A DNA stretch of 64,000 bases from assembly GCA_905178155.1 (NCBI GenBank), contig CAJINV010000009.1, positions 3,635,341-3,699,340 on the forward strand, in the 5' to 3' direction. The position numbers were made by a program, and so were the translations under genes. This document shows, piece by piece, positions 1 through 64,000 of this stretch. The notes under the pieces are model-generated. The model saw nothing but the letters and a program-made list of their open reading frames with translations. It ran no database searches and was not told where the DNA came from. The DNA comes from Amoebophrya sp. A120 (Eukaryota > Protista > Dinoflagellata). Within the stretch, counting starts at the first letter, position 1. Every line of letters begins with the position of its first letter.

Positions 1-2411
1 AGAGCAAGGCAAGAGCAAGGCCATCCGCGCGGTATGGCGCAGCGCGACGCGTCGCCCGCGGGCACGCAAACGGCTCAACATGAGCACCAAAAAGACGACT
101 GCAACAATTTTCATACCGTCGCGATTCGCAAAAAAGCGCGCAAAAACGCGACGCAAAATGGTTCGCCCCGCGTGCGCCGAAGCACAGGGCGAACCGACAA
201 AGCAGCAGCCGCCTCAAGCAAGCCAAGTCGCATTGCTTGAATTGCCTGAGGCAACGCCAACCACGGGCGGACTGCCTCCATTCCGAAAACACGAAGCGCG
301 ACACTTCCGCTATTGCCACGTAAGCCCCAAGTCGCAGCGTGCCATCGTGATTCACTTTTTACCTCCCAGCACTCAGCGGTCTCTTGTAAAAATATTTAGA
401 TTATTTGGGCTTGTGGAGAACGAAGAAAAAGATCCATCTTCATCTTGCAGAACAACATGCAATAATTGCATGACATTGACAAAGACAAGGAACCCCCATC
501 AACTAACAGGTCTACAGTTGCGAATGCGCCGACCGTGTCTAACCGAAAGGAGTTAGACCACTGCCGCTTTTTCGTGCACGGGCTTGGGAAGAAAAAGTAC
601 CCCTTCACGTCCAACACCAGCAGCATGGCGGTGGTAGAGGTGGAGCGGCAGACGGGTGGAGCAACACAGGGCGCACCAGGGGGTGCTCACCCCCAGCATC
701 AACTACCAGGCAACGGGAACAACAACCGGCCGGCGGGTTCGCCAAACGGCGGCATGGGCTTCAGCACGGCTGGTGGGGTGGACCCGGGCATGCCGAAGTC
801 GGAGGTGATTATCGACCAAACAGGGAGGACGCAAATTTTCGCTCCGTTTCGGGTATAATGATGAGGAATTTTGTTGAATCGGACGGTACTTACTTAAGTA
901 TTGTCATGCGGAAATCCATATAGTGACTCGGTTGGTCCTATTTGGAACTACTTGTGCAAGAGAAATCGAATTCGAAATTGTGAATGGTTCATTCTCGTCA
1001 GGTCGGCAAGGGGCGGCAGTATGCGAATATGGTGCACCAAGTCTCAAAACCCAGTATGGAACAGATGCGGTTCGACTATTAGGGCGAGATGAAATGAAAA
1101 TGTTTAGTTCGTGGGCCTCTTTTTCTTCACAACTCAAAAACGATATCTTCAGTTTCAGTTCTTGACAGACCCTTTGCGCATGTCGTGGAATGTTGATCTT
1201 ATGTCCCCATGAAGAACAACTGCGCTGTCTATTGTGTCACAACTTCAACAAGTCTTCTATCAGTAGACATGAGCTGCTGGTGCACTGGAGACGGATATAT
1301 GTCAATGACAAGGTTTCAATAATTTTCCGTACTCACTGTCGCTATAGTGTAAATTCTGATGTAGGATGGTATGTTTCTGTTGACGGCTGACGAGCACGAC
1401 CCGGTCGCAGTGGAGATGAACAAGAGTTTTTTATTGAGATGAACCTAGTATCTGATTGGAATTCAAATTCTCTTGGGGATGTATCGAAATGGTAGAAAGA
1501 TTCCTCAGTTGATCGTGATTGCCCAGTCAATCTGACGAGCAGTGTGAGGAAAGCAAGGCACAAGTAGGGCCGTAGATGATGAGTGGATCCGGAAATCCAA
1601 ATGTCGTGAATGGAGGTTTCATTCTCGTCTCCTGATAATCATAATCTCTCAAGGATGTTGTTCGAGTTCGCGCTGCGAAAACCATCCAACACCACTATGT
1701 CTCTGAACGCCAATACTATGTGTAGCTTTTAGAAGTCGCCGGATGCTGGTGAATCTATCACGAAACGGAGCAGCTGAGTAGTTGCCAGTCCAAGCCAAGG
1801 GAGGTCGTTGTGGCTGTCGACAACACATCATTTGTCAATGGAATCGCTCTACTCCTCGTAGTAAAGTTGCAGCTTTTAATATTTGTTTCTACTCCACATC
1901 TCGTCCGTCGTCTGGTGAATTACATCGTCAACGCATTGGGTCGTGGCGTTGTTGTCAAGAAATCGTGGTCGTGTCAACTACATCCTTTGTAGAGCATTGG
2001 AAACAGAGCTTCTTGTCGGTGGATCAAACAAGTCGTCGTCATCATCTAGGGCACTGCTGGTTACTAGTAAGCAAGCGTACGAACACTAAAACACGGATAA
2101 AAACTTACGACTTGCAAGGACGTACGCCTAGAGCCTCGTTCAGAAGTGTGTGATGCGAGTGAGCACCTCTTCCGTAGAAGAAAATTCACTTTCGTACTGT
2201 TAGCGCCGTGAAAAACAAAATAGAAATACTCGTTTTGATTTTCGCAATGAGGTCGGAGAAAAGAAAGAACAATGTCGCGGCTGCTAGTAGCGGTAGCCGT
2301 ACTTCTGCAGTGGTTGTACTAGCAGCTGTTCCACCTCTACCGATGTGCCTGTACAAGAACTGCATCTTCAAATACGCCTAATCTCGCGGGGATAGCCAAA
2401 CTGACGGCATC

Positions 2412-5400
2412 ATGGGCGGCTCCTGCAGCTCAGCCTCGTCGTCCTGCTGCCCCTGCCTCTGTGGCGACGGAAGTGAGGATGATGACTTCCTTATCAAAAG
2501 GAAAAATCCCCCCACCCCATATCGAAATGGAAATCTGTGATGCGGGATTTGTGTACACAAATCGGCTTTGTATTGCAGGAAGGCATCGCGGCCAGATCCC
2601 CAGGCTATACAGGGGCGTATCGGTCTAGTTGTTCAGCATGGAAAACGGCTCCGCTTTAGGCCCAACAGCATGACAAATCGCCTCCATAATGGGGGCGAAG
2701 CTTTTGCCCTTGTCTTCTTGCAAGACAGGCGCGATTTGTGACCTCAAATCAGCAGCGCAAATTTTCGGAAACATGCCTTTTCGATATGGGGAGGGGGGAT
2801 TTTTCCTCACAATATTCCTTGCCTTGAACTACAAGAACCGCGGCGTCCTGCGGGGAAACAAGGTCTATCAGAAGTAAAAATGTCTGGGTCTGGAAAGTTG
2901 TGATGTTGGGTGGCATCTCATGATGACATGAGGCTACAAATGCTGGCTTAGCATGACAAGTTTCTGAGCTCCTAGATGTTGCCTATTCTGCATGAAGACA
3001 AACTGCGCTTCTGCATCACAGAAAAGCGGAGCGCTTGGGTAACGTGCATGACAGATTTAAGAGTCATATGCCAGACAAGCATGACAAACATGAACTCTTC
3101 CAGACCCAGACATTTTTACAGTTGATAAGGTCGAGCCTGTTACCGAGATCGACCAGGACTCGGTGATGTTGTTGATTCCCAACCCCGGCGAATTCGGAGA
3201 GGAGGAGGAGGAGGACGAGGATGCAGACGGTACGACGAGCAGTCTCGAGGAGGAAGCTGGGTTAAAAACTGAAGTTGATGGAGGAGAACAAGGTACAGCG
3301 ACAGCTGCTGCAGCAGTAGTTGTTGACCAAGAAATAGAAAGACGACTAGGAGAAAAAATGAAGGAACGCCTTTTGCGCTTCGCCACGGCCGCGCGGGCTG
3401 CTTTGATGGAGAACGAGACTAACGAGAAGAAAGCAAAGGGAAGATTAGGGGAGAACAAGAGAAAGAAGAAAAAGAGGTACATCGACGATGCTTTCGATTA
3501 CAATCCGCGAACGACGGTGGAAGACGGTGCTAGCGATTTCACGGAAGAAGTAGAAGCTGCAGGACATCACGAAGACGACACTGGTGACAGGGCACACGAA
3601 GTGGTGGACATGATACCATCACCCGGCACACCAGCAGGTTTGCACCAGAACAAGAGTGCGAAAAAAATTTCCACCAACAGCCGAACTACTACCACAGCGT
3701 CTGTCGCTAGTCGGAGTAGCGTTAATAGGGATAGCCAACTGCACGACCCACTTCTAGAAGAGCATGCTGTCGACGTTCCAGGACGAGCAAGTTCGAATTA
3801 CTCAACGACTTGGCGCTCCTCACGACTTGGCGCTCCTCAACATCATCCACAAGCAGTGGTAGGTGGCGGGGGGAGTGGAAATCAACAGCATCAACCTGGT
3901 ATTGGCAAGACGCCTCTAGTACCTCATCTTGTCCCAGTTCATGCCTCGACGCGAGAAAAACTACTGCGCGATATCCCGGAAGAAGCGACGTCTTTGCAAG
4001 CAGAGAGCGAACAGGATGCTGGAGATGAAGATTTTTACCACTACCATAATCTGGTCTCTTCGTCCGAGCAGCCCGGTAGTCCAGGAGATCATGGTGGTCC
4101 TACCTCGGCCTCGGAGGAGTTCAAATTCAATTCCGAATTGTCTTCAACGCAGCAACTGTTGCCCTTGAAAATCTTCGAGTTAGTCAGTGCTGGCGCGGAA
4201 CCAGATGAGCAGGTTGTCAGTGAGGAGGAAGATACTAGGCAGGCGTCTACTGGTGATTCTACAGAAGTCCTCGCGGAAGGACAAGAACCGGCCAGAAAAA
4301 TAGTTGTACCGGAATCTTCGCAACAACGAGTAGGAGCAGGAAACGGTGTAGGAGCTTCATCTACAACAACCAGTACCACAACTACTGCAGTAGCAGCACC
4401 AGCAGCTTCAGCAAACTATGCGGATGCGAATGCACCATCGGCAGGAGCGGGTCCTCCTCCGGGAGGAGGAAAACAAGTAGACAAGCAAAAACAAAATCTC
4501 GATTTCTTTTTCAAGAACGAGAGTACCAAGCTGCTACACGACTCCCAGATGATGAATAGCAGACTGGGTGGAGAAGGGACTGGTAATGGCGGAAGAATAG
4601 TAACTGTTGCAACTGCAAGCACAGTCGCCACCTCAAGTGGAGCAGAAGCGGGAACAAATAACACCACCACCAGCAACACAAATTCGTCCTCAAACTCCTT
4701 GCTCCAAACTGCCCTTCTTGCCGCGAGCAGCCCGGAAGACGAAGCAAGTCTCAGTCCCGCGCAAAGTAGTACTAGTCCGGCGGGGGGACTATTTAACGAG
4801 GAGACTACGTCGGCCGCCGCTGGACCTTCTGGGTCTAGTAATAGTGCATTCGTTCATCTTTCTGGAACTGCAACAAAGGAAATTGTGGCGCTGGAGATCC
4901 CCCCTTTGGAGGTGGATGGTGAGGACACGCAATTCAACGCTGGTGCACAAGTCCTAGTAGGTGGGACGAACAGCAGCAAGAACAGCACGGATCATCATGT
5001 CGTTACACTGCGGAACGGAACCACCGGTACTAGCAACCCAGAAGAAGGCTCTACTTTTAGCCGGAGTACTGCGCAAGTGTCGGTCTCGAGCACTATTTCG
5101 CAAGTCACGGCTACTAACACGACCGTCGTGACAGGAGGGGGGCAGCCGGGACGTCAAGAATTTCCAGACGAGGTGACAACTGGTCAGCGTCAGCCTGTTT
5201 CTAACATGTTTACGCGCGACCGCCTGTTGAAGTCAGACACCAGCAACAGCACTAACGCGACTTCGGACTACCACGATCAGTCGGCGCAACTTCGTTCGTG
5301 GGGTGCGGGACAACCACCGCCACTGCAGCCAGCAATTGGATCAAAAGCCCCACCTGTGGCGCTCTCCTCCTCGCCGATGAATAGTGCAACTACTTCTAAA

Positions 5401-6327
5401 AGCAACAAGCGGTTGAACCTGAAGCGCTCGAACAAAAACAGACCGCCGAGTCAGACAGAGCAAGTAGATGAAAATCAAGAGCAGATGCAGATTCCTCCAA
5501 CATCTTCAGAATCACAATCAGACAAGAAGAAAAATCTGAATCTCCTGTACTACCCGGAGGAGGAGTTTTCTTACCCGGCGTCCTCTCAGGAGTCTTGTTC
5601 TGGAGGTGGGGGTTTTTGTTCTACTTCATCCTGTTCCTCGTCCTCTTCCTCCCCAAGCATAGGCAGCGCAAGAAGTGCCAAGACCGATGAATCTTCGCTG
5701 CTGCAAAAAATACACGAGCGCTCATTTGAACCGAATTTGAATTCCTTCTTCGACACTGAAATAGAGAATGGTGTGTGGGGTAATCGCGGCGGCAGCGGGG
5801 AGGTCCTGGAGCAAGGTCTTTCCCGTATTTCCACTACACACGGAGCGACATCAAGAGACGGGCGGGCTTCATCACTACGGCCACCCGGTATTGGCAGTGC
5901 AATGCTTGGAAAAGTTCCATCCGCAACGACACGTGTTCACCCTCCACTAGTCACTTCAATTTTCGGCGACAAAATTGATACTTTTTCCGACGAGGAAGGA
6001 AGACGGCGCCACGAGAAACAAGATTTTGAAGATGATCCTGTCGAAGACGATGAGATGGTCTCTCTGTACTCCCCCTTGAGCAGCGCGGACGAGGGAACAA
6101 TGAAAAACATCACCACCATGCTGAATCAGGACGATGTAGGACCACAACGACGAGGCCGCGATAATTACAACAGACCGCACGAGGACCAACAAGTCGTTGT
6201 AGATCATCCTGACGACCAAAATGCAGCAGCTTTTACCCCCTGCAGTGCGGATTTCTTTTCGCCACAGCGATATATTGTGGTGGTCTCTTCGAGGTCAGTG
6301 TCGGAGGACGAGGAGGAGGAAGAGTAG
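2412..6327 (+). CDS. ~1100-aa low-complexity protein with N-terminal myristoylation/palmitoylation-like motif (3 exons: 2412-2491, 2820-2865, 3133-6327)
   Basis: ATG 2412 follows an in-frame stop. Removing elements 2492-2814 and 2866-3127 (+5 nt each) gives MGGSCSSASSSCCPCLCGDGSEDDDFLALNYKNRGVLRGNKVEPVTEIDQDS, in frame with the 1054-aa ORF 3163-6327. Confidence 0.75.
2492..2814. mobile_element. Introner, family D (TIR TATCAAAAGGAAAAATCCCCC..CCCCATATCGAAA)
   Basis: TSD TTCCT/TTCCT. Confidence 0.9.
2866..3127. mobile_element. Introner, family A (TIR core AAAAATGTCTGGGTCTGGAA)
   Basis: TSD AGGTC/AGGTC. Confidence 0.9.
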
Positions 6328-7225
6328 AACGATAGAACAAAGCAATTAAGGAAACGACTTTTTACCGAAGAGGAAGATGCTGGCACACTATCGCTAGCTG
6401 TTTTGTCGACTAAGATGAAAGTATAGTACTTACTACCTTACAACAGTTTACGCTTTTGACATATTACTTCTACTACTTTATACGAGATTGCTTAACTTGG
6501 ATGATCAGACGCCAGAAAATTAATGTAGATTACAGGCGGCTCCAGCGTGCGACGCGGTGCTCGCTGAAATTGAAACTTGAAGATATTTGTACACACGAAG
6601 GATCTGCATTTGTTGCACGTTTGCTATGTACATTTTTGAGGACACAGACGATCAAATACAAACTCACGCCTGTGACCACTAGGCACGCGTACTTCTTGAA
6701 TGCAGCTGGATTTTTACAGCTAAAGCTATACGCTAGTCAGTCTGCTTTTGATGCGCACCGAAGCGATAGAAATGGCGAGGACATGATGATCTCATCGCTT
6801 CATTATGTGCACCTGTTTCGCTTTTCTTCCTGATGTGATCTTCAGAGCTCGTTCTGTTCGTAGCATCGCGTTGTGGGGAAAGCATTTGCCGTCGAATGTT
6901 TTCGAAAAGGAAACGACACGACTGAACAAAATCGTTATGGTCGTGATCGTGCCCATGGAGTGAGGCATATAGTCTTGTCGTCGACCGTCGTCGTAAAGTG
7001 ATCTTCTTTTGTTACAGGCATGTTGGCAGCTCGTCCTCGTCGATTTTTATAGTTGGCAGTTCGTGCTGCGGGCGCGGATCTTTTCTTGAGCGCATCTTCG
7101 TGGTCGTGATCAGGATTTATCGAAATGAGTAAAAGGCAATGATTTAGATATTCATATTTTTCAGAACGAAGTCGCTCTCTGTCGCCACTACTTGAGAACT
7201 CAGCAGCCAAACTTAAACTTAAACT

Positions 7226-8728
7226 ATGCCGCTTTCCACCGCACTCCAAGACCTCGTGGTTTCCAACGCGGACGGGCGAAAGTGGGTGAAAGACAAGCTA
7301 GCGCCAGTGACACCTCTCGACGAAGACATTGGCATATGAACTGTAAAAATGTCTGGGTCTGGAAGATTTCTTCAACAAGGTTTGTCATGCATATTTCGCA
7401 TGGGCTATGATGCCTGTAATGTATGACCTTGCATGACAGATTTTTTGCGGGTATCTTGATGCCTATCCGGCATGACAAATGCCCTCTCCGCGGAGCAAAA
7501 ACTGCACGCCTCTTGCTGCTCATGCAATACAGATTTTTTTAGATTCCAAAAATAGCATCACAAGTTGCATTCTTCCAGACCCAGACATTTTTGCAATCCA
7601 TATGGCAGATACGTGGACAATGTGCAGGCGATCACTTTATGCATTGCAAAAGTATTTCGTACTAGCGTAAATCGCATCACAAATTTTTCCGAGAGAGAAA
7701 GTGTAATTATTAATTTGTAATGCTGATTTCCCTTACCTGATGGATTTGTCATGCGACACGGCGATAATTAGAAGTACGAGCGCGATACTTTTGCACTGCA
7801 TACACCTCGAACGATGACAACGGCCTAGTGGACGATCTGGATGATGCAGCCGATTTCACCACAAATCTGCTCTCCAACATCCTGAATCGTATGAAAAGTG
7901 GAAATACAAAAAATCATCTTGGATCAAGTTGTGGGGCCGCGAAGTTGAAGTAGGTGGGTGAACTTCAAGTGGATACTGGTTGCAGAATGTGAATGTTGTA
8001 GTTTGATGTGGCGCTACACCTACCTAATAGAAGTTGAAGTTCTACAAGAAACACCTACGACGCTGCGTCATTCATCTTATGTGATGTGCCTGCACCCACT
8101 ACACTCGCGTAGTGTAGCCTTGCCTGCTTCGGTTGTAATGCCTGTTTTTCTTGATTCAACTACAAAATTTTCTTCCTCATATCCACCTTCGGTATTTTCG
8201 GAAAAAGTACCAAAACGGGCCATTACAAGTACTTTCGGGTCTTCAAGATTCCGAGCAACGGCTATCCACAGTGCTTGAGGTTGAGTTTCCCGTACGCCTT
8301 CGCAGAAAGAAGTGCTGTTTCTGCGTAATGACGATCCTATTCATCAGCATGGCAATTGGTGGTACACAACCCGCCTAAGTTGGCGAAGTTTGTCATGCAT
8401 TTTTGTATACGTCGACGTCGCCCTCGATGCGTACGGGAAATTTGTATTGCATACCAGCAAGCCGTTGCGAATGGCGGGCCGGAATAACGACGAATTTCTC
8501 GGGAGGTGCCAGTACTGGTTTGGCCGGGACAGCGTAGAGCCAGCAGCTCCTGTGAAGGGAGGCGGCGCCGATGCCAATGCGCCTACTGCGGGAGGAAACG
8601 CGGTGAAAGAAGATGGTGGAAACGCGGAGGATTTGGAAGCTTGTCAGCTCTTTCATTTGCGACTCGGTGAGCCGCACATCGCACCGACAAACCTGGTGCG
8701 AAACTACTTCAGCGGGTTTTTTCTATGA
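7226..8728 (+). CDS. Hypothetical protein, 5 exons
   Basis: MPLSTALQDLVV...DEDIG|RYVDNVQAIT|SNDDNGLV...ILNR|FGIFGKSTKTGHYKYFRVFKIPSNG|KPLRMAGRNNDEF...YFSGFFL* stays open after removing 4 elements +5 nt. Confidence 0.65.
7335..7602. mobile_element. Introner, family A
   Basis: TSD TGGCA/TGGCA. Confidence 0.9.
7638..7802. mobile_element. Introner, family B (TIR core GCAAAAGTATCGTACTCGTA)
   Basis: TSD CACTT/CACCT. Confidence 0.85.
7890..8181. mobile_element. Eroded introner-like intron
   Basis: TATGA...TCATA; TSD decayed; +5 removal in frame. Confidence 0.5.
8263..8453. mobile_element. Introner, family H (TATCCACAG..TTTCCCGTAC / GTACGGGAAATTTGTATTGCATA)
   Basis: TSD ACGGC/CCAGC; +5 removal in frame. 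Confidence 0.7.
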
Positions 8729-9154
8729 TGTTGATGAGAAAATTGAAAAAGATAAAGATGCTGAGCAGATAGTGATAGTGAGCTGCAGGCAAACAACCGA
8801 GCGTCAGAATCTCTTTTAGTTTCAGCAATAAGCTGCTCCACGTCGTGGTCGTGAGAAAACCTACGAGGTAGGACGAGTCGCTACTGTTGAAAATGGCTTG
8901 TTGACACCTACTTCATCACAGGCGCCTGCTGAACAAGTATGCTGAGCGTGGAGATGAATGCGTCGTGTTCATCGTTATGTTCTGATGTTGTTCTTCTTCT
9001 TACTCTTAGCTTGCGCGATATCTGGCTGTTGTCCTCGTGTGTCGTACACTACGTCCGAAGAACTGCGGTGTTGATAAAATGGCAGATGGTAGGACACTGC
9101 CACTGTACTAAAAGACAAAGAGGATACCAAGGAGAACGATGATGCGTTTTGAGC

Positions 9155-9155
<1 letters not shown>

Positions 9156-9204
<49 letters not shown>
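9156..9204. repeat. (GT)24 microsatellite
   Basis: Perfect GT dinucleotide run. Confidence 0.98.
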
Positions 9205-9206
<2 letters not shown>

Positions 9207-9516
9207 TTCTTCTAACTTGCCCGGCTGTGCCTATTGCAGCTACCACCAGAGTTGTTGTGGTGCTACTGGCAGAACAGAACCGCCAGCCGTACCAATCTTG
9301 TTCTGTAGTTCCTACTTGTGTAGTTCTCGTGTCAGAAGTAGTAGTGCCAGTTCAAGTTTAAGTATCAAAATAACTACGCTTGCTTGCATCGCGCCGTTTC
9401 ATTCGTACGCACCTAATTTTTTCGACTCGTCGTGGCTACCTCTACCAGCACTTCTATAATTTGTCTTGCATGAAGACCACGAACCCGGACGCCTCGTCCA
9501 CGATCGCTTCAAGAAG

Positions 9517-12500
9517 ATGTTGCCGGAAGACCTGAACCCGGGGAACCGTGACTACAAAACCGTGCCGCTTCTTTCCGCAGACGAGCAAAACCGGAATCAA
9601 GAAAGGGAAGGCCACAACGACCTCTCTGGCGCAGCTTCTAGTAGTTCCAGACCTGCTAGAGGTAACGACACCTCCGACGTGGGTCCTTCAACATCCGTCG
9701 CAAGCGCGGCCAACACCCTATCCACAGAAAAAAACCCATCCACATCCATTTTTTGCATGACAAACACATCCATTTTAAGTTTATAAACGAATGGGACGCC
9801 CTGCCCTTAGCCTTCCAACATGACAAACACATGATTTGATACGTGTTCTGCATGACAAATTGGATACGGATGGGTTTTTTTCTGTGGATACACCCACACT
9901 TCCGACGATACCCGGCGGACGAAACAGAACATATCAAATGTAAAAATGTCTGGGTCTGGAAGAATGCAACTTGTGATGCTGCATTTGGATGTCTAAGAAA
10001 TTTGTGTTGCGTGAGCAGCAAAAGGAGTCTAATTGTTGGTACGCGGAGAGGGCATTTGTCATGCGGAATAGGCATCAAGAATCCCTGAAAAAGATTGTGA
10101 TGCTAGGGCAGGCATCACAGACATCATGGCTCATGCAAACCGTTCATGACAAGTCTCAGAATCTTCCAGACCCAGACATTTTTGCATTTGATAGAACACG
10201 AATACCAGCAAGTCCGGTGGTAATTTATTCCCAGTCGGGGGCGGATCTTCTGCCGCCGGATCATCTAGTAGCTCCTCGTCCTCTTCGAACAGTTCTTCCA
10301 GTAATCGCGAACCCCCCTTGGACATCCGGGACCCCTACTCGCTGCTGTTTTCCCAAACCGCCAGTACCATGCCGTGGGTGTTTCATCTGCAACAGCCGGT
10401 CGAGCAGGATGCCGCTCTGGAGGATTATGTCCTGGAGGAAATTGTGGAGGAATATCCAAAGGAAAAGAATAGATAAACCCATGATCCTCTCAGAAGTCTC
10501 AATGCACGATTTCAATTTCTGCATGACAAAAACAGGTTCTACTTCTGGTTTGGCATCACAAATTGACTGGAAAAGTGGGAGCTTCATCTTGTTCTTTCTG
10601 AGGATGCTAAAGAATCGCTCGCGCACACCGACTCCGTTGCCGTCGTTCTGGATGAACAGAAAACCAATCTGCTGCGCGACATCGACGGAGGCGAGTATAG
10701 TGGCACAAGAACTGCAGGAGGGGCAGCTCCTGCAGGAGATCAAGAGCCAAGTGCTCCTTCACTACAGTACGACCCCTTCACACTCCTGACGAACCAGCAA
10801 TCTTCGCTGCTAGTACCTGCGTCCTCCTTCCGCGCAGGACAAGAGCAAGCACATGCCCCAGCGGGGAAGGGGATCACGAACTATTTCAGCCCGCCGTTTC
10901 AGCTGCTAGAGCGGCAAATGCAGCCGTCAGATTCTCAAAGAGAAACGAGTGAGGAAGACGTTGCACGCGGGGGAAAGCGACAGGCGCCGGGAACTACTGC
11001 TGCTGCTTTTGCTGGTGGCACTACAACCAGTATAACAACTTCTACGCAGTACCACCTGCTTCTCGAGCCGCCGAAAGACTCAGTGCAAAGTACTACGCAG
11101 CAAACCACACCGAGTAAGCAGTACCGGACCGTGCAAATGCAGCATCTGGACGACAACACATTGAGACTGTTGGAAACGCGAGCGCACGACGTTTTAGCAG
11201 AAAAACATCCGGAATTTGAAATGGACATCGATTTTCGCAATGACCATAGGGAGGTGGACCTGCAGCTGCAAATTGTTTCCGACGGGGGCGGAGAACAGGT
11301 GGACCACACTAGCCGGGGGTCCACGCCGCGAGGGGGCGCAGGCGGTGGTAATAAAGCGTCTTTCGCTTATTTCCCCCCTCCGTCAACTTCGTCGTCGAGA
11401 AAATTTTTTGTCGCCGGAGCTCCTGCAGGGGATAGCACCAGCAGTCGTGCATTGTTGCCAGCCCCGACCTCGTCGGCGACTCCGCGCGGGACCAGCACGA
11501 GCTCCACTGCAATGGCTGCTGGAGGTGTATATGGAAGCGTCAGGTTTGAAATCGTCAAAGTTGAAACGGTTTGTCATGCATAAATTGCAAGACATGAAGC
11601 GCCTCTCTTGCAGGGATGGCAAGTGAGGCAGATCGTGAGCCTATTTAGGGTTTGGCATAGAGCTGCTAAAGGAGCATGACAAAAGCAGTCTTCTGTGCCC
11701 AAACAGCATGACAAATTGGATTCCGTTGCTCCGAGAATTTGCCATGCGCCGCTTGGAAATTGGGCTTCCAACTGGTATCCACTTTATGCATGACAAATCA
11801 TTTCAACTCTGTCGATTTCAAACCTGACGCTTCCATAGTGTAGTTGACGACAGTAGTGCAGTTGTTGGACCCACCGCGGCCGCCCCGACTGGAGGTGCAA
11901 CCACAACCGCGGCTTTCGTGCCGCATGGGACATCTTCGTCCTCCTCGACGCATCAGCGACGGAGAACACGGTCAAAGGACGGTGCCGCGCTACACATCGA
12001 CACGTCTGCGATATCGTGTGGAAAATCGATGTTTGTATGACGAGCGTCTAGAAGTGCAAACCTTAGTGTTCAATTCTGCTTTTCCCTGCGACCTCCTGCT
12101 GCTTTCTTGATGACCAGGTCGTGGACGAGTTTTGTAGTTGCTCGGCGTTTTTAATATATATGATTTCGAACACGATATTCTATGTTAACCACCAGTGCGG
12201 GCTCCCACGCAGGAGCGCCCGCTCGCGGTCGAGGATCCTCCAGAGCGCACGGAAGCTCCTCGGTGACCAGGCAGCTCTCCTCCTCACCGCATGGCGGGTC
12301 GGTGGTATACGCGGAAAAGAAGACGAACTTTGTGGACTGGTACCACTGATGAAGAAAGCTGCAAGAGTCGATTTTTTTTTTATGTTGTCCACATAATCGG
12401 TTTCGGTAATCCAGTTCGAGTGCTGCAACGAACTAGTGATTGATGAATGACGACGAACACCAAAATCAAGATCAACCCGAATAAACATGCGCTCTTTATT

Positions 12501-15500
12501 ACCACCTTAGCTTTCATTTGCATGTTGTATTAGTTACACTTACACCATGCTCAAATACAGGGTTTACGCCGGAGTTCTGTCATCCTGGAAAGCGGCAACG
12601 TCACTTTCGCGCGCATCGTATTGCAGGTGAAATTTCATCTCCCACAAGCATCAAAATCAACTTGAACTTTCAAAATAGGTCGGATAGTCCTTCACTTTTT
12701 GGTGTAGTTGAGTCCTGTAGGCCGGATTCATTGATACAATTATACAACCTATGTCCAAAAAATTGGTTGAAGTTGAAAGATATTTTTTCCCCTGCATACC
12801 CGCTCCCCTGCCCCCGCTGGAAGTCCACCAGAGTCGCATACAGTCGTTTCCCCGCCTGGAGGACCGTTTGCCCAAATAAAATCCCCTGCGCAGCAGCAGC
12901 AATTCGCACCTAGTGCGGCGGATTTACAAGAACAGCAGTCTCATCATCAAGGCAGGATAATAACCACGCCATCCGCCCCCATGCCGGATCATAAACCTGC
13001 TGTTGGGCCAGGAGCGCCGCCCCTTTATCTCGGCGACCCATCTTCGACAGCAGGAGACCAAACGGTCACCAGCAAACCTGCCGCGCAGCAAAGCTTCGAC
13101 AGCACCGCGGCTCCCGACCATATGCTCCCGCAGTATCAAATGTAAAAATGTCTGGGTCTGGAAGATTCTGAGATTTGTCATGCATGTTTTGCATGATCCA
13201 GGATGTCTGTAATGCACGACCGCGCATCACAGATTTTGAGCTGGCTTCCTGATGCCTACTCCGCATGACAAACGCCCTCCCCGCGTAGCACAAACTAGAC
13301 TCCTCTTGCTGGTCATGCAATACAGATTTTTCTAGGGTCCAAAGTTAGCATCACAAGTTCCAATCTTCCAGACCCAGACATTTTTACATTTGATACGCAA
13401 CACCCCTCCGCGTTTCTCACCCGCGCCAACTCCTCGACGTCGCAGCAACTCGCCCAGCACCGGGATTTTTCCCTTATCAAATGCAAAAATGTCTGAGTCT
13501 GGAAACTTGTGATGCTGGTAGCGTATCATGAGGAGGCCACAAGTGCTCGCTCAGCATGACAAATTTCTGAGCTTCTAGGTGTTGCCTATTCTGCATGACA
13601 GGCTGCGTTCCTGCATGACAGAAAAATGGCGCTCTTGGGTAACGTGCGTGACAGATTTTAGAGTCATGCCAGACAAGCATGACAAACATGCCATCTTCCA
13701 GACCCAGAGATTTTTACATTTGATATCCCTGTTGATGCAGCAAAACAAGCTGTCGAAATTCGCGGTCATGGCCATCGTTTTTTTCAACGTTTCGGGCGGG
13801 CTATGAACTGCAAAAGCATCGTACTAGTATAAATCGCATGACAAATTTCCTCAGCATGAGAAATGAAATTTGTAATGCGGATTCAACTTGACAGAAAAAT
13901 TTGTATATTCATAAATGCGATTAGTATGAGTGCGATGCTTTTGCAGTGCATACGGGCCCTGGGGCAGCGAGGAAATTTTCAGCGACTACGGGCCTTTGGT
14001 AGGCATCATCGCCGTGCTAGTGGTTTCTGCCATCTGGAGCTACCCGCAGATCCTGATCACGAGCGAACTCTCCTCCGCTTTTCCGGTGAATGGGGGCTAC
14101 AGTCTGTGGGTCACGGAAGCCTTTGGACCCTTTTGGGGGACGATGGAAAGCTACTACAGCTGGGTAATATGACGCGCAAAAGTATCGTAGCTAAGTACAG
14201 GAGGCTGCATGAGAAATTTTGCTCCGAAGAAGCAAAAGAGTGAAACTTCTTTAATGCAGGGACGCAGGTAAAATTAAAAATTTTGTCATGCAGGACTGCA
14301 TTATTATGACTAGGACTACGATGCTTTTGCATAGGATTGACAAGCGGGGTCGTGGACAACGCAGTCTACCCGGTCTTGCTCTTCGACGGCGTGAAGCACT
14401 ACTATTCAGCACCAAAAACAACTTCTTCGCACGTTTCTTCAACATCATCTCCCGCCGCCGCGCCAGCATCTACAACTTCATCCCCGTCTACTACTTCGTT
14501 TTTCGGAACAACAGTAACGGACATTCCCAACATCAACGACTGGTCCGACGAAGCACAATACGCGTGCAAACTCGCCTTAGTTCTGCTCCTCGCCGTCCCA
14601 AATGTGATCTCCACCACGGGTATCCACAGTAAATTTTCCGTACACGTACAAGTGCGGCTTCCGCATGACAAACTTTTCCTTCAAACCTCTTCAGCATGAC
14701 ACGTTGCTTCTTCTAACGTGGTGAAATTTGTGATGCATTTTGTACATGTGCGGGAAATTTGTATTGCATAACGGGCACCGGTCAGTTTCTGCAGGTCCTC
14801 GGTGTTTTGCAGCTGTTGCCCTTTCTCGCGTTTCTCTTCATTACCCTGGTGTTTCACTGGGGCGAACTGGACTTCTCAGTGTTGCTCGAGTACAGGAGTA
14901 AGGAGGCGGCTAGTAGTGCTTTGTCAGGAACTTCTTCTTCTGCTCTGGACAGCACGATGTTGCATCCGGCAAGCCTACTGACCACACCGGGTCACGCGGT
15001 CCAGCAGGTCGTGACGCAGCTGCAACAACAGGAGCAGCAAAGCCAGGGTAGCAGCATGCTGTTCCCGCAGCAAATGTCCTCAAGCGCCAGTCCAGCTGCA
15101 GTACTTCAGGTAGTGCAAGGAGTGACCGAACTCCAGTCATCAGCATTCCTGACTTCTGCATCTGCGAGCCAGCTTCTAGGCGGGCAAGAAAAACGAGTAC
15201 CATTACAGATACAAACCACAGATCAACAACATGACGCATCTAGCTACACGTCCTTATCCTTCCTCACCTCCCTTTTCCCGTCCGATCTCGACATTTCTAT
15301 CTTCAGCCCCGAGGACGGGCTTCAGCCCGCGAGATTTACGGATTTTCTGTGCGTCATCTACTGGAATTTGTCGGGGTGGGACTGCTATCAACTGCAAATC
15401 TATCTGGGTCTGCGAGGATGCAACTTGTCATGCTAAGTTTGGACTCTACATAAAACCTGTATTGCACGAACAGCAAAAGAGATCCAGTTTTTGCCACGCG

Positions 15501-18257
15501 AAGGGGGTATTTCTCATGCGGTATGACCATCAGAAAGCTCTCGCAGAATGTGTGATGCTCGGGCATGCGTCACAGACTTCATGGGTCATGGAAAATATGC
15601 ATGACAAACTTGGTCCTTTTCCAGATCCAGACGTATTTGCAATGCATAACTGCGTCAGCACGATCGCCGGGGAAATGTACAAGCCGGAGAAGAACTTGAA
15701 GCCCGCGCTGTTGTACTCTCTCCTTCTAACGATCCTGCAGTACCTGGTCATTCTTTCCGTGGCCGCAAGCTGCAACATCCTACCGTGGCAGGACTGGAAG
15801 GACGGTTCGTTGCCGGAAATCGTCGAGGCGGCGTCGTCTTCCTTCGCAGCAGCGGATAATGATAACCAGTCTTCGTCCCGGTTGTTTTCGTCCCGCGCCT
15901 CGTGGATGGGTTTCTTCCTGCTTCTCGCTTCCTGCTTCGGCAATGCTGGGATGTTCACGGCCGAGTTGATGGAAGATAGCTACCAGCTGGAGGGTATCAA
16001 ACAAAAAAGTGCTAACCTTAACGGTTTTGGGGCATTGTTATGGCCATGTCAACTATCTCAACAAAAACGTTCTCAAGAATTTTTGGATAGCTACTTAAGA
16101 TGCCTATTGATGTAATTACTTTTTATGTGCTCCAGTAGCTAGCCTGAGCGCATGCATTAGATAGATCAGTGAAGTAGGTAGCTTCCTGGTCTCCCGATCT
16201 GTTGCCTCCCGGACTCTTCGAAGGTTGGTTTGACCTCACAGAGGGTACCTCTGAGGGGTACCTCTGAGGGTACCTCCAGAGGGGTCTCGAAATAGGTGTG
16301 AGAAAGTTTCCCTGAGCCCCCAGCACTTTTTTCGCCATACCATCGGGAATTAACAACGTACTCAGACCATAAAAAAATGCTTCACTTCCCTTCTTCCTCA
16401 GCCCTCCCAGAGGGTGGCCCCAGAGGGTCGCGCATGGGCTTCCGTGTTCATTAGTTGTCGGAGATCAAGTCCGGAAAGTAGCAGAGCGGCGGACCAGGAA
16501 GGTACCTACTTCACTGATCTATCTAATGCATGCGCTTCAAATAGCTAGTTTAATAGCTAAAAGCGCCTCTTTGTAAATAGTTAACTCATGCACCTAATCA
16601 AAAATTTTTGAGAATCTTTTTGTTGAGATAGTTGACATCGCCATAATTGTAATCACGCATGACAAATTTTCGCTATCATGCATGCTATCGAGTAGGCAAT
16701 ACAAATTTTGGACTCATTTGTCGTGCATTCCTGCATGCCAAATTTTGTTTAACGTTAACACTTTTTGGTGTGATAGAGGGACTCACCGCTGCCGATGTCA
16801 TTCCGAGGTGGATATGCACGGAAAATCTGTCCAGTTTGCGGGAAAATTGAAACTTGTATTGCTTGTCTTGCATTCCCGTAAAATCCGTCTTGCATCATGA
16901 CCGGCACAAGCGGAGGCTGAGGGGGCGCCTACTTTGTCATGCAATAACGCCGTTTGGTTTTCTTTTGTAACGCCGTTCCTATCTTCCTATGAGAAAAGGC
17001 TCTAAAAACAACTTGTGGCACTTGGCTGCACTTGAACAAAATGCCTCACTCATGATCCACGACTCAGCATTACAAGGCCGCTCCAGACCCCGAGACATTT
17101 TCATTGCATCTCGGACTAAGATGGACTACCGGCATCCGAAATTTGACACACCTGTCGTTGCGATGATCCCCTCCCTCGGGTTCTGCATTATCTGCATCTT
17201 TTTCGACTTCCAATCGATACTATGCATTGCAAAAGTATCGTACTCGTATATATGCATTAGCATTACAAATTCCCTCAGCATGAAAAGTAAGAATTTGTCA
17301 TGGGGATTTCGATTTACCTTAAGAAAGAAACTTGTAATGCATGACTGCAATAATTACAACTACGAAACGAATACGGTACTTTTGCACAGGATAGATACTC
17401 GCGATCGACAACTGCTTCGCTTCTCTCGCGGCGCTCCTGGAGATCCTTGCGTTCTACTCCTTGCGAAAAAACTATGGGAGTGTGAGGATTGATGAAATCG
17501 ACAAAGTTGAAATAATTTGTAATGCATAAAATCGACAACAGTTGGAAGCCCAATTTCTAGGTGGTGCATGACAAATTTCGGCACCGTCTAAATCCTGTCT
17601 GTGATGCTGTTTAGGGACAGAAGGCGTCTTTTGTCATGCTGCTTTAGCATCTCTGTCGCAGACCCCAAACAGGCTGACACGCGGCCTCACTTGCCATCCC
17701 GGCAAGACAGGCACTTCAGGCCTTGCATTTTATGCATGGCAACTTATTTCAACTTTGACGATTTCAAACCTGACGCTTCCATAAAAACCGACCGGAGATG
17801 GAACGGGGGGAAGCCAAGATTGAAAGCCCGTTTGCGCTTAGGCATTGCAAAAATTTCTGGGTCTGGAAACTTGTATATGCAAATCCGTGAACAATAAGTG
17901 CTCTGTAATGCGCCGCCAAGCATGACAATTTTTTTCGTGCTTCTGTGATGCGTATTTTGCATGGGAAACTACACTTTTGCATGACAGGCAAGAGGACCTC
18001 GTGGTGGCCACGCAATACAGAGTACAGAGTCACGCCAGACTAGCATGACAAATCTCGGAATCTTCCAGGCCCAGACACTTTTGCATTTGATAGCGTTGTT
18101 TGTGCTGATTCCGATCGCGTTTCTGTTCGGCTGTCTGGTGTTTGTGAAGTCACTGCTGAAGGGGGGAGGGACGTCTGTGGTCAATCTGTTCTTGCTGGTA
18201 GCGGGTTTTCCGTTGGCGAAACTACTCGCGACCAGGTTTGAAAGACTGTATCTCTAA
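9517..18257 (+). CDS. APC-superfamily polyamine/amino-acid transporter (plant PUT/LAT-like core at ~13730-18257) with a long low-complexity N-terminal extension; about 17 introner-type introns
   Basis: Reconstructed motifs FFNVSGGPWGSEE, ELSSAFPVNGGYSLWVTEAFGPFWG, WVSGVVDNAVYPVLL, YWNLSGWDCVSTIAGEMYKPEKNL, DSYQLEG, RHPKFDTP resemble PUT/LAT transporters. Linkage of 9517-13133 to the core depends on two eroded junctions (10453, 12341). Confidence 0.8.
9719..9890. mobile_element. Introner, family G (TATCC..GAAAAAAA)
   Basis: TIR TATCCACAGAAAAAAACCCATCC; TSD CACCC/CACCC. Confidence 0.9.
9932..10193. mobile_element. Introner, family A
   Basis: TSD GAACA/GAACA. Confidence 0.9.
10453..10606. mobile_element. 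Eroded family G-like introner
   Basis: TATCCAAAGGAAAAG...CTTTCTGAGGATG; internal GCATGACAAA; +5 removal in frame. Confidence 0.55.
11530..11837. mobile_element. Introner, family C (TIR TATGGAAGCGTCAGGTTTGAAATCG)
   Basis: TSD GTGTA/GTGTA. Confidence 0.9.
12012..12177. mobile_element. Eroded introner
   Basis: TATCGTGT...ACACGATA; TSD TGCGA/TTCTA. Confidence 0.6.
12341..12798. other. Tentative highly eroded introner-derived intron
   Basis: TAC...GCATA; support is mainly that +5 removal restores the frame. Confidence 0.35.
13134..13395. mobile_element. Introner, family A
   Basis: TSD CGCAG/CGCAA. Confidence 0.9.
13475..13725. mobile_element. Introner, family A
   Basis: TSD TCCCT/TCCCT. Confidence 0.9.
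13802..13952. mobile_element. Introner, family B
   Basis: TSD CGGGC/CGGGC; splits the VSGG|PWG motif. Confidence 0.9.
14168..14338. mobile_element. Introner, family B (eroded)
   Basis: TSD GGTAA/GACAA; removal gives WVSGVVDN. Confidence 0.8.
14621..14770. mobile_element. Introner, family H
   Basis: TSD ACGGG/ACGGG. Confidence 0.9.
15386..15648. mobile_element. Introner, family A
   Basis: TSD ACTGC/ACTGC. Confidence 0.9.
15995..16775. mobile_element. Introner, family E (TIR core AAAAAAGTGTTAACGTTAACGG) containing a nested element
   Basis: TSD GAGGG/GAGGG. Confidence 0.85.
16039..16645. mobile_element. Nested 607-bp TIR element (MITE-like) inside an introner
   Basis: TIR TATGGC-ATGTCAACTATCTCAACAAAAA; TSD ATTGT/ATTGT; ~45-bp subterminal inverted repeat. 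Confidence 0.85.
16813..17110. mobile_element. Eroded introner
   Basis: TSD GTGGA/TCGGA; +5 removal in frame. Confidence 0.65.
17221..17393. mobile_element. Introner, family B
   Basis: TSD GATAC/GATAC. Confidence 0.9.
17473..17783. mobile_element. Introner, family C
   Basis: TSD AAAAC/AAAAC. Confidence 0.9.
17839..18092. mobile_element. Introner, family A
   Basis: TSD GCGCT/GCGTT. Confidence 0.85.
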
Positions 18258-19587
18258 GGGCAGAAATAGGTATAGAGGCTTGTCGGCTTTTTTTTTGTGA
18301 ACAGGGCCACGTGGACGATGGCGTTGTCGTCTTGTTCCATCAAATGCGACAAAGCAAACCACGCAGAAAATATGTATTTATCAGGTGGAAATATTCCTAT
18401 TCCACCACGTGGGCGCTTCAGCTTTTTTTGCTCTGAAGGCTTTAGCTAAGTCGGTTCCACGCTCGCTCGTCGGTTATGGTTATCATGCAAGTGGGTCGTG
18501 TTCGTGCTGCTACGGCTACCGCTGAGTCGCAACATTGTATACTAGCTACGATCGGTTCTTGTTTGAATGCTCACAGTTCATCCTTCGTTCGCGAAAGTTT
18601 ACCTTGCGTTGTTTGTCGGTCTATATAGAAGCAAGAAGTTGGTGGACCTGATTGAATCGTCCTCGTCGGTTTCGTTCTTGTTCCGCTTGCCGGCGCGGTC
18701 ATGATGAAGTGTCGGTCCTGTCTGTATCCCTTTACTCACCCTGTGCCTGTCGTGGTCTTGTAAGTTCGGTATACCTAGTTCCAGTAGAAATAAATGAACG
18801 TAGACTAGAAGTTGTCTTCTGACTTTCGAATCGGTTTGCTGGTGCGTGCAATTTCGAGCTTTCGCTTCTGTCGTTTTCCTCATCGGATTCGTACATTTTG
18901 ACGTTTCGTTTCGTGCGATGCGCAACGTGCATGTGCAAGGTCTTGAACACCTACAACGGAGCAGGATATTGCGGTCACGTTCATGATGACGACCAGCATT
19001 TTGTATAAATATTTTCGCTTCGTTGATTATTTTCACAAGAAATTTAGAATTTAGATTTCCTGAATATCCTTACGGTCATCAAAAATCATCTTGAATTTGA
19101 GTTCAGAGCTGATTACCAGGGAAATGTTTTCTGTTGGTCGTTTTTCATATCTAGATCTAGATGTAGATTCCCATTGCGTATGAACATCATCAACTACAAG
19201 GAGGACCGAGGACCCCGAGGACTCTCATTCATCTCTCTGGTAACTCTAAGTCATTTTTCTAATTTTGATTTCATATAATTAAGTTTGAGTTTTATCATCC
19301 TGAAAAAGTTGTAAAATACATGATCATAAAGCCCATGCTCAATGAATATAAAACTCTTCTTCATCATCAAGGAATTGCTGCCATTGGCTCGCATTGTTGA
19401 GTGACACATATTAGGATATGCCACACTGGCGCCTGTGGTCTTTATCTTATGGCGGAGTCATGGTGGCTTTTCCTGAGCTTGTTCTTGGATGAAAATTTTA
19501 TTTTGGACGACATGTTCTTGATTGCCTGACCCCGAGTCTGCAGTGTCGTCGAGGACCATAGGGCTGTTGAAAGAAACGTCGGCGAAA

Positions 19588-21928
19588 ATGACCCGTAGCG
19601 GTGCGAGCGCAAAAAGTGAAAGGGAGGAAGAATGTAGCAGAGCAGACGAGGTGAAACTGAAAAGGAAGATGGCAGTTCAGTACTACCAATATTCCGGAAA
19701 AGCGTCTATGCGCGCAGCTTTGCTTTTGCAGTGTTGGCTAGCGGTAGAACAAACACCTGGATGGAAGTTGGAGATGAGCAACGGGAAGGTGGGAGTGCGA
19801 CCAGCAAGCGAAAGCAATCCGGGGCGGGTACATACTAATGATGGTGAAGGCATCGCGTCTAGTACAGATGAAATGGGTCGGGGCCGCTCACATCCACGGA
19901 CGCTTGCGGGAGGGCCGCCGGCAAGCGCCAAATGGGCTCGCTTCATGGATCTGATAGCTAAAGAGGATGATGGTGTTGGTGAGGATGACAATAAAATAAA
20001 GAAGTTTTGCGAAGATACTACAGATTGTCTCAAGAAGTTGGGCGGAAGCAAACAGGACGAGGACTGGGAGGAGAAAACGCGGCGTGAGTGCAGAACAGCG
20101 GACGAGAGGGATATTAGCAACACGGGCGCAGCGGATGACACAGTGCCTTCGAAGAGCCATGAAGACGGATTCGACGTCTACTTAGAGTGGAGAAACGAGC
20201 AAAATAAGATCATACGCGAAAAGCTTGGCAAGCCCGGCTATGTGGGTCAGGCGATCCTGCAAGACGCCCTGTCCTCGGACCCAAACGCTCCGAAACGCTT
20301 AAACGAGATTCGGCAACGGGTAAGTGATCTTCTAGAGGAGAAATACGACGCCTACTACCAGAAAGTTGCAGAGCAACATAAACAAAGGAAACAAAATATC
20401 ACTACCAAAAATAAACTTGGTTAATAGGTGGTTGGAGGAAGACAACAACCGTATGATCGTTCCCCTGATGAAAAAGCACATGCAGAACGGAGAGCTGGTG
20501 GTACTCGGCGAGGATACTTATATTTCTCCCGTTCTAAGAGGGAAGCCTGCAAACTTGAAGATCCTTGACCACGGCACACTGACGATAGCAGTACAGCTGT
20601 CGAAGGAAGAGGCGGAAGCACTGAGGGGAACCTTGTCTGAAGTTGTGGATCAAGAGAAGAGCCTAAAGTGGGAAAGACAAATGCTTAAGTCGGCGCAAGC
20701 GCATGACAATCGCATTCCCGGAGGTTTTGTGGGAACGGGCCCAAGCGTAGCAGCTTTCCTAAAGTACCAACAATGGAAAAACGCGCAGAACCAATTAATA
20801 GAGGAAAAGATGAAAGTCCTGCGGGTGGTGGAGCCCGCGATGATGAATGCCAATCCAAATGCTTCGTCAACAATACAAAGCGGTGGGATAGTAGGGCCGG
20901 GAGATCGCCTCGCGTTATCCGCCCAGCTTTTCATCCAAAACTCGCAACAGCGCAAGCTTGGCGAAAGTGGACGCAGCATGTTCGAAGCACACTACTTCGA
21001 CAAGGAAAAGTTCTGGACGAGGACAAAAAAAAAATTGGGCCGCTCGGAAGAGATCTTAGACGAGGTGGCCAAGTTAGAGATGCGTGACCCGACGCATATG
21101 GTGATCCCCCTTGGAATCGTCGGCGAGCTTGCCAATGGCCTGCGTGTCCTTCTCCATCCGACCTCCCTGGCACCGATATCGTTTTTGCATGACATCCATG
21201 GCGAACCGCCTCCCGGCGTGAGCCCCGAGGATGCCACGAAGCGACGGGCTTTAGAAAAAAAAGCTTGGGAGCGGTGGGGACCACAACTTGCCAAGGCGCT
21301 GAACAGCCCCAGCCGAAGCAAGGCATCTACCCAGACCGAAAATTCTTGGGACAAGAGTGTGCATGATGCGTTGCACTTGCACTCCATCTCGCACTCCTTG
21401 ACACCAAAAAAGGAGCCCACGTATGGCAGCTTCCGGGTTTACAGCAGCTGGAAAGCAATGCAAAAGAACGCCGCTCTTGCAGCCGGACTTGACGCCTCTG
21501 CCATAGAAAAATCTCCTGCTGCCGTGCGTCTGCTTCGTGAAATACCGGAGAAAGATCTGGCGTTGCTCCGGCCAAATGCGGACACGAACTGGCTCAACCT
21601 CAAGGAGGCGTGTAGGGATACGAAGGTAACCTGGGAACAGTTTCTCGGCGACAACAAACGTCAGTATCCAGGTCGAACCGGAGACAGTTTAGTCTGGCCA
21701 GAAGAAGACAACCGGCATACGCGTCTCCCCGATTTAGCCGAAGAAAAAGTCCAGGACGCCATGGCGACGTGGCAGATGTTGGACCCGGCCCCTATGATCA
21801 TCCCCACCGGGATCCTGGGCCAGCTGGCCAATGGTCTATTTGTGATCCTTGACCCCAACACGTTGGCGCCGAAAAAATATCTATTTCCCGGCGGGCAAAA
21901 GGAGGGCCGGCTTGGATTTGCTCCATAA
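19588..21928 (+). CDS. Hypothetical protein(s): two overlapping long ORFs, possibly joined by a 52-nt GT-AG intron (20320-20371); internal repeat
   Basis: ORFs 19522-20424 and 20366-21928. Removing GTAAGT...TTGCAG puts them in frame. Repeat DPxxMxIPxGIxGxLANGLxVxLxPxxLAP occurs twice. Confidence 0.55.
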
Positions 21929-22486
21929 GAAGCGAAAAAGCACTCGAACAAGAAAAGACGGCGCGCAGCTTCATTCGAGCTTTCATTGCCGGGGGCGGCA
22001 GGCCACTATAATTGGAATCGACTGGGCGCCGAAATCTGGCATGGTTTTGCATTTTTGCTTATTGGGGCGGCCCGCTGCCAGAAAAGGAGCCAGTCGCGTG
22101 CCGCGTCTTTGCCGGTTGCCCTTGTATTCTATTGTGGGCGCAGCTTGGATTAAAGCTAATAAAGCAGTGTTTGCAATGGGGCAGGGCGACGCCAACGTGG
22201 CAGCGGCTCTCGTGGGCCCCTTTTGTGTTGCGTCAAATCGAGGTGACGTGGTGGCCTTGTGGTTGCCCGTCTGTGTTCTTATGCAGGTGCCCTCTTAGTG
22301 TTAGTAGTAGTACTAGTAGCAGAGTATTCTGCGGGTTTTGTAGCTCAGTGTTTCTCAGTATTGCTGCTGCATTAAAATGAAGAATAGATGTGTTAGAGGC
22401 TTGCTCGTGCTCTGTCGTCTTTTTGACGTTTCCATAATCGCGAGCCTTTTGGCAGTAGCGCATTCATTCAGACACAGACCTCCCTC

Positions 22487-23047
22487 ATGGCGAATCTAAC
22501 GCAGAGCACCACGACCGCCACCGACGACGTACTCCGGAGCCTACCGGGGGTACCGTGGCGGACCACCCGCGCCGGTAGCGCAAGCGATGGAGCCGACCTG
22601 GATCTCGGTGGGGGAGGGGGTGGCGGTTTCGGGGGATCATCTGTTCCTCGCAGTGCTCAACACCAGGACGACGGCCGCAGGGCTCCCGCCTGGTCTTTTC
22701 CGAAGATGCCTGGAGAACGCGGACACCAGACGCCCAGCACCTACGCTAGCAAAGTTGCTTTTGAGTCGGCTCCAAAACTACCCCTGAGCCCGCGTCGTTC
22801 TAGGGCATATAGACCGATGGGCCCTCACGTGATTGATGACGCACCAGGAGCAGGCGTAGATGTATGCAAACAGAGGCACAGTAAGGGTGTTGCTAGCCAG
22901 ATATTGCTTGACCTCTCCTGTAGTTGGGCTCATGCAAATACAGGGTTGAAGAATGAGGATGAGCATTATATACTTATGAGGTGGGAGCGGGCTTCTTGCG
23001 ACCACTCCAATTGCGCTACGGAGGCAGGGCAGCTGCGCGATGGTTAG
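22487..23047 (+). CDS. Possible hypothetical protein or gene fragment
   Basis: 186-aa ATG-initiated ORF with a GC-rich 5' half; no recognisable motif. Confidence 0.25.
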   Translation: MANLTQSTTTATDDVLRSLPGVPWRTTRAGSASDGADLDLGGGGGGGFGGSSVPRSAQHQDDGRRAPAWSFPKMPGERGHQTPSTYASKVAFESAPKLPLSPRRSRAYRPMGPHVIDDAPGAGVDVCKQRHSKGVASQILLDLSCSWAHANTGLKNEDEHYILMRWERASCDHSNCATEAGQLRDG

Positions 23048-23426
23048 TAGCAGCGCCACCTTCTGTTAGTTTGAATGAAAGAAAGAGATGCAACTAAGCA
23101 CGACGATATGTCGAACCAGTCGGACATCTGTTCATGCTGTCTGCACTGCAGTTTTCCAACACGTGCGGGCAGGGGTTTGGGTTTGCACTGAATTTATTTT
23201 CAAAAGCGCCTTATATTATGTATGCAATTGCATTTGCAAGTTGTGCACTTATTTATATTTTACGCGGTTTAGTTCCGCTTCTCCTGTAGCGCTTCCCCTT
23301 CGGTAGTATGGTGACCGCTCTCCGCACACGCGATTATCTATCAGCCTAACGACTCGGGGGGAAAGGGCGTCACTAGGTTCGCTGCCTCAAAACAACTAAC
23401 TTGGCTTTGATAAGTGAGACGAAGGT

Positions 23427-24939
23427 ATGACCATGACCAACCGCCCGGCTGACCACGCGGCGGATGGGTTATCGTCATCTTTGCAACATGCAGCCCCAGG
23501 CTACATGGAAGACAGGAAGACGAAGATGGCACACGAAGACCCCCAGCATCACACGACTTTGCTTATTGCGGCTCCAGCGCCGATTGCTGCAGGGGTGGCG
23601 ACTGCAACTAGGAGCGCCTCTTCGTCCGACGCCCGAGAAGGTGAAGAAGACCCGAATGATTCCGGAGCGCAGGGCTTCGACTTTCCACTTTCTGACTTCG
23701 TGCTACATGAAGCACTGAATATCAGCCCTAGTTCGCAGATGTTCCTGTCCGGTTTCCTCCTGGGCGTTCTCTTCAGCGTCGTGGCCCCGTACGTCTGGAA
23801 ATTTTGTAGCAGCAGCTGTACTTCTTGCCTCCGCGGCGCGGGATCTGTTTTATGGAACAAGGTCCGTATGATCCGACCAGCGGCGAAGGAAAAGAATCTG
23901 GGTCTTGTCACGGAGGAGCCAAAGGACGACGCGCAAGCCCGTGGAGACGCAAACAACTCGGAGGAAGAAGCGGAGCTGAAGGAGCCGCTACTACCAAAAG
24001 AGGACGAACGGGAAACGGACCCGGAAGTTGTGGCTGCTGACAGAAGTGAAAGCTTTGGTCGAAAAGAGCAGTACGAGGAGGAGCAGGTTGCCGACAGTGA
24101 AGGGTTTGGCCGATACGAGCAGGATGAACAGGAGCAGGAGGTGGACGAGGCGGCGCACCATGTTCATGTCGCGCACCCGCGTGAAGAAGCTATCGAAGAT
24201 CTTACGTCTGCCACTGTTGGCTCGCCTTCTACTCCAGCGCCGGGGCTGTTAGTTGACGTCGAAACGCTCACTAACTCGCCACATGTATGACACCAAAAAG
24301 CGTCGTCCCGACTGGTACCCGAGCCGAGGAAGCAGGAGCCGGGACTCTCTTCTAAAAATCCCGTGCTTTTTACACGTAGAAGTGCATGCTAATGTTTGTG
24401 TTTCATTTGCATGTAGCACAAAAAAAATGAGAATGACGACAAAGTCAAAGAAGTCAAAGAGAAAGAAAATGAAAACTACACACCCATGGTATCTATTGGT
24501 GATACAGTCTTGAATTGCAATCTTGAAGTTGCTTCCGCTCTGATGCTGGTTCCGGGGCGGTTTTGGTTCTGATAGTCTTGCGCAGCCACCGACAGCGAAG
24601 CCGAGTGGGAGGAGCAACTGGTGTTGTGGTGTGCCATATGCATTGCAAATATCTCTCAGTCTGGACGAACGCAGAATTTATCATGCAGGGTTCGCATGAC
24701 CCAGAAGGTTTCTTTGGAATGCGGGCTCTAGCCCAAGCTTCGCAGGTTTTATAAGAAATATTAATACTGCCTTCGGGGCGTGCCCAGAAGTGGAGGCTTT
24801 TGCTGATTATGCAATACAGATTTTCGTATTCGTTTTCGTGTCGATGTTGACGTCTAGCATGACAAACTCGGACTCTTCCAGGCCCATACACATTTGCAAT
24901 GCATATTCCAAAGCGAGGAACAAGGAGGTCGACGGGTAG
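23427..24939 (+). CDS. Hypothetical single-pass membrane protein with acidic C-terminal region
   Basis: 287-aa ORF with hydrophobic segment MFLSGFLLGVLFSVVAPYVW. It continues through elements 24286-24574 and 24637-24905 to ...EWEEQLVLWCAKARNKEVDG*. Confidence 0.6.
24286..24574. mobile_element. Eroded introner (also readable as GT-AG 24285-24575)
   Basis: TATGACACCAAAA...TTTTGGTTCTGATA. Confidence 0.55.
24637..24905. mobile_element. Introner, family A
   Basis: TSD TGCCA/TTCCA. Confidence 0.8.
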
Positions 24940-26714
24940 CTAATCATGCCTAAAAGGGAAATATTTGCCGGTATTTGCCTTTTCAATTGATCTTGATGAA
25001 TCGAAAATGACGGCTACTAGTAAGACGCGAAGTGTGTGGGGCATCCTTTTTGGAGTGGGATTATTTAGGTTCAAACTGGTCCCTGCTCCATCTTCGGATA
25101 ATTTATTTCTATAAGTTCGAAACAACTGTAGCATCGTCGCGAGGAGAAGGGACGAGCAGTCTGGAGCCGCAAGGCGAAGGGGTCAGATGGCATTTACGAA
25201 CCACGAATAGAGAACCGCGAAGGAACAAGGACGACGAGCCAAGATCACTCCACTCTCCGATCTCGGGTTGTCTATGTGCTATCTCGCTGCTTTTAGTTTG
25301 TGATTTGTAATATTAAAAAAAAAAAATGTTCAAATAAAAACTTCAGGAGTTTTATCAAATGTGGTCGGCGCAGCACCGACCCCGGTAGAGTTTAGAGGGT
25401 TTTAGGGTCCTGTCAAACTTCGACGAGAAGTTACTTGTACAGACTTTTAGCACTATTTTCTTTTTGATTTTACATTATACAAACTTTTAGCACTTTTTTG
25501 CACGATGTACACTAGACGTTTTAGTTTCACGAAAGAAGCATTTACTTTTTTTTGACACCAGAAAACAAAGAGATTTTCAAATATTTCATTCCCTTTTTTC
25601 TTTTTCTCCTTCTTTTCAAATGAGTAACATCACCATCACCATCATCATCATTCAGTGGCATGACCTTCCCGCAGTTCGGTACAAAATCAAAAACAAAATC
25701 TGTTTGTTATATATAAATATCATTTATCCCGAGTTTTTTTTGGTCTTTACGCGTCCCCTCGCACAATAAGTTTACTGTTTCACCCAGCAAGGACAGCATC
25801 ACTTAGGCCCGCAGAGCATGCTCTTGTTCATCAAGTACGATGATACTCGACTATTCAGTTGTTGTGGTGTTCTACAAGCACGACCGTGGCCGCAGTGCAT
25901 GACAAATTCGATTGCAGTCAAGACGAGGTGGTCAGCAACTCATTCGGTTGACAAACATTCTGTCGGTCTGAAAAAAGATGAGAACTACTACATTGGGCGA
26001 GTCGGTATCGACGGCGATGTCTGATCATGCCACAGCATCCGCCGAAAGATGAGTAGGAATTCTTGTTGTCTCCGACAAATCATTTTAAGTTCGACTAGAC
26101 CGGAACTTGTGCAACATGTGCGGCTCCGTGTAATTCTAGTTGCACATCATACAACTCAACACGTAAAAGAAAAGGCTCTTCTTGCCATGTCAGTGGAGGA
26201 CGAGAAGAGCAAGATCGCTCACCCGTGGCGTGTCATGGTCGACTGCGTCACAAAGTAATGACAGCACGCAAAAAAAATAAAAAAACAGGAGAAAAGAAGT
26301 TAAAAGCTACGCAATCACGACATATTTTGTTGTGACATACGAGGCGATAATATAATTTTCCCCACACGACCCTAATATTCCAACATCAAACATACCTTTT
26401 GGCTCTCAACAAAGTATTCAAAAAGAAAAGCCACATCGTGGTAAACAATAAAAAAAACAAATATATTTTTCGAAAGCAGAGCGTAGCTACTGCTCTTCCA
26501 CTCGAAAAACCTGTTGTAGTTTTCTGTCATTGCGTCTTGTAGTTTGAGTTACGTCAGTTGGAGCATTTTATCGAAAAAACCCTGGTACCGGCTCATCCTC
26601 ATAATTTTAGTACGCTCTGAATACGGCTTGCGACGACGACTTCCAAATCTCTTATTGCCGGTTTATTGTCAACATCAACAATCAACATCAGCCAGCACTG
26701 TCATATCAATTGCC

Positions 26715-29700
26715 ATGGCAATCAAGAAAGGCACTGCAGGCGGAGCGAAGGCTCCGACCTCCGGCCCCACGGCCGCTAGGGCCAAGTCCCCTCCCAAAGT
26801 GCAGACGGACGTGAGCAGCATGTCTGCCACACGCGTCATGTGGTCTGTTGCGACCCCGATTGCGGGCGCGGGGCCCATATGGATTGCAAAAGTGTCGTAC
26901 TCGTAGTATTGCAATACAAAATAGCTCAGCATGACAGATGGAATTTCTCATGCTGATTTAGCTGGGAAAAGAAATTTGTCTTGCATGACTGCGTTTTTGA
27001 GTACGAGTGCGACATTTTTGCACAGGATAGCCCACGGGCATGAAGAAGAATTTCCAACCGGCACCCCGGTCCAGCGCCGCGGAGATATCCGCAGTAAAAA
27101 ATTTCCCGTACACGTAGACGTACAAATGCATTTTCTGCATGACAAAACTTGCCTTCAATCCTAGTCTAGCATGACAAGTTGGACACTGCAAGCTAGCGAA
27201 ATTTGTCATGCATTTTGTACATGTACTGGAAATTTACATTGCATACGAGACTGCGAAGCCGAACGCGCAACAGGAAAAAGCGGCCTTGCACGAGCAGCGG
27301 GTCAAGGATTTGCAGCTGGTGCAGCAGATGGCGCAAAAGAACCAGATTTTGTTGCCGCAGCTGTTGTGGTCGAACGACACCAAGATTCAGTCCCTGTTCG
27401 AGCTCGTCGTGGAGAAGAATAAGGAGGAGGCAGCTGCTGCGGAGGGTATGATTCTGAAAATCAACGAGACGATCACGAAGCAAAACCCCTGGGCCATGCG
27501 CCAGTTCCTCAAGAACAAACTCAGTATCTACTTCGACCCCGTGCTCGCGAAACCCCAACAGAAACAGCTGGCGTTGCTATGAACTACAAAAGCATCGTAC
27601 TAGTAGGAAAAGGAATTGCATTACAAATTTCCTCAGCATGACAAATGCAATTTGTCATGCAGATTTGCCTTGGGAACGAGATTTGTAATGCATACATGCA
27701 GTACAACGATACTTTTGCACAGGATAGTTGCAATGTCTCGACAACATGCTCACCACCGGGGGTATCAGAAGAGAGAAAAGCGAGGATGAACAACTCTGTC
27801 AAGTTGTAGAACATCATTGATGTTCTACATGATGGTCGTGTGAAAATGTTGCAGTTGCTTCAACAACAGTTGGCTTCAAGCTTGTCATGCTAGAAACAAA
27901 CCCACAGCCAGGTCCGTGATAGGTAGATGTACTAAAATTAAAATGGACTACTTCTCTCGTCCGCGTGTTCCACGACGCGAGGTGCACTGCTCGTGGAATT
28001 AGTGCACATTGCGGAAAGTGCGAGTTGCTGCACCATCCAACACGATCATGAAATCATGCGATGCAGCCGGAGGAGGTGCAACTGCAAATTAACGAAAAAC
28101 GAAGTTTTACAAATTTGACACAGAGGTTGAGCTTCACAGGGCTTTTCTCTCCTTCCATATCCCGCGTCACCGCCTCGGAAGTTCTTGGGTCGGAGCTGTG
28201 CAATATCAAACAAGAAAGTGTTAACGTTAACGGTTTCCACCGCAGATGGCAGTCATGCATTACAAATTTTGCCTTCGATGCATGCTACGCAGTACAAATT
28301 TGGGCGCCTTTTCTGATGCATTACTGCATCACAAATTCCCTTACGTTAACACTTTTCCTTGTGATATGCAATTTAATCCCCATTCTCACCCCTGGTTTGA
28401 CGCAGGACCTGAAGGTGGGAAAATTTGCCGCGAAAGTCCTGCAAGCGTTGCTGAAGTGCTGCAACAACACGGACCTCATCAACGGTACCTGCGTGCAGCC
28501 CGGGGAATCGAACGTTCTGGAGCAAAACAAAACGTTTCTCGTACCAAATGTAAAAATGTCTGGGTCTGGAAGACTCATGCTGTTTTTGCATGACACAGAA
28601 GGTCTGGCATGGAAGCTCTAGCGTCACAGGTTTACTCGAGAAGCTTCCGCAATGCCGAACCCGCATGAGAAGTCCCCCACTTTAGTGACAGAAAGTGGGC
28701 AGCACTTATTGCTACCTGTGCATGAGAGATTTTTCTGTGTTCTAAAATGCGCATCACAAGTTTGTACTTATTCTTCCAGACCCAGACATATTTGCAATCC
28801 ATATCTCGACTACGCCTACGATTGTGCGGTGTCGAACAACATGAAAAAAGACCTGCCGGTGATCATCGAAGCCTTGGTATCAAAAGGAAAAAACCCGCCT
28901 CCCCACATTGAAAGCGCATCCGTCTGAAAATTTGTGATGCAGATTTGTGACCACGAATCCAATCCTGTCTGTCTTGCAAGAGGGCAGGCCCAGAGAGTCC
29001 GCCACATGTAGGCGGTTTGTGATACAACTGCTCAGCTTACAGCATAGACATTTGACATGCTAGGCCCCGAAATCAAAACCGCTCCGCTCAGGCTTGCCAT
29101 ATGCCTGCAGTCCTCTACTGCAAGACAGACCCGATCTGTGTACGAAAATCCAGCATCAGAAAAATCGTTTCGATATGGGGAGGGGGGATTTTTCCTTTTG
29201 ATACGTGGCCGGCTGTTTATTTGTGCAGAAAGTGGAACCGCCCGCACTGTCCGTGATGATCCCCGTTTTCAAAGCGGGGCTAAACGCGAAAGACGAGAAG
29301 GTTGTCCGCCGCACCACGAAAATCCTGGAAAACATGGCCAAACTCGTGGACATATCCTGTGCAAAAGTATCGTACTCGTATTGCAGTCGTGCATTACAAA
29401 TCTTTCTCTTAAGGCAAATCAGCATTACAAATTTTATCTCTCACGCTGAGGAAATTTGTAATGCATTTATACGAGTGCGATACTTTTGCAATTCATAGGA
29501 CAGCGAGAAGGAAGACGCCTACCCCTTGATCACGCACGTGCTGCCCCTGCTAGAGCAGAAGTTGGATACGGTTTCCGATCCGGAAGTCCGGACCCAACTG
29601 CTACACGCCGACATGGTATTCCGGAGTTTGACCAAGGGCCAGCGGATCGCCGCGGACGTCCGCGGAGAGTTTGTCTATCTCGGCCCGGTTGTGAACATCA

Positions 29701-32700
29701 TGAAGGTGCTGACCAATTCCGCGCCGCAAGCGGTGCAGCAGATTGCCACCGACAAGGCGAAGCTGGAGCACCTCCAGGAGGCCATTGCGAGTCTGATGGC
29801 AGCAAAGAACCAGTCGCAAAACGACTGGGAGAAGGTGATATCAAATGCAAAAATGTCTGCATCTGGAAGAATACAAGTTTGTCATGCTTGGCCGGTAATA
29901 CAAAAAAGTATGTGATGCTTGTTGCGCAAAAACGCCACTTGTTTGTCATGCAAAGAGGCCATTTGTCATGCGCTTTGCGCTGGGCATAGCCGCTCAGAAA
30001 CTTGTCATGCGCAGCTCCGCAACACAGTTTGCGTATCATTCGGACATTAGCATGACAACTTTCCAGATCCAGACATATTTGCAATGCATAGGTGACCAGT
30101 GTGTGCAACATTTCGAAGACGGAAACCCGTATCTTGATGTCTTCGCTGCGGAATTTATCAAAGGAGAAAACGCCCCTACTGGATCATAACGAGTTTTATT
30201 TCTACGATTTGCATGTTGTTGTTGTGTCTGGTGTTTCCCGGCGGCCATTCATTTGCAACAGGTGTTGCAGACTGACACAAGAAATCCACAGGCAGTTCTC
30301 TACTTTCCATGCCGCGAGGCATTTGTGCAATAGCGAATACAAATGCCATGCATAATTCCTGATTGATGTGGATCTCAAAAATCTATTCGTGATCGTGAGC
30401 TCGTTGTGCCTCATCCTTTTTCCAAGCATAACCCTTCAAGAACATGTTCGACGACATCGAAGACGAGTACACCATTGTCGATGATGATCCGAAGCAGCCC
30501 ACGCTGTACCAAGGCAACTTCACCCTCGCGTTCGGAACTTCGATCCTGCTGAATATGGAGGGAAAAAAGTAAATATATTGCTTCGCTCCTGTATTGGGCG
30601 CCGACGTGTGTTAGATAGCCCAGCATTAGCTTCTACTCTTCTGGAAAAGTTCGCACGTGTGCAGATTTTTTCATCTTTCATGCGATGTTGAGGGTAACTC
30701 GTCATGCGAGTCTTCATTGTGCAATCGCCGTTAAACAACACCGCGACAAAAGTAAGTTGTGAAGCATTTCCTGTTTTTTCCTCACCATACCCAAGGACGC
30801 GAACCTATTGCTGAAACAGTCCCGGTTCTATGGCCTGGTGGGTCCTAACGGGTGCGGAAAGACCGCCTTTCTACGGGCCGTGGCCAACGATAAATTGCTT
30901 GCCGCGACCGACGGCGGCCAAGCTACGGGCGCGAACAAGAACATGAAAATTGTTTTGGTCGAGCACGATATCGACGAGGAAGAAAAAATCCAGCCGGGGC
31001 AGACGGATCAAGTGTACGCGCAGAGCGTGAAAACGGTGGGCGACCTCACTGGTGTGCAATACGTGCACTGGGTCGTGAACTACAAATACCACACGAAGGT
31101 ATCCGTCGCGGAATGCGAAAAGCTCCTGGTCGGGGTGGGCAGGTACTTATTCGTTCTTGTGGCAGGAGCATGATGTCCATGACCTATGACTTTGAATTCA
31201 TGAATTTCGTATTTATACGTTAGTAAAGAAATTTTAATGAGAAGTCGAACGTCGAAACGTTAACGTAGGACTGCAAGAACTCGGCAAGAACTCGTGATGG
31301 TGTAAATATCAAAGGCTCATCAAAAAAATCTTCAAATGAATACACCTCCTAACTACAGTTTCGGCCCCTCCAACTCCACCCCCACGGACAAGACGAAAGC
31401 CACGTGCGGGCAAAAGTGGCTGACCTATTCCGGTTATGCACTACAAAAGTATCTTCGTGCTCCTAGTATTGCAATACAAATTGACTCAGCATGACAAATG
31501 GAATTTTTCATGCTGATTTAGCTTGAAAAAGAAATTTGTAATGCATAGACAAATGCATTATATGCAATTCGTACGAGTGCGATAGTTTTGCTCAGGATAC
31601 CGGTGGTTGGCGCATGAAGATGCAGTTGTTGGCGGCCCAGATTGCGAAACCGGACCTCTTGCTACTCGACGAGCCAACGGGCCATATGGACACCAGCAAT
31701 CAGGACTGGATGCAAAAGTGGCTGAACTCCTTCGTGACCTCGGAGAAAAAGACCGTCATTTCCGCGAGCCACAACTTGAATTGGCTGGCAACCACCGTGA
31801 AAATGACCGACCTGATCTACTTCACCAACACCGCAGGCGGGGGCATGAGCCTGATGTTCAAGCTCCGGCAATTTCACGGGTCGCTGAATATCAAATGCAA
31901 AAATGTCTGGGTCTGGAAACTTGTGATGCTAAAACGTGCATGATGGAAAGGCTTCCGAATGCAGCCCAGCATGACAACTTTCCGGAGCGCTTTCTCATAA
32001 GTAGGTAGTCTGCATGAGAAACTGCGTTCTTGCACGACAAAAATGGCTGCGGCTTTTGTCGGTTATGCAATACAGATTTCCCAGGAATGTAAAGCTAGCA
32101 TTACAAGTTCCAACTTTCCAGACCCAGACATATTTGCATTTGATACTGAAGGATTTTGCGCAAAAATATCCCAAAGAATGGGAAAAAATCGTGGCGACAG
32201 CCGAGAAACAGCCGGGGGGCAGGGGTAGTATGGGCGACGTTTTAGGAGCACAGAAAGTCGGTGGTGCAGCAGCAGCAGCAGCAGACGCTGGATCTCCGCA
32301 ACAAGAACAGAATAAAATCGTTTTCCCGCAACCCGGTCCGTTGCAGGGCATCACCTCGAAGACGAAGCAGATTCTGAAAATGGACAAGGTCAGCTTCGCC
32401 TACACCGGGGACAGTGCTGCGGGTGGAAAAAACGCCAGCAAAACCAATGTCGTGAACGAAGTGTCACTGCAACTCTGTTTGAAATCCCGCGTCGCGGTGG
32501 TTGGCCCGAACGGGGCGGGGAAGACGACTCTGATGAAGCTCTTACTCGACGAACTCCAGCCGAACTCGAAAACCAACAACGCGTCCTTCCGGGCGCAAAA
32601 CAAGATTTTCCGCCACCCGGAGCTGCGGATTGCGTGCGTGGCGCAGCTATCCTGTGCAAAAGTATCGTACTCGTTGTATTCGTAATCATGCATAATTACA

Positions 32701-34533
32701 AATCCTCTCCTTAAGGTCAATCCGCATTACAAATTTTATTTCTCATGCTGAAAGCATTTTTTTATATTACGAGTGCGATACTTTTGCAGTTCATAGCAGC
32801 AGGCGCTGCACCACTTGGACCGGCATTTGGACGAAACGCCGTTTAAATACATGCAGTGGCGCTTCGAAGGCCTTAACGATCGCGAAAACGAGCTAAATCG
32901 GATCGCTGGTAGTTACACTGACTGTATTTTAGGTTTTGCTGCACCAGAAACTACTAAAACATCTGAATGTAGGGTCATGTTTTCAGTTTCCATCATTACG
33001 TTTTCATCTTAGCCACTACATCTTCTACGCACAAACAAAGCTGCGCGATCGCAAAATAAATCACCATATTCTGATCAGGTGCGATGGCAGCGCCCCCGGA
33101 ACCTTCCCCTGACGTGGTGAACATTGCTCCCTTCGGTTGGACGGTCGCGTACCAGCCCACGGCCATCGTCCGGCCGGTGAAGTTCAATCCCAAGACGAAC
33201 CAGCCGCTCGAGGTGGCGCGGAAGCTCGTCGCGATTACCGACCGCCGGAAAAACGGTGCGAACAACGGGTACGACTATCAGACGACGTGGGAGGGAAATT
33301 TCGTGCCCGTGGACACGATTACCAACGTGTGGGTCTCGCGGGAGCAGCTGGTGGAGATGGGTTTGGATATGCATTGCAAAAGTATCGTACTCGTACCAAT
33401 GCATTACAAATTTCCACCTCAGCATGAGAAATAAAATTTGTGATGCTGATTTCCCTTGAGAAAAAGTAGACTTGTAATGCATGATCGCAATACGAGTACG
33501 ATGCTTTTGCTGTGCATATTGGAAAATTTAGCGCAACGCGAGGACGAGCGCCGCGCGGCGGAAAAGGGGTTATTAAACATGGTGCTGACCCAGCAAAATG
33601 TAGAGGAGTTCTTTTTCAATTTCGGGTTGTCCAAGGAAGAGGTCTCCTTCACGCCGATTGGCAAGCTCGCCGCTGGACAGAAGGCAAAACTGGTGCTCGG
33701 GGCCTCCATGTGGCTGCACCCCCATGTGCTGGTGCTGGACGAACCGACGAACTATTTGGACGCGAAGGGGCTGGAGTCCCTCATTTCCGGGCTGGAAACG
33801 TTCGGCGGTGGCGTGTATGCATTGGAAATTTGGCTGGGTCTGGGTTTGCGTTTGTGATGCGAGGATCTTAGAAGATTTGTCTTGCATGAAGACGAGGATT
33901 GGCTACCTTTTTTGTCGTGCTGAAAAAGGGTAGTTTGTAGTGCTAATAAACGCGCTCGCAAGCGTACTCGCACTTGAGTGTAGTAGAAGCCACAGAAAAT
34001 AAACTCACCATGCTAGCGCAGCTATGTCGTGCAAGCGGCCAGCGCCCTGCAATGCCAATGCGAGTACATATCAGCAACACAAATTTATTCCCAACCCAGC
34101 AATGTTTGCAATGCATAGCGTGATCATGGTGTCGCACAACGAGCAATTTTTGCAAAAGGCCGGGTTTCTCGGTGCGACGGGAGAGTGCTGGCGCATGACC
34201 CTGGATGGCAAGCTCACTCGCGAGGGCCTGCTCGCGGAGCAGCACGAGAAGGTGCACGGCCCGCTGTCGCGCCAGGGGTCCCGGGCGAGTGACTTGTCGA
34301 GTAGATTGTCCTCCAGTATCACGGATGGGTACGGTAACACTTTGAACGTGCCTGAGCCCGGCAGCAAGGGCACCTCGAAGCTGAAGAAGGAGAAAAAGAA
34401 GCAGATTCGCGAGTTACAAGTGTCCCTGGGGGCGGACGAACTGACGGAAGCCGCGAAAATGGAAATGCAGGACCGCATGATGATTCTGAAAAAGCCCGAA
34501 CTGATGGGAACGCTGGTGCAGGTGGAGGCGTGA
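26715..34533 (+). CDS. YEF3: Eukaryotic elongation factor 3 (eEF3/New1-like ABCF ATPase): HEAT region, two ABC domains, chromodomain-like insert; 16 introner introns + 2 GT-AG introns
   Basis: FVQKVEPPALSVMIPVFKAGL...KILENMAKLVD; FTLAFGTSILL; YGLVGPNGCGKT; YSGGWRMK; LLLDEPTGHMD; RVAVVGPNGAGKTT; HHLDRHLDETPFKYMQWRF; LVLDEPTNYLD; FGGGVIMVSHN; Lys-rich C-terminus. All are eEF3 hallmarks. Confidence 0.9.
26878..27029. mobile_element. Introner, family B
   Basis: TSD GCCCA/GCCCA. Confidence 0.9.
27086..27245. mobile_element. Introner, family H
   Basis: TSD GGAGA/CGAGA. Confidence 0.85.
27578..27726. mobile_element. Introner, family B
   Basis: TSD GTTGC/GTTGC. Confidence 0.9.
27763..28159. mobile_element. 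Eroded introner
   Basis: TATCAGAAGAGAGAAAAGC...GCTTTTCTCTCCTTCCATA; TSD lost (GGGGG/TCCCG) but +5 removal in frame. Confidence 0.65.
28204..28366. mobile_element. Introner, family E
   Basis: TSD TGCAA/TGCAA. Confidence 0.9.
28542..28803. mobile_element. Introner, family A
   Basis: TSD TCTCG/TCTCG. Confidence 0.9.
28878..29203. mobile_element. Introner, family D
   Basis: TSD CTTGG/CGTGG. Confidence 0.9.
29353..29497. mobile_element. Introner, family B
   Basis: TSD GGACA/GGACA. Confidence 0.9.
29839..30090. mobile_element. Introner, family A
   Basis: TSD GGTGA/GGTGA. Confidence 0.9.
30156..30430. mobile_element. Eroded introner
   Basis: TATC...CATA; +5 removal gives LRNFKNMFDDIEDE. Confidence 0.55.
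30554..30789. mobile_element. Eroded introner
   Basis: TATGGAGGGAAAAAA...TTTTTTCCTCACCATA; TSD CTGAA/CCCAA. Confidence 0.7.
31143..31358 (+). other. Canonical GT-AG intron in eEF3 gene
   Basis: AG|GTACTT...CTACAG|TTTC; removal keeps the frame. Confidence 0.65.
31435..31599. mobile_element. Introner, family B
   Basis: TSD CCGGT/CCGGT; splits the ABC signature YSG|GWRMK. Confidence 0.92.
31889..32145. mobile_element. Introner, family A
   Basis: TSD CTGAA/CTGAA. Confidence 0.9.
32648..32795. mobile_element. Introner, family B
   Basis: TSD GCAGC/GCAGC. Confidence 0.9.
32909..33078 (+). other. Canonical GT-AG intron in eEF3 gene
   Basis: G|GTAGTT...GATCAG|GT; removal keeps the frame. Confidence 0.65.
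33368..33518. mobile_element. Introner, family B
   Basis: TSD TTGGA/TTGGA. Confidence 0.9.
33816..34117. mobile_element. Introner, family A-like (diverged)
   Basis: TSD GCGTG/GCGTG; splits GGGV|IMVSH. Confidence 0.85.
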
Positions 34534-36103
34534 AGATTAATTACGGTTTTTGATATCGACGCCGCTTTATTTTCGTTTTTTAAATTACCTCTTCCCAATG
34601 AATCAGTGTAGGTCCTCTGACCGCCACGCTCGCAGCTGAACACCTACAACGAAGCTGGTTCGTGAAGTTTTATGTGTAAGAAAATCTACTACTAGAAGAT
34701 CATGATCTACGTCTGCCTCTGCCTCGACAAGACCGTAGCTGGTCAAAATGCAATCGTGGAAGTCACTGCCGCTCCATTGCGGCTTGATGACACCCGCGAC
34801 CTCGAGTCCTCTACGCACAGTCACTCAGAGGTCTGTCTTCTGAAGAAATAAACATGCAGCAATAGCTTTTCAAATCGCTGTTGTTGCCCCTCGGTAGTTG
34901 CCGTGGTGTTTTTTCTTTGGAAAGAGAAGTTAGGTGAGGCGAAGAAGCAGGCAGTATTTTTCTGTTTTGATTATAGAAGTTGTCCAAATTGTGGTATGAT
35001 CACTTTTTGTTTTTACGTAGTTCTATTGCATGATTATAAATTGCCTACAGGTTGACATAGTCAGCAATTAGCATTTCATATTTCATCACCTGTATACAGG
35101 AATTTTCTTCCACCTTTCTACGAAGAGTTTTGGCACAGTACGACTCGCGCGTTTTCGTGTCCCACCATTTTGGCGCGACAAGAGAACCCTCACGGGAAAA
35201 AACTACCTTTTACCTCCAAAATCACAAAACCAAGATAGTCATATTAAGTACTTACATAGATACACGTCTGCAACATTTTGAATGCTCGCGCAACTGTGAG
35301 TTTGTGTTTGACATATGAAGTTTTGTCTAGTTTTTCTTTTTTCAGAAGAATGGCACGACGTAAAAACTTAAACTTTTGAGACCGATGAACTTTAGTGAAA
35401 AGCGAAAGCTGCAGCACGAAGATGACAGCTGGGCACGTGGACCTCAGCACAAAGGGGTAGGTACTTAGAGCACTTGCTTGCTTTATGTTCACCGAGCGGC
35501 CATGTACATCTACATTTTGAAGTTGATGCTTCATCAGCTTCAGCCGTGTGCGAGAACAAGCAGGCAGGTGCTGCTCATCTAGTTCTGACTCCCGCTCTCC
35601 ACGACTGATATACAGATGATTTCTCCGAAACAATTTTGCAAGCCGACGGCTAGAAAAGTGAAAGAAGCCGTGGCTCTTTGATGAGAAAAGGCTGATGAAA
35701 AGAAACTGCGCTGAAAGTAGAGCAAGAATTCTGCTTGTTCGCGGCGTCGTGGCGTTTACCCCGGCGTCTGTAATGAAAGGTGTTCCTCTTTATTTTCGGT
35801 TGAAAAGTTCATGAGGACGATAACTTCTTCCAGATTCTTATTTACATTTCAGAGATGAACAACGCTCGCTGAAAGAAATATCTTGGAATATTTTTCTTGT
35901 TGGTATTCCTGTTGTCGTCTTGATGCCAGGCCTGTTGTCACAAGAACCCTATTGACACCTTGTATGTGTTGACGAGGAGAGCACGAGCTGCAGCTGCAAC
36001 TGTATTGTGAAGAACAGGGTCACGACGATGCGAAAGAGCAGTTAAAAGAGAACAAAACACGTGAAGAATCAATTGCTCCACCAGTGCAGAAAAAACGACA
36101 AAA

Positions 36104-36730
36104 ATGAAGTTGATGCGCGGTGCTCTCAACCGGGGGAGCACGGGGACGCCGGCGGGCGCTCAGCGAGGAGGTTTCTCTTCGCATGGAACCCCCGCGGACG
36201 ATGATCCGCCAGCCGCGAATTCCTACTATAAACACGACGACCAAGACCACATGTTCGGCGACAGAACTTCGTCCTCGCAGCCGAAACCGCACAAGCCGCG
36301 GCGGTCTGCGAAGAAATTTTTTTCCAAATTTTTTCAGTTTGACTCCTGGTTTTCCGCCAGCGCCTTCGGGGGCCGGAAGAGGGGAAAAACATCGAAAACC
36401 AGGGCTGATAGTCACTCCGGACGAACGGGGCCCCTTTCGGGCACTAGCGACAGAAACGAGAGTGGAAATCACGGTGATTTATTTTATCGGGCTGCAGAAG
36501 AAAATCAAAATACCAGAGAAGATGAAGATTATCACTTCGACCTGTTTGATGGGAGACTGCCGGTCGACGCGGTGGTGCAGATCGATAATCCAGTTTTGCG
36601 GGAGCAGATGGAAGATCTGTTGCGACGGATGGAATGGGAAAGGCAGCGGGAGTTGGAAGAAGAGGTCATGCTGTCTTCCTCTGACAGTGAAGAAGATAGT
36701 GAAGATGGTACCGGATCCAGAGAAGATTAG
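36104..36730 (+). CDS. Hypothetical protein
   Basis: 208-aa ATG-initiated ORF with acidic C-terminus; no homology recognised. Confidence 0.4.
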   Translation: MKLMRGALNRGSTGTPAGAQRGGFSSHGTPADDDPPAANSYYKHDDQDHMFGDRTSSSQPKPHKPRRSAKKFFSKFFQFDSWFSASAFGGRKRGKTSKTRADSHSGRTGPLSGTSDRNESGNHGDLFYRAAEENQNTREDEDYHFDLFDGRLPVDAVVQIDNPVLREQMEDLLRRMEWERQRELEEEVMLSSSDSEEDSEDGTGSRED

Positions 36731-37786
36731 GATAGCACTTCGTATACTGCTGGGCACGACAAAAGCAGCCAGAATTTTTGATCTCCCTTTTCTTGAGTAG
36801 AGCCATTCACGATATTAGAGGACCTTGATGCGCCACCAGCACGGTTGCTCTCACGTCCATGACGCAAAAAGAAAAGAAGTAACAAACAAACAACCCTGCG
36901 TAGAGGTGGAAGTACATCAAAATGAGGTTAGAGGTACCCGTGGTGTCGTGGTGCCTCACGGGGAGCTTCTTTTTCCCTGCTCGGCGGCGGAGATATTAGA
37001 GCGACTCACTTCAGCAAGGTGTGCTGCGAGGCATAACACGTTCTCACTTTAAAGTAGACCATCGTCTTGCTTGATTCTCAGGTTGCTTCAGAAGCGACAG
37101 AACCAAAAAAACTGCTGCAAGAGTGCAAGAGGAAGAGCGAGGATGATTAACAGATTGATGTCGAGTGTTGACTATGCGTGATTATTATCCTGAGTGCCGC
37201 AAAATTTTTAGTGAAAGTGAAACAAACCATCTCGCTGGTATCAAAGTGCGTCGAGGATATCACAGAGAGAGTGAGAGTGATTTGCTTTTCCATCGGAACA
37301 AAAATCCGCAGTGAGTTTCAGCTTGCAGCTCCTATGTGGCGCTCCCTGTCCCTTTCATCTCCCATCTATTTTTGTGATTGCGCGTAAGTAGTTTCGTACG
37401 CGACAAAAAACGCGCATCCAGCTTCTAGTACTAGATGCTTTATTCTTTGTTGAATTTATTGCACGCAGACGGGCGTAGTTCGTAAATTTGAATTTCTACA
37501 CGTCGACTTCGAGAACTTTCATTCGATCTTGTCCTTTCATTGATTTTGCCAATACAATTTTTGAGTACAACCCGTAAACAAAGTCAAAGATGGCAGACCA
37601 CGAGGACAGCAGTGAAAATCAGATGGTCATCCCGAAGCGTGTCGGAATCGAAGGCATGGGTAGTTAAGGGCGAGGTTCTCCTCCTTGTTGCTGAAAACCA
37701 CTCACCGTCTTCTGTAGACATTGCAGCAACTGACGCTGTGAAACAAATCAAAGAAGAAACCAGACGAGGACGTCTGTGCATCGAAG

Positions 37787-40700
37787 ATGGAAGAAGTAGA
37801 CGGCGCTGCTAGCAGTGGAACGTCGTCGAGGCGAGGAAGAGGTTGGGTATGTACAAGAACTACTTCGACTTCCGAACCTTTACGGGTCGGAGAAGGCGCG
37901 GCGGCCGCAATGAGGAGCTGCAGCTGCCCGAGTAGACACAACAAAGTTTTTCACCGGGGGAGAAGAATGAGAATGAAGACATCGCCCGAAAGTAGACTGC
38001 ATGGAAACGACAACTACTCCCCCGCCCCCGTGACCGTGAGGGGATTTTCAACATTACTAACTGCAACTTTGAGCAGCTGTTTGGCGAATTCCACCTTAGC
38101 GTCGGCACTGCTGTGGTGGAAAAAGAGGAGGAGAAAAATAAAAACAGCAAATAGAGGCGGAGGCGGAGCCGCGGTTCCCGCTCCGCCGAAAATACAAGCA
38201 AAGCCCATGATTCTACACGATCGACATCACTCCTGGAGGTTTGTTTCAAGAACTACATACCAGCAGTTTCTCCACTTTCTCCTCTGTTCCTGCCTGTCAG
38301 CTAGCACCAGGCTGATCTACATCTACTTACTTCTGCACCACCCCGCTTCAATATTCCTCTTCCCCACGACCCCCGTCAACGCCCAAATGACCAAACCGCC
38401 GACCACGTCAACGTTAGCGCTTTCCAACGGAGTAACCATCTACCACCCGATTCTGCAGACCAACCAGACGCGGTGTTGGCCGCTGAAACGGAGCTTGTGC
38501 GACACCTACCGCCACGGCAACCCCTGGAGCTACGGGGAGTTTCTGAACACCTCAGAGTGGCTGCCCCACCGGCCGGTAAAATCGGTGCAACGCTTCGTGG
38601 GGCTGAAAACCAACCTGCCGCAACTGGCCTCGACCGTGTCCGTCTCGAGCAGCACGGTCGCGTATGGGGTTCTCAAACGTTAATACATTCCCAACTGTTA
38701 CATGATTTTGTCATGCAGAAGCACTATCATCATCCTCAAGATCAAGCTGCTCCGCATGATAAATTTGCGAAGGGCCAAACCTCACCTAAGTAATGTGCCA
38801 AATCTGTCATGCAAAAGGCGCAACCTTCCCCCTTTCAGTTTTGCCATTCTTGCATCACAACAGTTGAGAATGTAGCAGTTGAGAACGCCATATCGCAAAG
38901 GACGGGCTTTTCGTCGATGCCAGCCACTCGCTGGGAAGCAACGGCGACATCTACGGCGACCCAGCACCCGTGGCTTTTGGGACCGCGATAGAATACCAGC
39001 AGTGTATGCATCGCGAATGTAGTATCGTGGTGTTTGTCGTACTAATCACAGTCGTGCTTGACAGATCTAGTATTGCGCCACGACCTGTAGGGAAATCAGC
39101 ATATACAAATTGCATCTCTTCTTTTGGGAGAATTTGTTTTGCGAGTTAGACAAGTAGGGCGATATTTGTTTTGCAATGCATAGAATACACAGCCCAACAG
39201 TACTTGTTTACGTACCTCAACTCGTTTCCGGTCCTGAACAATGTGAAAGACGGTGAGCTGCAGAAGGTCGGCGCCGCCGGCACCGGTGCGGAGTGTTTCG
39301 GCGTCATGTGCCTGCTATGCATTCTTGCAACAGCATCGCACTAGTAGTGATCGCATTACAAATGAAGTAGCTCAGCATGATGACAAATCGAATTTGTGAT
39401 GCTGATTCACCTTGAGCAAAAGATTTGTCATGCATAAACCGCAATGACTACGGTACGAGTGCGATACTTTTGCACCCGATACCTGCTCGTCGAGATGTCT
39501 ACTGCCGCGACAAACGCCGCCAACGCGCTTGGCTATCGATTGCAAATATGTCTGGGTCTGGAAGGTTTGAACTTGTAATGCTGGTCTTGCATTCCTGTGA
39601 AATCTGCGCTGCATGACCTAGAAAACAAGTTGCAGGAGCCTCTTGTGTCATACAAAAACGCAGTTTCTCATGCGGACTGCCTATAAGAAAGCGCTCTGGA
39701 GGAAAGTTGTCATGCTGGGCTGCGTTCGAAAGTGTTTCCATCGTCCACATTTTAGCATCACAAGTTTCCAGACCCAGATGACATTTTTGCATTTGATATC
39801 GGCACGGCATCCACCACCACCGGACAGACGATGCTGTACCTGAACGCCTTGCCGCTATCGCAACTGTATCCCGTGCAAACGGATTGGTGTATTTGGCGTA
39901 GCAATTGCTATTGCAATTTTATGCATGACAAACTCAAACGACCCACGAGGACTTCGACTTTCTTACCACAATCGCCATTCGTGGTCTCTTATGAGAAAGT
40001 TTCAGGTCGTTGTGTACGCAATTGCTACGAGGAGAATGAATCTCAATCTTACAATGCATAAACTTCTCGCGATGTCCGGAGGGGCGGCCACCTCTTCTGG
40101 AGGAAACAACGCCACGACTGGGGATAGCACCGGAGCGGGAACCTCGGCAACGCATGCCGCACCGGAGGTGTTCGAAAAGACATCCCTCTCCCTCTCGTCG
40201 GTGGTGCACAGAAGGTTAAACCAGGACTGCATTTTATGCAGTGTTACAATTGCTTTTGCCTCCCCACCCCGCCGCGGCTCGAGTTTGTTTGTCATGTAAA
40301 TTAAACCGATTTGTAAATGAACATGAAGATCATGGTCCACAACTGCCTCTACCGTTGGTGCCACGGACTCATGGACTTTCACCTACAAAATCCGAGTTGC
40401 TCTTGAGGCTCTCTCTCTGTCTACTGATGCTGTTTATGCAAGACGAAGACAACTTTTTCAGTTTTATGATCTTCATCAGCTGCAGCCCCCGGGAACTGGT
40501 GGGGCATACTAATTTCCGTTGCATACTCTCCCGGTGTTACGGGTGTGCTTCTGGAGTTTCCGGTGCCCGACAAAGACACGCGGTTTGAAATCTACTGGGG
40601 TGATGGGCGATTGCTGCTGCCGTTTGACCGAAACCTGCAAAAGGTTCCAAACCTTGGCTTAGCGGACAATCCCCTGACAGCGTGCCATATGCACTGCAAA

Positions 40701-43700
40701 AGACAAAGAGTAGCTCTACTGAGTTGTTGTACTGTGTCTGTGCGCAACACGACGCAATATCAAACAGCACGACGACGTGCATGAGAAACTGAATCAAGAA
40801 GGATCCGAGTAGTAGAGGAGGTTCCGAGATCGCCGAAAAAGATATTTAAGAAGGAGCATTGATGTCTTATGGTGCGCAAAACCTCGAACGCGAGTGCTCT
40901 TTTTGCAGTGCATAGACCATCCGAATATCGAGATGATCGTACGGGAAACCGACCCAAACGCCGATCGATATGGAGTTCTCAAATGTTACACTCTCAACTG
41001 TTACGCGAATTTGTATATGCAAGAACGGCAAAGGTGAAAGGGGGAAGATTGCTCCTTTTGCATTACAAATTCCGCACAGATTTACATGCTGTTTAGCCCT
41101 CCGGGGATTTGTCATGCGTAGCCGCTTGATCATCTGTTCTGGCGGCGTAAGGTACTTTTGCATGACAAAGTCATGTAACAGTTGAGAATGTAACAGTTGA
41201 GATCGCCATAGTCGAATCATTCCGCAGAATCTACCGACGTTCGACATAGGACCCATGGAGTACTGCACGCATGAGAAGGTAGTGCAGAAGTGTTTGGATA
41301 TTTTACACGATATTGTGCTGCAACAAAATTTTAATTATGAAGTGTGCTCCTGTGTGCTACCCATACCCTCTTGTTCTTCTTCGTTATGCAGAAATGCTTC
41401 TCCGTAGTTCTGACGTGATTTAGTATACTTGACATTCACAGCTCATGCTCAAGTCAACTTCAGCACTGACATAAAAAAACAGGCCATGCAGCAGTGTTGC
41501 TGGATAGAGTGCGGTTACTACATAATGGATTCCCGGAGTAATCCGCCAAACGGGCCGCTCTGCTGGTTTGCTTTGGAATACGGAGAGTTGCCACTGGGCA
41601 CGTCTTATGCATTGCAAATGTTGCTGGTTCTGGAAGAGTCAGACTCAGAGTTTCAGTTTATCATGCTAGAATTTCTGGGTGACACAAAAATCTGTAGTGC
41701 GTGAGCAGCAGAAGCCGCCCATTCTTGGGCACCCGAAGGAGGCATTTGTCGTGCAGGATAGGAGGCATTCCAGAGTCTTGACCTTCTCAACAAAGCGTGT
41801 GACACTACAGCTCAGACGTTCTGGGCCATGCGACGAGACCTGCATGACAAACCTTGCAATCTTGGAGAGCCAGAAATATTTGCTCTTGACACGTCTAAAA
41901 CACCGGAATACACCGTGTGGCGGGTGCAGTATGAATTGCAAATATATCGTATTTGCTAGGAGTAATTGCATCACTACAAATTATTTGCTTAGCATGACGG
42001 GAAGGGAATTTGTAATGCGGATGTAGCTTAACGAAGATGTTTGTCATGCTTAAGTGCAAAAATTACTACGATAATACGATATTTTTGCAACGCATATTGA
42101 GCGCGTGTCGGCGAAGGTCCGCGAGGACACCATCAATGACGAAATGGAAAACCCGACCGGAATGCTCAGTTTCGGGGGGATCGTCCAGGACTCTCTCGAC
42201 TCCATTGACTTGGAAGCCGACTATATCGCAAGAAAAAACTGTTTCAATATGAACTTGTGATGCAGAAAATGCAACACAGAACTACTTGTCTTGCTACACG
42301 ACCTGCAAGACACTGGATTTTCAAGCGTGTTTTCGATTAGGAAGCGCGCATGACAAATTTTCAGTGTCGTGTGTGACAAACTTGTGATGCAGATCTTGCA
42401 AAATCATCACAGTGAAGCAGTTTTTTCGTGGGATAGACTACCCAAAACAGCGGCTCCATGCGGGCGTCGCGAAGACCTACCAACCCTGCGCCTACTGTTC
42501 GGTGCGACAAGAAAGCGTGAACAGCCCGCGCGGGATTCAGGAGTTGCATGCGGGGAAACGGTCACCGATGGGGGATTACAACGAGGAGACGGGTAAGATG
42601 AGCGTGAAAATCGTTTGGGAACCCCACGTGATCGAGCCGTTGTTGCAGTTGGGCGGTTTTCCCACCTTCGACCACTGGGTCCAATCCGGAAACGGGTCGA
42701 GCGTATCAAATGTAAAAGTGTCTGGGTCTCCTGGAAGAATGCCAAACTTGTAATGCAGGTTTTCCATGACCCATGAGGTCTGGTATGTAGGACATAGCAT
42801 GACAGATTCTGCGTTAGTTCTATCATGCCTGTCCTGCATGAGAAACTGCCTCTCGATGAGGTCAAAAGTGGACAGCTTTTGGTAATCATGCAGCACAAAT
42901 TTTTGCATGACTCAGATTTAGCATGACAAGTTGCAATCTTCATCCAGACCCAGACACATTTGCAATCCATAGAGCGGCTATCTGTACAACCTGGAACAAA
43001 TCCCCCTGCTTATCCTAAGCAAAAACGTCCCCACGACCCCATAGTCCATTTGCGAATCTAGCAACACAAATCTCCAAGTTTTCGGAGCTGTGCATGACAA
43101 GCTTCCCCGTGCATTGTAGTGCTGGTTAGCAAGGGAAGTCGCATGAGAAAGCCATTCTCTCATCCTGTTTACAGCAGTACAAACTCCAAAACGCGACTGG
43201 TTGGTAATGCCTCTCGTGGATCTGCGCATTGCAAATATTCCTGTCATGGCGCATTTGCATGACAACCCTGGGGTGGGGACGTTTTTACTTGGGATACTGC
43301 TTACAGAGCAGGAGGCAAACAACCTGACGAACCGGGACCAAGTGATGCGCACGCAGATTCAGTTTATGCATTGCAAATATGTCTGGGTCTGGAAACTTGT
43401 GATGCTGGATGGCGTATCATGAGGAGGCCACAAATGCTGGCTAAGCATGACAAGTTTCTGAGCTCCTTCTAGGTGTTGCCTATTCTGCGTCACAAACTGC
43501 GTTTCTGCATGACAGAAAAATAGAGCTCTTGGGTAACGTGCGTGACAGATTTAAGAGCCATGCCAGACAAGCATGGCAAACAGACTGACAACATATTTGC
43601 ACTTGATTCAGTTCAACAACCTACAAAAACCGGGGTTGCGGCTCTTTGTCCGGGTCTACGAGCAGCGGACCACCTCGGACTCCGACTTTTGGAAGGTGAA

Positions 43701-45386
43701 TATCAAACAAAAAAGTGTATAACGTTAACGGTTTTCACTGATGGCAGTCATGCATTACAAATTTTGCCTTCCATGCATGCTATGCAATACAAATTTGCGC
43801 ACCTCCTTTTCTGATGGATCACTGCATCACAAATTCCGTTAACGTTAACACTTTTTCCTGTGATAGTGAACCACACGGATGCGGTCAGTTTCAAGGACGA
43901 CCATACGCTTCGCAAAAGTATCGTACTCGTATGAATGCATCACAAATTTCCTCAGCATGAGAAATGCTACAAATAAAATCTGCAATGCGGAATTACCTTA
44001 AGGACAGGATTTGTAATGCATGGTTGCAATGCGAGTGCGAGACTTTTGCACACGATAGACCAGAAGGTGGAGCAAGGCTGGACCGCGAACCGAAAAGCAA
44101 ACGGAGACCTGGTGAATTGGATCGACAAGGGGGTTTTTCCGGGGTATTTATGGATTGCAAATATGTCTGGGTCTGGAAACTTGTAATGCTAAAAGTGAAT
44201 GATAGACGCACTGCAATACGCAGCTATGCAGGTGGACAAATCTGCTGCTGGCTGCCATGTCTTACGTATTCCGCATGGCGAACTGCGTGTTAGTTTGTAT
44301 GACACGTAAGGGGGCCTTTTCGTGCCTATGCAACACAGATTCTCGAGTAATGCCAGAAACGCATGACAAACTTGCACTCTTCCAGACGCAGACATTATTG
44401 CATTCGATAGTATTTTCTGGAGTCCAAGTTTCAGGAATCGGCGGAGTACTACCCAGTGAACCCTTTTTTCGACCCCGAGAATCCGTTATGATAGTGGACA
44501 TAGGTCTTCTTGCTCTGCAGGAGGCAGATTCTGCATGGATGGAAAGATGCACGAATAAACTACCGGACTTCATCATCGGCAAATCCAAATATGCGCAGCT
44601 GTTTGAGCTATTCATGCGGACGATGAACTTGCCATGCAAAGAACTTCACGGACGAACAAAGCGCAACGAGCACGAGCAGTATTCTGCATTTTGCATTGCA
44701 AATGGTTGTCCACTAGCATATGGTTCGAAAAACTGGAACTGCTACGCGGGGCGATCCGTGCCGGTGCCGGACCTCATCCCCTGGACTATGAGGGTGCACA
44801 ACTTCCCGTCCTTCTCATTTGTAGTTGTACTGCAGCAAGGTATTCAATGCACAGTTTACGACGTTTGCGTTTGCCTCTATGCACGGTTTTCATGACACAT
44901 TTTGGAGCATCAAACAGTACTGCAGTACGTGTTCAGATTTGATGTCGCGAAGATGAAGCCACATTTCCGGCGTTGCGTGTGCTGCTGCTCATGCCATTCA
45001 AATGCGCGGGAGGGGGGTTGTGCGCCGTTATATGGAGCCGAGCGAATGCGGAGCTGTTTTCATATCCACAGGAAATAGTATTGCATTTTCCGTACTGCGT
45101 GTACGATTCCAAATACATGATCAAATGCGGTTCCTGCATAAAAAAGCTTCTTTCCCACGCTATTCAGCATGGCAAGCAGTATGTTTCCCTAGGTTCGTGG
45201 CGATAAAATTTGTGGTGCATTTTGTATATGACCACCAGTACTGACGGGAAATTCAAATTTGTATTGCATACTTCAGACGCGCAGCCTAGAAGAGGTGGTG
45301 GAGGTACGATACGAAATAGGTTGGGATTCCTATTTACGATAACCACGACGATCATCGCCTCCGCGATAATACCTACCAGACCTTAG
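37787..45386 (+). CDS. Large hypothetical, possibly secreted or surface protein, with about 20 introner introns
   Basis: Frame stays open across 19 consecutive element+5 nt removals from 38663 to 44720. Hydrophobic segment near 38265-38385. The 3' end (hydrophobic tail ending 45386) is tentative. Confidence 0.65.
38663..38892. mobile_element. Introner, family F (TIR TATGG.GTTCTCAA..GTTACATTCTCAACTGTT)
   Basis: TSD TCGCG/TCGCA. Confidence 0.88.
39005..39182. mobile_element. Eroded family B-like introner
   Basis: TATGCATCGC...GCAATGCATA; +5 removal in frame, GT-AG removal gives TAA. Confidence 0.7.
39316..39481. mobile_element. Introner, family B
   Basis: TSD CCTGC/CCTGC. Confidence 0.88.
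39534..39798. mobile_element. Introner, family A
   Basis: TSD TTGGC/TCGGC. Confidence 0.88.
39867..40060. mobile_element. Eroded introner
   Basis: TSD AACTG/AACTT; +5 removal in frame. Confidence 0.65.
40235..40525. mobile_element. Eroded introner
   Basis: TATGCA...TGCATA; +5 removal in frame. Confidence 0.55.
40688..40914. mobile_element. Introner (TIR TATGCACTGCAAAA)
   Basis: TSD TGCCA/GACCA. Confidence 0.75.
40969..41210. mobile_element. Introner, family F
   Basis: TSD ATCGA/GTCGA. Confidence 0.88.
41311..41506. mobile_element. Eroded introner-like intron
   Basis: TATT..GCAACA...TGTTGC..GATA; +5 removal in frame. Confidence 0.45.
41606..41891. mobile_element. Introner, family A (diverged)
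   Basis: TSD CGTCT/CGTCT. Confidence 0.8.
41930..42096. mobile_element. Introner, family B (diverged)
   Basis: TSD TGCAG/TTGAG. Confidence 0.75.
42224..42435. mobile_element. Introner, family G-like
   Basis: TSD GACTA/GACTA. Confidence 0.85.
42704..42971. mobile_element. Introner, family A
   Basis: TSD GAGCG/GAGCG. Confidence 0.9.
43011..43296. mobile_element. Introner, family I (TIR core AAAAACGTCCCCAC)
   Basis: TSD CTGCT/CTGCT. Confidence 0.88.
43365..43608. mobile_element. Introner, family A
   Basis: TSD CAGTT/CAGTT. Confidence 0.85.
43701..43865. mobile_element. Introner, family E
   Basis: TSD GTGAA/GTGAA. Confidence 0.9.
43904..44057. mobile_element. Introner, family B
   Basis: TSD GACCA/GACCA. 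Confidence 0.88.
44149..44409. mobile_element. Introner, family A
   Basis: TSD GTATT/GTATT. Confidence 0.88.
44487..44720. mobile_element. Introner, singleton family (TIR TATG.TAGTGGACA)
   Basis: TATGATAGTGGACA...TGTCCACTAGCATA; +5 removal in frame. Confidence 0.7.
45063..45270. mobile_element. Introner, family H
   Basis: TSD TTTCA/CTTCA. Confidence 0.75.
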
Positions 45387-46717
45387 TGTACTACCACAGT
45401 GCTATAGTACCAATGACTATCTACAACGAAAGGAATATACCGCGATGAAGATGAACAAGCGCTAGTAGCCCCTTGCAACATCAAGTTTTCTTTTCCCGCC
45501 AAAACTACAAAATAGAAAAGAAAAAAAATTCGCTCGCGAGCAGCGATCTGGACAGGAGCAACGCGCCGGTTGTTCTCGGCTGCACAGACACGAAGTTTGT
45601 TGTGAGTCAGCAATCCCGTTCGGTATTTTCAATGTGATGATATTATATCGGGGGTGTGGCTCCTGTGGCCCCTCTCGGGACACGAACAGAAATAGAAATT
45701 ACTATATCGGTTTTTTTCGCGACGAGAAGTAAATCGGAGTTTGTTGTCTTCTTATTTTGAAGTCTGTCGTCTGCATGGAAGCGCTAATATCTATTTCGGT
45801 TGCTCCTTGCTTCTTCGGGTTTCGGACTGCTCATTTTCTCGCTTTTATTTGTTGTCTGCGTGCCCGTGCTTCAACGTGTTAAGGTTAACCTGAACACATC
45901 ATCTGCAGAAGCCCTACTAGACGACAATTCCTCTTGATGTGACGGCGCTGCCGCTTGTCGTATGGTGGACGTCGTCCACCATGATCTCTAGATTGTCGAA
46001 AACCGTAATGCTTACCTGCTCCACCTCGGTTCGTGCGCGGCTATTAGAACTTCATATGAGCCCACCGTGGTTTTTTCTCGGTCTCGTACTCGTTCCGCTC
46101 CCTGTGGTGCTTGCTCTACGGCAACTCTTCGGCTAGCTTGTAGTACTATACCCTCTTGAAAATCACTCACTGACTCCCTCGTCCACGACTACTTCGCACT
46201 TTTGCACTGACTCGTCATCTCTGTCAGTCTGTCATAGATATTGAGATGAAAAATGTGCTGGCCAATCACACGTCAATGCTTGTCAAGAACATTTTCTGCA
46301 AATTATCACAGCAAGAACAGCTCAGTGCTTGTGTCTCTTGTTTTTGCACCCCGATTTTTCAACTCCTGCTTTTCTACGTAAACTGTAGATTCAAGTTGTA
46401 AGTTCCTCATTGTTGACGTCGCGCACCTTCATTCACATTCACTCGCTGATGGCAGTGGCACAAGAAGGAAGCAGACGGCAATAGTGGTGCTGCGCAGCGA
46501 TTTACCACAATAAACACCAAGCAGAACAACTTTTTATCTTCTAACTTTACTCAAATTGTTGTATCACGATCAGCTACAGCTTTCAACAACACGACCTGAA
46601 GCCGGTTACTCACTGCAACTACGACCAGCCGGCGCGTCATCACTGCGAACACCCGGACCTAGTGCTGCGTTATTCTTGTTGAGAAAAATAAGTTCAGCAG
46701 CAACACCTCCAGAGAAC

Positions 46718-49700
46718 ATGAAAATGAAACTCCAGCGACACGACGAACAGCGTCACGCGGCTCCTCTCCCGGGAGTTGCAAGAGCAGGTCGTCTTGTTTC
46801 AGTTTCTCGTGTCGCGGTCGCCTCGCAGGTATTGATGGACCTCAGGTGGAGCCTGTTCTGCGCTGACACGATCACGTCTTTTGCCGAGGCCCGGGTGACC
46901 GAAGGAAGCACTACGGGCATCAAAACCGAGGCGACACAAATCGAACACGAAGAAAATATCAAGTGCAATAAAAATAGGTCTGGAGGGTGGTCTGGAAAAG
47001 ACGAGAGTGCATTAAGATTAACCTAGAAGCTTGATGCCATACTGGGCTGGCATAGCTCTCAAGTCTGTGGCTATGCACATAATTGCTCTACTCGTCGCGA
47101 CCCAAAAGGACGAGCTGCCTCGTTTTATTTCTGTCATGATCTTCATGAAGACGAAACGCAATGGCAGTTTGCGTTTGCCATGCTGAATTTTTATACTAGA
47201 CTTCTGACAGGCACAGGTACAAGTTGACTGACGAGCAACGCAAAAACGTGTCAACATGTTGCGCCGCCAAATAAAATTGAGGCGTCGTGGTTCTTGCGAA
47301 GATTTTTGTTCAACCCGTAATGTTAAAGGACAGAAGTTTTTTACTAGAGTTCCACTTCCAGGCGTATTGGTATTTGCGTTCTTCGATAGAAGAGGAACAT
47401 GAAGAAGAGGAAGCGCAGCAACTCGCGGCAACATTCTTGACGACGAAGACGAAACGGACGGAAACGACCCAGACGAAGCAGGCCCAATCGCAGCAGAAAC
47501 AGGGACAAATGGTGTCGCGCCGGAGTTGGTGGAACTGGATGAATCCGATGAAATACTTCAGCAAGAAGAAGTTCAAAGACGTCGTTGGCGCCACACCTCT
47601 GGGAATGTGGGGCACGATGCGCCGAAAGTGCAAGTGTGAATCGCCGGACGTACGAACTGCAAATTATATGTCTGGGTCTGGAAAACGAAAATAAATGTGG
47701 ATCCAAATAAGTTGTCATGCTGAATCTGACTCGTACGTCGAAATACCTGTGTTGCAGGACCCGCATGATCAAAAGTATACTTACTTACCCACGACTTACC
47801 GCAACGCAAAAGGCAAGTTTGTTTCCCATGGGGAATAGGCATTAAGAAGGTCGTGCAAAGGTTGTGATGCTTCAACATCTGGGTGCATCTGCATTCCAGA
47901 CCATCATTGTGATGCACGAGATGCATGCATGACAACAAGCGGCCGCGCTCTCTTCGAGACCCAGAGATAAGTATTTGCATTTGATAGGACGGCGACCCGT
48001 ACAATGTGATCCCACTGAAGCACGAAGACCCGAATCTCGCTCGTCGTGTTGACGTTTTCGCTCTAGCGGGCGGGAACATGTTCGGAGAGAATCCTGCGTT
48101 GCAGCAGTTTGCCGAAGCGCAGAAACAAGAGCAGATTCTCACTCGTCCTGCAACAGCAACCGACAGCATGGATTCTCACGTGGACAATGTGAATCCCAAT
48201 GTGGGCAATGCTCAGTTGGTCCTTGGCGTAATGCCAAAGAAGGGCGTGTGCGACGGGGTTTGGGCCTGTGCGCTGAAGGGAACCTGTGGTAAGATGAACG
48301 GAGGGCGACTCGCACTGCATCCGACGGGAATCAGATATGGAGTTCTCAAATGTTACATTCTCAACTGTTACAGGAATTTGTAATGCAAGAACGGCGAAAG
48401 TGAAAGGGGGAAGATAGCTCCTTTTGCATTACAAAGTCCGCACAGATTTACATGCTGTTTAGCCTTCCGGGGATTTGTCACGCGTAGCCGCTTGTTTATC
48501 TACTGGCGGCTTCAGGTACTTTTGCATGACAAATCCATGCTGAGGTATGATGTACGGGTGCAGTCGGGTATGCATGACAAATCCGTGGAACAGTTGAGAC
48601 TGTAACGTTTGGGAATGCCATATCAGAGCCGTTGTGTCTATCAATGACATGAAAAAGGAAGTGCCGTCGCTTCCGTGGGCGGACAAGTATAAAGAGCAAC
48701 GTGCGATGAACTGCAAGGAAGACACGGAAGTTGGCCGAATGCCACTTGCAAATGTGTACCCGGACCTCGCTGATTGGCAACAAGTGTACCAGTGCCAACC
48801 TTCGTTTTGGGGGAAAGGACTCAGGTGGAGGTGGGACTGGAAGTGTTACGAAGAAGACCTCTGCCCCAGCACCCAAGGACCACAGCAACAGCTGCAGGCG
48901 GCGGCGGCGACGGCGGCGGCGCCGTGGTCGATCAATCAAGAACATTCACTTTCCCACAAGCAGTTTTGTTGGACCGACCACGTTCCTCTTAACGTCGAGG
49001 CAATCGACGCTGCGGCGGAACAAATCAGAGAATTTCTCGTCGCAGGAAAAAGCACCTACGTCCACTGCAAGGCGGGCATGGCGCGGTCGGCCATGGCGGT
49101 CATCGGTTTTTTGATGAAGTACGGAAAGTGCTTCGATGAGGAACAGGGAGAGGGGGGCGCAGACCGGCCACTGCAGGTTTGAATATAGGTCTCAGCTTTC
49201 GAGCTTTCGCCTTTTCGCAACGTACTGACAAACTGTAAACTGCAGAGAGGCGACGGGCTGAAGGCCCGCGAGCTGCTAAGTTTGGCCTTTACGTTTGGCC
49301 TTTTGTAGCGTGTTGGCAGGCTGGGAGCTGCAGAGCACGCGCGGGCTGACGGCCTACAGGCTGCCCAGCTGCGCGGGCTGAGGGGCTGCGAAGTCAAGTA
49401 CAAGTGTGCGCAGCTGCGCGAACTGCTTCCGCGTTCGCGGGGCACTGAGTAAAAAACCAAGGCGCGGCGCTTCGTTTTTTTGTGTTTGGGCACGGTCGCC
49501 GAACTGACTGCCCGCGGACGGTGGGGCGCTGGTGGAGTGCGCCAACTGCCTGCGCGCCTGCGTAGGCCGCGCGTGTCGGTTCCGATCGCTCGTGGGAAAC
49601 AAAGAGAAAGCGTGGGGCGGTGGGGCTGCGGCCCATTGGATAGAGCGCAAGAAATTGGGGGGGGGGGGTCGGGGGGGGGGAAACGGGGCAAGGGCAAGGC

Positions 49701-51405
49701 ATAGCCTGCACGCCCCGCGTCCTTTTGCTCGACAGTTTCCTTTTTGTTTTCCTCGCTTCTCTATCTTCCCGCCCTCTTCCGTTTCCGTCCGACACTCCTT
49801 CTCGCCCCGCGCCCTTAGGCAGTTCGAAGGAACCCCCGGAAAGAAAAGAACTTCTCTCCTCTTGTCAGTTCGACCCCCTAGAAAAAAAGAAGTTCGCTCT
49901 TCTTTTCAGTTCGATCCCCTAGAGAGGAAAGAGGTTCCTCCTTGCATGTAGTTCGTTTTCGCATACTAAGTTTTCAGATTGTAGTAGCTCGTTGATTCGT
50001 TCCTGTTGTAAAACTTCAACTTGAAAACTGAAACCGCTACAGGTTTGGGAAGCGGTCGCGTACGTGACGCACTTTCGTCCGATCGTCAACGTGGCCTACA
50101 ATTGGCCGAAGATGGGAGGTATGCATCACAAATATGTCCGGGTCGGGACGAAGGGCGCAACTTGCTATGCGCATTTCAGACAACACAAAAAGCTGTCGTG
50201 CATGAACAGCAAATGCGGCTCAACACTTGCCACCAGAAGTAAAAGAAGGATGAAGTTGTCAACATTCGGTCTAGGCATAGAGACGACATCACCTTCTCAA
50301 GATGTGTCATGCTGGGGCTTGTTTCATGCGAGATCTTCTGGGTCAGGGTCACGCATAAAACCTGCATGGCTCGATGCTATTAGGCGTTTCATTGTTCATA
50401 AAACCTGCATGACAAATTTCTGCCTTCTTCCAGACGACCCAGACATATTTGCCATGCATAGGGCAACTGATCAAGTACGGTGCGGCGCTCGAGGCTTTGA
50501 GGGGAAAAAAAGATGGAGAAGAAGCAGGTGCGGGAGCTGGAGAAACACCTTCAGCAGTTGGTCAAATTCGCAACGACGAGCATGCAGCAGTCGGCGGCGA
50601 TGCTGCTGCATTTGCACCTGCAAACATCGATCCGCGCCACATCTGGAAGTTGCAGGTCAAGAACTGCAAGGACGAGACCGGCCGCCCCATTGAAGTTGAG
50701 GAACCTGCCGGCGCCGCTTCCTCGGAGGAACAAGCGGCGCAGTCGCAGCAAGCAGGAGACCAAGGGAGAGCGACGCCCGAGTCGCGGGAACACAACCTGT
50801 ACGGCGCGTTGCGGGCTATCCTGGAAGAAGAGGTGAAAATTTGGAAAAAGGTCGTCCAGGAGGAAGGTTTGACTGTTGAGGAGTTCGACGTTGGTTCGTT
50901 TTCACGGCGTGGTGTTACTTGGAATGCACAAGATGCAGGGAACGGGCAATGGCTCGAACGAGAAATCAAAACCGGCGTTGACAAAGGCGTCATTTCCGCG
51001 ACGGCTGCGAAGAAACTGCGGAAGGGCATCTTCGAGCGGGAACAAACGGAAGGGACACAGCACACACCGCCGCCAGTACAAGCGGCACCTGCTGCTGCTG
51101 CTGCTTCTGCTGCTCGTGCCCCTACAGCTCCTGCTGAGCTGCTGCAGGCGGCGTCTAGTGCTGACTCCTTTCTCGAGCTCGACGCGGGCGGGGATCATCT
51201 TCTTGACCTGGAGCGGCCCCCTACTGCCCATGGGCGGATCCTCGGCGCGAACGCTGGGAAGAAGTCCACTGGAGAAGATGCAGCCGGCGCAGCACACGAC
51301 GAGCACGACCAACCAGATCCACTGGTGGGACAAGAAGATAAAGAAGGTTTTACTTCTTCTGGAGAAAAAAAGTTCCTGGCGCCACTTAATACACACGACA
51401 AATGA
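46718..51405 (+). CDS. Dual-specificity/PTPMT1-like phosphatase with N- and C-terminal extensions (paralog 1)
   Basis: QLVLGVMP...AVVSIND...WTDHVPL...KSTYVHCKAGMARSAMAVIGFLMKY...EAVAYVTHFRPIV; CX5R P-loop HCKAGxxRS. Confidence 0.8.
46957..47388. mobile_element. Eroded family A-like introner
   Basis: TSD GAAAA/GAAGA; +5 removal in frame. Confidence 0.65.
47651..47986. mobile_element. Introner, family A (diverged)
   Basis: TSD GGACG/GGACG. Confidence 0.85.
48336..48622. mobile_element. Introner, family F
   Basis: TSD TCAGA/TCAGA. Confidence 0.9.
49177..50042 (+). other. GT-AG intron carrying a GC-rich insertion
   Basis: CAG|GTTTGA...CTACAG|GTTTGG joins PLQ to VWEAVAYV. CAGGTTTG is repeated at both ends. 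Confidence 0.65.
49819..49945 (+). repeat. Three imperfect ~42-47-bp tandem repeats starting CAGTTCGA..CCCC..GAAA
   Basis: CAGTTCGAAGGAACCCCCGGAAAG / CAGTTCGACCCCCTAGAAAA / CAGTTCGATCCCCTAGAGAG. Confidence 0.7.
50120..50460. mobile_element. Introner, family A (diverged)
   Basis: TATGCAT...ATGCATA; TSD decayed; in frame by either the +5 or the GT-AG rule. Confidence 0.75.
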
Positions 51406-53560
51406 ACAACATTCATTTAATTTTAAGTACTTTTACTTATCATGCGACGTAGAAGCTCCAGTTCGTCACGAACACGAACACTCAGGGGGTTGCAAAGATA
51501 TCTGTCATGATGCACACAATGTCATGGGCAAAATAAATTGTCACTACAGTCAAATATCATGGTTGTTCATCCCTAGTAGTCTTTTGCGAAAATACTTTAA
51601 TACAAGAAAGGCTGCCGCGATGTGAAAAAAACTTTTCATGCCTCCAAACCTGCAGCCTAGCGAGGGTACGAAAAGTACGACATGATATTGAGGTAGAATG
51701 GTCGTGCCAAAGCCAAAGATAATTATTACCTTTCTACTGTAGGTACATGTACGTCCAAGACGCAAAGCCACGCAAGAAGCCGCTTTCAATCATTCTTTTT
51801 CTTCAAGTCTGAATCACAATCACTATCTATAGTTTTGTTCAGTTCTCTTATCTTTTCCTGATCTTCTTGCACTAAGTGAACTCATTTTTTTGTCGATTAA
51901 CGGTGAGGTCGACTGCTCGGCGGAGCCTGTAGCTATAGTTTCTGTTTCATCATCTTGTCAAGCCGAAGCCATATTTTGTTTCTACAACTTTCTTGCTCGT
52001 CTAGGTCTTTCTCATATATACGAATCGTTTATATTCATTTTTTAAATTACTTTCGAAGCTTGTTTGCCATTCTAGCAGTCGTGCTTTTCCAAAATCCATC
52101 GGGATGTTTTCTGAACAATTGTAATTCTTGAAGTCGCAGATTCATATGCATATCCTTGAAACCCGAGGTGTGCTGCTGTTGTATCAACACGCTTCAAAAC
52201 AAAGACATTGCTCACTTTTTTTCATTCCAACAATAGCAGTCGAAGTCTGTCCCGTGGCTGATTTAACCCGATGAGTATCCTTGTGCTTGTTGGTCATCCC
52301 CAAGATGAACAGTATGCGGTCGATAAGCCCCCCAAAAGTTTTTTCGAGTAATTCTAATTTTTTCAAAATGTGACTGTTCCTGTTGCGCATAGAATTTTTC
52401 GTGTTCACCGCCCGCTCGCTGGTCCATTTTGATTTTCGACCGCGACTCGCATTCCTCAACTTGTTTGTTGAAGATAGATGATGTGCCAAACGCACAAATT
52501 AAAATTATCGGTTATAGTCTACTCCCAACTCTAGCACGCTTGTGGTCCTTGATGTGATGCTATATGAACATGATCTGGATCCTCGGTCTTCAATATTGAG
52601 ATGACTAAGCCAATGTCAGATGAATCGGACGAAGATGTCGACCACCTCATTTGTCTACTTCATATCGATGATAGATCCTGAACCATTCAAGATCTACTTA
52701 GATCTTCTAAGCTGAAGTGTAGTCTATGCTGGTCCTGCTCCTGGTCGGCAGCGGGTTCTAGCAACGAACCCGCCAAAAAGCTGGTGCATAATTTTGCTTT
52801 GATTGTCAAAGTCCAAAGTCGGATTGTCTTACTTCCAGGAGGCCCTCTTGTCAGTTTCGCTTTCGGTGGATATAGTCAGTGGTGTAAAATTCTAATATTC
52901 TCGGTCCTGAACAACTACACTACAAGTGAAAGACGCGAGAACTGTGCTGTCGGTTTGCTCCTTATCATCTGGTGGTATTTGCAGTTGAGAAGTGTAGAGT
53001 TGGCACCACCTGGTGTTGGGTTGTACAAAGAATAGAACCTCCTCTCCAGCAGCATTTCGAATTGGTTCATTTTCAATTACGAAATGTTTAACCGCGACAG
53101 GAGGAAATCTACTCGCAGCCTTCAACATATGAAGTAGCCGCACGGCTTCTGATTAAAAAACTCTCGCCAAAATATTTTTTCTTTCCTATTGATTTTGATA
53201 GATTTTCCTACAACATTCAGCGACTGAGCAGCAGTCTGTCTTTCGACGTAATAGAAAATAAAATTGCTTTCGATTTATTACATTCAGTTCAAGGCCTTCG
53301 TACTATCGCAATCCCGGAGGTCTCTCCTCAGGTTTTATGTCACTAATAGTGTAGAAGTAGACCAGCACTAGTAGTACAGCTGCAAAAACACGACGCCTGA
53401 AGTAGACGGGGGAGAGAACCAGCACCAGAAATAAACGCAGCTTCACAGCACAAGCAGCAGCAGCACGAGCTGCACCAGCAGGGAAAACCTACATCAAAAA
53501 GGAATCAACCTAGGTGTCTCCTGCACCACGATCATAGATAGGACGGTGCTAAAATCGAAG

Positions 53561-56500
53561 ATGAAGTTGCTCCATCATCATCTTCGTGCAGCTTATTTGC
53601 TCGCTGCCGCCTCGTGGTGCACGACCTTGTGGAGCTCTTCTTTCATCTACGACATTGCTGATGAAGATCATCTCCCGCTCGCCTCTTTTTTGACATCGAC
53701 TTGTTTCCTCCTCGTCCCGTCCGTATCCGCAACAGGGATGGCACGACACACGAAATTATGCCTTGGACGGTCGTTAGCGTACAGAAGGGTGAATTTGCAG
53801 TGAATTTGTATTGCATGATTTGCATTTACTTAAAAGAGAAATTCGCTACGTATGGACACGAGCCCAAGCATCCCACATAGCCTGGAGGGCTGCTCGTCGC
53901 GTGGTGGCGCTTGCAGCACCAAAAGAGGTGGTCTTGCGGGGGCTCGCCGGGCTGTGTAGTGCGTATTTAGCGACCAGAGGAGATGGGTCGGGGGGCTCTT
54001 ATTCTTCTGCGCGTCTGCCTCAGAAGTTCCTCTCCGGAATTGTCGAAAGGCAAAGGGAGGGCGACGCCTGAACACAGGGGCACCCACTAGCTCAACACGT
54101 ACGCTCTCACGACTTTTGGCTGTGGCGTGGAGTTGGACATCTCGGAGTAGCCTCGGGTGGAAGGCACGACTCGGCCGTCTGGGAGGAAGTTGGACATCTG
54201 GGAGGTGCTCCAAAAAGCGCGCGGGTAGGCCCTGGGAAGTGGGGCCGAGGGGAAAAGACAAGCACCCTCTGTTGCCCTCGGCCCGTCTATATTCTGCCGA
54301 AAAGGCCTGGAGGGTTCACGCGCGCGCCTGCCGGATAGACGCGTCAAAGCCCTCGGCCTGGTCCTTTCGCCCTTGCTTTCGCGCCTTCGTCTTTGCCGCG
54401 GCTGTTGCAGTGCTTGCTCTTCTGCAAGCACAGGGAGACGAAAAGATATGGCCAAAGAACGACGCCCAGGCCATGTCCAGCTGTCCGCCGCATACCCTGC
54501 GAGTTCTGCGGTGTACAGACCGCTCTTCCCAGAAGGGCAAGAGGGACAATGTCCCGGCAGTCTCCTCTGCTATTTGTCATGCAAAATTCACTAGAGATTC
54601 ACGTCACCGCGTCTCATGCTAACGCGTGTTAAAGCTCTAACATCTTTCCTCCTCGTCCCGTCCGTATCCGCAACAGGGATGGCACGACACACGAAAAATA
54701 AGAATGAACGAGCTATGAAAGCCTCAGGTTGGAAATCCTCAAAGTGAAAATTTGTAATGCAGAAAAACGACTCCAGTTGAAGCACCATTTCTAGTCGGCG
54801 CATGACAAGTTTCCCGGGGACTCAAAACGTGTCTGTCATGCTAGTTAGGCAAAGGGGTGCCCTTCTGTCGTGCTAATCAGCAGCCCAATTCTGAACCCGT
54901 AGAAGCACAATAGTCGGCCTCCATTGCGTCCTCTGCAATACAGGGCTTTTTCCGTCGCATTTCATGCATCACAAATTATTTCCACTTTGAGGATTTCCAT
55001 TCTGAGGCGTTCATACGAGCACGAGGAGGGGAGGATGAGGATCAAGATCGCGATGACCTCACGGCCGCGGCCAGGACGACCCACGAGGACCCGTCGCTGT
55101 GGTCCCCGCCCGGCGGAAAGGATGTTCACGAAGATATCCAAGAAAAAAACAACATCACAATCACAGTTGGGAAGTTTTGCATCAGAAATTCGGGTCGCAT
55201 AACATTTTTTTCTTGTATTGCAAAAACACAAAGGAAAATTGCCCATAACTCTTGACTGTGATGCAGTTTTGCGCATGACAAAAATTTTTGTATTGCAAAA
55301 CTGTGCAAAAGTGATTGTGATGGTGTTTTTTTCTTGGATAGAAGACCTCGAGGTTGTAAAAGTCCCCGCGGCCACGTTTATTTCAAAAAGAACTCAGAAG
55401 AAGCATCAAAAAGAAACCTGGTTTCAGAAACTCCAGAAGACCTTCACGGCGACGGTCATTACCATGCGCGACAAGTGCGGAGAGAACAGCATTTCTGGTC
55501 CGCCGTACGACGAAATCGAGTTGTTACCGCCGGCTCCACGACCTGGTAAAGACGTTCTTGCGAGGACCGCGCCTAGCGAGCGGATAAATTTTCTCCAGGA
55601 TCGTGAAGAAATTTTCTCTCTTTTCTTCCCTGCCGACCCTGTGCCTGTAAAAAACCAGCCGCATGTATGGAAGCGTCAGGACTGAAATCGTCAAAGTTAA
55701 CCAATAATTTCCCATGCATAAATTGCAAGGCATGAAGTGCCTCTCTTGCAGAGATTGCAAGCGAGCCCCACTGTCAGCCTGTTTCGGGTCTCCTCTGATA
55801 TAGCTGCTAAAGTAGCATGACAAAAAACTACGCCCCCTGTCCCTCAACAGCATGACAAACTGGACGCAGACGGTGCCGAAATTTGTCATGCACCGCTTGG
55901 GAATTGGGCTTCCAACTGATGTCGATTTTATGCATGACAAACTATTTCAACTTTGACGATTTCAATCCTGACACTCCCATAGCATGCGAAACTGTTCCTG
56001 GGCGTCATGCCGATGATTTGGGGTGATCACCTCACCGAGCGTGAAGGTCAGTCGTTTTTTTCGGAGGTCTATCCAAGGAAAATAAAAGTGATACAGTTCT
56101 TACACATTGACATTTGATTGTAGTGAAAAGAATTCAGCATGACAAACTTTCCTTGCATGTCAGAGAAAACTTGAAATGCAGAGATGAAGATCATAAGGCA
56201 AAACACAAACAACAAAGGAGGCTTGCAAGCATTTTTTGCATGATAAAGGTTGTCTGTGATGCTTGTCCCGCAACACAATGTAACACTTTTATTTTCTCGC
56301 GATAAGGTCGGTATGTGGGACAGCTTCCTGAGCAAGGACGGCGATGGTGAGAGGAAGAACCGGCTTTGCTATCCTGTGCAAAAGTATCGTACTCGTATTG
56401 CAATCATGCATTACACGTCTTTTCCTTAAGGTAAATTCGCAGTACAAGTTTCATTTCTCATGCTGAGGAAATTTGTAATGCATTTATACGAGTACTATAC

Positions 56501-59500
56501 TATTTACACTTTATATTTGCAGACCCTTTTTCGAATACAATCTGCTGATTCGGGAAAATATCGGAATGTTTGTCAGCTTCAATAACATGCAAACCGAGAC
56601 CGCTTATCTGCCGTGGGGCAAGTATCACCAGGACTTTTACGGAGAATTTTCGACAAGAACCCCAACAACTACTACATCTTCTAGTGCTAGTAACAAACAG
56701 CAGGACCTCGACCTCCAGCACAGTGAGCACTTGCTCTGCACGCCGGAAACGAAGTTGCAACCTCGGGACATTACATACGGCATGCATGCTATCAAACAAA
56801 AAAAGTTCGTCACGATCACTCATGCGCATTTTTGCAATACAAAACTGTTTGTCATGCGTAAAAATGCATCACAGCCAAACTTTATTAGGGATTTCCCTAG
56901 TGTTTCTGCAATACAAGGAAAGTTTGTGATGCTAAGAAAATTTGTAATGCAAACCCTGCAAATTAGTGACTGTGATAAACTTTTTTCTCTCCATACATGC
57001 GGCACCGGAGGCGTTTTTCTACGGGCCCCGCCAGCGCCATTTTAAGCAGCACCAGTTTTGCCAATACGACCACTATATCCTGTGCAAAATAAATGTCTTG
57101 GTCTGGAGGAATTCATGTTTGTCATGCTTGTCTGGCATGATGACTCTTAAATCTGTCATGCACGTTACCCAAGAGCTCCGCTTTTCTGTGATGCAGAAGC
57201 GCAGTTTGTCATGCAGAATAGGCAACACCTAGGAGCTCAGAAACTTGTCACGCAGCTGAGCCAGCATCTGTAGCCTCATCATGAGACGCCATCCAGCATC
57301 ACAAGTTTCCAGACCCAGACACTTTTACATTTGATACACTACCCGCTCACCCTGGACCAACTGCACCGGGCGGCAGATTCTATCTTCCAGGCCCTGAATG
57401 ACAATCGCAATACCTACGTCCACTGCAAAGCTGGAATGACGAGGAGTGGCATGGGGGTGATTGCTTTTTTGCTCAAGCACGCAACCTGTGCTTTGGGCGG
57501 AGTGAATTCCAGAAGCCCCACATTGGCGGAAGCAGTGGCTTACGTGACTACGATGCGACCTGTGTCCAATGTCGCCGGGAAGGAGGAGCAGCTGCGTATC
57601 AAAAGGAAACATCCCCCCTCCCCATATCAAAGCGGTATAATTCCGAAAAATTGATGCGTTGCTGATTTGAGACCACAAATCACGTTTGTCTTGCAAGATG
57701 ACAAGCGCAGAGGCTTCCGCGCCATTATCGAAGCGATTTGGCATGCTGTTGGGCCGCCTAGGGGGCGCCCGTAGTTTGTAGTAATGCTAAACAACTAGAC
57801 CCAGACGCCCCTACCTAGGCTGAGGATCTGGCTGCGAAGATGCCCTACTGCTGCAAGACAGCGCGCATGTGTGTGCGGGGGAAATCTTGCGCCACAGATT
57901 TCCGTCTTAATGTGGGGAGGGGGATTTTTCATTTTGATACTGCGTCGACTTGTGGAGTTCGAAAAGGACGTCGCGTCTGCTTATCAAATGTAAAAATGTC
58001 TGGGTCTGGAAACTTGTGATGCTGAGTGGCGTAGCATGAGGAGGCCACAAGTGCTGGCTCAGCATGACAAATTTCTGAGCTTGTAGGTGTTGCCTATTCT
58101 GCATGACAAACTGCGTCTCCGCATGACAGAGAAAAACGTCTCCTGGGCAATGTGCATGACAGATTTAAGAGTCATGCCAGACAAGCATGACAAACATGCA
58201 TTCTTGCAGATGACTCAGACACTTTTACATTTGATACTGCTAAAAATAGTGCAGCTTCAGAACAAGAAGATGGTCACAAGTGGAGAATGGCGATCTCTTG
58301 CGACGTATCCTGTGCAAAAGTATCGTACTCGTCGTAGTAATCGCAGTCATGATGCATAATTGCAAATTTGTTTGTCAAGTTAAATCCGCATCTCATGCTG
58401 GGGAAATTATTTGTCATGCGATTTATACTACAACGATGCCTTTGTATTTCATACGACGGTCACTTTCGTTTTCTAGAAGTCAAGGGAGTAGATGTATTGT
58501 TCTATTCCAAGAAGAACTACGCCTACTATGGAAGTGTCAGAATCGAAATTGACAAAGTCGAAAAATTTGTGATGCGTAAAATCTACACCAGCTGAAGCCA
58601 GAGCCTCAGTTTGTAAGTAGCGCATGACAATGAATTTCAGGAGCCCTCAAAGCCGGTACGTCATGCTGTTTGGGCAAAGAAGACTGCTCCTGTCATGCTA
58701 CTCTGGCAGCACATTGCATAACCCTAAACAGGCTTGCTGCAATCGGTCCCATTTGCCTGCCCCCGAATTATGCAGGCCTCCAGTGCAGCCCTGCATTTTA
58801 TACATCACAGATTTACTTTCGATTTTGTCGATTTGGATCCTGACACATCCATACCTGCAAGTTCTATGATTATCAAAATGATCATGGCGTTGACAAAAGA
58901 TTTGTTGATATGCAAGAAAAAAACTGTGTAAGTGTATAGTTTCCGGGAGGAATAGCATCACAAGTTTGCTCTGCATGACACAGAAAACTTGTCATGCGTA
59001 GATAGTACTTGAAAACAAAACACGTACAAAAATAGCCCCTGATGCATGTCCAGCATGACAAGTGCAACAGTTTTGCATTTTCTGCAACACAAAGTTACAC
59101 TTTTTACACAGTTTTTTTCTTGGATAGTTGAGCGGGGGAAGATGAAGCTGTATCGGCTTATCCTTCGCTTGCTTACGAAGCCTCCGATGACGGGATGGAG
59201 GTTATCCAATGCAAAAGTATCGCACTCGTCGTATCTATAAATGCAATACAAATTTCCTCAGCATGAGAAATAAAATTTGTAATGCGGATTTAACTTAAGA
59301 ACAAGATTTGTAATGCATGACTGCAATACGAGCGCGATACTTTTGCGCAGGATAGAGCTCGTCCGACGTTGATCCGAGTGCTTTCCCGGACGCGGATGAG
59401 GAACGCAATTTGAAAATATCAAATGTAAAAGTGTCTGGGTCTGGAAGAATGCAACTTGTGACGCTGTCTTTGGAAGGTAAAAAAGGCTCTATTGCATGAC

Positions 59501-62404
59501 CAGAAAGAGGAGATCAGTTTGTGCTACGCGGAGTGGGTGTTTCTCATGCGAAATACGCAGCAGAAGACCCTTTAAGAATCTGTGATCCTCGGCCATGCAT
59601 TACAGGCATCATGGGTTATCCAAAATATGCATGACAAACCTGGGAATCTCCCTGACCCAGACACTTTTGCACTTGATAGAAAAAGCGGATCGACAAGGCC
59701 GTGGCCAACGACCCTCGGAAGCTGCCGTGGCGTATGGAAGTGTCAGAATCGAAATTGACAAAATCGAAAAATTTGCGATGCGAAAAATCGTTGCCAGGTA
59801 GACCCACAGTTTGTAGTCGGCGCATGACAAATTTTCCCCGTCCTGGAAGCGAATCTGTCATGCGGTTTAGAGCAAAAGTGCTGTCTTCTGTCATGCTAAT
59901 CAGCAGCCCAATACTTGACCCTTGCCAGGACTACAATCCGCCTTCCTTGCATCCTCTGCAAGAGAGCCGCTTTTTGTGTAGCATTTTATGCATTACAAAC
60001 TTTTTCGACTTTGTCGATTTCGATCCTGACACTTCCATATGGCGGCTGGCCTCCGTACTGCGCGGCACGCTCCGGAAAAATATCGCCGTGGCGAAGAAAA
60101 CTGGCAACTTTTTCACCCGGCGCTTTGAAAAGAAGCACGACAGCTCCGCCGCCGCCCCACAGCAGGAGGAGAAGATCGATTGGAAGCTGGGCGTGTTTGC
60201 CCGAGTGATGGTCGAAGAGAAGCAGAAGCAGGCTACTTCTCTTATCACAAGAAAAAGTGTTAACGTTAACGGATTTTGTGATGCAGAAATGCATCACAAG
60301 ACGTGTCAGAATTTGTCATGCATAGCATGCATATTGGGCTACATTTGTGATGCATGACTGCAATCTGTGAAAACCGTTAACGTTAACACTTTTTCCTGTG
60401 ATATCTCTTGCAAGTACTTCAACTTCTGCTGGAGGGGGTGTCAAAAGTGAAGTAGAAGACGCTCTTGTTGCAAACGACTCCACGACCTTAGATGACCGGT
60501 CGACGACAGTGGGCAGCGAGGACGACGGTCGCAGTACAACTAGTAGCACTGGTCGTGGTGCCGGTCCAGACGAGGCGGAGCAATATCCTGTGCAAAAGTA
60601 TCGTACTCGTACTAATCGAATTCATGCAATACAAATTTCTTTCTCACGTCAAATCCGCATTACAAATTTTCTTTCTCATGCTGACGAAAGTTGTCATGCG
60701 ATTTATACTAGTACGATGCTTTCGCATTTCATAAGCAAGAAGATGAAACAAGATCAGACGCGCTTGCCGCGGTCGTGGATGAAGTTGTTCACGAAGGTCA
60801 GCAGGACCACATCTATCCATAGAAAACAAAACTATGTGAGTGTAAGTCTGTGATTATGCAAAGTACGCAACAGCACATACACAGTGACAGTTCTTAGTAC
60901 ACCTCCTGTTTATTCCATACGCCGGCCTCCAGCCATCAACTCCTGTTTATTTTTCCATATGTGTTTTTTTTTTGGCGTACAACGAACTAGCTGCGCATCA
61001 TGACAGGTCGTTTTCTCGGTCATGCAGAGAAAATTTGTCACGCCGTTAGTACTTCTTCAAGAAGACAACAACAAACACACAGTTTTTGTCGTGGATCACA
61101 TCAAAGACGACATCAGTGCAAATAAAGCTCCCGGGCCGGATCTGGAAGTCGCGGCTCGCGAGGTGGATCAAATCAAAAAAACAAATACGAAGCATGGGGA
61201 ATTATACGATCTGCTGGATGCGGCCAACACGGACTTCCCGGACGAGCATATGAAGGTCCTTGCGCACCATCAGCACGAGAACAACTTCCTTGCGCATCAC
61301 GAAAACTTCCAGACGCTTCTCGACCCGCATCTCCTCCAACCTGCTGTATATCACGACAGTAGCAGCACAGCGAGTAGAGATGCGACGAACCATGTTGAAC
61401 CAACTGGGGGCACGGAACCCAAAATTTCAATTTATAATCTGCACATTCAGCTGAAGCTCCCGACGGAAGAAGTATCCTGTGCAAAAGTATCGTACTCGTA
61501 CCAATTGCATTTATGCATTACAAATCTGGTTCCTAAGGCAAATCCGCATTACAAATTCAATTTGTAATGCTGAGCAAACTTGTAATGCAATTCATACTAG
61601 TACGATACTTTTGCAGTTCATAAGAAGAAGATCCAACTGATACGAGTACTACTAGTACCAGTCACGACACGGTAGCTGCCCAGGACGAGGCGTCGCATGG
61701 TCACGAAAAATTTCTTGAGATATCCAGGAAAAAAATAAAACACCCATCCCCATCCACCAAGAATTTGTCCTGCGCCAAAACATGCATAAATTTAACTAGA
61801 TATATTTTTCACGTGGTGTTTGTCATGCAAGAAACGGATGGGGATCATGGGTGTAGTTTTTTCCTGGATAGGAGATGACCGCTGCGCAGCTGTACAACCT
61901 AATTTTCGCAGTATTCTGCGCAAAAATGTTCCCACGACCCCAGAGTCAAGATGGGAAATTTTTTTTGCCCGGCCCCCAATTCTTGCATCATTTAATTATG
62001 CTAGTCGGGGCGGTGAGAAACAGAAATCTGCTAGACAAATCAGCCAGCTTTATTGGGTGTTGCGCATGACAAGAAGCTTGCCTTCGTAGGTAGGGTCTAC
62101 TTCGTGATCCCGTTAAGCTAGTTCAGCAGAGTCACAGATTTCGCATATTATGCCGATTGGAGCATGAAAAATACCAAAACAGGACTAGAAGACACTTCAT
62201 CTCATTGCGCTCCGCATGAGAAACATTTTGAGCATGCAGATTCGCATGACAGCTATGGGTTCGACGTGGGGATGTTTTTACATAGGATGCGCAGCTTTAA
62301 AGGAAGACCAGCCAGGGCTCGAAAAGAGCCTGGATGAAGTGGGTGCTGGGACGGCATCGCCTGCTCCACCGGCAGGAGCAGCAGCAGCACAGGGGGAGCC
62401 ATAA
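53561..62404 (+). CDS. Dual-specificity/PTPMT1-like phosphatase with signal-like N-terminus and long C-terminal extension (paralog 2); about 22 introner introns
   Basis: KLFLGVMP...MFVSFNN...QYDHYPLTLDQL...NTYVHCKAGMTRSGMGVIAFLLKH...EAVAYVTTMRPVSNVA...QLRRLVEF. The final exon ends at TAA 62404; not every intermediate junction was translated. Confidence 0.8.
53757..54639. mobile_element. Composite introner-like element with GC-rich cargo, flanked by a 52-bp exon duplication
   Basis: Subterminal inverted similarity (GTGAATTT..GCATGA / TCATGC..AAATTCAC; GTTAGC/GCTAAC); direct repeat 53704-53755 = 54645-54696. Confidence 0.6.
54714..55015. mobile_element. Introner, family C-like
   Basis: TSD CGAGC/CGAGC. 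Confidence 0.85.
55135..55340. mobile_element. Introner, family G
   Basis: TIR TATCCAAGAAAAAAACA.CATCACAATCAC; TSD GAAGA/GAAGA. Confidence 0.9.
55666..55981. mobile_element. Introner, family C
   Basis: TSD GCATG/GCATG. Confidence 0.9.
56070..56304. mobile_element. Introner, family G-like
   Basis: TSD AGGTC/AGGTC. Confidence 0.85.
56370..56515. mobile_element. Introner, family B
   Basis: TSD TTTGC/TTTGC. Confidence 0.88.
56790..56995. mobile_element. Introner, family G-like
   Basis: TSD CATGC/CATGC. Confidence 0.85.
57076..57336. mobile_element. Introner, family A (reverse orientation relative to 2866-3127)
   Basis: TSD CACTA/CACTA. Confidence 0.9.
57597..57939. mobile_element. Introner, family D
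   Basis: TSD CTGCG/CTGCG. Confidence 0.9.
57982..58236. mobile_element. Introner, family A
   Basis: TSD CTGCT/CTGCT. Confidence 0.9.
58306..58453. mobile_element. Introner, family B
   Basis: TSD CGACG/CGACG. Confidence 0.88.
58527..58853. mobile_element. Introner, family C
   Basis: TSD CCTAC/CCTGC. Confidence 0.88.
58909..59126. mobile_element. Introner, family G
   Basis: TSD GTTGA/GTTGA. Confidence 0.88.
59203..59354. mobile_element. Introner, family B
   Basis: TSD GAGGT/GAGCT. Confidence 0.88.
59417..59678. mobile_element. Introner, family A
   Basis: TSD GAAAA/GAAAA. Confidence 0.9.
59733..60039. mobile_element. Introner, family C
   Basis: TSD TGGCG/TGGCG. Confidence 0.9.
60243..60403. 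mobile_element. Introner, family E
   Basis: TSD TCTCT/TCTCT. Confidence 0.9.
60584..60733. mobile_element. Introner, family B
   Basis: TSD AGCAA/AGCAA. Confidence 0.9.
60814..61097. mobile_element. Introner, family G-like (diverged)
   Basis: TSD ACATC/ACATC. Confidence 0.75.
61473..61622. mobile_element. Introner, family B
   Basis: TSD AGAAG/AGAAG. Confidence 0.9.
61721..61870. mobile_element. Introner, family G
   Basis: TSD TGAGA/GGAGA. Confidence 0.85.
61912..62289. mobile_element. Introner, family I
   Basis: TSD CGCAG/CGCAG. Confidence 0.8.
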
Positions 62405-64000
62405 GTAGATGAACTCAAAGGAAGTTCTTGTGTAGTAGACTCTCCTCGTTCATGAGAACAAATAAGCGCAGGAGCAGGTGTACTTGTACTAGTAGCATGA
62501 ATTTTGCCACACCAAGAACGGAAGGATCGAAAGGCATATAATCTGATAACCAAAGTGCTGTTAAAGATGAAAATAACAAGCAACATGAACATGCATCGTA
62601 TTAAAAATCTCATGATATTCATAGTACGCTCGTAGTTATGGTTTTCATTCATCACGTACCGGTACCAGGGGGCCACGCCTATCCCTTACGCTTCGGATAT
62701 TAAGGATTCTTGTGTTACAACTTTGCTTGCCGCTACGAGAACTCCAATCCTTAAGAAGAAATGGGAATATCAATATATTTGAAAAATTTAAATTCTACCA
62801 CATAATCATTGAGATTGACCGCATCTATCGCGGTTAAAATTCTCGACGTTTATTTATTAACATTTAGCAGCGCGATGGAGCTAAAAATTTTTGAAAGGGT
62901 GCACTAGCAGGAGGACTACCGGGCTGTGCTTCTTCAACAGAGGCTCTAGATCTAGTGGTCCTCGCAGCACCGAATATTCTTGCTTGAGATGAAACAGAAA
63001 CTCTGTACGATTTTTCATTTGCATTTGCTAGTTTTAGAGTTAAACATACACAAGACATACCTGACGATTTTTTTGCAGCCAGTTCTAAGATGAACAAAAC
63101 GACTTGTTCAAATAAAGGCGTCGGCAGCTTCGATTTTTCTTAGCTACGGATATGTAAATGCGCCGCAATTTTGCCAAAAATGAAAATCTTCTTCTGGAGC
63201 CGCGCATCGATTCGCCCGTACCATCAGCACGCAGCTGTGCAGTACCAGTAGTAAGATGAAATTGAAAGTTCTGATGTAGGCTAGCAGTAGAAGTAGAAGT
63301 ACAAAGACAAACAGTTGGACAGAATAAATTTCTAGTCTGGGTTCTGCTTATTTTAGCCGTGGCCCTTGCGGATGATTTCTGTGTTGATGCAGGTATGATA
63401 TATGCCTGGCAGCTAGAAGCGCCGCAACCGCATGATGAATCAGTGCTGTAAAAAAAATGGGTAGAACAAGGCCACGACGAAGGATAAGAACAAGGCGAAG
63501 AACAATTGTCGGTCCACGTACTACTTAGCATGCCATTATCAAAAGCAACACAGCTCTGCCTCGGCCTCTGCAGCACGGTACGATCATTTTCATTGTGCAA
63601 GAAAGAAGGTCGTGTGCGCCCAATATGTTGTTCACTGCTTTTTAATAATAGGCTTGCCGTTACCTGTCGTTGCTGTGAATCACTGACTTTTGTAGTTCTG
63701 TGGTCTTTTTGTTTTTCATTCTGTTTGTGTTCTCATTGGTTTTGGTTCCGGTGCAGCGTTGTGCACTCTGTGGAGCTGTTCTGCTCTGAAGATACAGCCG
63801 AGTTTCTTCTTTCTACAAGACAGAGGGACGAGACAAGTTCGAGGTGTGCTGGCCTATTGGGTCTACTTCAAGAGAGCCACGACACCTGCCAGCGCCAGAA
63901 GAGTTCTAATGTGTCAAAATTTTGAGGGTGAGGGAATGAAGATGGCCGCAGAGGAGACACCGTAGACACGCAGAAGATCTTTGTGCTCTACTTTGAAATC

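What the first reader, a model, noticed from the sequence alone, without database searches (positions are those of the whole stretch)
2492..62289. Multi-family TAT...ATA TIR elements acting as non-canonical introns, removed by an 'element + 5 nt' rule
Seen in sequence: about 85-90 elements from at least 9 TIR families sit inside coding sequence. Almost all start TAT, end ATA and have a 5-bp target duplication. Deleting the element plus one duplicate restores conserved motifs exactly (eEF3 YSG|GWRMK at 31435, GGGV|IMVSH at 33816; transporter VSGG|PWG at 13802, WDC|VST at 15386). Most junctions offer no GT-AG. Established: TIR/direct-repeat introner elements forming non-canonical introns are described in Amoebophrya, so the phenomenon itself is not new. 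As far as I know the excision machinery is unresolved. Inference: one precise removal mechanism acts on all families and does not depend on GT-AG.
Basis: partly seen in the sequence, partly recalled or inferred. Interest (0 to 1): 0.9.

Follow-up and report, generated by a model that had tools for sequence, protein, structure and literature searches.

The report
Hidden splice code in transposon introns
These are the already described transposon-derived introns of the marine parasite Amoebophrya, and transcript contigs show that they are all cut at one fixed register (one base before a terminal TAT, four bases after a terminal ATA), which likely reflects a spliceosome that has dropped the GT-AG rule but kept the U at intron position 2.

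Summary
Observation confirmed: 83 TIR elements (145-781 bp, mean 242), nearly all TAT...ATA with a 5-bp target duplication (TSD), lie in the + strand genes; shuffles give none. An exon matches at 100% a protein named Amoebophrya sp. A120, and the elements fit the introner elements of Farhat et al. 2021, so the system is known. Contigs of two probable RNA runs (one study) skip element+5 nt at all 38 elements for which a joint or length was shown. Imperfect TSDs fix the cut after TSD base 4: the transcript keeps the left copy at position 4 (4 of 4) and the right copy at position 5 (6 of 6). The intron is N-TAT...ATA-NNNN. In 332 oriented elements from both strands, +2 T never changes, while its TIR mirror base changes 14 times (p=1e-4); +1 G and the final AG are at chance level. 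I found this fixed register in none of my searches; the 2021 paper calls the borders variable or unknown (its figures were not visible). Best mechanism: a relaxed spliceosome reading U(+2)A(+3), 0.55; rival: Euglena-like paired-triplet excision, 0.3. No lariat data and no transposase. The scan's earlier notes held nothing on it.

The parts
26715..34533 (+). eEF3-like ABC-F gene, 1270 aa after removal of 16 elements and 2 GT-AG introns. Elements: 26878-27029, 27086-27245, 27578-27726, 27763-28159, 28204-28366, 28542-28803, 28878-29203, 29353-29497, 29839-30090, 30156-30430, 30554-30789, 31435-31599, 31889-32145, 32648-32795, 33368-33518, 33816-34117
   Evidence: Spliced contigs in X3 and X4; length sums; ABC_tran hits; model equals P0001 letter for letter only with the cut after TSD base 4 or 5
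27763..28159 (+). Old element, TSD decayed (GGGGG/TCCCG); intron 27762-28163
   Evidence: Joint 27761>28164, both=1: left copy kept at positions 1-4
30156..30430 (+). Old element, TSD GAATT/ACCCT, weak TIR, no predicted end-to-end helix; 280 nt removed
   Evidence: Length sum 778, P0001 residue 463, folding
38381..45383 (+). Gene A, 725-codon frame (no Pfam hit in 2 exons tested), 20 elements and 1 GT-AG intron. Elements: 38663-38892, 39005-39182, 39316-39481, 39534-39798, 39867-40060, 40235-40525, 40688-40914, 40969-41210, 41606-41891, 41930-42096, 42224-42435, 42704-42971, 43011-43296, 43365-43608, 43701-43865, 43904-44057, 44149-44409, 44487-44720, 44787-45032, 45063-45270
   Evidence: 18 of 20 have a joint or piece end shown (39316 and 39534 not shown)
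38663..38892 (+). Element, TSD TCGCG/TCGCA; right copy kept at position 5
   Evidence: X3 record of 1486 nt: bases 1-1309 end at 38657, base 1310 starts at 38893
40235..40525 (+). Old element, TSD CATTT/CTCTC; cut allowed only after base 3 or 4
   Evidence: Contiguous pieces 40232>40529
44487..44720 (+). Element, TSD TCCGT/TGGTT; cut allowed only after base 4 or 5
   Evidence: Joint 44485>44725, both=1, in X3 and X4
44787..45032 (+). Element, TSD TGGAC/TGGAG; cut allowed only after bases 0-4
   Evidence: Joint 44781>45033, both=4, in X3 and X4
46514..51402 (+). Gene B, dual-specificity-phosphatase domain, 869-codon stop-free frame; elements 46957-47388, 47651-47986, 48336-48622, 50120-50460; GT-AG intron 49177-50042
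   Evidence: X4 pieces, DSPc E 9.6e-10
50120..50460 (+). Element, TSD GGAGG/GGGCA; the only cut allowed is after base 4
   Evidence: X4 piece starts at 50465 (tally); read from a piece start, not from a listed joint
12777..18254 (+). Amino-acid permease gene, 786-codon frame; elements 13134-13395, 13475-13725, 13802-13952, 14168-14338, 14621-14770, 15386-15648, 15995-16775, 16813-17110, 17221-17393, 17473-17783, 17839-18092
   Evidence: Frame after removal; AA_permease_2 E 7.9e-7; no RNA laid
16039..16645 (.). 607-bp element of another family nested in 15995-16775, own TSD ATTGT
54601..62401 (+). Gene C, dual-specificity-phosphatase domain, 913-codon frame; 21 elements: 54714-55015, 55135-55340, 55666-55981, 56070-56304, 56370-56515, 56790-56995, 57076-57336, 57597-57939, 57982-58236, 58306-58453, 58527-58853, 58909-59126, 59203-59354, 59417-59678, 59733-60039, 60243-60403, 60584-60733, 60814-61097, 61473-61622, 61721-61870, 61912-62289
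   Evidence: DSPc E 9.2e-10; no RNA laid
2382..6324 (+). Low-complexity gene, 1116-codon frame; elements 2492-2814, 2866-3127
   Evidence: no RNA laid
7223..8725 (+). Gene not fully modelled; elements 7335-7602, 7638-7802, 8263-8453
   Evidence: frame not closed; probably a further intron
9460..12346 (+). Gene with elements 9719-9890, 9932-10193, 11530-11837, 12012-12177 and the remnant 10470-10609
10469..10612 (+). Candidate exception: AT..AG intron (144 nt) over a TAG...CTA remnant; element+5 does not join the frame
   Evidence: 605-codon frame with this cut against 471 with element+5; no RNA
24637..24905 (.). Element, TSD TGCCA/TTCCA, downstream of the 23418-24287 frame; host gene not modelled
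31143..31358 (+). GT-AG intron ending CCTAACTACAG (branch-like A at -7)
   Evidence: Length sum 648
32909..33078 (+). GT-AG intron ending TCTGATCAG
   Evidence: Length sum 479
41279..41482 (+). GT-AG intron
   Evidence: Joint 41276>41481, GT..AG at cut +2
49177..50042 (+). GT-AG intron, 866 nt
   Evidence: X4 piece ends at 49173; frame

Best explanation
Non-coding TIR elements with 5-bp target duplications sit in exons and are removed from the transcript at one fixed register, intron = N-TAT...ATA-NNNN, likely by a spliceosome that has given up G(+1) and the 3' AG but still reads U(+2)A(+3). Shown: the anatomy, the removal of element+5 nt, the cut after TSD base 4, the invariance of +2 T on the coding strand, and chance-level GT and AG. 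Inferred: the elements are MITE-like DNA transposons moved by a transposase not seen here. The first TA of the TIR stands in for the UA of a GUA donor in either orientation. The 3' cut is set by a fixed distance from the terminal ATA, whose first A (-7) is the likely branch nucleotide, and the TIR hairpin helps by bringing the ends together. Because one TSD's worth of bases is removed, any insertion restores the original coding sequence, which would let the elements spread through exons.
For: Register: the allowed cuts of 23 of 23 element joints intersect only at TSD base 4. Over 15 RNA-read elements with imperfect TSDs the transcript keeps the left copy at positions 1-4 (5/5, 7/7, 7/7, 4/4) and the right copy at position 5 (6/6). 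At each of 24 joints, the GT-AG intron among them, exactly one shift gives TA at +2/+3 together with A at -7. Triplet-blind detection in the window and 148 metagenome loci (0 in 3 shuffles), oriented by a codon model: +2 T changed in 0 of 332, its mirror -5 A in 14 (p=1.2e-4); +2 T against +4 T 0 vs 10 (p=0.002); +3 A against -5 A 2 vs 14 (p=0.004); -7 A against -5 A 4 vs 14 (p=0.03). The asymmetry follows the coding strand: 0 vs 3 in 111 plus-strand and 0 vs 8 in 159 minus-strand locus elements. The -5 partner of +2 is non-pairing in 5 elements, so the U matters as a base rather than as a pair. In 9 old RNA-read elements 26 of 45 TSD positions and 47 of 108 inner TIR pairs mismatch, but 0 of 54 triplet positions changed. 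Four RNA-read elements have no predicted end-to-end helix and five have an inner helix shifted by 2-5 nt (27086, 30554, 40235, 40688, 45063), yet the cut keeps its distance from the triplets. In the yeast P complex U(+2) pairs with U6 A51, while G(+1) serves to pair with the 3' G(-1) (10.1101/212811, passages), so losing G(+1) and AG together while keeping U(+2) is structurally coherent. All 9 predominant A120 non-canonical motifs in Table S4 of PMC7789003 are NT-NN, all 9 of A25 are TT-NN, and nearly all spliceosomal proteins are reported present.
Against: No lariat, branch point or snRNP dependence was observed. -7 A is not invariant: 4 of 332 differ (3 G, 1 C), not significant against its mirror +4 (4 vs 10, p=0.18). 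There is no orientation bias towards a branch-like TTGAT at the 3' end (57 vs 37 the other way, p=0.049), nor towards TATG or TATCC at the 5' end. Only 2 of 4 GT-AG introns have A at -7. A branch at -7 leaves 6 nt, fewer than the yeast structure passage implies. End-to-end pairing is predicted for 89% of 80 elements and for the triplets in 69%, which fits a hairpin-guided rival. [quoted passage not shown] The RNA evidence is assembled contigs of two runs of one study whose RNA status is the tool's guess; minor alternative cuts would be invisible. 3 of the 6 position-5 cases and 2 of the 4 position-4 cases rest on piece ends. All RNA-read genes are on the + strand. The codon model mis-oriented 2 of 53 confident window elements and was trained on this window.
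Confidence: 0.55

Rival explanations
1. Euglena-like excision: the paired terminal triplets (UAU/AUA) and fixed spacers (1 nt and 4 nt) are read by a machinery separate from the GT-AG spliceosome, with circular excision products.
For: Same architecture as the Euglena code 5'-N3CDG...CH'GN5-6|R, tied to MITE-like origin and circular RNA (PMC12501133, abstract and discussion). Both triplets are kept in old copies (0 of 54). 89% of elements are predicted to pair end to end. Neither +1 G (102 of 332, p=0.36) nor AG (32 seen, 31.5 expected) is enriched. U1 not found.
Against: Each of the three triplet pairs is broken in some elements (5, 6 and 11 of 332), RNA-read ones among them (TAC 3, ACA 1, ATT 1 of 38). 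Four RNA-read elements lack a predicted end helix. The one invariant base sits where the spliceosome reads U(+2). The remnant at 10469-10612 may be an NT..AG hybrid, which would suit one shared machine.
Confidence: 0.3
2. A spliceosome does the work but with U12-like recognition (5' RTATCC, relaxed terminal dinucleotides) through undetected divergent U11/U6atac-like RNAs, or with the 3' site placed by the hairpin and a branch point further inside.
For: N-TATC covers +1..+5 in 218 of 332; purine at +1 is mildly enriched (203 of 332 against 0.536 background, p=0.006). The U12 consensus used here is recalled, not from a call.
Against: RTATCCT in 23 of 332, CCTTRAY in the last 40 nt in 1 of 332, no significant 5' bias of TATCC (34 vs 23, p=0.19); U11, U12, U4atac and U6atac reported absent (PMC7789003).
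Confidence: 0.12
3. The joined forms are not splicing: they are empty alleles or precise DNA excision in the sampled cells, and the window's genes are pseudogenes.
For: X3 and X4 are only guessed to be RNA.
Against: The same contigs also skip GT-AG introns. They are chimeric between left and right TSD copies in one strand-fixed register. One contig skips all 16 elements of a gene. X1 shows depth 0 at the 6 listed joints (with the tool's warning that some X1 joints were not counted). The annotated protein P0001 equals the spliced model.
Confidence: 0.03

Closest known systems
Introner elements (IEs) of Amoebophrya sp. A120 (Farhat et al. 2021, PMC7789003)
   Same: IR families start TAT, then 7 variable bases and at least 3 A; direct repeats of 3-5 nt (5 bp in the Fig. 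S19 legend); non-canonical introns about 240 nt on average; 29,850 IEs in 1954 families; RNA-supported. A window exon is 100% identical to a protein named Amoebophrya sp. A120. These are the same elements.
   Different: The paper reports no clear splicing signature, splice sites 'variable' relative to the hairpin and border positions 'unknown'. Here one register (cut after TSD base 4), an invariant +2 U and chance-level GT/AG are measured. Its Table S4 (NT-NN) and its remark on a repeat of four bases upstream of the 5' end point the same way; Figs 3, S19 and S23 could not be seen and may show the peak.
A120 introner families of Gozashti et al. 2025 (PMC12130899)
   Same: Mostly 'TIR DNA' of 150-320 bp with largely non-canonical annotated splice sites (32 of the 58 A120 rows read).
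   Different: Superfamily 'Unknown', automated TSD calls of 2-6 bp or none, mixed gt/gc/ga/at starts and mixed gain mechanisms; no single register in the rows and passages seen.
Euglena nonconventional introns (Nomura et al. 2025, PMC12501133)
   Same: Complementary triplets near both ends at fixed spacers, no GT-AG, MITE-like origin, coexisting with GT-AG introns, machinery unknown.
   Different: Motif CDG/CH'G with spacers N3 and N5-6 and an exonic purine, against TAT/ATA with N1 and N4; here a single base (+2 U) is invariant independently of its partner.
Fritillaria borealis non-canonical introns (through review PMC11282704 and bioRxiv 10.1101/2025.08.15.670264; primary paper not read)
   Same: MITE-derived introns with TIR and TSD, removed by an altered U2 spliceosome.
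   Different: Prevailing ends AG-AC and AG-AT; here NT-NN with no 3' dinucleotide preference.
U2-type spliceosomal introns
   Same: U at +2 and A at +3; four GT-AG introns in the same genes, three starting GTA.
   Different: No G at +1, no AG, no selected branch consensus.

Membership tests
Amoebophrya A120 introner elements | IR starts TAT, 7 variable bases, then an A run | tested here: met
   320 of 332 start TAT; mirrored T run at -15..-18 in 80-96%
Amoebophrya A120 introner elements | Direct repeat of 3-5 nt at the borders | tested here: met
   68 of 81 have a 5-bp TSD with at most one mismatch
Amoebophrya A120 introner elements | Repeated families, removed from transcripts at non-GT-AG sites | tested here: met
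   9 multi-member clusters; 38 of 83 RNA-supported; 0 of 81 GT-AG
Amoebophrya A120 introner elements | Host organism | tested here: met
   P0001, named Amoebophrya sp. A120 by its sources, 100% identical and equal to the 1270-aa model
MITE / non-autonomous TIR DNA transposon | TIRs, fixed-length TSD, no coding capacity, nesting | tested here: met
   median 261 bp in loci; nested copy 16039-16645
MITE / non-autonomous TIR DNA transposon | Autonomous partner with the same TIR encoding a transposase | tested here: inconclusive
   Only 972-bp and 1104-bp long copies in 545 kb of loci; longest stop-free frames 86 and 238 aa, not scanned against families; no whole genome held
U2-type spliceosomal intron | G at +1 and terminal AG | tested here: not met
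   GT 102, AG 32 (31.5 expected), GT-AG 8 of 332; 16 of 332 under any equivalent shift
U2-type spliceosomal intron | U at +2 | tested here: met
   332 of 332
U2-type spliceosomal intron | Branch-point adenosine and consensus | tested here: inconclusive
   A at -7 in 328 of 332, TTGAT context in 102, but no orientation bias
U2-type spliceosomal intron | Lariat intermediate, dependence on U2/U5/U6 | not testable with these tools
   Contigs only; raw-read run X9 laid 16 partial reads
U12-type intron | 5' RTATCCT and branch CCTTRAY (consensus recalled) | tested here: not met
   23 of 332 and 1 of 332
Euglenid nonconventional intron | N3-CDG ... CH'G-N5-6 | R code | tested here: not met
   N1-TAT ... 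ATA-N4; first exon base purine in 199 of 332
Euglenid nonconventional intron | Ends joined by base pairing | tested here: inconclusive
   Predicted for 89% of 80, absent in 7 of 80, four of them RNA-read
Euglenid nonconventional intron | Circular, non-lariat excision product | not testable with these tools
   No suitable reads

The most novel reading that the evidence does not exclude
Amoebophrya's 'signature-less' introns obey one code, N-UA(U)...A(U)A-NNNN, read by a spliceosome that works without U1, without G(+1) and without the 3' AG. It keeps only the U(+2) contact and places the 3' cut 6 nt after a branch A supplied by the transposon's own terminal triplet. A symmetric TAT/ATA end then makes every insertion, in either orientation and at any target, a perfectly removable intron. 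The same N-T-A logic would cover strain A25 (TTA ends, TT-NN sites).
Probability: 0.45. Interest if true: 0.85.

Novelty: already known. Interest (0 to 1): 0.62.

Why it matters
The elements are published; how they are recognised is not. A fixed register turns 'variable, unknown borders' into a precise rule with direct predictions: the 5' nucleotide and branch position of the lariat, which single changes should block excision, and how U6 should differ. It explains why insertions at arbitrary exon targets are harmless in either orientation. It would let tens of thousands of A120 intron borders be re-annotated. It also sets Amoebophrya beside Euglena as a second paired-triplet-plus-spacer code, or as the most reduced donor/acceptor requirement for a spliceosome.

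Tried and rejected
No whole genome for the window and no record handles for the loci: no genome-wide clustering, snRNA search or transposase search. The TIR pattern found nothing in viral contigs. The run search listed no holder on record as RNA; raw-read run X9 laid only 16 partial reads, on element sequence, and was uninformative. Reading frame alone cannot tell +5 from +2 (both keep the eEF3 frame); RNA lengths do. Drift of intron-side TSD copies towards G at +1: 5 of 7 cases picked by eye suggested it, the blind set did not (5 to G, 5 from G); rejected. An invariant branch A at -7: 4 exceptions; kept only as a preference. Orientation bias for yeast-like +5 G, U12-like TATCC or branch-like TTGAT: none in the expected direction. 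Long TIR copies L018:505-1608, L071:6014-6985 and L048:3862-4492 looked like ordinary elements with inserted DNA; their frames were not scanned. The transposon superfamily could not be assigned; the paper fetched gave no terminus table. Rows dropped before the count: 3 of 335 oriented calls had 3 or more of 6 triplet mismatches and were treated as false (two of them lack T at +2; one lies inside the long exon at about 5520); 84 of 420 could not be oriented and 1 was nested. The stricter set dropped none and gave 0 vs 11 of 304 (p=0.001). Earlier scan notes: none by words, one unrelated hit by sequence.
Full report
1. Observation. A strict scan found 44 TAT..ATA elements with a perfect 5-bp duplication; a parallel count gave 43 real against 0 in 3 of 3 shuffles. 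Reading the whole window added degenerate copies: 81 curated, a nested copy and one found from an RNA length sum, 83 in all; the 82 non-nested ones are 145-781 bp, mean 242. A detector that ignores the terminal triplets called 60 in the window, 59 of them on the curated list, and 0 in 3 shuffles. BLAST gave 35 clusters, 9 with several members. An internal motif GCAT[GCT]ACAA occurs 156 of 163 times inside elements; I infer a transposase-binding repeat, untested. Removing each element plus 5 nt gives long + strand frames: eEF3-like (16 elements; an early notebook entry says 14, corrected), amino-acid permease (11), two genes with a dual-specificity-phosphatase domain (4 and 21), gene A (20) and a low-complexity gene (2).

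2. What it is. One eEF3 exon is 100% identical to P0001, 1270 aa, named Amoebophrya sp. A120 by its sources. Farhat et al. (PMC7789003; seen: abstract, outline, passages, section 11, supplement legends and part 3; no figures) describe A120 IR families starting TAT, then seven variable bases and at least three A, with 3-5-nt direct repeats, 29,850 copies. So the elements are known.

3. RNA. Runs X3 and X4 (Logan contigs, RNA by the tool's guess, two samples of one study) were laid on 26000-45990 (with X1 and X9) and 38600-51500. Both hold contigs that skip the elements and the GT-AG introns. One search listed 6 element joints among its 15 rows (2165 not shown); one search listed 14 element joints and one GT-AG joint (11 not shown); three more follow from contiguous pieces. 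All 23 remove element+5 nt. Record coordinates give removed lengths of 1644, 778, 648 and 479 nt across eEF3, each equal to the prediction, and 778 in gene B. In all, 38 of 83 elements have RNA support. X1, which runs through introns and intergenic DNA with no differences, shows depth 0 at the six listed joints. X4 also holds two low-depth unspliced contigs (42983-43326, 49705-50069).

4. The register. With a perfect duplication the cut is ambiguous over six positions; imperfect ones break the tie. The allowed cuts of the 23 joints intersect only at 'after TSD base 4'. Over 15 informative elements the transcript carries the left copy at positions 1-4 (5/5, 7/7, 7/7, 4/4) and the right copy at position 5 (6/6). 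Full joints carry two of the position-4 cases (27763, 44487) and three of the position-5 cases (38663, 40235, 44787); the others rest on piece ends and the tool's leftmost placement. P0001 matches my model only with the cut after base 4 or 5. The intron is therefore N-TAT...ATA-NNNN: TA at +2/+3, as in GTA, and A at -7.

5. Which bases are read. A scan of metagenome contigs with an inner TIR motif that excludes the triplet gave 151 stretches, 148 loci held, 545 kb. Their DNA is not the window's (one 65-nt match outside elements; 56 of 82 window elements have a near-full-length match, mean 84% identity). Triplet-blind detection gave 420 elements, 335 oriented by a codon model, 332 after dropping 3. 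Changes: +2 0, +3 2, +4 10, -7 4, -6 5, -5 14. +2 against its TIR mirror -5: p=1.2e-4; loci alone 0 vs 11; same direction on both strands. No other TIR position of the first 30 differed between ends at p<0.05 in the stricter set. GT starts 102, AG ends 32 (31.5 expected), GT-AG 8; G at +1 equals the coding background (p=0.36), purine is mildly raised (p=0.006). In nine old RNA-read copies the TSD (26 of 45) and inner TIR (47 of 108) have decayed but the triplets have not (0 of 54). Single triplet changes are tolerated (5 of 38 RNA-read elements). Folding 80 elements predicts end-to-end helices in 89%, none in 7 (four RNA-read), and several have the inner helix shifted without moving the cut.

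6. Mechanism. Shown: anatomy, removal, register, +2 invariance. Inferred: a spliceosome that keeps the U(+2) contact. In the yeast P complex U(+2) pairs with U6 A51, G(+1) pairs with G(-1) and A(-2) with the branch A (10.1101/212811, passages), so relaxing +1 and the AG together is coherent. The 3' cut would be measured from the terminal ATA, with -7 A as likely branch. Against: four non-A cases, no orientation bias for a branch-like context (57 vs 37 the other way), only 2 of 4 GT-AG introns with A at -7, U1 not found. I give this 0.55. The Euglena-like rival (PMC12501133, abstract and discussion) gets 0.3, a U12-like or hairpin-placed variant 0.12, a DNA-level artefact 0.03. One remnant (10470-10609) joins its frame only as an AT..AG intron one base shorter than the rule; untested in RNA.

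7. What is in print. Farhat et al. report no clear signature and variable or unknown borders; their Table S4 lists nine predominant A120 motifs, all NT-NN, and nine A25 motifs, all TT-NN, which my register explains. Gozashti et al. 2025 (PMC12130899; passages, supplement file 1 passages, file 4, 32 of 58 A120 rows of file 8) class most families as TIR DNA of unknown superfamily with mixed sites. Reviews PMC11282704 (section 6 and passages) and PMC11453091 (passages) give no register. bioRxiv 10.1101/2025.08.15.670264 (passages; supplements closed) and PMC5753468 (passages) added context only. Searches: on Amoebophrya and non-canonical introns; 55, 67, 68 for comparisons. None showed the fixed register. 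Figures 3, S19 and S23 of Farhat et al., Roy et al. 2023 and Henriet et al. 2019 were not seen and could bear on this.

8. Verdict. The elements are already known; the single 4|1 register with an invariant +2 U is, as far as my searches reach, an unreported refinement that makes the open question of their excision directly testable. Interest 0.62.

Noticed in passing
window 10469-10612: Degenerate TAG...CTA remnant with TSD AAGAA; the frame joins only as an AT..AG intron of 144 nt, a possible hybrid of the element donor and a canonical acceptor.
   Followed up: partly
window 15995-16775 and 16039-16645: An element of a different family (607 bp, long TIR, own TSD) nested in another; 781 nt must be removed as one intron or in two steps.
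   Followed up: partly
window 19522-20424 and 20336-21928: Two intron-less, element-free overlapping + frames (300 and 530 codons, stop to stop) between element-rich genes; possibly an inserted mobile or viral-like segment; not scanned.
   Followed up: no
window 53704-53755 and 54645-54696: Exact 52-nt direct repeat around a GC-rich stretch upstream of gene C; a 65-nt neighbour (53753-53817) matches L057 at 89%.
   Followed up: no
window 47482-51402 and 54601-62401: Two neighbouring paralogous genes with a DSPc domain (HCKAG motif), 77% identical over 73 nt, with different element positions.
   Followed up: partly
window 49177-50042: Long GT-AG intron with a GC-rich, repetitive interior and a G run; an unspliced X4 contig covers 49705-50069 at low depth.
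   Followed up: no
window 37320-38386: About 1 kb transcribed upstream of gene A's frame with many short frames and stops (pieces); long 5' UTR. eEF3 has a 3' UTR of about 1.1 kb.
   Followed up: no
whole window: All modelled genes lie on the + strand, as in the unidirectional clusters described for this parasite.
   Followed up: partly
L018:505-1608, L071:6014-6985, L048:3862-4492: Ordinary elements lengthened by inserted non-TIR DNA; the insert in L018 is made of short GAGAGG-like repeats.
   Followed up: partly
window 9146-9204: (GT)n microsatellite upstream of the gene at 9460.
   Followed up: no
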